DNA of 63,835 nucleotides, filler included, from Reclinomonas americana ATCC 50394 (GCA_048213135.1; 8 parts of 3 records of this genome joined end to end with filler, not necessarily neighbours in it), one strand, 5' to 3'. Positions 1 through 63,835 are shown, counted from the whole stretch's first letter. The notes: a model not told the origin generated them from the sequence alone. Numbers and translations are program-made.

Positions 1-1142
1 CCCAACATCGAAGACCGCGGATGGCCTGCGACTGAGGTCAGCTCAGGGGGACAAGAGCGGTAGAACACACAAGAACGCACCACCGAGAGTGCTGAAAGGC
101 TGGTGCAATGCATGACTGTTCTTCCCGGAGCCAGCTGAGTAAATCAGCGTGTGACAACTGTGGAATGAGGAGGGGGATGAGGTGAAGTCGACCGCCAACA
201 TATCCAGTGACCTGCGTGCCCTTCCTCCGCGCAACTCTGTGAATGCAGAGTTGTATTCAAAGGTCAGTCATGCAATATGGTGATATGAGTTTGTCTGTGA
301 GAGTGACACACGCACTATGATGCTGCACCACATCATCCACATTGACGATGGCCGTGGACATCACCTTCCTCCACACCGAGGAGTCTGGATGCACACGAGG
401 TGTGTGTGAGAGAGGCAAGCAAGATCACTTCTCATTGCAACTCTGGCACTCACCATCACACGGCCGCAACGCAACGTGGATTGCGTCTGGCATTCGCTCG
501 CACTTGCGATAGCTACCCATCCCAGTCAGCAGTCCCTTGTGCGTGTGCTTATCAGCCGGAGAAACAACTGAAGATGCGTGCATCGTACGCAGAAGCATCG
601 TCGATGGAGATGACTGCATCGGAGCGACCTCGGGTGGGGTGGGCGCACCTCGTGGTTTACAGAGGGTGCCCTGAGTGATGAGGCCGGGTGTGAGAGAGAG
701 CGCGTTCACGAATCGTCATCATCGTGCAACATTCTCACCATCAGTCTTCCGACTCCGCCCAGCACTCGACCTCGCCAAGCGCGCAGCGACAACATCGTGC
801 GTGTGTACGGTGGTGGCACAGACACGCGGCGTTCACTGCTGACGGACAACAACGAAACAGAGACGGAGGGCGGGGCTGTTGTCCGCTGGCGAACTGATGA
901 TGTCCAACGTCTCCAACACATCCTCTTCTCACTTCGTGCTGTTGAGAATTTACGTGCACGGTCAGCCAGCTGTGGCTCATGTGCCTCCACCGGTGACTGA
1001 ATGACTTTGAACTTCAAGTCAAGCACCTTTCCTTCTTTGCAATTATCTTCCCCTTTACTCCCCCCCTCCCAACCTCCCCGCCACCCTCCCCGGAATCGTC
1101 ACACACAACGACCCACGATGCCTGGCCACCGCCGCCCTCCGA

Positions 1143-2016
1143 TCATGCCACATGTGCACATCTTTGCAGTCGCTGCGCGCCGCCATCCATCCCACATGCC
1201 ATCGGCACAGTCGCGACGCGACGGACACCCCAGATGATCGGGTCGACATACGCGCTCCATGCGCAGCTCGTCCACCGTCTGCGTCGGCCGGTTGAGCGCC
1301 ACCAGCGCCTCGGCCGCCAGCTGCACAAACGTGCGCAGTTCGTACAGGGTGGCGAACGGTGCCTCGAAGAACAGCAGCGTGATGGCCCGCCCGAGATCGC
1401 GACGACCGGCCAGCACCGCCACATTCCACTCGGCCACCTGCTCCGCATCGCCCACCAGCAAGTCTGCGGGCGACGGCAGCACGCCCTGCTCGATGCCGCG
1501 ACGATACCACTGTCGTGCTTCGCTCTCGTCATCGCCGGCCGCGCAGATCAGGTGGCGATACGTGGTGGCGTCCAACGCCACTCCGTCGCTCTGCATCTGC
1601 GCCAGCACGCTGTCCATGTGCGCGCGTCGTTCCGCCGGCATCACATCGCACCACAAATGGAGCGACAGAAGAGCGTTGTACAGCAGCGGACCGCTCGTGT
1701 CGCGCCATCGCGGTTGCTGCCGAAAGAGTTCGGTGGCACGCTGAAATGTCTGCCGATGCGCGCGCATATATGCTGTGAGCAGCCACTACCATGCGGTGAA
1801 CAGCCAACAAAAGAATGAAATACGTACCGCCACACCGCGCTGCACGTCGCCGACTCGCTGGCACGCCGCCATCAACGTGGCAAAGTGCTGTTCGACTGGC
1901 CGCTGAATCTGACTGACGGCCCAGAATGCTCGGTCGACGTCGCCGATACTGCCGCAGGCCCAGGCGTACGCATTCAACAGCTTGGAGGTGTGGAAGCTAA
2001 TTTTTTTGGAAGACGG
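1143..2016 (-). CDS. Pentatricopeptide-repeat (PPR)-like protein, multi-exon, 5' end lost in gap
   Basis: PPR-like helical repeats (LLNAYAWACGSIGDVDRAF, HFATLMAACQRVGDVQRG, LYNALLSL..MQSDGVALDATTYRHLI). GT-AG introns join the ORF pieces; the last exon RLQRCAHVA* ends at 1143. Confidence 0.65.
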
Positions 2017-2036
2017 NNNNNNNNNNNNNNNNNNNN

Positions 2037-2625
2037 TTGGCGTATGACTTGTCTTTTCCATTCTGCCTCGGGCTCCATTTTTCTTCTAAGTCACTTTTTC
2101 CTTTCTCGCTCTTTTGTCTCTCTTCCTCTTCTCTCCTCACTCTTCCCGTGTTCTCTCTCTTTCGCCTGCTTCCTTCGTGCGACACGTGTTGGCGTATGCG
2201 ACTTGTCTTCTCAATTCTGCCTCGGGCTCCACCAAATTCCGTTTGTCTCCCAGCTTCTTAAACACCTCTTCGTTCTCAGTTTCTCGCTTTCCCTCGCACT
2301 CTCCCTGTCTCTCTCACCCCCATTCTCTGCGCGACACGTGTTGGCGTAAGTGACTTGTCTTTTCCTTCTACCTCGGGGCTTTACCAAATTCCCTGCTTTC
2401 AAACGCTACTCTCGCTCTCTCTCCCTCTCCTCCCCCTATCTCTCTCTCTCTCCCTTTCTCTGCGCGACGCGTGTTACTTGTCTTTCCATTGTGCCTCTGT
2501 TTCTCTCCGACTAAAAATCATCTCCCTTTCTTGCTCTCTTGTTTTCCGTCTCATTTGCACGAAACGTGTTGGCTTATCTCTTCTCCCTTCACTTTCGTGC
2601 TTTTGTGCGACGCGTTGGCTGATCA
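2037..2625. repeat. Degenerate ~152-nt tandem repeat upstream of the first visible Sec24 exon
   Basis: TTGGCGTA..GACTTGTCTT..CCTCGGG recurs at 2037, 2189 and 2341, with decayed copies near 2461-2620. Confidence 0.7.
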
Positions 2626-2647
2626 TTTGCGGTTGTTTTTTTTGTAG

Positions 2648-5600
2648 GGTGCGCCACCGACGTCGATGCCGGACGATGTGCCGATGTTGCCGCCGCAGGA
2701 GGAGTCGCTTAACGTTGCGTGAATGTTCTCGTCTCATGTGCGCGGAGTAAGCGATTAAGTTTCACTTCTTCACCCCCTGTCACGCGTGTTGTCTTTTCTC
2801 ACTCTCTTGCCCTTCGTCCCTGGTCGCTAATTACACCCCTTCTCCTCCACCCGCGCAGTCACAGACAAGTGGCCAGTCGGGCACATCCCGCGTCGACCCG
2901 CGCAGTTTGCCGACTCATGTCCCCGGAAACTTTTTGCGCGGCCAGAAGGTCGAGGTACGTACCTCGTAGTCATCTCATCTCTTTCCTCCCTCTTCCTTGC
3001 TCATTCCTTTCCTCTGCAGGTCCATCGCACTCTGTCGCAATTGGTACCACCGCCCATGTTTAGCAAGTACGTGACGTATGACGAAGGCAATGCGTCGTCG
3101 CGTTACATGCGCCTGTCCATGTACTGCATCCCGAACACGCGCCGTGAATTGACGGCCACTGGCTTGCCCATGGGAGCCATTGTGACTCCCTTTGCAGTCC
3201 CCGTACCTGGCGAGGTTTGCCCTCTTCACTTACCTCTTCCCCTTCTCCACCTTCTCACCTCTCTTTCTCCTCTCACCCAGGACGGCGTCGGCGAATCCAA
3301 GAGTTTTGCGGGCGAGGTCGACGGCGAGATCACCAAGTGCCGCTGCCGTCGCTGTGGCACCTACGTGAACTCGGGCACGCGGTGGCGCGAGAACGGCTGG
3401 AAGTTCGTCTGCAACATTTGCTCGTGCATCAACGACGTGGACGGCACGTACTACAGCACGCTGGACGGTGACAGCAACCGCACCGATCGTTTCCAGCGTG
3501 TGGAACTCGCCGCCGGTAGCGTCGACTTCCGCATGGCGCCCGAGTACTACATGCCACTCCCCAAGCCGTTGCTGGCCAGCTCCGAGGTTTGTTGCCGTGC
3601 GCGCACACCCGCAGGCACGTCTTTTCCCCCAACAACTCATTCACTTGCATCCACGCACAGTACACGACGGAGAAGATCGATCAGACGCTTGTTGCGGCGC
3701 TCAACAAGAAGCTGTCTATCGATGCCGGTCAGGGCTCGGACCAAATGTCTCGCCGCCAGAGTGCTGCATTTGTTGCGTCGCACATTCTGTCTGTCTATAT
3801 CTCTCCCTCTGTGTGTGTATGTCTTCCTCTCCTTCTCTGTCTGTGTGCATTTGCATGTCCGTGTGTGCTTCCTCTCTACCCCCTCTCTTCCCCTCTCTTC
3901 CCCTCTCTTCCCCTCCCTCCCTCCCTCCCACTCACCCTCCCTTCCCCCGTTCCCTTCGCCCTTTTCCCTTCCCCTCTTTCCCCCTTCTCCCCCTTCCCTT
4001 CCCCTTCCCCCTTCCCCCTTCTCCCCTTTTCCCTTCTCCCCTTCCCCCTTCTCACCCTTCCCCCCTCTCACCCTTCTCCTTTTGCCTTCTCCCAGATTTC
4101 CGGCATTGACGCCCCGCCCGGACTGTACTCGAACCAGCCGCTCTTTGGCCCGGAGACCGACCCGTCGGTCCTCGACGACCTCACCATCAAGTCCCCGACG
4201 GCACCGTCGACACCAGCCGCCGGCCGTGTCGGTCGTCTGGGATCACCGGCGAGTCCGTCGAACCCCACCCTGGGCTCGCCCAGCTCGCTGGCGTCGACGC
4301 CCTCGGGTGTCGGCGCCTCGGCATCGTTTGATCTCGGTCCGCACCCGAACCTCAAGGCCGCCACTCCCATGGCCCACGTGTTTGTCGTGCAGCGCGGCCT
4401 GCTGGTCCGTGCCGTGGCCGACTCGATTCTCGAGAACCTCGACGCGCTGATTGCTCGTCGCGCACGTGTGGCTCTGGTCGTGTTCGACTCGCAGTTGCAC
4501 TTTTACAGTGTCACGGTGAGTGGAATGCATGGGACTAGAAAATAATGAGAGAGAGCAAAGCCACTCACATTGCCTCGTCGTCGTCGCGCAGAGGACGGGA
4601 CGCATCAAGGAGCTGACGGTCAGCAACCCGCACGACGTCTTTGTGCCGATTGAGGATGGTGGCATGTTCCGACTCGGAAGCGACGACACCGACACCCCAC
4701 TCTCGCCGCAGGCGCGTGTGCGCGGTGGCCCGGTGTATCGCAACGAGACTGCTCTGCGCGCGCTGCTGACGAACCCGAACTCGCCGATTTTCGCTCCGCC
4801 CGAGGTGCACCAGTCGGCCGCCGATTCGTCGGCCAGCTCGTCGCGTGGGTGTGTCGGCGCGGCCATGTTGGCGGCCACACAAATGCTGGTGCGTGTGTGC
4901 CATTCTCTCCTTTGTTGTGCTGCGTGACTTTGTTGCTCACTTTTTACATGTCGCGCAGAGTCTGTGCGACAGCTGTGGCGGCCGCATGTACGTGTTTGCC
5001 AACACACCAAACCACCACGCGGTCGGCGCTGGCATGACGGCTGGTCCTCGCTCGACGGCCGGTGTGCTGGGTGACATCAAGAAGGAACACAAGCTGTTGG
5101 TGCCGGACATGCTGAAGAATGACTTCTTTGCGCATCTCGGCCGTGACATGGCCAACTACGGCGTGTGCTGCGATCTGTTTATGGTCGGCCACGAGTACTC
5201 GGACATTGTCACGATTGCCACGCTGCCGCGCATGACGGGCGGCAAGCTGTTCCTCTACTCGGGACTCGGACCGTCGGACTACAGCCAGTTGGTCTCGCAG
5301 TTGTCGACGCACCTGCAGATGCCCAAGTACCGCGACTGCATTTTCAAGCTTCGGTGTTCAACTGGTGAGAGCGCCTCGTGCCGGCGGTGGCGGGTGTGTG
5401 TTGTCGATGTACGTGACTGACCGCGCATGCACGCAGGATTGTGCATCGAGGAAGTGTACATGCCTCGCACCAACATTACCCGATTCGTCAACATGACGGA
5501 GCGTGGTCATCGGGAGTTCTACTTGGCGGGTATGGACCAGGACAGCACCATTACGTTTACGTTCCAGCACGACGACCCCATCCCGGCCGGTGCCAAGTGC

Positions 5601-6979
5601 TGCCTGCAGTTTGCTGTCTTGTTGCGTGACCGCGCGAATCGTCTTTCTCTTTTATCTTCGTACGCTGACTGTGTGACATGTCACAGGTACACGGATGAGT
5701 GTGGAGTGCGGAAACTGCGCTCACACACCGCCACGGTGGTGTCGTCAACATCCATCTCGGCTCTGTACGAGCACTCGGATCTGGCTGCGGTGCTTGGAGT
5801 GTGGAGCATGAAAGGTACACATGCTTACATTCGATTCTCTTCGTCCCGTCTGTTGCTGATCCATAACTATTATGTACAGCTCTGCGCGTCTTGCCCGAGG
5901 AGGGCAAGCAGGCGGCGGCCACGCAGGTGATGGACTCGATGACCACGATGCTGACGGCGTACAAGAAGTTGAGTATTTTTCTCCTCCTTGATTTCTGTGT
6001 GTTTTCGATTCGCCACTCATCGCCCTCCGCAGTGAATGTGGTGGCGAGTCTGCTGTCGGCAAGCTGATCCTGCCGGAGAAGCTCAAGACGTTGCCGCTCT
6101 TCAGTTGCGTCTTTTTCGCGGCGCTTACTTGCTCACATCTTATTGTCGGCAACTGACCCTGTGCCGTGCAGTCATGGCGTTGTTGAAGAGCCCGGTGTTC
6201 CACTGGCCGAATCGGTGTCCACTGGATCGGTCATTGGCGTTCTACTTGGCGTTGGAGAATGCATCGCCCGCCAAGTTGTGGCGCATGCTGTACCCACGCC
6301 TGATGCTGGCCGAGCCAGCCAATTTGATGGTTGGTTATTTTTCTTCTCCCACCTTCGTTCTTCGTCACTCATCTCGATCTTCCCTCTTCACAGTGGGGTG
6401 AACCGGCCGTTGACCACGGCCTGTCTACACATCCGGACGACATTATCATGCCTCCCGACGTGCCACTCAACTCATCGTTTATTCGGACGAGTTCCGTGTA
6501 CATTCTCGACAATGTGGATTTGTGGGGTCAAATTGTTGTGTGGATTGGCGACACCACGCCGCTGGAGACACGGTACGAGCTGTTTGGGTGCGATCCAGTG
6601 GATCAAGCCGACGACCGATTCCGTGACGCTGTGGCTGTGGTGCGTTGCTGTTTGGGGAAGTGTGAGGAAAACCATGAGCTCACTCTTTGCGTGCAGGGTG
6701 AGCTGCCTGACGTGGATTCCGATTACTCGAGAAGAGTACGCAAGATTGTGTACCAGTTGCGCGCCGCACACTCGGGCTTCTTCCCGGTGCGCGTGTTGTG
6801 GCGAACACACGACTTCGCGTCGCGTTTCTTGACGCGGCTCGTCGAGGACAACGTGTGCGGAATCGGCTCATACGGCGACATTCTCGTCCACGTTTACGAC
6901 AGTGTGCACAAGAAGGTTTGCGTTAAGGTCGTCGCGTCACGATTCGCAAACACTCGTAACTCACCATCGCACACAGTAA
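2648..6979 (+). CDS. SEC24: COPII cargo adaptor Sec24 (Sec24C/D-like), 15 introns in the visible part, N-terminus incomplete
   Basis: RVDPRSLP and DEGNASSRYMRLS motifs, zinc finger (RCRRCGTYVN..FVCNICSCIN), trunk (GGRMYVF, CCDLF, TGGKLFLY), beta-sandwich (LRCSTG, LQFAVLYTDECGVRKLR), helical region (KLILPEKLKTLPLF) and gelsolin-like end (SYGDILVHVYDSVHKK). The stop TAA at 6977-6979 directly follows the last intron. Confidence 0.93.
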
Positions 6980-7222
6980 TGACCACGGCGCCACTTTTTT
7001 TGCCACTACACCACCCCCCAAGAGAAAAAGAATGAGGCATGCATGTCGTGCCTCGCAGCCAGCCCCCAAGTTGTCCATGTGCATGTTTTGAAGAGAAATA
7101 GTGAAACAAGAAACGATGAAAAATGGGGAAAGGGAGAAGGAAAAGTGCAAAGTCGTACGTATAAGTGAAGTCTGTGCAACTTCACAGGACGCATTTCCCG
7201 CGCACTCACTCATCCGCCTTAA

Positions 7223-10200
7223 ATGACCAGTCGCGGAGGCCGCCGCGCCTCCACGCCCCAAGCCACAGAGGCACACACGCCTCCTCCGCCTGCGCCTCTG
7301 GTGCAACCAGGCGGAGAAGGCGGCGGCGCCAGTCCGGTCCTCACGCGACACATGTCCGAGTCACTCGTGCGCGCACGCACAGCCTCCTCGCCCACTTCCG
7401 CAGGCGCCACTCTGGTGCTCGTCGGGCAAGACGACTTGAAGATCGTTGTTGCGTCTCTCTCTCACACTCACTCGCTCTCTCACTCAGCGATTGATCGCTT
7501 CTTTTCCCGCCAAAACAGCGCATTGAGAACTTGAGCGCGGCTGCGACGCCTCTGATCTCGCTCAATCTCTCACACAACTTGATATCGCGCGCGGATGGTC
7601 TCTCCGCTGTGGCTGCATCGTTGACTGAGCTCAACTTGTCGGATAATCGTCTGGAGCGCCTCGATGGGATCGAGGTGTTGTCGCGATTGGAGGTGCTGGA
7701 CGTGTCGTGGAATCGCCTGGAACGCCTGCCGAAGCGCTTCCCGTGGGAGCGATTGAGTGTGTTGAGGCGGGTGGACTTGTCGGGCAATCTGTTGGGCGTT
7801 GTGCGCGATGTGACGCGCCTGCGAGCGTTGCCGCAGTTGTCGGAGCTGTCGCTGCGCGACAACCCGCTCGAGTCGTTGCCGCATTGGCGCGCGTTGACAG
7901 TGTTCGCGTTGCGGTCGCTGGCGGTGCTGGATGGCGATGCGGTCACCATGGAGGAGCGTCGGCGAGCCGATGAGCATTGGGATCAGTGTTGCGTGCCGAC
8001 GAGGGAGAGTGAGTTGGGCCAGGGGATGAAAGCTTACTGTGGTGCATCGTGTAGCCGAGTTGGAGGCCATGCGTCGTGTGGCTGCCGATCGAAAGAAGGA
8101 GGCGGAGAGGTATCGCATCGAGGCGGAAGAGCAGCGAGCGCGTGCAGAGATCGCGGAGAAGCGCGTCGATGCAGTCAAGGACGAGTGTGCGCGACTGCAA
8201 ACACGCAACACGGAATTGGTGGAGGAGCTCGACATCAAGTCTAAAATGGTGCGTGCCTTGCACCCCTTTGTCACCGGTCGACACATGCGTGGCTCACGCG
8301 CGTGTCTGCACAGCTTCAGCGCAAGGCCGTGGAACTGAATCGCGCCCTGCAGCAACTCTCGCTGCTGCAACAGGAACTAGACGAGGCGCGCATCGATCGT
8401 CAGTTCAGCGAGGCACCGTCGTTCACCACCACTACCGTGACGGGCTCGGAGAGAACCGCGACGCACACCACCGTGGTGCACGGATCGCCGACCGCCACTG
8501 GACCGCAGACCTCCGGCACGTTTGTTACGCCACCCACATCGACGCCAGACTTGCGCGCCAGCCGAGCGGAGACTCGGTGCGTGTGACACTCACTCTCTTC
8601 TCTGTCGCAAACGAGTATTCATCGGTGTGCAGGTTCCACGCACAAATGGTCGAGCGACTCGCAGAGTTGGAGACGCAGCTGCTCGAGGGCCGCCGGCAGG
8701 AGAGTGACATTGAGGAGCAACTGGGCAAGCTGGAGAATCGTCGCGGGACGACAGCAAGCGTGCTGGAACGCATGGCGGCATTCGATCAGTCAGTGATGGA
8801 TGTGACAGGCGACGACTTGGGCTTGAGTTCCGGAGGTGAGTGCATGTGCCGTGTCTCTTCGTGTGCGAAACGTGGCTCATGGCGAGTGCCGCAGAGAGCG
8901 GCAGTGACACGGGTCACCACGATGCAGCCGCCCTCCGTCGTAGTGCTGTGCTGACCGTGTCGGAGCCGTCGGCATCGAGCGATCTGCTGGAGAAGATTTC
9001 GCAACTCAATCAAGAGTGCCTGGTGATTGTCAGCGGTGCGTCGCCCTGCGCCCCTCGCCGCCACGCAATGCACTTAACTCGCATTCTTTCCCATTGCTTC
9101 TTGTGCAGACTCGCAAAACACGGTTCGTCTTTGCCTAAAGCACTTTTTTCTCACGTCGACTTTATAGTTCTCCGTGCCCTCATTCCACCACGCACAGGGC
9201 TCCTCATCGTCCTCTGGCTACGCCGTCTCGCAACGGTACCTGAGCATTCACCAGCAGCTGCAAGACTTCCTCATTGAGGCGTCCAAGTACCGCAACTTTG
9301 CCGAGGAGACGGTGTACAATCTCACTGTGGAACGCAACGTTGGATTGCGCACAATCCAAACTCTCACGGCAGAGAAGCAGGCACTCGATGCCGAGATCAG
9401 TGCTCTGCGATCGCGACTGAAGGCCCAGCGTCATCTCAACCAGCAGACAGAGGCGCTGCTGGACGAGGTGCACGCCGTCACAGTGTCATCGGTGCGAGAA
9501 TGCTTCCCCCCTTGTCTGTGTGTGCGTGCTTGTATGTGCTCTTCACTCAACACAGTGCGCGCTCGCCAGACGGCCTCGACCAAGATCGATGCGTCGGCGT
9601 ACAGCGGCTTTGCCGTGGACCTTCTCAGCACGCTGGCGTCACGGCATGTTATCACAGTCATGTCGGCAAGTGTGGCCTCGTCGCTGCGACAGCATCGCGA
9701 TGTGCACTCGCTGGTGGAGGCCACAGCCGACGCCGTCGAGTCGCTGCTGGACGATTACAAGGCGGAGGACGTCACAAAGGGTCTCGCGCTCGACGAGGCA
9801 CGCATGGACACGGTGCAAATCTGTGCGTTCTGCTTTCAAGTTTGTCACAGTTTGTGCGCGTCTCATGCCAATGCGATGCGCGCGCCTCACAGCTCAACTG
9901 CGCTCCCGTGTGAGCAAACTCGAAGAGGATCTTCTGATGGAACAAAAGAGTCGGCGCACGAGCGAGCAACAGGTGACGGCACTGAAAGCGATGCTGAGCG
10001 GCAAACAGCAGCTGGCAGTTGCGTGCACACGCAGCATTGTCGGCTGAATTGAGTGACTCATCGCCCATCACAGGGTGCCTCCTCGTTCATGGAGGGCGCC
10101 GAGTCTCCATTGTACACGCGGTATGTGATGGCGCTTTGCCTCATGGTGCGCATGAGTCATGTTGTGTGACTTGTGTGTTTGTGTGGCTGCAGTGGTCGGA

Positions 10201-13200
10201 CACCGTCACCCACGCTATCGTTGCGCTTTGTGAGGTGTCTGCGCAGTAGCTCGTTGCTGACGATGTGTGCAGAAGCCCTGCGGAGACGGCAATGCATGCG
10301 GAAATGGCGGAATCCCGACGAGCGCTCACCTCGGTGAAGCAGGAGCATGAGTGGTGCGTACGCGTACTATTCTGTGGTTGTTTCTTGGTCACCTGTGTTG
10401 AAATGGGTGCACAAAACAGGACGCTGCAGCAGCTGCATGAGGCACAGACGGAACTGAATCGCGTACACCGTGCCATTCACCAGTTGTGTGCTCGTGTGCT
10501 CCCTGATCTTCCAGAGTGGTAGCTGACTGGTGTATGTCGGAGCAGATCGTCGGCCGAATTGCACGATCTGGAAGCGACGCGCACCGAGGTGTCCGAGCAG
10601 TGTGATACGCTGGCCGGTTCGTGCTCTGCCTGGAAAGCACATCGAATGGCACGAATGTTACTGACCGTCCTTGGCAGATCGTGCAGCACAGTACGAGAAG
10701 AGCGCGTTGGATTTGAGTTTGCACGTCGGTTCGTGACGTAGCACACGTGTGCATTAATTGTTTTCCATTTTTCCCATGTTGATGGTGTGGCGCAGAGGAG
10801 TTGCGACGTGAAAAGGCCACGCTTGACACGGAGATTGCGAATGCGACGACCGAGATCAATGCCCTCGAATCACACCTCTCCCACGTGCGCGACGACCAGC
10901 GCCACTCTCACGATCACAATGATGATGGTGATGACGACGAGGAAGGCGATGATGATGAGCACGGTGGTGTGGGTGGCGGGCGGCGCCTTCCACCACCAAT
11001 GCAGGCGAGCTCTGGCGACGAGCGTGAGCCGGGTGGGGTGGCGGCGTACGCTGGCGAGCCTGGTGGCCTTGCGCAGTGGAAACTCGATCTGTGGAACGAG
11101 ATTGCATGCATGGAGGTAAATGTGGCGGTGGCACAACGTGTTGCCTAGCTTTCTCTCTTTGATTCCCATCGACTGCGACGCACAGGACGACCTGGATGGC
11201 GCCAACTTGCTGCTGTGCGAGACGTCGGATCTGACGAGCCGCGATGAACGGATTCGTGATCAGGAGTCGATTATTGCCGCGCTGCAAAGACAAGCACGTG
11301 ACGCAACCGATGCTGCCACGCGCCTGCAGCGCGATTTGGAGGACGCGCGAAGCAATGCCGGTCGACAGCAGACCGACCGCGACACGGCCAAGGCGTCGGC
11401 CGCGATCTTGACCGAGCTGGACGCAACGCGGCGCGAGGTGACGCGGCTGGAGAGCGTGCATCGCTCCGACGTGCAGACCATTGAGGCGTTGCGCACAGAG
11501 TGAGTCGTCGTGATGCCGTCAGCGACGCATTTGCACTCGTGTTTGACTCATGTGTGGTGGATGATGTAGGCGTGTGGAGGCAGAAACATTGCGCGCCGAG
11601 GTACGAAATGCTGCTGCGTCATCCGCTTGTCTCTTTTGCTGCTGACATCGCCACAGCTCAACAATTCGCAACGAGAGTTGCAGCAGGTGCACCAGGAATT
11701 GGAGTCTGTTCGGTTAGTCAACCACCACTGCAGCAGTGCTGCCTTCTTCCTGTCTCACACAGTCCTGACCATAGTGCACAACTGGCCAATGCGTCGGCCA
11801 CCACTGCACGCACGCCATCGCCACCGACTGCCGAAGTTGCGCGAAGTGATTGACATTCTTCTCTCTCTCACTCACTCACTGTCTCAACCACGGCTGGTGT
11901 GCGCCACAGCCCTCCGAGGCAGCTCGCGAGGCTCACTTCTTGCGTGCCGAGTTGCAAGCACGCGAGCAGGAGATTTCCGGACTCCGACAAGCCGTCGCTA
12001 CCAAGGATCGGGCGCTGTCAGATCGATGCGAACTCATTCGGCGACTGGAGGATCTGCGCGCTCACGATCTGCGTGAGCACATGGAGGCCGCACTCGAGGG
12101 TCGCAACCCGGAGATTTTGAGCATTGCGGCCGACTTGTATCGCCGAGAGGTGACGTCGACGTTGTATGAGGACTGGTGTAGTTTGATCTGACTGGTGTTG
12201 TGCAGGCGCTCCGGCTACACGAGCGACTGCGGGNNNNNNNNNNNNNNNNNNNNNNNNNNNNNNNNNNNNNNNNNNNNNNNNNNNNNNNNNNNNNNNNNNN
12301 NNNNNNNNNNNNNNNNNNNNNNNNNNNNNNNNNNNNNNNNNNNNNNNNNNNNNNNNNNNNNNNNNNNNNNNNNNNNNNNNNNNNNNNNNNNNNNNNNNNN
12401 NNNNNNNNNNNNNNNNNNNNNNNNNNNNNNNNNNNNNNNNNNNNNNNNNNNNNNNNNNNNNNNNNNNNNNNNNNNNNNNNNNNNNNNNNNNNNNNNNNNN
12501 NNNNNNNNNNNNNNNNNNNNNNNNNNNNNNNNNNNNNNNNNNNNNNNNNNNNNNNNNNNNNNNNNNNNNNNNNNNNNNNNNNNNNNNNNNNNNNNNNNNN
12601 NNNNNNNNNNNNNNNNNNNNNNNNNNNNNNNNNNNNNNNNNNNNNNNNNNNNNNNNNNNNNNNNNNNNNNNNNNNNNNNNNNNNNNNNNNNNNNNNNNNN
12701 NNNNNNNNNNNNNNNNNNNNNNNNNNNNNNNNNNNNNNNNNNNNNNNNNNNNNNNNNNNNNNNNNNNNNNNNNNNNNNNNNNNNNNNNNNNNNNNNNNNN
12801 NNNNNNNNNNNNNNNNNNNNNNNNNNNNNNNNNNNNNNNNNNNNNNNNNNNNNNNNNNNNNNNNNNNNNNNNNNNNNNNNNNNNNNNNNNNNNNNNNNNN
12901 NNNNNNNNNNNNNNNNNNNNNNNNNNNNNNNNNNNNNNNNNNNNNNNNNNNNNNNNNNNNNNNNNNNNNNNNNNNNNNNNNNNNNNNNNNNNNNNNNNNN
13001 NNNNNNNNNNNNNNNNNNNNNNNNNNNNNNNNNNNNNNNNNNNNNNNNNNNNNNNNNNNNNNNNNNNNNNNNNNNNNNNNNNNNNNNNNNNNNNNNNNNN
13101 NNNNNNNNNNNNNNNNNNNNNNNNNNNNNNNNNNNNNNNNNNNNNNNNNNNNNNNNNNNNNNNNNNNNNNNNNNNNNNNGTGGAAAAGGAGAAAACACCA

Positions 13201-16200
13201 CTGACTCATTTGCGATGTTTTTGTGCGCGCGTGTGCAGAGAGGAGGCAACTCTGAGTCGCGTGCTGGAGACCGTGCACGAGCAGCGCGCTTTGCAGGTGA
13301 ATTCGGAGGATTGGTCGCGATGCTTGGAGGAACGAGAGACGCAGATCAAGTACCTCGACAAGGAGGTCGCACATCTCCGCCTGCAGCTGGCCAGTGCGCT
13401 CTCCACACATGGTCTCTAAGCGTGTCGACTCCTGGAGTTGGTGATTTATGGCTCACTTGCGTGTGTGTTTCCTTGTTGGTCGCGCAGACGAGGACGTGCA
13501 GTACCTGGAACAGCTCATGGCGCACTTCCGTCACATGCTGCCAGTGTCTGCAGTCAGCACCGCGTCTCCTACACCCTCCGCCGCGGCTCCCACGACGCCA
13601 GCTCTTGTGTCAACGACTGCTACACAGACAGCCGAGTTGCCGGTGAGTCCGTGCGCGCTTCTTGTACTGGTGTGCCTTTTGTTGTTGATCACGCGCGGAA
13701 CTGCGTGTGCAGAATGGTTCGCCGTCAGGCTCCGTGTTGTCACAGTCGCCGTCGAATGTCACCTCGATGCTCAACTCGAGTTCCGGAACCGAAGTGCAGC
13801 AGCTCATGTCGGCCATTGAGCATCTGAGCACGGTGGTGGAGCGACGGCGATCGCAGTTGGCGGTGGCCGAGGAGGAGTTGCAGCACCTGCGCACAGAGTC
13901 TGCCAAGAAGAAGCGTCTGGCTGCAGAGCGACGTGCAAGTCTCTCGTCGCCTCCGCAGAACACGCCACCGCGTACGCTGTTCTCCACCACTGCTGCGGCG
14001 TCGGTGAGTCGAGCATTTTCGTGGTATTGATGATGGTGGTGGCGCTCCTCACTCTCCTGTATGCCAGTCTGGTGGCTCGACTGCGCACGCATCGCCGACC
14101 CAGCAGCACAAGTCGCCGGCAGGCGCATTTTCACCAACGGCAGCCGCCGACTCGCAGGGTGCGTGCTGTTGAATGCTTTCCCTTATTTCCTGCATTGCTC
14201 TCACGGCGTGCATGTGTAGGCGGCAACTACAGCATGAATGTGTCGCCTTCGTCGGCCACGCGCCAGCCAGCCGGAGTAGCACCATCACTGGCATCGACTC
14301 GCCGTGTCCACGGTGGACCGGGCGCCAGCGGTGCCAGCAATCCTGTCGATGCCTCACCGTTCCTCATGCACTCGTTGTCGCCGATGGCGATTGTGACGGG
14401 ATCTCCGTCGCCTGCGGAGCGTGATGGTGTGATCACGCAGTCGTGTCCCTGTCTCGTTCAATCACTCACACACTTGTGCACGTGCGCAGCCGCTGCATTC
14501 TCGCTGATTGGCATAAGTCAACGTGTGTTCGACGCGTCGGGAGTGCGTACGCCACTGACCTATGCACGACACTCGGGTGCAGCCTCGGTGCAGAACATGT
14601 CGGCTGCTTCGAGCACCATCGACGACGGTGACAATGGCAGTAGCGTGGCCACCTCGGAGGTGCTGTCGGATATCGATGGCGTCGACATTCGCCCCGAGAC
14701 CCTCGGCAAGTCGCCGGGTGCGCAGACCCCGTTGTTGTGTTTTTGGTGTCGTGTCTTTCCGTGTGTGTCTCACCGCGCGACGCAGAGGAGCTGCGCCGGA
14801 TGTACTCGGTGGTGATGGAGTATCGTGAGCGCACCGAGCAGCAGCTCCATTCCGAAATGCAGGACCTGTTGCGCCAAGTGCGTGCCGCCGAGGCGTCCTA
14901 CCAGCGGGAGTTGGGCTCGCTGGCTGAGCAGAACGAGGAGATGGAGGGGTCAGTTCCTTGGGGAGGAGTGCGTGCTGCTTTTTCTCCTGAACGAGCGCCG
15001 CTGATTCTTGCTCGTTGACCAGGATGCTTGACGTGTTCCGTGGCGAGCTCGCTTGTTCGGCAGAGTTGCTGCTGAAGGTGGTCCATTTCCGCTCGTCGTG
15101 CTTGATTTGTATTTTCACGCACACTGATCTGTGGTGATTCGCAGCGACCGGCATCCTCGTCGCCAACGGCCGCCGCACCCCGACAGCCGTCAGCATCTGC
15201 TCTGCACGCGGAGATCATCAGCCAAAGTGCCTTGTTGGCTCACCAAGTGGACACGCTGCGCGCCTCGCTGGCTGCGCTGACAGAGCTGGCGTGGGAGGAG
15301 TCGGCGGAGCACACAACTGGTGACGCCGGTGTGTACCATTCATGCATTCTCTCCCTTATTGCGATCATCGTTCCCCCTCTCACTGCCACACAGCTGCCAG
15401 TGCCGGCGGCAACCGCACGGCCATGTTGGAGACGCAACAGCGAGCACTGACCGAGATGGTGGAGATGTGGCGCAACAAGTACCGCCGCCTGCAGCACAAG
15501 CTGCGGGAGCATCTGGACAACTTGCGACACGGTCGTCCGAGCAATCTCTCGCCGTCCAGCGCTGCCGCTTCCCCGGCTCCGTCGCGCTCCGTGAGTGGAA
15601 GCCCGCCGCGTCGCCTCTCCGGTTCGATGGTCGATCTGGAGAACGAGGAGCGCGAAGCCGTGCAACGCATTCAGCTGGTCGAGCAACTGCGACAGGAGCT
15701 CCGAGTGCAGACGCAGCGTAGCTCGCAGCTGCGCGCCGAACTCGATGAGACGAGCCAGCAGCTGCAGCAGCTCATTTCACAGGTCGATCGACTGCAGAGC
15801 CAGAACAACAGCCTGTCATCGCAAGGTGGGTGCCGATACTTGCTTGCAGAATCCCTTCGTCAGCTGTTGCTGCGTGTTCACGCTTCTTCACACGCAGTGA
15901 CGTCGCTGGAGAGCGCACTGGGTACGCAACGCACCGAGTCCATTCACAATTCGGAACAGGCCGAGAGTCGACAACGCGAGGTGGTGCGCTTGCAGTCGCA
16001 AGGTAAGCACAATGATCATGTGAGAGACTCGTGCTGTAGTGTGTGCTCATGTTGCACCCCGCGCGATGCAGTCGACATGCTGCAGACGACGGTGGCAAAG
16101 CTGCGGCAGGAGGTGGCGACTGCAGAGGAGGCCAGCGCCAGCCGCGCAGAAGAGGTGGCGCGTGCACGAGCCGCACGCAGCACCAGTGCTGAACAGGTCA

Positions 16201-17827
16201 CACGATTGCAAGATGAAGGTGTGTTTTGACGTGAATGTGTGTGTAGCACCCTTGGAGGCTTCTTACGTGGACGCGCAGTGGAAGCACTGGAGACCACGTG
16301 CAGGAAGCTGCGCGCCGATTTGGACGCGGCGCAGATGAGCGTGACGATCAAGGAGCGCGAGGTCGCTCGTCTGCGGGAGGAGCTCGCCGAAGCGCAGCAC
16401 GCTGAACAGAGCCGGTCGTCGGCAGTCACCGAGCTGCAGCAGCGACTATCGGAGAGCGAGCGTAACATTACCGAATTGCACGGCCGCGCTTCTCGCGTGC
16501 AAGAGGTTGCGGAGATAATTGGATTCGTGCTTTAACCGTCCTCCCATACTTATCTTCTCGTGAATTTGCAGCTCGAACAGCGCGCCTCTACTCTGGCGCA
16601 AGCTCATGAGTTGCATGCGCGTGAGGTATGATGTCCCCGGGTGCAAGGAAATGAGTCTCGTCTCTCACCGTGCGTGGTTTTGAATGCCACAGCTGCAGTC
16701 ACTTGAGCAGCGACACGAGTCAGCGTTGCACAACCAGAGCCAGTCGCTGCGCCAGTCGTTCGAGGAGACACTGCAGGGCGTGCGTGCCAAGGCCAGTGAG
16801 GATCTGCGTGCAGCGGTACGTGATTGCGACACTATTTGTGTTCGCGGGGCATGCATCCACTCACTTGCATGCGCTTGGCAGGTGTCTCGCGAGGCTGCCG
16901 CCCGACGCGAGGAGGTGGAGACTTTGCGTCGATCGCATGCCGCCGAGGTGACAGAGTGCTCACGCTTGGCGCTGTTGTGAGATTGTACGTGCGACTCATT
17001 CGCGCGCACGATTCGTTTCGCAGATTTCACGCCTGCAGCAGCAGTTCGACACACGATTGCAGGAGTCGGTGAGTGCAAGTGCCCTCACGCTTCCAAGATT
17101 GCGTACAACTCATGCGCCGCGCACGCACAGCTGGATGCACTTGCGCGTCAGCACAGCGAGGAGTTGGAGGCGTTGCAGTCGACTCACACGCGCGAGCTGG
17201 CACGCTTGCGTGAGTCGCAGATCGGTGCCGAGGTGAGCAGCAGTCGTGCAGAGCCTGCGTGAGGCATGTGNNNNNNNNNNNNNNNNNNNNNNNNNNNNNN
17301 NNNNNNNNNNNNNNTTAATTAATTAANNNNNNNNNNNNNNNNNNNNNNNNNNNNNNNNNNNNNNNNNNNNGGAAATGGAGATGCTGATCGTGTTGCTGCG
17401 CAGGAGACCATGGTGGAACTGCGGTTGCAGCTGGCGCACTTTGAGGGGCTCACGTCTGGTTTGTACAACGGAGGCTGCTGCACGTCGGCATCGAGTGATT
17501 CTCACCGCGCGGTTCCCGTTTGCAGAGTACCGCAAGGTGGCGAGTGAGATCGCCGACGAGAAAGTGGCCCTGCAACGCAAGGTTCACAAGCTGAAGCACA
17601 AGCTGCGCGAGCTGGGTGCGACAGGCGTCCATCGCACGGTGGCCAGTGAATCGCGACGTGCATCGTCGTCGACGGCCTCGTACCAAGAACACCACCGGCA
17701 GACGCCGTCCGTGTTGCAACAGCAGCACTATCGGCAGTCGTCACGAACCAACATGACCACCATCAGCAGCAGTAATAGCAGTAGTGGCAGTGGTGGTGGT
17801 GGCGGTGGTGGTGGAGACTTTTATTAA
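7223..17827 (+). CDS. Large N-terminal LRR + long coiled-coil protein (centriolin/LRRCC1-like architecture), many exons, spans two gaps
   Basis: SDS22-type LRRs (LISLNLSHNLI, LTELNLSDNRL, LEVLDVSWNRL, LSELSLRDNPL) with an LRRcap (WRALTVFALRSLAVLDGDAVT), followed by E/Q/R/L-rich heptad exons joined by GT-AG introns. Stop at 17827. The orthologue cannot be assigned, and the section across the gaps could be two genes. Confidence 0.7.
17271..17370. other. Artificial contig linker N44-TTAATTAATTAA-N44 (cores also at 38633, 43493, 47326, 49220, 57455, 60556)
   Basis: An identical 12-mer with stops in all six frames, flanked by N runs, occurs seven times. Confidence 0.97.
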
Positions 17828-17891
17828 AGACAATGGAGTGTGTGAAGGGCGTCCTCTGCCGACTTCATCCCTCCGCCTTCTCTTCTCCGCG

Positions 17892-18953
17892 ATGATCACT
17901 GCCTCCACCGAGTACCACTGCAGGCGGCTGCCAGTTGGCGAGACGGTGAACTCCGTCGCCCTCACTCCCGACGGCCAGCACATTATCAGTGCTAGTGGCG
18001 GATTCCAGAGCAGGTCTCTCCGAGTGTGGTCGGTCACGAGTGGAGAGCAGGTGCAGAGCATCGCAGGGCACGAGGATACCGTGTGTTGCGTGTGCGTCAC
18101 TCCCGACGGGCAGCACGTTGTGAGCAGCGACAACTGCGGATCGGTGCGTCTGTGGTCACTGGCAAGCGGGGAAGAGGTGCGTCGATTCAAGGGCCACAGT
18201 GATTGGGTGGGAGCTGTCACGGTCACTGCCGATGGCCAGCACATTGTGACGGGCAGCTGGGATAGCGCGGTGCGCATATGTTCCATGGAGACGGGCGAGT
18301 TGGTGCGGTGGCTGCGAGGTCACATGGCAGCAGTGTCGTCGGTCGCTGTCACTCGCGACAACCGGCACGTGGTGAGCGGGAGTTGGGATGGAACGGTGCG
18401 GGTGTGGTCGCTTACAAGTGGGGAGGAACTCTGTCGCAACGAAAGCCTGTTCTGTCGAGTGTTTGCTGTGGCCATCACCCCCGATGGCCTGCACGTGGTG
18501 ACTGGAGGGGAGACCACAGTGGTGCGCGTTCTGTCGCTGGCAAGTGGCGAGGAGGTGCAACGACTGGAGGGACACACTCACAAGGTGACGTGTGTCGCCG
18601 TCTGCGCCAGTGGCCAGTTCGCGGTCAGCGGCAGCCTGGACGACACAGTGCGGCTGTGGTCGCTGGCGACGGGAGAGGAGGTGCGGCGGTTCGAGGGGCA
18701 CACGTCGCGCGTGTCGTCGCTCGCCATCACCCACGACGCGCACCGCATCGTCAGCGGCAGCTACGACAGCACCGTACGCGTGTGGTCCTCACCGCTCGCC
18801 CTCGCCCGCCACGAACTGCACTGCGCACGACTCGCCACGCTCGCCACACAGGAGATGCAGTCGGTTGACGAACAGCGCTGCCTAGTGGAGACCGTACTAC
18901 GCTGCTTCATCGTCGAAGAGGCGCAAGTTGTCGTGACTCGCTGCTGCTTATAA
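17892..18953 (+). CDS. Intronless 7-repeat WD40 protein with conserved C-terminal tail (family copy 1)
   Basis: Single ORF with seven GH..V..VAVTPDG.H.VSGS.D..VRVW-type repeats; tail LARHELHCARLA..RCLVETVLRCFIVEEA. Confidence 0.9.
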   Translation: MITASTEYHCRRLPVGETVNSVALTPDGQHIISASGGFQSRSLRVWSVTSGEQVQSIAGHEDTVCCVCVTPDGQHVVSSDNCGSVRLWSLASGEEVRRFKGHSDWVGAVTVTADGQHIVTGSWDSAVRICSMETGELVRWLRGHMAAVSSVAVTRDNRHVVSGSWDGTVRVWSLTSGEELCRNESLFCRVFAVAITPDGLHVVTGGETTVVRVLSLASGEEVQRLEGHTHKVTCVAVCASGQFAVSGSLDDTVRLWSLATGEEVRRFEGHTSRVSSLAITHDAHRIVSGSYDSTVRVWSSPLALARHELHCARLATLATQEMQSVDEQRCLVETVLRCFIVEEAQVVVTRCCL

Positions 18954-18966
18954 AACCCGTTCGTTT

Positions 18967-19372
18967 TTATCTCCTCGGAACACCATTCAAGTGCGGAAAC
19001 GCTGCAAACGTCGTCGTCAAGTGCTTTGCCTGCACCTGCACCGTCTCCAGCTGCGTCTCTGCCAAGCGAATGCACTCCTCGATTTCTGACGATCATGCAA
19101 TCAGCTGCTGCACGACCACACACACACATATATATACACACAAACGCACTGCACGGGCACGTCTCTCGCTGTGCTGCGCGGAACTCCCGTCGCGCCTTGG
19201 CCACCACAAACGCCCGTCGATTCTCCGTCGGCATTCCACGTGCCTCCTGCGCCATTCACAGTGAGCCTCTTCCCCCCTCCATGCATGTAGGCGACACCTC
19301 AGTATAAGAAGGTGGCAACGAAACGCGAAGAATGCCGCGGTAGAGCGTCAACACACGACTTCGCGAACTCAT
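18967..19372 (-). CDS. LYR-motif (Complex1_LYR) protein, 3 exons
   Basis: Spliced product MSSRSRVLTLYRGILR-EARGMPTENRRAFVVAKARREFRAAQRETCPCK-IEECIRLAETQLETVQVQAKHL...; the LYR tripeptide and downstream R.EF motif are present. Confidence 0.85.
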
Positions 19373-19454
19373 TCAAAGAAGAAGACTGACGAGTCCTGCG
19401 CGTGTTGTGTCCCTTCGTTTGCTGCTGAGAGGAATCGCGGGTACAGGGGAGCAC

Positions 19455-22400
19455 ATGGGGAACAGGTGCGTGCCTTGTGTGTGCGTGTGTGTGTGAGACG
19501 TGTGTGTGCGTGTGTGTGTGTGTGGCAACCCGAACGAAAGTTATTCATGCATTGCAACGTGTCGCGAAGTTGTCGTGCATTGTGTGTGTGCGTGTGCGTG
19601 TGTGTGCCTCTCTCTCTTTCATTCTCCATGCACACGAGCGCATCACAAAGAGACGATGAAGAGCGCGCGCGGAAAGCGACATGTCCACCGCTCTCACTCT
19701 CTCTCATTGTTTGTTAGCTGTTGTCGGCCTGTTCGGCGACACAAACGGCTGTTGGAGGATGTGTACCGCGCATCGGTGCCGAAAGCGCAGGCGATGAGTG
19801 TGATTCAGGCATTGAATCCGGTGTCGGTGGAGCCGGGGGCGGCGGATCCGTGGACGCTGAGCAATTCTCGTGAGTTGTCTTGCGTGTCTCTGTGGCGAGA
19901 GGAGAAGTGCAAGATAGTGAGAAGACATGTGCAGCGCGAGTTGGGTTTGGAGAGAAGAAAACGCGAGAGTGATTGGGAAGACAAGTGCATTGCAAGTTGG
20001 GTTGTTCACCAAGGGTGCATGAGAGTTAGAAGCGCACTGTGCAGTCAGTGAGCGAGTGGTGAGACGACAAGTGCGTGATAGTGAAGAAACGCAAGTGCTC
20101 AGGTATGTAGTAAGCGAGAAAGAAGCGATTGAGAAGACAAGTACATTGCAAGTTGGGTTGCTCACCCATGTGGTGCGTTGTGGGAGCAGAAGATCACTGT
20201 GGTGAGATGATAAGTGCGTTCATGTTGGGTTAGTGGGTGTTAGGAGCGAAGAATCACAAGTGCTCAGGCGTGGAGTGAGCGAGAAAGAATCGATCCTTCT
20301 TGAGAAACAAGTGCATTGCAAGTTGGGTTGTTCGCCAATGTGGTGCATTGTGAGTGGAGAAGGGCACTGTGCGTACTGTGCGTGAGTGGTGAGACGACAA
20401 GTGCACGATAGTGAAGAAACGCAATGCAGTGAGAAGCGATTGGGAAGACAAGTGCATTGCAAGTTGGGTTGCTCACCATGTGGTGCTTTGTGAGTGGAGA
20501 AGGGCGCTGTGCGCCCTGTGTGTAAGTGGTGAGACGACAAGTGCACGATAGTGAAGAAACGCGCAAGTGCTCAGGCATGCAGTGAGCGAGAAAGAATCGA
20601 TCCTTCTTGACGTGCATTGCATGTTTCCACCAGGGTGCATTCAGAGAGCACAGAAGCGTTGCGCCATGTACCCTGTGACTCTTGAGAAGACACACAGCAA
20701 GTGAGAAGCGCTGCATTAACTCCTGTTCTTCCTTCTCACGCAGTCCGCCTCTGTGCCACCATTTGCTCATCTTTCCTCTCTCCCTCTCTCTCTCCCTCTC
20801 CCCCTTCTTCCCCCATTCCCGCAGAATACGCCCACTGCTTGCAAGTCGACGAGCGCACCACCAACAAGATGCTGACGTACCTGCAAACGAATCCCGATCG
20901 CCTCCGCTCCATTGCCCGCTCGCTGCGGAAACGCGTCATTCGCGACATGCAGCGCACACGCGAGCCGCGCGTGGTGGTCGGCATGGGCGTATATATGGCA
21001 CTCTTTCACGCCATGCCTCGCGAGTCGTGGTACCTGCTGTCGGACTACTTGACGTCGGCCACGGCTCTGTTGGAGCACCCGGTGGTGGTGTACCGGCAGC
21101 TGACTGTGGAAATGGTTGGTCAAGGAGCACACTCTTTTACGCGTGAGTCTGAATCTCACTCCCCTGTCCTCCAGTTGGACCAGCTGACACGCTCCGGCAA
21201 TCCGTTCTCCGGCGACATTAACATTCTCATGCAGCCTCTCCTCAATGTGCTCACCCTCCTGCTGGCACAAGTCGATCCCACTGTCAGCCGCTCCATCGAG
21301 TTGCGTGTGACGAATAATGTTGACGGCAGATGCGTCTCTTCGCCTCCTCACTTGCGGTATCTGTGGTCGCCAGTCTGCGTGTCAGCTTGCTGAATAGCAT
21401 GGGTCGCATTGTGCACTTCTTGGGTGGCCAGTCGGCTGCTCGCCGACAGGATGTGATTCGAGTGGCGCTGCGCTCCTTGGCTGACACGCTGCCCGATAGG
21501 TTTGGCAGGCCTCCTCGTACACCATGCTGCTTCGCCTTCCCTGCTAACTCCTGTGCGTAGTCTCGACGATCTGGAGTCGACGCCCGCCGAGACGCTCATG
21601 GTGCTCCAGGCCGCCGAAGAGTGCCTGTTCTGGTGCATCAGCGTTGAGCACACACGACGCATTCTGACCTCGTCGTTGAACGCCATTATGGAGTTGCGCA
21701 CGCCGTAAGTTCCCACTCACACGCACCTCTGCTGAAACCGAGACTTCTCGTCACCAGGTTCATTGACGACGCCGATTTGTGGCACCGCAAGACCTTTGTC
21801 CGCGAGTGCTTCCGCATGGCGCTGTACGGATCGTCGCGCAGTGTGGCCGCCTATGTCAAGGGTCGACTGCTCCGTGTCACCAACCCGTCGGCCGTGGTGC
21901 CACCGCCTCCCTCGGCGCAGTCTGCGGTTGCGTGCGCACCATGTCTGTCTTTTATTGACCTTCATGTGCCTGAACGAGTGGAGCTCCGACAGGCACTCGG
22001 TCGCACCACATCTCGCCGTCGCAGCGGCAAGGCACGCGACGGTCACGAGGGTGCAGCGGACTCGTCGCCATCGCGAGGCAACAGTACGCGGCGCTCACGA
22101 CGCACTCGCGACACGGCTGCTCCCACGGGTAAGCGTGACGGAGGCGCCGCAGTGGCTGCCACGGCGTCGAACGGAACCACACGGCGCGAGGTGCGTCTCG
22201 ATACGACGGCTCGTTCCACCATTGAATCGAGATCAGTGTTGCGTCAGAGTCCCTTTTCATCATGTTCCGTGACGATTTACTCGCTCACAAACATGTGCTT
22301 CAGTCCCCTGGAGCCACTCGAGGCGTCGCGTCGCATGTTTCCGCTCGCGCAGCGACCGCCGAGCATGGACTTGGAGCCGCTGACGGCGGCCGAAGGTGGA

Positions 22401-25400
22401 GCCAGTGGCAGTCAGGCATCATCGCCACCGCCGCGGGCGCGGTCGTTCTCTCGCTTCCTCACCGAGTTGTCCACCACACCGTACGCAGGAGTGCGTCTCT
22501 CTTCTTCATCGCTCCCCTTGTTCGTCCCATCTCGTGATTCACCGTCTCCAGCAGCATGAGCCCGGTTCTTTCCCCGACGAAGCTGCCGATGCGGAGGAAC
22601 CGCGCACGCTGCCGTCGTCTGGTGTTGACCCCGACCACGTGCACCTTGACATGGCCGCCGACTCTGCCCCCGACGCTGATGTGCCACTTGTTGTGCACGC
22701 CGGTGGCGACGGTGATGCTGCTTCGGGAAGTGGTGTTGGCGCTGGTACGGACGAATGATTCCCATCTGCGAGTTCGCCAGCTTTCTCACACTGCGCAGTG
22801 AATCGCGCAGCGCCGGGTGGAGAGGCTACCGATGCCGGGCGGCGATTGACTCGTGAAAGCTCACTCCCGCTGCACGCTCGCATCTGGTGGCTCGGGCCGC
22901 AGGCGATGGACAGCTACAAGTTCCGCAAGGCGTTCTCGGCCGTCAACGAGATGCTCAAGCACTACAATGCCACCCTCCCGCTGGGCAAACTGGTGCGCAT
23001 TTCCTATTTCTACCTCGACGCACCGCTCTGGACCCGCTGTGCTCACTGACGATAATCGTGCACAGAGAGAGATTTTGGGCGTGCTGCTGTACATGTTAAG
23101 CTTGACCAAGGGCGACAACATCAACTACGCGTTCGACACCACAGCCTGCTTGGTGCCGTACTACAAGCTGCTGTACACGGTGTGTGTGTAGTTTGCACAA
23201 GGGCAAGTGACATGGACTGAACCTTGGTGATGACGCAGCATGTGGACCGCGACGGCAGGACCTCACTGTCGGATGAGTGTCTCGCGCTGCTGGTGGAGAT
23301 TTTGAGTTGCGCTTTCCCCCTTGTTTGCGTCGGCCGCTGATGGCGTGTACTCAACCCGCACACCTGCAGCCACCATGGTCAACATGTGCCGCCGATCGCC
23401 ACTGAACATTGAGTTCATCGGCAAGGCGCTGGCCATTTATGATGTTGCGTTCACACGGAATGTGCATTGTGCTTGTCGCAACGCCCTCATGATGCTGTTG
23501 ATGCACGTTGAGCAGCCCCAGTTTGGACTCGAGTCGCGAGTGCATGCGCTGGAGACCGTGTTGACGGTCACACGCATGAATCTCATTCTGCCGCCAGGCA
23601 AGCACTTCCCCGACAGCATCTTGGCCCGCTTGCTGCACCTCACGGTGCAGGAGTCACCCGGTGAGCCACTTTTCTCTCTCCACCCTCATGTGTTTGCGCT
23701 TGCACTCATCTTTGCTTCTGTGTCGCGTAGAGTGCCGCCTGCTGGCACAACGCTGCTTCCTGACCCTGCTGGCCGGCAACCGCGACTTTGACGAGATGCT
23801 GTACATGCCAGACTTGTTGCGTGAATGTGTGCCCACCCACTTCGTGATGCCTGAGCTGACTCTGTCTTTGCAACAGGCAATCGCCGCCGCACGAGACACA
23901 GCCGCTCAAGCGTGGTGGTGCAGTCAAGTTCCACGAAACACTGTCGCATGAGGTGACGTCGTGCTTCGCTGTCGTTGGTGCTTTCGGGCTGAACTGACAC
24001 GCATTTTCTTTCGCAGCAACTGATGCAACTGTACATTGGCATTCATGACTCGCTGCTGGTGGCAGACAACTTGCCGGCCAACTATGTGTCGCTGTATCAC
24101 ATGATGCGCTTGCTCCTCCTCAGCCTCGGTGCCCGTGCGCTGCCCTACGTGTTCCCGGTGATCAGTGAGCTGCTGGTGTGTTTTGTTTTCAACCTCGCTC
24201 TTGTGAGTGTCGGTCGCTGAAATCGCGGTGCAGGACGTGTCTCCTGTTGAGGGCGTGGCGCGTGCTGGATACGTGCAAGCCGTGGCTCTCGCTTTCCTGC
24301 TGCTGCTCTCTCGCTTCTTTGGCGTGAATGAGATGGAGGAGTCGCTGCTTGAGGTATGAACTGGCAAGGGTGGGGGTATGTGCGTGCGTTGCTGACGGCC
24401 TGTGTAGATTCTCAACCGCCGCGTGGCTGGTGACCAAGTGCCGCCGGGCGTGACTCTGACGTCGTCCGCGTTTGTGGTTACGACCCCGCCGCCAGCGAAT
24501 CCAACGTGAGTTTGTGCTATTCGTGTTTTGCGCGAGTGTGTATGCCGACGTATCAATGCAGCTGCGAGCCTGTGGATCAGCCGATCAAGCCCGACCATCT
24601 CATGATGTACCTGTCGAAGAGTGACGTCCTGCTGGCGGCCTTTGAGGGCAACTGGCCGGCGGCATTCGGACCCTCGTTCGAGGAGATGAAGCTGTCGACC
24701 CAATGTGCGTGCATGTTCTTTGGTTGGGGATTCAGACCATGGAGCACAAGTACTGAATGTGTGTGCAGCTCGTGTACGCTCCAGCTTGGCCTCGCGAACC
24801 ATTTCCAACACGAGCTGGACGGCGAACACCAGAATACGCTCCACATCCCTCTTGCAGGTAATGTTCTGGCGCATGTTTGTGTTCCCCTCCTTCTGTCGTT
24901 GTTACTCATTTTTTTCATCCACAGCACACACAATCGTTCTTCCCGACCATGCAAGAGGCCGCGGCGGTTGCCGACAAGGCGGACCGCGCCGAGTACGGCG
25001 ACATTAGTTGAGTGCATTTTCTTGCCGCATGCGTGGATGCATGTTCACTCACTTGTCGCACAGTGTCACCGAAACGCACCGGCTTTGCGCCACCATCACG
25101 CAACCCCGCAATCTGGCGGTCTGTCTCGCACGATCACCTGTCGTCGGAGTGCCAGGCACTGGTGAGGCGACTCGTTGATGTAGTGGGTTTCTTTGTGGTT
25201 TTTGTTGACTGACTCGCCTGCTCCAGTTGCAACGTCGCAGCACAGGTCGACAGTCGGCCATCAACGCCCTCGCTGAGATCTCCTTGATTCGCGCACGGAA
25301 CAGCATCACCGCTGCGAGCACCGCCAACAGCAGCACCGCATCGACGGCGGCGGCAGCGGCCAACGGCCCGCTGGCGTTCGATATGGAAGACCCGGACGAC

Positions 25401-25472
25401 ACCACCACGCGCTCCGGGCACACACTCTCCGAGGCGCACAGCATCTTCGACATGCAGTGGCCGGCGTTGTGA
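19455..25472 (+). CDS. EFR3: EFR3 homolog (plasma-membrane PI4K scaffold), multi-exon
   Basis: N-terminus MGNSCCRPVRRHKRLLEDVY and KMLTYLQTNPDRLRSIARSLRKRVIRD match the EFR3 N-terminal motifs. The C-terminus SIFDMQWPAL* resembles the EFR3 terminal YEMKFPDL motif. Helical-repeat middle. Confidence 0.8.
19900..20640. repeat. Degenerate ~140-170-nt tandem repeat inside EFR3 intron 2 (19870-20824)
   Basis: CAAGT(G/A)CATTGCAAGTTGGGTT at 19982, 20138, 20308 and 20449; GTGGTGAGACGACAAGTGC recurs between these copies. Confidence 0.85.
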
Positions 25473-26169
25473 GTCGCCGAACGCGCAACGGGGAAATAAA
25501 ATAAGCGGAAGGGATGGGAGGAGAACGGTGAGACTTCACAAGGAAGAAGAGAGGTGCTGGAAACAACAAATGTCCACAGCAACAATTCAATCGCCAACAA
25601 ACAAGCAACAGCTGTCTTGATGAACAAGTTCAACCGTATCCAAAACATCAACACAACACCAATCTCGAGGCAGCTGCAGGTTCCTTGTCTGTGTGTGTTC
25701 GTTCTCGGAGCTTCGAACAAGTCGAGAACTGCGACCTTCACCGCACAAGCGTGGTTGACCTGCAGTGGATTTGAAGCACTTGCATAGACGCATAGCGTTT
25801 CTGCGATCGTACACGGCACATCGAATTCGGGGAAAGGCCATAGCCAGGCAAACAAAGCAAAGCCGGGACCGGTCCGGATCCGTGAAGCAGGAAAACATTG
25901 ACGGTGTGGTTGAACAAAAGGGAGCTTGTCGTGTTGGTGTCGGTGATCATGAGGGTGGCTTGAGCAGGTGGTTCAACTTTCCACTGATTTCGCAGTTGCA
26001 GCAGCTCGTCTGGGCTGGCGAACCTCAAGCATACGAGCCGGTGGGCCGCAATACGACCACGCTGCTGGTTCTCNNNNNNNNNNNNNNNNNNNNGGCGGCT
26101 GCTGCAAGTTGCATTTTTATTGTGTTTTCCATCGCTCCATGTCACGCTCACCTTTTCATGTTCGCCAGC

Positions 26170-47833: not shown

Positions 47834-49003
47834 TGTATCGTGCGCCCCGTGTGCAGATATCCTCGACGAGAAGCCAGTGCGGCGGCGAGTCGGTGGAGGA
47901 TCCGCGACGCGCGAGTGTGCCTCTGCCGCGCATGGTGGCTGGAGTGCTGCGTGCGCCGCGGCGATCGTCGCCGGTGGTGTTGGATGGGCGTATGCTGGTG
48001 GCGCACGGCGTGGATGCGTCGCGCCAGTCGCAGCGGCTGGTCATGTATGCGCTCGAGTCGTTTACGGATCTGGAGACGGTGGAGAGCGGGTCGACGGCGG
48101 CGACCGAGTCCGACTGGGCCATGGCGTGCTCGTCGCAGGCGAATAGCGGGCGCTCGAAGAGACCGGCGGCGGTCACGGCGCGCTACCTGACGCCGACGCA
48201 GAGTTCGCGAGCCGGCGCCTCGCCTGTGGTGTTTGACACCAACTCGGAGGCACTCGAGTTTATGGTGAGTGTCTTCAGCTGCTTGTCATTCGCGCACACC
48301 AACGACGAGCTTCCTCACGTATGGCACACAGTATGAGCTCGACCAGTGGCGACAGCAGCAGCCCGACACCGACGACTCCGCGACTTCCAAGCACTCGTCG
48401 GGCAAGGCCACGCGCGGATCGTGCACCGAGCCGCCGTCACCCTCCGCACAGGCCATGGCCAACGCCGGCGCCGCTCTGCGTGCGCTTCTCGACGGCAACA
48501 ACAACAACAACACCATCGCCACCCCCACCAACAAGGAGCAGCACGCCGACGTGTCCACGCAACCGCACGGCTACTCGTCGCTGACCAGCAGCCTCGACAG
48601 CAACACATCGACGCCGCCACGCAGCGGCCCCGGTCCCTCGCCGGCCGTGACACCGCAGCCTCGACTTGCCCCGCGCTCGCTCCTCCGCGATTTCACCAAG
48701 CAGCTCTTTATCGCCGCCGACCTCGACGGCAACGATGACGACGATGAGGATGATGCAGAGGAGGACGAAGACGACGATGAAGAGGAGGTCATTGTCGAGG
48801 CCATCCCGCTCGCCGTGGTCGCCCTGCAGGCCGGCCGCAAGCCGCGACCGCAGCCGGTGACTTCTGTCGACATGCCCTCGCCTCTGGCACTGCCTCCGTC
48901 CGCCACCATCTCGCCTATCTCCGTTGCTGTGCACCAGTACCTCCAGCCGCAGCAGCAGCAGCAGCGCACGCGCAAGCTTGCCTTTGCTCCCATCGAAGTC
49001 TGA
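47834..49003 (+). CDS. Hypothetical low-complexity (S/T/P- and D/E-rich) protein
   Basis: Two long open exons joined in frame by the GTGAGT..CAG intron (~48265-48331); stop at 49003; start uncertain. Confidence 0.55.
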
Positions 49004-49071
49004 CGCCTCTGTTTGTGCATTTTGTAACATAAAGTGTACAATTTATGTAAACTCGTCGCTTGTGTGGTGGA

Positions 49072-49170
49072 ATGAGCGATGAGCGCATCAACTTCCGCGC
49101 GTACTTTAACGATGCACGAGTGCCGGCGCATGTCAAGGATATTCGCACGTTGTTGCTCAAGTTTGAACAG
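49072..49170 (+). CDS. Probable first exon of an unidentified gene
   Basis: MSDERINFRAYFNDARVPAHVKDIRTLLLKFEQ followed by CAG/GT just before a gap. Confidence 0.35.
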
Positions 49171-50789
49171 GTCTCNNNNNNNNNNNNNNNNNNNNNNNNN
49201 NNNNNNNNNNNNNNNNNNNTTAATTAATTAANNNNNNNNNNNNNNNNNNNNNNNNNNNNNNNNNNNNNNNNNNNNGTTCTGTCGGTCGACCCATTGCAAA
49301 ATCGTTGCTGCTGTGTGTGTTGCAGGGAGAGTGAGAGAGTGTGTGATGAGTGAGTGAGTGAGCTAGTGTGTGAGTTTGAGTGAGTGTGAAAGAGCGAGAG
49401 TGTGAGAGAGAAGGAGTGAGAGTGCTCTTGTCATGAATGATTGCTGCTGCGTTGTGTGTATGTGTGTGTGTGTGAGAGAGAGAGAGAGACAGTGAGTGAA
49501 TGCGAGGGAGTGAAAGCGTGAGTGAGAGTGTGTGAGAGAGAGAGAGAGAGTGAAAGATAGACTCCGTATTTGACGCAATTGGCATGTGATGCGAATGTCT
49601 TCTCTTTCTCTCTCACTCACGCACTCACTTACTATCTCCATCACCCTTGTACTTTCATTGTTTCGCGCTGCGATGAGCTCTCATCGCACTTTTCCGCTTC
49701 TCCTCAGTGCGTCAGAAAGATATCGATCTTCTGAGTGGGATTTCACACTCCACACTCCACATGTGTTTTGGTGGTTGATCGGCCTGCCCGTGCTTGTTTC
49801 GTGTGCGATGTGTGCAGACCAAGTGCATTTGGGGCTTGTGTACTTTTGTCTTATCGTAGATCTCATGATCAACTGGCTGGTGGGTTTCTCAGTTAGTGCG
49901 TTTCTCTTCACTCGTGTGCGGGTACTATACAATCATTTCTTCGACGTGCCAGTCCGATGGCGCAGCCGCGTTGGAAGCACTGTGTTGCAACACAACATAC
50001 CAAAGGCCGTCCGGTCACGTGTCGTCGTGTTTCAATAGCCAGCGTCGTGTTTCTGGCATTTGAAACACGACAAAACAGACGTAGCGATGACACATTGTGT
50101 CGACGTCTCATCCTCGGCACGTGTGACAGCATATAAGTAGAGCTTGTTGCTACTCATGCCGTTTGCTGCGCACCGCAGTTTGTTGTTGAAGGTCCTGTTT
50201 GAAAAGTTTGTTGTCAGACCTATTGCAGTGTCTGGACCTGGAATTTTTGCTTCGTTTCCACTTCCCACCGCGTCGCGACTATCCGCAATCGCTCTGCGTT
50301 CGTCGTTTGAGGAGACCCAGAATCGACTGCGTGGGTCACCCCTATAGAACGCTCCAACCTCCTTCAGCAGCTTGTTTGAGCATCGCTCACAAATCTCGCA
50401 TTGCAAAGCGCTCGCCTGGCGACGGCGTCCCCCTGTGTGCCTGGGGCGTCGTCCAGCGGACTCGGTGGGTGCTTCTCCACACTCTCATGCGCCTGGCGAC
50501 CGATTGCTGACTGGTTCTGGGCGTTGGTGGGTGTTACAGGGAGCACATGTGCCTGTGGTTGGTCCACACTATTTTGAATGCACGCCACCGTGTCCGCACT
50601 CACTCTGTTGTCTGGTGTTCTTGTCTGTGCCACGCACTCGTTGCTTGTGCATCCGTTGCGATTCGCATCTGCATGTGTGTGATGATTTGTGTGACGTCGC
50701 CGGATATGCGAAGATGGTGCGTCTTCGAACGCGCGCACAAGATGTTTTTCCCGCTTTTCTCATTCATGTCCCATCGTGTTCTTCAGCCT

Positions 50790-52110
50790 GTTGACCACCG
50801 TGCCGCAATCACGGCTGGCGGCCCCTCCCCTGCCGGAGTTTCAATCAATTCCTCGCACAGCGACTCGCCTTTTCCGCAGGTCACCTTTCCGTGGAACGCA
50901 ACTGACTCGGCTGGGATCAAAGTGCGCTGGCCGAAGGCTGGTCACCCACAGTTCCTGAGCGTCACGGGTCAGTCTGTGATCTGTGTGTTAAAAAAGAATG
51001 TTTCCTGCTCCATCCTCATGGAAGAACAGATGTGCGAGTGACGCCCGGCGCCGACGAGCAAGACGAAGTGGCTTCTGAGAAGCACACGACAGCTGGAGGT
51101 GACATACATGATGGAATCACTCCTGATAGGCCTGCATCTCTTGTGCGAACTCGTGGTTTTCGCGATCCTATGGGCTCGAACGATTCACCGTTGCCGACGC
51201 CATCTACGGACGCGAAGTCGCTGCCCTGTCTGAACATGATGTTGGAGAGCTCGGAGGCGACGTCGGACGCACAGGATGAAAACAACTGTCCTTGCGCAGG
51301 CAACGCCAACTCGAAACGATTGCAGCCAACCAGTACACCGTCGCCACCCACTGCCACACTCTCCACTGCGGACAGTTCGCACGGTGCGTTAACAGTTCTC
51401 AAAACCTGCTTTATCTCTCCTATCCTAGTCTGCACGTCTTTCTCTTTCTCTTCCTTTCTTACCTTCTGTCTATCGATGTCGCTCTCCGTTCCTCCCACCC
51501 CTTTCCCCTCTTTCTCTCTTCCTTTCCGTCTGTCTGTCAATCTTGGTTCTCTTTCTCTCCCTCCCTTCTCGTCTGTTTCCCCCTCATCTCGCTCATTCTC
51601 TTTCACTCGCTCTCTCCCTCCCTCCCCTTTCCCTCTCTCCCTTCTCTCCACCTGTCTGCCACTTATATTCTGTCTTGGCTCGTCCTCCTTCCCCTTCCTG
51701 CTCTTCTCTTTTTCTCTCTCTTCCCTCTGCAGTCGTCCAATCGTTTCGCATCACATTGCTGACATTGGTGAATTCGTGCAGTTCGTATTGTCCCGGCGGA
51801 GACCGGGCTACTCGTCCTCACGCGCCATGATGGCAAACCCATCGACGTCCTCGTGCGAGCACTCGACGAGACAGGGCGGCCGCTGGCCGATTGTCCGAGT
51901 GTGAGAATCACGGAGCAGCTTGTGACAGGTGTGGATTTGCTCATTTGTGTGTTTGAGCATTTCAGTATCTCACTCGTTGCGCAGAAATGGCTACCGCACC
52001 CGTCGTGTCATCAAAGATGGCCCTCGACCGCTACGCAGCATTTCTGCTGCAGAGTTTTAAGCAGGCGCGCGACACTGGCAAGCCGTCGCAGCAACGTCCC
52101 GTAGTCATTT
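50790..52110 (+). CDS. Hypothetical multi-exon protein fragment
   Basis: In-frame exons (..DSPLPTPSTDAKSL..; VRIVPAETGLLVLTRHDGKPIDVLVRALDETG..; EMATAPVVSSKMALDRYAAFLLQSFKQA) separated by GT-AG introns. Confidence 0.4.
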
Positions 52111-52959
52111 TGTTGGCAGTGCATGAAGTTGCGTGATGGTGTTCGTGTGTGTGTATATATAAGTGTGAGAGAGAGAGAGGAGTGAGAGAGAGATAGAGAG
52201 TGCGGACATGTAGGAGTCCAGTGGCCTGTGACCAGTGTGCGAATGTGTGTTTGTGTCTCTCACACACTCTCTCCCAAACTTCACTCATACGCATGTCTGC
52301 CTCCAATTTTTCCCACTTTTCTCTTGTCATGCTCAGTCTCTCTCTCTCTCTCNNNNNNNNNNNNNNNNNNNNNNNNNNNNNNNNNNNNNNNNNNNNNNNN
52401 NNNNNNNNNNNNNNNNNNNNNNNNNNNNNNNNNNNNNNNNNNNNNNNNNNNNNNNNNNNNNNNNNNNNNNNNNNNNNNNNNNNNNNNNNNNNNNNNNNNN
52501 NNNNNNNNNNNNNNNNNNNNNNNNNNNNNNNNNNNNNNNNNNNNNNNNNNNNNNNNNNNNNNNNNNNNNNNNNNNNNNNNNNNNNNNNNNNNNNNNNNNN
52601 NNNNNNNNNNNNNNNNNNNNNNNNNNNNNNNNNNNNNNNNNNNNNNNNNNNNNNNNNNNNNNNNNNNNNNNNNNNNNNNNNNNNNNNNNNNNNNNNNNNN
52701 NNNNNNNNNNNNNNNNNNNNNNNNNNNNNNNNNNNNNNNNNNNNNNNNNNNNNNNNNNNNNNNNNNNNNNNNNNNNNNNNNNNNNNNNNNNNNNNNNNNN
52801 NNNNNNNNNNNNNNNNNNNNNNNNNNNNNNNNNNNNNNNNNNNNNNNNNNNNNNNNNNNNNACGCCTTGCGCGAGCACCCGAGGTTTCCTCTCGCCAGCA
52901 AACCAAGCCACCACTCTACCACCCGGCAACGCCACACTGCAAGTGACATGTCCAACGAA

Positions 52960-53725
52960 CCGCTGCCGTTCGTGATCCACCAGCTCAGCACTTTGTTCTT
53001 CCAAGTTACGCAGCTCATCGCTTCTTGGGTCGATATCCGATTGGAGGCGCTTTTCAAGACTCTGTATCACTTTGTGAGTCCAGCAGCAGATGCAACGAGG
53101 ACGGCAGAAAAGAATAGGTGACCAGACCATGCACACTGCGCGGTCGAGAACCTCCAGAAGATCCACATTGTCGATCTCCTGTTTGTCATTGCCTCGTGAT
53201 ACCACCCAGCGCTTGTCGGTGTACGCGCGGTCCTCTGCTCTGTCGGCCACCTCCACTTCGATGAAACGGCAGTCTTGACGGACGAGTGTGAGCACATATG
53301 TTTTGCGACAAGGTGGGGGGGAAAAGACGTCAACCGACGCACCAGTGCGACCACGCAGCATTGACCGACATCGCTTCGTGGCATCGCCATGATGGCCATT
53401 GGTCTCTCGCCGGCGAATCATCAACACCACGGGATCCCCGCAGGTTTCTTTGTCTGCCTTCTGAGCAAGCAGGTGTTGAATGTGGTCCTCCGACGACTCC
53501 GCGGTGAACGGCTGCCACAGACAAAACGTCGCAGGTGAGCATTTACAATACACCACACACACATACACACAACCATGCACTACGTCGATGATTTACCTTA
53601 TCCGCCACATGAACATGGATGTATTTTCCCCGACAAAGCTCGTCAAACGCCGCTCCAATCTTCTTCCATCCTTCGTGGAACAGGGGACCGAGATCCTCAG
53701 CTTCGCCAGCATCCAATGTCGGCTG
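52960..53725 (-). CDS. Hypothetical multi-exon protein fragment between gaps
   Basis: Protein-like segments (LFHEGWKKIGAAFDELCRGKYIHVHVADK; DCRFIEVEVADRAEDRAYTDKRWVV; IQSLEKRLQSDIDPRSDELRNLEEQ). Confidence 0.35.
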
Positions 53726-53730
53726 CATTC

Positions 53731-53959
53731 GCGAGAGGGAGAGGGGGAAGGAGGGAGAGGGTGAGGGAGAGGGAGAGGGAGAGGGTGAGGGAGGGCGGAG
53801 AGGGAGGGAGAGGGAGGGAGAGGGAGAGGGAGGGGAAAGGAGGGCGGGTGAGAGGGAGAGGGAGAGGGAGAGGGAGAGGGAGAGGGAGAGGGAGAGGGAG
53901 AGGGAGAGGGAGGGAGGAAGCAGGAAAGATAGACAAACAGACAGACAGACAGACCGACC

Positions 53960-53997
<38 letters not shown>

Positions 53998-54006
53998 AAG
54001 AAAGAA

Positions 54007-54040
<34 letters not shown>
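53731..54040. repeat. (GAGAGG)n / (GACA)n / (GA)n microsatellite cluster
   Basis: Seen directly in the sequence. Confidence 0.95.
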
Positions 54041-54042
<2 letters not shown>

Positions 54043-54995
54043 TAGGCGAAGGGAAACCACATGCTTGCCTCAAGTCAATACAACACACNNNNNNNNNNNN
54101 NNNNNNNNNNNNNNNNNNNNNNNNNNNNNNNNNNNNNNNNNNNNNNNNNNNNNNNNNNNNNNNNNNNNNNNNNNNNNNNNNNNNNNNNNNNNNNNNNNNN
54201 NNNNNNNNNNNNNNNNNNNNNNNNNNNNNNNNNNNNNNNNNNNNNNNNNNNNNNNNNNNNNNNNNNNNNNNNNNNNNNNNNNNNNNNNNNNNNNNNNNNN
54301 NNNNNNNNNNNNNNNNNNNNNNNNNNNNNNNNNNNNNNNNNNNNNNNNNNNNNNNNNNNNNNNNNNNNNNNNNNNNNNNNNNNNNNNNNNNNNNNNNNNN
54401 NNNNNNNNNNNNNNNNNNNNNNNNNNNNNNNNNNNNNNNNNNNNNNNNNNNNNNNNNNNNNNNNNNNNNNNNNNNNNNNNNNNNNNNNNNNNNNNNNNNN
54501 NNNNNNNNNNNNNNNNNNNNNNNNNNNNNNNNNNNNNNNNNNNNNNNNNNNNNNNNNNNNNNNNNNNNNNNNNNNNNNNNNNNNNNNNNNNNNNNNNNNN
54601 NNNNNNNNNNNNNNNNNNNNNNNNNNNNNNNNNNNNNNNNNNNNNNNNNNNNNNNNNNNNNNNNNNNNNNNNNNNNNNNNNNNNNNNNNNNNNNNNNNNN
54701 NNNNNNNNNNNNNNNNNNNNNNNNNNNNNNNNNNNNNNNNNNNNNNNNNNNNNNNNNNNNNNNNNNNNNNNNNNNNNNNNNNNNNNNNNNNNNNNNNNNN
54801 NNNNNNNNNNNNNNNNNNNNNNNNNNNNNNNNNNNNNNNNNNNNNNNNNNNNNNNNNNNNNNNNNNNNNNNNNNNNNNNNNNNNNNNNNNNNNNNNNNNN
54901 NNNNNNNNNNNNNNNNNNNNNNNNNNNNNNNNNNNNNNNNNNNNNNNNNNNNNNNNNNNNNNNNNNNNNNNNNNNNNNNNNNNNNNNNNNNNNNG

Positions 54996-57410
54996 ACTTG
55001 TCCTGTGTGCTTGTCGTGCGGGACGCGTCTTGTGGTGGGATCCTCGTGCCCATGAGCCTGTGGCGCAACAACTGTCACCCAACTCACCGATTGTTCCATT
55101 GGTCAATTTGAGCTTCGTGGAGAGGGGTCGGCGTGTGCATGCCTTGACGAGCGACGGTCGCGTGCGTGTGTGGCGACTGGACGTGGATGACGACGACACA
55201 ATCTCATTTGAGGAGATGGAGATGGTGGACCTGACCACTGGTCCAGATGACAGCTGGCCGAGTTGGCCGCGATCGTTGGCCGTCGCGTGCTTCTCGCCCA
55301 ACACGTTGTGGGTTGCTGCCGCCAGCTCGGATTCCGAGCTCGTCGTGTGGAAGAATGCACGAGTGCGGCAGGGTGCTCCGCCTCGCACGCTTGTCGTTCC
55401 CGGAGGTATCACTTCGCTGGCGTTCATGCTAACGACGGCGCGTTTGATTCTCGTGGGCTGTCGGGACGGTTCGATTTCGATTTGGTCGCATCAGCACGGA
55501 GTGAAATTGTTTGAGTTCGAGGAGCGGCACTCTGCTGCTGTAGTGCGCATTGATGTGTCGCCAAACTGCGAGTTCATCGCCACCACCAGTATCGACGGCC
55601 ACTGCTTGATGCATCGCTGTGATTTCTTGCACAATGTGGTGCGTTTCGCCCCTTTTTCTGTGTGCAGCTATAGATCACATCTCTGAACTGAACAACCAAT
55701 GTGTGTGTGCGTGTGCTTTCGTTGCAGACGACGAAAACGACAGTGACCGCAGCGGAGCGGGCGCAGTTTGTTGAGGTGACGTCCTGTGTGCAATCAGATT
55801 TTGTGTGCTGCTCTGACGCACATGCCTTACCATTTGTCACCGCGTGAGCAGGAGTGCGTTGATCAGCAGTACGAACTGGTGATGCACTTTCGCTTTCGTG
55901 CGTTCTGCGATGCGGTGAATCGCGACATGTCGAAGCAGCTTCACGACCGCGGTAGCCTGTGCCGCACCAACGACGACAAGCTCAAGTTTGTTGAGCGCCT
56001 GACTTCGACACTGCGGCAGGGTAGCGGCAGGTCGCCTGTGTCTGTCTCAGCACCGGTGGCACGCTTTGTGCTGCAGTCGTACTCGCAGCTGGGCTGTTCC
56101 TTTTCGGTGCCGAAAGACCGCAGCACACTTGGCGTCGATGGCAGTGCCGGCGGTAAAGGCAAGGGTGACTGCGTGCTCACCATGCGTGCATGGTCACTTG
56201 GCAGCAGAGGCGGAGATAACGGCTTGGCCTCGAGCGTGGAGAGCGCTGCCAGCTTGCTTGTGCTTTCGTCGGGGAGTGTGGCACTGCCGACGGCCGGCAA
56301 GACTGTTCTTGGCGTGGCGGTGGACGCGGGAGCGGTTGAGAAAGAGGCGGAGCGTGATGCGATCATGTCATCGCCGCAGCAAGTGGCATTTGCGGACCGA
56401 ACACTGTTGCACCTATGTGAGCGCCTGCTGGACACAGTGCACGATTTGAAATCCGCAGAGAGCCGAGTGGTGTCGGTTTTGTGTGTTGGCAGTGCAATGT
56501 CAGGTACCCTTTTGTTTGTCTTTTATGTTTTGGTTTTTGTTGCATGTCGATTTACTCTTTGCGTGTGCGTGCAGAACGGCTCCGCTTCCTGCTGGCAGCA
56601 CAGCACCTGTTTGGTGACAGAGCGAGCTGTGATCGTGAATTTTGCGACGATCAGGTATCCTCACAAGTGTACGACTTGCGCGTGTCTGTTCTGTGATGTC
56701 GTACTCATCTGCGTTGCGCTGCAGATACGGATGGGAGAATCGGCTACGATGAGCGTTGCAGTGGCGGGCGGGCGCCGTTTGCAGTTTATCATTCCACCGT
56801 CCTACGGAGATGACGAGTCCGTGGCCAACAGTATCGTCCAATCTTTACCGCACCCCTGCGTTGCACACACAGTTACACTCGGATCTGCGCCGGTTGTGGG
56901 CAATGTGCTGCACAGGAAATGCTTACATGGCCGTGATGTGCAGATTCTGTGGTTCCCTAGCGATCCAAAGCACTGTATCACCAAGGTGGATGCTGCGGTT
57001 CTCACTGCGCTCGGCAAGGTATTATTGATCATGCATGCTGTACTGTTGTGCAAATCCGCCATTCTTTTCTTACAATCAGTTTGCACAGTTCTTCAGCAAG
57101 GAGATGTTCTCGTCGTTGCTGCCAGTCATCGTTCACCATCCGCGGTTGCCGTCGGGAACGTCCGGCGTCTCTGAAGTGACACGGTTGGCCGTGGAAGACA
57201 CCAATGAGGCCTTGGACTCGCTGTTCCCGACCTTGGCGTTCCCGTTGTTCTCACCGGTTGTGCTGATGGCACACTCGGGGGCACTGTCGGTGTGATATAT
57301 TCATGCACTCTCTCACTTGTTGGTGCTGTGTTTGTGGATTACTGAATTCAGTGTGCGTCCTCACAGAGGAGCCAATGGCAGCGCGCGCTTGTTAGTGTGA
57401 TGCATGCCGT
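54996..57410 (+). CDS. Divergent WD40-repeat-containing protein, internal fragment, multi-exon
   Basis: ALTSDGRVRVW, CFSPNTLWVAAASSDSELVVW, LILVGCRDGSISIW and HSAAVVRIDVSPNCEFIATTSIDG, followed by further exons of unknown domain. Confidence 0.7.
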
Positions 57411-57510
57411 NNNNNNNNNNNNNNNNNNNNNNNNNNNNNNNNNNNNNNNNNNNNTTAATTAATTAANNNNNNNNNNNNNNNNNNNNNNNNNNNNNNNNNN
57501 NNNNNNNNNN

Positions 57511-60430
57511 TGACACCGACGGACAGACGCCAGTGCGGCTGGGAGGGCGTGGGCGTGGCGAGGAGCACAAACGCACCGTCATTGAGCTGGAGCGCATCCT
57601 TGAGAGTTGCGGCATGCCTCTCTGTGTGTTTGTTGAAGGAGCGTGGAGACAGCGGTTACTCATGCATGTGTTCCAACTGCAGCGGGAAGTGCGGAGGCGC
57701 GACCCGCAACTCACGAGTTTCGTACATATATTTGTTGACACGATGCATTCCCCCCGCAACATCATCTTGTACCCATGATTGCGTCACTGCAGGGAAACAC
57801 TCGCGCTCATTCGTGCCGAGGTGACAGTGGTGAAGCCGTTGCTGCGTGAGCTGGTGCGTCACTGGCAATCCCTTTCTTTCTCTTTCTCTCTCTTTTTCGC
57901 ACTCATATTCCCTTGCCCCACAGGTCCAGCAGCGACTGCAGGACTTCCAAGAGCGCTTTTCCGCAACTCGGCCGCCATTCTCCGTGCGCGGCTGGGAAGT
58001 CACGGACCGTGAGCACTGGAGGTACACGGTTTCCGGCGTTGGAGTGAACTGCCGGTGTCGATCTGCTGACTCTGTCCACGCTTCCTGCCTCGTGTGCATT
58101 CAGGTACATGTGGTGCTGGAAGGCCGATGAACCGCCGCACGTGATTCGGTGCGAGTCCAAGGATCTTGCGTGCCTGCTGGAGTGGTGCGATTCGGGCAAG
58201 TGCGAAACATGGAACACGTCGTTTCTGCTCACTGTGTTGACGGACTGCGGATTTATGCCAGTTTTGTGACTGCACGTACCCTACACTGCGTTGCGTGTCG
58301 TTTGTTGACGAAGGTGTACGCTGGTGTAGGATTTTTCTTCCACCCCGGACTGGCAACCGCGACCATTGCCCGCCGACAGTGAAGCATCGGATCCGTCGGA
58401 TTTGCGCCGCCTGCTTCCGTCCAACATTGCGCATGTTGCGTGCGATGTTTATCTTTGTTCTGCATTCATTCTCCTGTCTGTGAGCTGAATGGCAGTCTCG
58501 GTGTGTGTGTGTGCAGATTGATTTTCCGCGTGCAGTGCTCGAGGAGCTACTGAAACCTGCAGCTCGACGCGTTCCCGACTGTGCCGCTCTCCGTGGTCCC
58601 GATGGACACTGCCGGTATTACCTGCCACCGGCGTCGGAATCTCCAGTCTATTTCCGCTACTATCCTGTGGACAGTGAGTGGAGATGGGCCATCAAGTCGG
58701 AGCCGAAGAATCAGCCGTGGCGTCGCACCAAGGATAAAGTGGACGCGTCGCTGGGACTTCCGGGCTACGTCGTGCAGTTGATCGAGTTGCTTGGACGCGA
58801 CTCACCACCGCCGTTGTTACCTGTGCCACTTGTGCACGAAAGCGGATTTGTTGCGTTTTCTCCATCTGCGCGTTTTTGCGGCGACTGCTGGCACGGAGAC
58901 CGACTGTTTCCTTGTTTCACTGTTTAGCGGGACGCTCTGGCATTGGTGAAACTGTTTCTGAATGAGCGTGAGCGCCAGCAAGAGCAAGGACTGGCGTCAT
59001 CGCTGGACGCGCTTGGCGCCATTCGCGAAGCTGTCCGCGCCCTCGCGACTTTTATTAGAGAACGCAGTCGAGCTCAAGAATGGCAAACACTGATTGGCAA
59101 GCTGATTCCGGAGTCTGGCGGCGTTGGCGTTGGTGCTCGTGGCGTTGTAGCCGGTGATGGTGTTCGTGGCGTAGGCGGCGGTGGTAGTGGCAGTGGCGCT
59201 GGCGGGAGTGGTGGTATTGGCGCTGGTGGAAGTCGTGGTATTGGCGCTGGTGGAAGTGGTGGTGGTGGTGCGTTTGCTCTTGGTTTCGTTGCATTCAACC
59301 AATGTTCAGCTGCAATCTGAAACGAGAACCCTTGATTTCGTGCACAGTTGGCGTGAAGCTGCCGCCTGGCTTTTCGATGGACGGACAGGGTTCGTCCTCG
59401 CCGGCGAGTAGTGGCAAGCATCGACCACCGAGTGACGGATTGCCGACGCTGCACAAGGCCGTGGAGACCGGCAAGACCAAGGCTCTCATGTACCTCATCT
59501 CAAGAAAGGAACTGCTGTGTTCACTGGATGATCGCGGACGAACCCCGTTGCATGTTGCCGCCGCTGTGGGAAACCTCGAGGCGGCAGAACTGCTGCACAA
59601 GGCCGAGCCGCCCGCTTTGTCCATGACGGATTCCATGCGCCGACTACCTCTGCACTTGGCTGCTGCAGCGGGCCACTTGGCCGTTGTTCAGTTCCTGGTC
59701 AATCTGTGGCCTGCAAGTGTCGAGGTTGCGGATGCGGAGGGAGCGCTTCCCATTACCCATGCTGTTCGCGGCGGTCATGCAGCCGTGGTGGAATGGCTCA
59801 AGGATGCTTCGAAGGAGGCACAGTCGGCGTTGGTCGTTGAGCGGCTGTCGGACTTGGCGCGCAGTGCCGAGCACACGGAAACGCTGTATCTGCTGTCGCC
59901 GTGGTCGTCGTGGTCCAGGGTCGATGGAACCGAAGGCGCGCTTGACAGTGCCCTGGCATGGACCCTGGAACGGTGGTATGAGTCGCGGCCGCCACCGCAA
60001 TTGGGTCAGCCGTGCCCTCTGCGATATGTGCCACGCCGTGCCGAGAATTCTCGCCCCGTTCGGTTTGTATGATATCTGGGTGCTGCTACTGTGTGTGGTT
60101 CACTGCGACTCATTCTGGCCTGCAGCATTCTTGCAACGCTCAAGTCCGTACCGCCGGCGGAGGTCGCAGTGTCGGTGTGCTATTTTGAGGAAAGCGGTGT
60201 GGAGCACAAGATTGTGCGCCAGGAGGTGCGACCGGGCGAGGATGCGTTCTGGCGGCGCCTCACCAGTGCCGAATGTCGTGAGAAGTGCGGTGGTGATGCC
60301 GATGCCCTCTGTCCCGCCTGTTCGCATCCTCTGGTGGAGGGTGAATGCGGCGAGCTGCGGCAGTGTCATCATGTGGCACACGTGCAGTGCTTGCGGTCAC
60401 GGCTCACGGCACCTGCGACTAACGGTCCGT
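57511..60430 (+). CDS. Ankyrin-repeat + RING-H2-like protein, internal fragment, multi-exon
   Basis: Four ankyrin repeats (TLHKAVETG, GRTPLHVAAAVGNLEAAELL, RRLPLHLAAAAGHLAVVQFLV, GALPITHAVRGGHAAVVEWL), a Gly-rich linker, and the RING-H2 pattern CPAC-x14-CHHVAHVQC. Confidence 0.75.
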
Positions 60431-60615
60431 GTCATGTCATTCCCTCTCCTCTCTCTCTCTCTGTGCTTATTCGTAGCGAGTGCAGATCGTTGTCGCTTGT
60501 ACTGTCCGTGCNNNNNNNNNNNNNNNNNNNNNNNNNNNNNNNNNNNNNNNNNNNNTTAATTAATTAANNNNNNNNNNNNNNNNNNNNNNNNNNNNNNNNN
60601 NNNNNNNNNNNCCAG

Positions 60616-62422
60616 GGCGTGTGCGTGCAGGCCAGCACGCTCGGCTCGCTCGAGGCGCTGCTGGCGTTCTTGAAGACCAGTCACATTCCGGTGTCGGGTA
60701 TCAATATTGGGCCGGTGTTCAAGCGCGATGTCACGCGTGCGAGTGTGATGTTGGATGTGAAGCCGGAGTTTGCAGGTGTGGAGAAGGGGAAGGGGTGGTA
60801 GGGAAAGGATGGAGGAGAGGGGGAGAAGAGGGGGACAGGGTGGAAGGAAGCAAAGAGAAGGAGTGCCATGTTATTGGCAGTTTAGTTCGGTGTTCGGCGA
60901 AGGAGAGAAAAGGACGATGGAAGGGAAGGAAAAATGGCAGAAGAGTGCACTCAGTGCGTGTGGATGTATTGCTGTTGTTTTGCGGGTTTGAGAAATCTCT
61001 GTGTAACTTGCATGCTGATTATTCGTAGATTGCGGGTAAAGGTTGCGGAACAAGCATTGTTTTTCCTTGCTGTGAATTCTGTGGCCTTCTTGCACGAGAG
61101 GTCAGAAATTTCTTGCGTTGAGAGATTCTGGTGACTCGAGAGAGACCTCGTGTTGTTGGAGTCGCAGTTGCAATCTCGTGATTCTTCCTTTCTCTGTGAC
61201 TCGAGTGATCTGTTGCGATATGAGATTGTGGATTATTTTTGAATTGCAGCAGCGTGTCCTGATTCTTGTGCCACTGTCTTGCGATCGTGGTGTGCTCCTC
61301 TGTGAATCGAGTAATCTTCGATGTGTGTGGGAGGGCAGCGATGTCCTCAGTGGCAGAGTTCTTTCCGTGCACACGCCATCTGCTGGTTTGATGCTCATTG
61401 CTTGTCTCTTCCCAGTCATTCTCGCATTCGACGTGCGTGTGGAGCGTGAGGCTCTCGAGCTGGCCGAGTCACTCGGTGTGCGCATCATGACTGCCAATAT
61501 CATCTACCACTTGTTCGACCAGGTGCGTTGCTTTGCATCGAGTCTGTCACTTGCGCTGCGTTCTCATCGTCCTCGCAGTTCACGGCGTACATGGCCGATC
61601 TGGAGCGCCGAAAGCGCACCGAGTGCGTTGTTTGTGTTTGTTTGTTTCTTGATTCAGCACCGCTTACCACTTGCATCGCAGGGCCGAGGCTGAAGTCGTT
61701 TTCCCTGCCGAGATCACCATTCTTCCGCGTCACGTGTTCAGGTATTTTCATCTCCCGCTCCCCCTCCCCTTCTCTTTCCCCGCTCACTCTTCCCGCCCCC
61801 ACAGAACGCACGAGCCTATTGTCGTTGGCGTGCAAGTGACGCGTGGCATCCTGCGCGTTGGCACGCTGGTGGTGTGCCCCGAGAAGGATGTTGCGTCGCT
61901 TTGGTTGCACTCCACGATAAGTGGCCGATGGCGCTGATCCCCCACTCGCAGAACCTCGAGGTTGGCATTGTGTCGAGCATTGAGGAGAATCGCAAGAGCG
62001 TGCAGCAGGTGGTGAGGGGTGCACAGGTGTCGATCCGTATCGACAACCGCCCCGGCCACCCCGCGCGTACCATTGGTCGCCACGTGCCTGAGCAAGCGAC
62101 CTTTGTCAGCAAGATGACCCGCAAGAGCATCGACGTTCTCAAGGGTTTGTGTTGATTGTGTGTGCCGTGGTGCGATGGACTCGATCTCACTGTGCTTGTG
62201 GCCTGCACAGAGTACTTCAAGGACGAACTGAGTTTCGTGGCACTGCAGTCGGTTGCATCAATTACGACTTCATGACTCACCGCTTTTTGTTTGTGTGTAA
62301 CGCAGCCAAGGAGGATTGGAAGCTCGTTGGTTGCGTCTCCTGCTCTGCGCTCGTTCGTGCTCTTTGTTTGTGCTCACCTTTTGCACACAGTGGATCTCAA
62401 GCGCATCCTCGCCATCGACTAG
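60616..62422 (+). CDS. EIF5B: Translation initiation factor eIF5B, C-terminal part
   Basis: [72 protein letters not shown] and [37 protein letters not shown]. Confidence 0.96.
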
Positions 62423-62494
62423 ACATCTCCGCCTTCGCCTCTTTCATGTCTATCCATGCAATCAGCACCACAATACATTTCGTCTAGTTGAGTA

Positions 62495-63212
62495 TCTGAG
62501 CTCAGCAACTCGCGAAGCGAGTTGCTGTATGAGTAGCATGAAGGGGGCAGTACGTGCAGAGGGTGATAGCAAGAGGCTTGTGCACTTGAGAATGATTGCA
62601 TTTGTTCTCAGCAACTCGCGAAGCGAGTTGCTGTATGAGAAGCATGAAGGTGGTTGTGCATGGTGTGCGTTGCAGAGGCAGTAGAGGGTGACAGCTAGAA
62701 GTTTGTGTCCGTGTGTATGACTGCCTTTGATCTCACGAGTTGCTGTATGAGTAGCATGAAGGTGGCAGTGCGTGGTGTGCGTTGCAGAGGCAGCAGAGGG
62801 TGACAGCAACAGGTTTGTGTGCTTGAGTATGATTGTATTTGATTTCAGCAGCTCGCGAAGCGAGTTGTATGAGAAGCATGAAGGGAGCAGTGCGACGTGT
62901 GCGTTGCAGAGGCAGTAGAGGGTGATAGCAAGAGGCTTGTGCACTTGAGAATGATTGTATTTGATCTCAGCAACTCGCGAAGCGAGTTGCTGTGTGAGTG
63001 TCATGAAGGGAGCAGTGCGACGTGTGCGTTGCAGAGGCAGTAGAGGGTAACAGCTAGGAGGTCCGCGCACTGCATTTGAGCTCAGCAACTCGCGAAGAGA
63101 GTTGCTTTAGCATGAAGGCGGCAGTGCGTGGTGTGTGTTGCATAGGCAGTGGAGGGTTAAAGCTATAGGTTTGTGCACGTGAGTGTGATTGCATTTGCTC
63201 TCAGCAACTCAT
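62495..63212. repeat. Tandem array of ~105-125-nt units, most carrying an 11-bp stem / GAA-loop hairpin
   Basis: CAGCAACTCGC-GAA-GCGAGTTGCTG is perfect at 62503, 62609 and 62968, variant at 62846 and 63083, and truncated near 62732 and 63202. The sequence between hairpins is also repeated. Confidence 0.9.
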
Positions 63213-63649
63213 GTGCTGTGGCATTTCCCGAAGGGTACATGCTCGAAGTTCGTGCAAACGTCGTGGAGTTTTCAACACATGCACCCCAATCCTGTTGTTT
63301 TTTTTCGAGCGGTGTATCATATTCCTACTGCAAGCACCCGTTCGCCTGCATCAGCAGGCTGTAAAAGGCGCGGGAGCGCGAAGTCTAACAAAGCTCTCGC
63401 AGTGTCTACAGGACATCACCGAAACGTCGCGGATCACAACGAAACCTTTTGAGTGAGTGAGTGCGCGAGAGAGTGGGAGACAAATGCTGCGATTGTTTGG
63501 GCGCAAGGCAAAGAAGCCGGCATTGCCGGAGGGTATGTGTGTGTGAGAGAAGGAGTGTGTGAGTGAGTGTGTGTGATTCTCAACTGTTGTTGTGGCGAAA
63601 CAGCGAACTTGGAAGACACGGTGTCAAAGGTTTGTGTGTTGGTGGAGGA

Positions 63650-63744
63650 AGGGAGGCAGGAGTGAGGAGAGAGGAAAGGAGAGAGGAGAGGAGAGAGGAG
63701 GAAGAGAGGAATGTGAGAATGAAGATGTAAGACTGATTGAGTAA

Positions 63745-63835
<91 letters not shown>
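63650..63835. repeat. (GAGAG)n, (GT)n and (GA)n microsatellites
   Basis: Seen directly in the sequence. Confidence 0.95.

Follow-up and report, generated by a model that had tools for sequence, protein, structure and literature searches.

In human cells, U1 has been described to recognize some 5' splice sites in a shifted register or in a register with a bulge at +2/+3, and PMC4856993 puts the combined share of the validated noncanonical registers at 1.5% of 201,541 sites. A dependence between the two sides of the cut has also been described: in plants, animals and fungi, the coupling of -1G with +5G or with +6T is negative, a compensatory 'seesaw' according to PMC10599564.

The window, which is the whole 64-kb stretch of Reclinomonas americana DNA that was analysed, contains a second class of donors, in which the GT box lies one base deeper in the intron. 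We define ordinary donors by +5G, and shifted donors by +3T and +6G. Among 101 well-formed introns in our gene-finder models, 57 have +5G, 22 are shifted (~22%, about one intron in five) and 22 belong to neither class; several of these unclassed donors probably lie a multiple of 3 nt away from the true site. All counts are based on this single window and on home-made gene models, which contain errors. The ordinary donor reads G/GTNNG[T/C], most often G/GTGCGT (the slash marks the cut), with anchor Gs at -1 and +5, and the shifted donor reads [A/T]/GT-T-GCGT, with anchor Gs at +1 and +6. The GCGT box is common to both classes, but is one base further from the cut in the shifted class, with T at +6 in 35/57 ordinary donors and T at +7 in 15/22 shifted donors. 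The pair GC is found at +4/+5 in 18 of the 22 shifted donors versus 16 of the 57 ordinary donors at the matching positions, +3/+4, where it is the commonest pair. A preliminary description of this DNA had proposed two donor classes with opposite use of the -1 base, both covered by a single heptamer, G-[G/T]-T-G-C-G-T, in which the cut falls either behind the first G or in front of it, and our data bear out both proposals.

Introns were modelled with a dynamic-programming gene finder that scores coding potential, YAG with a CTNAY branch, and intron length. The preliminary description listed 31 shifted donors with coordinates, all of which begin with GTTGCG[T/C/G], GTTGAGT, GTTGTGT or GTTTCGT. 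Without a donor term beyond GT (donor-agnostic model), the gene finder used 21 of the 31; with an equal bonus for both classes (two-class model) it used 26, and with a bonus for ordinary donors only, 8. For a LYR-motif gene, a donor had been claimed without a coordinate; we place it at 19324 on the minus strand (GTTTCGT). The list can be extended by eight shifted donors, at 11488, 23444, 23816 and 57606 on the plus strand and at 35153, 33213, 33075 and 32909 on the minus strand. The sites are listed below with the exonic base in lower case; 'additional' refers to plus-strand sites among these eight.

2714..2720, plus: c/GTTGCGT, Sec24; motif, donor-agnostic model; profile neutral because the region is unconserved
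3772..3778, plus: t/GTTGCGT, Sec24; motif, two-class model; profile neutral
5621..5627, plus: t/GTTGCGT, Sec24; gapless QFAVL/YTDE against the profile; in-frame alternatives cost 5.1 and 18.2 bits
5968..5974, plus: a/GTTGAGT, Sec24; profile and gene model; in-frame alternative costs 14.8 bits
6104..6110, plus: a/GTTGCGT, Sec24; gapless LPLF/IMALLK; GC donor at +3 costs 6.8 bits
7448..7454, plus: t/GTTGCGT, start of LRR/coiled-coil gene; motif, frame-consistent 71-nt intron; unused by models
7988..7994, plus: t/GTTGCGT; motif, donor-agnostic model
10018..10024, plus: a/GTTGCGT; motif, donor-agnostic model
10220..10226, plus: candidate c/GTTGCGC; motif, frame-consistent 53-nt intron; unused by models
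10483..10489, plus: candidate a/GTTGTGT; motif, frame-consistent 63-nt intron; ordinary GTGTGC in frame at +3
11488..11494, plus: c/GTTGCGC, additional; donor-agnostic model
11836..11842, plus: a/GTTGCGC; motif, donor-agnostic model
16506..16512, plus: g/GTTGCGG; motif, donor-agnostic model
19318..19324, minus: c/GTTTCGT, LYR-motif gene; gene model, profile search
21300..21306, plus: a/GTTGCGT, EFR3-like gene; motif, donor-agnostic model; EFR3_ARM in exon 1
21693..21699, plus: doubtful a/GTTGCGC; motif; models favour in-frame c/GTAAGT at 21705
21927..21933, plus: g/GTTGCGT; motif, two-class model
22238..22244, plus: t/GTTGCGT; motif, donor-agnostic model
23306..23312, plus: a/GTTGCGC; motif, donor-agnostic model
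23444..23450, plus: t/GTTGCGT, additional; gene model
23816..23822, plus: t/GTTGCGT, additional; gene model
25007..25013, plus: a/GTTGAGT; motif, donor-agnostic model
30943..30949, plus: c/GTTGCGC, esterase (PHB-depolymerase-like) gene; motif, two-class model
31102..31108, plus: t/GTTGCGT, PHB-depolymerase-like gene; motif, two-class model
31458..31464, plus: t/GTTGCGT; motif, donor-agnostic model
31827..31833, plus: t/GTTGCGT; motif, donor-agnostic model
32001..32007, plus: a/GTTGCGT; motif, donor-agnostic model
32158..32164, plus: t/GTTGCGT; motif, donor-agnostic model
32903..32909, minus: c/GTTGCGT, Spo11/TopoVI-A gene; gene model; Toprim profile positions run on across exons
33069..33075, minus: a/GTTGCGT, Spo11; hand reading; preceding exon matches Toprim 83-100
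33207..33213, minus: g/GTTGCGT, Spo11; gene model, profile
35147..35153, minus: a/GTTGCGT, Spo11; two-class model
36003..36009, plus: candidate a/GTTGCGG; motif, ends open frame; acceptor not found, N gap at 36166-36185
37708..37714, plus: t/GTTGCGC, CE2/SGNH esterase gene; motif, donor-agnostic model
57606..57612, plus: a/GTTGCGG, additional; gene model
58435..58441, plus: t/GTTGCGT; motif, donor-agnostic model
58850..58856, plus: t/GTTGCGT; motif, donor-agnostic model
61890..61896, plus: t/GTTGCGT, eIF5B; exon required for profile match; GC donor at +3 gives +0.5 bits
62232..62238, plus: a/GTTTCGT after 21-nt exon, eIF5B; gapless C-terminal alignment
62330..62336, plus: g/GTTGCGT after 24-nt exon, eIF5B; gapless KEDWKLV/VDLKRIL; GC donor at +3 costs 6.4-6.7 bits

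Four of the five listed sites left unused by the two-class model have frame-consistent acceptors, giving introns of 71 (7448), 53 (10220), 63 (10483) and 65 nt (21693). The last of these sites competes with a canonical in-frame GTAAGT 12 nt downstream and is therefore doubtful. Among donor hexamers, GTTGCG is the most frequent (10/60 introns in one model set); it opens 18 of 101 donor-agnostic introns, whereas 0.8% of the remaining GT dinucleotides start this hexamer (p=4e-19). Shifted donors occur in introns of all three phases and on both strands, and are spread over at least 10 genes.

Comparison with homologue profiles backs eight junctions in three conserved genes. The profile score of Sec24 is 509.0 bits with shifted donors versus 449.1 bits with ordinary donors only, and that of eIF5B is 281.4 versus 241.1 bits; a refined eIF5B model aligns with its profile from end to end (334.8 bits). 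When junctions were scored one at a time, in-frame alternative donors lost 5.1-18.2 bits at 5621, 5968, 6104 and 62330. At 62232 the only in-frame alternatives are a GT at +5 and a GC at +8, both of which require a moved acceptor. On the minus strand, the Spo11 exons joined by three shifted donors follow one another along the Toprim profile with order and spacing preserved. In the LYR-motif gene (18897-19372, minus strand), exon 2 matches Complex1_LYR with E=7e-4.

Shifted and ordinary introns alike are major (U2-type) GT-AG spliceosomal introns. The median intron length in the 101-intron set is 67 nt in either class, and both classes have CAG acceptors and the branch motifs CTCAC, CTCAT and CTGAC, located 19-20 nt from the acceptor, in an intron set that had been selected for YAG and a CTNAY branch. 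An assignment to U12-type (minor) introns, with an [A/G]TATCCTT donor and a TCCTTAAC-like branch, was considered and rejected on the branch motifs, which are those of the ordinary introns. No ATATCC- or GTATCC-type donor was found among the modelled donors.

The two classes differ sharply in the last base of the exon. In the 101 well-formed introns, -1G is present in 44/57 ordinary donors (77%) versus 2/22 shifted donors (Fisher p=3.1e-8). The same holds for all 130 introns of this model (55/73 versus 4/29, p=1.4e-8), and a hand-made union of all shifted sites has -1G in 4/40. The earlier claim that shifted donors occur almost only after non-G, with a count of 29 out of 32, was reproduced exactly: the 31 listed sites follow T (13), A (12), C (3) or G (3; 16506, 21927 and 62330), and the LYR donor adds a C. 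In the shifted class, -1 is A or T in 18/22 donors (p=6e-4), C also being rare, and the depletion of -1G relative to background is marginal (p=0.07 in the modelled set, p=0.04 in the list of the preliminary description). Of the 13 ordinary donors with +3T, 11 still come after a G. Within the window, the proposed association of the -1 base with +3T/+6G is found for the +6G class, but not for +3T alone; the -1G preference tracks whether the downstream G is at +5 or at +6, and not +3T.

All five shifted donors of Sec24 follow a non-G base; ten ordinary donors had been counted, of which we modelled nine, from 2666 onward, and all nine follow G if the donor at 4889 replaces the one at 4895 (+3.0 bits). 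In the PHB-depolymerase-like gene, the six shifted donors likewise all follow non-G, but only one of the two ordinary donors (31689) follows G. The rule is imperfect in this gene, since the exon base before the other donor (31208 or 31214) is T or C.

We hypothesize that one U1 5' end reads both classes and binds the shifted kind in a +1 shifted register, a reading to which we assign a probability of about 0.5. U1 would pair with both kinds of donors via two anchoring G-C pairs (at U1 C9 and C4) with a spacing of five bases and, because the anchors are the same, would be located one base downstream on the shifted kind. The intronic G+1 would take the slot normally held by the exonic G-1, which would free the exon end from the requirement for G. 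The cut would stay at the sole GU in the first three positions of the heptamer, presumably set later by U6 and U5, and in this later step the extra U at +3 would have to be looped out to bring G+6 and U+7 within reach of U6. At +4/+5 the shifted class is nearly invariant in having GC, which suggests that these weaker sites need the remaining box to match perfectly. Of the shifted-register pairs, those of G+1 and G+6 are available in 22/22 sites by class definition, and that of U+7 in 15/22. With the canonical U1 5' end, the duplex model predicts a mean of -2.2 kcal/mol for shifted versus -5.6 kcal/mol for ordinary sites, and a shifted-register fold in 4/22 shifted sites. This weak predicted binding and the few shifted-register folds argue against the hypothesis, as does the marginal depletion of -1G. 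In addition, the pair preferred by canonical U1 at +4/+5 would be AA and not GC, and pairing with U1 U10 would explain -1A but not -1T in the shifted class. The preliminary description had also foreseen an easy route to 1-nt intron sliding. We do not follow it in this, on argument only: with G changed to T at base 2 of the heptamer, the cut is displaced by one base and the reading frame changes, which a canonical AG acceptor cannot make up for by moving one base itself. No example of such a slide was seen, and the route is unsupported.

The weakness of the predicted pairing would fit an altered U1 5' end, or a second U1 variant, that reads GUUGCGU directly and strongly; with G-C at positions 5-6, U1 would be complementary to the GCGU box, and a second U1 carrying A in place of C at position 8 would fit the shifted class perfectly. 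When all 16 dinucleotides were modelled at U1 positions 5-6, both classes were predicted to bind best with GC (-8.2 and -7.0 kcal/mol), and the canonical UU ranked 12th; GC is also frequent at +4/+5 of shifted and +3/+4 of ordinary donors. However, this modelling is naive and ignores pseudouridine and proteins, and a search that included the U1 and U6 genes suggested earlier found no U1, U6 or U5 gene in the 64-kb window. As far as is known, eukaryotes hardly differ in the 5' end of U1, and GTGCGT-like donors also occur in GC-rich genomes with canonical U1. We consider an altered U1 possible but rather unlikely. Equally doubtful is its extension to a genome-wide dual-register donor code from a changed spliceosome, whether by a co-evolved U1 5' end with G-C replacing two pseudouridines, or by two U1 variants that differ at position 8 and match one class each perfectly. 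A bulged register, in which U1 pairs normally with G+1 and U+2, skips a looped-out U+3 and engages the GCGU box as it does in ordinary donors, would accommodate the fact that GT-T-GCGT is the ordinary consensus GTGCGT plus one T. The fold is favoured in the model with some alternative U1 dinucleotides, and a +2/+3 bulge is among the registers that PMC4856993 describes as validated, at few human sites. With canonical U1, however, 0/22 shifted sites fold in this way (duplex-model row AUACUUACCUG), and since a bulge leaves U1 C9 free for the exonic G-1, the 77% preference for -1G should persist; statistically, 2/22 argues otherwise, and we regard the bulge as improbable. The loss of -1G is exactly what a shifted register would predict and a simple +3 bulge would not, so that the shifted register fits this loss better.

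The remaining explanations place the cut elsewhere. If these were GC-AG introns, the true donor would be the GC three bases downstream (GTT/GCGT...), with GTT exonic. Almost all GTTGCG sites offer such a GC in frame, and it is profile-neutral at three of six testable junctions (2714, 3772 and 61890), but it lowers the score at the other three, by 5.1 (5621), 6.8 (6104) and 6.4-6.7 bits (62330). It is impossible for GTTGAGT (5968, 25007) and GTTTCGT (62232, 19324), would require exons to end in an unvarying GTT whatever the codon phase (all three occur), and is not consistently followed by G at +5, which makes the GC-AG explanation very improbable. We give scarcely any credence to a gene-model artefact, in which a word common in introns or coding sequence is mistaken for a donor and splicing uses other GTs close by. 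The models are indeed home-made and imperfect, with 5/31 listed sites unused even with a bonus for both classes and a canonical in-frame competitor at 21693, but the motif arises from a model without a donor term, homologue profiles back eight junctions in three conserved genes, and 21 of the 25 GTTGCGT heptamers on the plus strand are frame-consistent intron starts.

About one intron in five here would be served by a mode of splice-site recognition that in humans is a rare exception. For gene annotation, a donor model restricted to +5G mis-builds genes in this DNA, losing 60 bits in Sec24 and 40 bits in eIF5B and using 8/31 listed shifted sites. If RNA data confirm the two classes, they would provide a natural large-scale case of U1 register flexibility and allow direct tests of cut-site fixing independent of U1 position, and of the co-evolution of snRNAs and donor consensus. 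If the spliceosome were changed, about a fifth of all introns would depend on a mode that is a rare exception elsewhere.

Like GC-AG and U12-type introns, the shifted introns form a minority donor class beside GT-AG introns, but here the dinucleotide is GT, and branch site, length and acceptor are as in the ordinary class. The 'seesaw' coupling, as outlined in PMC10599564, similarly makes the -1 base statistically dependent on intronic positions; in contrast to it, -1G and +5G co-occur here (44/57) and sites without +5G lack -1G, which is opposite in sign to the coupling reported there for plants, animals and fungi. The bulge +2/+3 register (Roca et al., 2012, via PMC4856993) can also be written as an ordinary donor with an extra U after GU, but the shifted class does not have the -1G preference that a bulge would keep. 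In the shifted-register sites of Roca and Krainer (2009, as summarized in PMC4856993), as here, the cut is at GU, +5G is absent, G+6/U+7 replace G+5/U+6, and -1G is not needed; G+1 can fill the U1 C9 slot there, as is proposed for the shifted class here. The differences from the human examples given in that source lie in the box, which is GCGU here and of the AAGU type there, in the predicted pairing with canonical U1, which is very weak here, and in the frequency, ~22% of introns (22/101) versus 1.5% for all human noncanonical registers.

We examined the shifted donors listed in the preliminary description, which had been made from sequence alone: 5' splice sites of the GTTGCGT type, with T at +3 and G at +6 and lacking the G at +5 that marks an ordinary donor. 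The 31 sites with coordinates all carry the claimed heptamers, and the base at -1 is T in 13, A in 12, C in 3 and G in 3. With the remaining donor, in the LYR gene, located as c/GTTTCGT at 19324 on the minus strand, the earlier count of 29 in 32 shifted donors following a non-G base is exact. Gene models were obtained with our own dynamic-programming gene finder, which scores coding potential by a 3-periodic model, YAG acceptors together with a CTNAY branch motif, and length by a prior. It was run with three donor terms: GT alone (donor-agnostic), the same bonus for either donor class, or a bonus for the ordinary pattern alone. Versions without the length prior merged adjacent genes and were dropped. 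The listed sites were chosen in 21/31 cases by the donor-agnostic model, in 26/31 by the model with both classes and in 8/31 with the ordinary-only bonus.

GTTGCG is the commonest donor hexamer in the donor-agnostic runs (10/60 introns in one, 18/101 in another), and the latter frequency compares with 0.8% for all other GT dinucleotides (p=4e-19). On the plus strand, 21 of the 25 GTTGCGT heptamers lie at intron starts, and 27 of the 50 GTTGCG hexamers are used as donors by the model with both classes. Four of the five listed sites used by no model have short, frame-consistent introns; a rival in-frame GTAAGT lies 12 nt downstream of 21693, and the acceptor side of 36003 meets an N gap. Eight unlisted shifted donors were found, which brings the set combined by hand to 40, of which 4 follow G. 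The class occurs in every phase, on either strand and in ten or more genes. The observation of shifted donors in this window is real and statistically strong.

The 63.8-kb window has a G+C content of ~58%, many N gaps and short introns.

Genes in the window identified by per-exon Pfam searches
3281-6639, plus strand: Sec24, with zinc finger, trunk, beta-sandwich, helical and gelsolin domains
Plus strand: LRR/coiled-coil gene
Plus strand: four WD40 genes
Plus strand: EFR3-like gene
Plus strand: CE2/SGNH esterase
Plus strand: ankyrin gene
Plus strand: eIF5B, C-terminal part
Minus strand: Spo11/TopoVI-A
Minus strand: LYR-motif gene

The closest full-length Sec24 representative in a set of 1.84 billion shows 31% identity, and a fragment of 104 residues (P0003) shows 71%; the closest match to the eIF5B C-terminus is 58% identical. 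A search for RNA runs containing 2600-12200 listed none. A word-index search for proteins, queried with a Sec24 exon, gave zero matches, and a scan of metagenome contigs for the DNA of relatives, with the Sec24 exon and the 71%-identical fragment as queries, confirmed no locus.

Several further features of the window were recorded. In eight places the N runs repeat one arrangement, 44 N, 12 bases and 44 N (e.g. 17271-17370, 38589-38688 and 43449-43548), besides bigger gaps of 472-946 N; this arrangement resembles an artefact of masking or scaffolding, and it cuts into several genes. Four paralogous WD40-repeat coding stretches on the plus strand (17892-18953, 27306-28349, 28701-29683 and 45757-46686), with common repeat units of the ...VRVWSLASGEEV... 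type and a common C-terminal tail (RCL.E.VLRCF.VEEA...), form a local multigene family. Upstream of the first modelled Sec24 exon, 2037-2650 holds 4-5 copies of a degenerate ~150-nt repeat with a conserved core (GCGACACGTGTTGGCGTA..GACTTGTCTT) and CT-rich spacers between copies, and this region may be a promoter, 5' exons or an intron. The Sec24 intron 3772-4095 (plus strand), 324 nt long where 55-80 nt is usual, is full of CT-rich microsatellite-like CCCTTC/CTCTT runs. The esterase (PHB-depolymerase-like) gene on the plus strand and Spo11 on the minus strand are convergent: their stop codons, near 32615 and 32670, are separated by only ~55 nt. At 31040-31075 (plus strand) in this esterase gene, the position where a G-L-S-x-G nucleophile elbow would be expected in the family reads SGLGGGAFMA by eye, possibly without the serine.

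Junctions were compared with homologues of Sec24 and eIF5B, which were gathered by single-exon queries and converted into profiles, against which alternative spliced models were scored. The Sec24 profile gives 509.0 bits with shifted donors versus 449.1 for the best ordinary-only model, and the alignment runs without gaps across 5621, 5968 and 6104, with 5621 (QFAVL|YTDE) falling on the conserved Q.ALLYT motif. For the eIF5B C-terminus the score is 281.4 bits with shifted donors and 241.1 without; a refined model, which gains a long intron and a 60-nt exon overlooked before, reaches 334.8 bits in a single end-to-end alignment that takes in the exons bounded by 62232 (21 nt) and 62330 (24 nt). 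In Spo11 (minus strand), successive exons align with positions 1-75, 83-100 and 137-170 of the Toprim profile; across the shifted donors 33213, 33075 and 32909, the lengths between these matches agree to two residues or better. Per-exon Pfam signal was too small for a junction test in the esterase, EFR3 and coiled-coil genes.

The end of eIF5B has two micro-exons on the plus strand, 62211-62231 (21 nt) and 62306-62329 (24 nt), each followed by a shifted donor; the conserved C-terminus aligns without gaps only if both are included. The profile score is 291.9 bits without and 334.8 bits with the 60-nt exon 61682-61741 (plus strand), which the model with both classes had left out; the donor of this exon, CAG|GTATTTTC, lies outside both classes.

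Nearly every GTTGCG site also offers a GC donor three bases downstream, a systematic rival that keeps the reading frame. Moving single donors within the frame lowers the score by 18.2 or 5.1 bits at 5621, by 14.8 at 5968, by 6.8 at 6104 and by 6.4-6.7 at 62330, and is neutral at 2714, 3772 and 61890, all in less conserved stretches. The profile scores oppose GC donors, as do the GTTGAGT and GTTTCGT variants, and such donors would require exonic GTT to be invariant in each of the three phases.

The dependence of the -1 base on donor class, as proposed in the preliminary description, holds within the window. After removal of genes with coding sequence under 450 nt, introns of the donor-agnostic model were kept if they were ≤150 nt and had a YAG acceptor and a CTNAY branch (101 of 130). 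Ordinary donors account for 57 of these introns and follow an exonic G in 44, versus 2 of the 22 shifted donors (Fisher p=3.1e-8); the remaining 22 donors belong to neither class, and many look like in-frame misplacements. The difference is also found among all 130 introns (55/73 versus 4/29, p=1.4e-8) and in the model with both classes (47/81 versus 3/27, p=1.5e-5). The use of -1G is decided by the place of the downstream G, not by +3T: of the 13 ordinary donors that have T at +3 (GTTTGT, GTTCGT, GTTGGT), 11 come after a G. Against the background before exonic GT (24% G, 46% A+T), the shortage of -1G in the shifted class is only marginal (p=0.07; p=0.04 for the donors listed earlier), whereas its A/T-richness at -1 is clear (18/22, p=6e-4), G and C both being avoided. 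The GC box is stricter in the shifted class, with GC at +4/+5 in 18/22 versus GC at +3/+4 in 16/57 ordinary donors (p=2.5e-5). Shifted and ordinary introns have the same length, branch motif, branch distance and acceptor. As to an introner or mobile origin, the intron starts read by eye show no similarity past about +8.

The best available explanation, to which we assign a probability of about 0.5, is that U1 reads these donors in a shifted register. The data are consistent with a ruler whose two G anchors, spaced by five bases, lie on -1 and +5 in ordinary donors and on +1 and +6 in shifted donors, the cut being placed at the sole GU within heptamer positions 1-3. Such a ruler is what one would predict from the +1 shifted U1 register reported at rare human sites (PMC4856993). 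If U1 instead accommodated a bulge at +3, its C9 would stay opposite -1, and therefore a preference for G there should persist. Duplex folding in ViennaRNA against the canonical U1 5' end, its sequence taken from PMC4856993, predicts a mean binding of -5.6 kcal/mol for ordinary donors, with the normal register in 36/57, versus only -2.2 kcal/mol for shifted donors, with the shifted register in 4/22 and the bulged one in 0/22. By this prediction of weak canonical-U1 pairing, the fit of the shifted register is incomplete; T at -1 of shifted donors is explained by none of the pairing models considered. Canonical U1 would not select for GC at +4/+5, and in a naive scan of the 16 dinucleotides at U1 positions 5-6, GC ranks first for both donor classes, so that a changed or second U1 may be involved. 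Within the window, Rfam gave no match at gathering score, for snRNA genes or otherwise, and only low-complexity miRNA-like matches appeared at E≤1. The suggestion that the two classes provide an easy route to 1-nt intron sliding is not borne out, because a G-to-T change at heptamer base 2 displaces the cut by a single base and disrupts the reading frame, which the AG acceptor is unable to restore by moving one base; no case was seen in the window.

In full-text literature searches, we found no report of GTTGCGT/GUUGCGU-type donors and no organism outside mammals with a mainstream shifted or noncanonical register class. All validated noncanonical U1 registers together make up 1.5% of 201,541 human donors (PMC4856993), whereas the single shifted class accounts for ~22% of introns in the window; and in plants, animals and fungi the coupling of -1G with +5G or +6T is reported to be negative, that is, compensatory (PMC10599564), whereas in the window -1G and +5G occur together.
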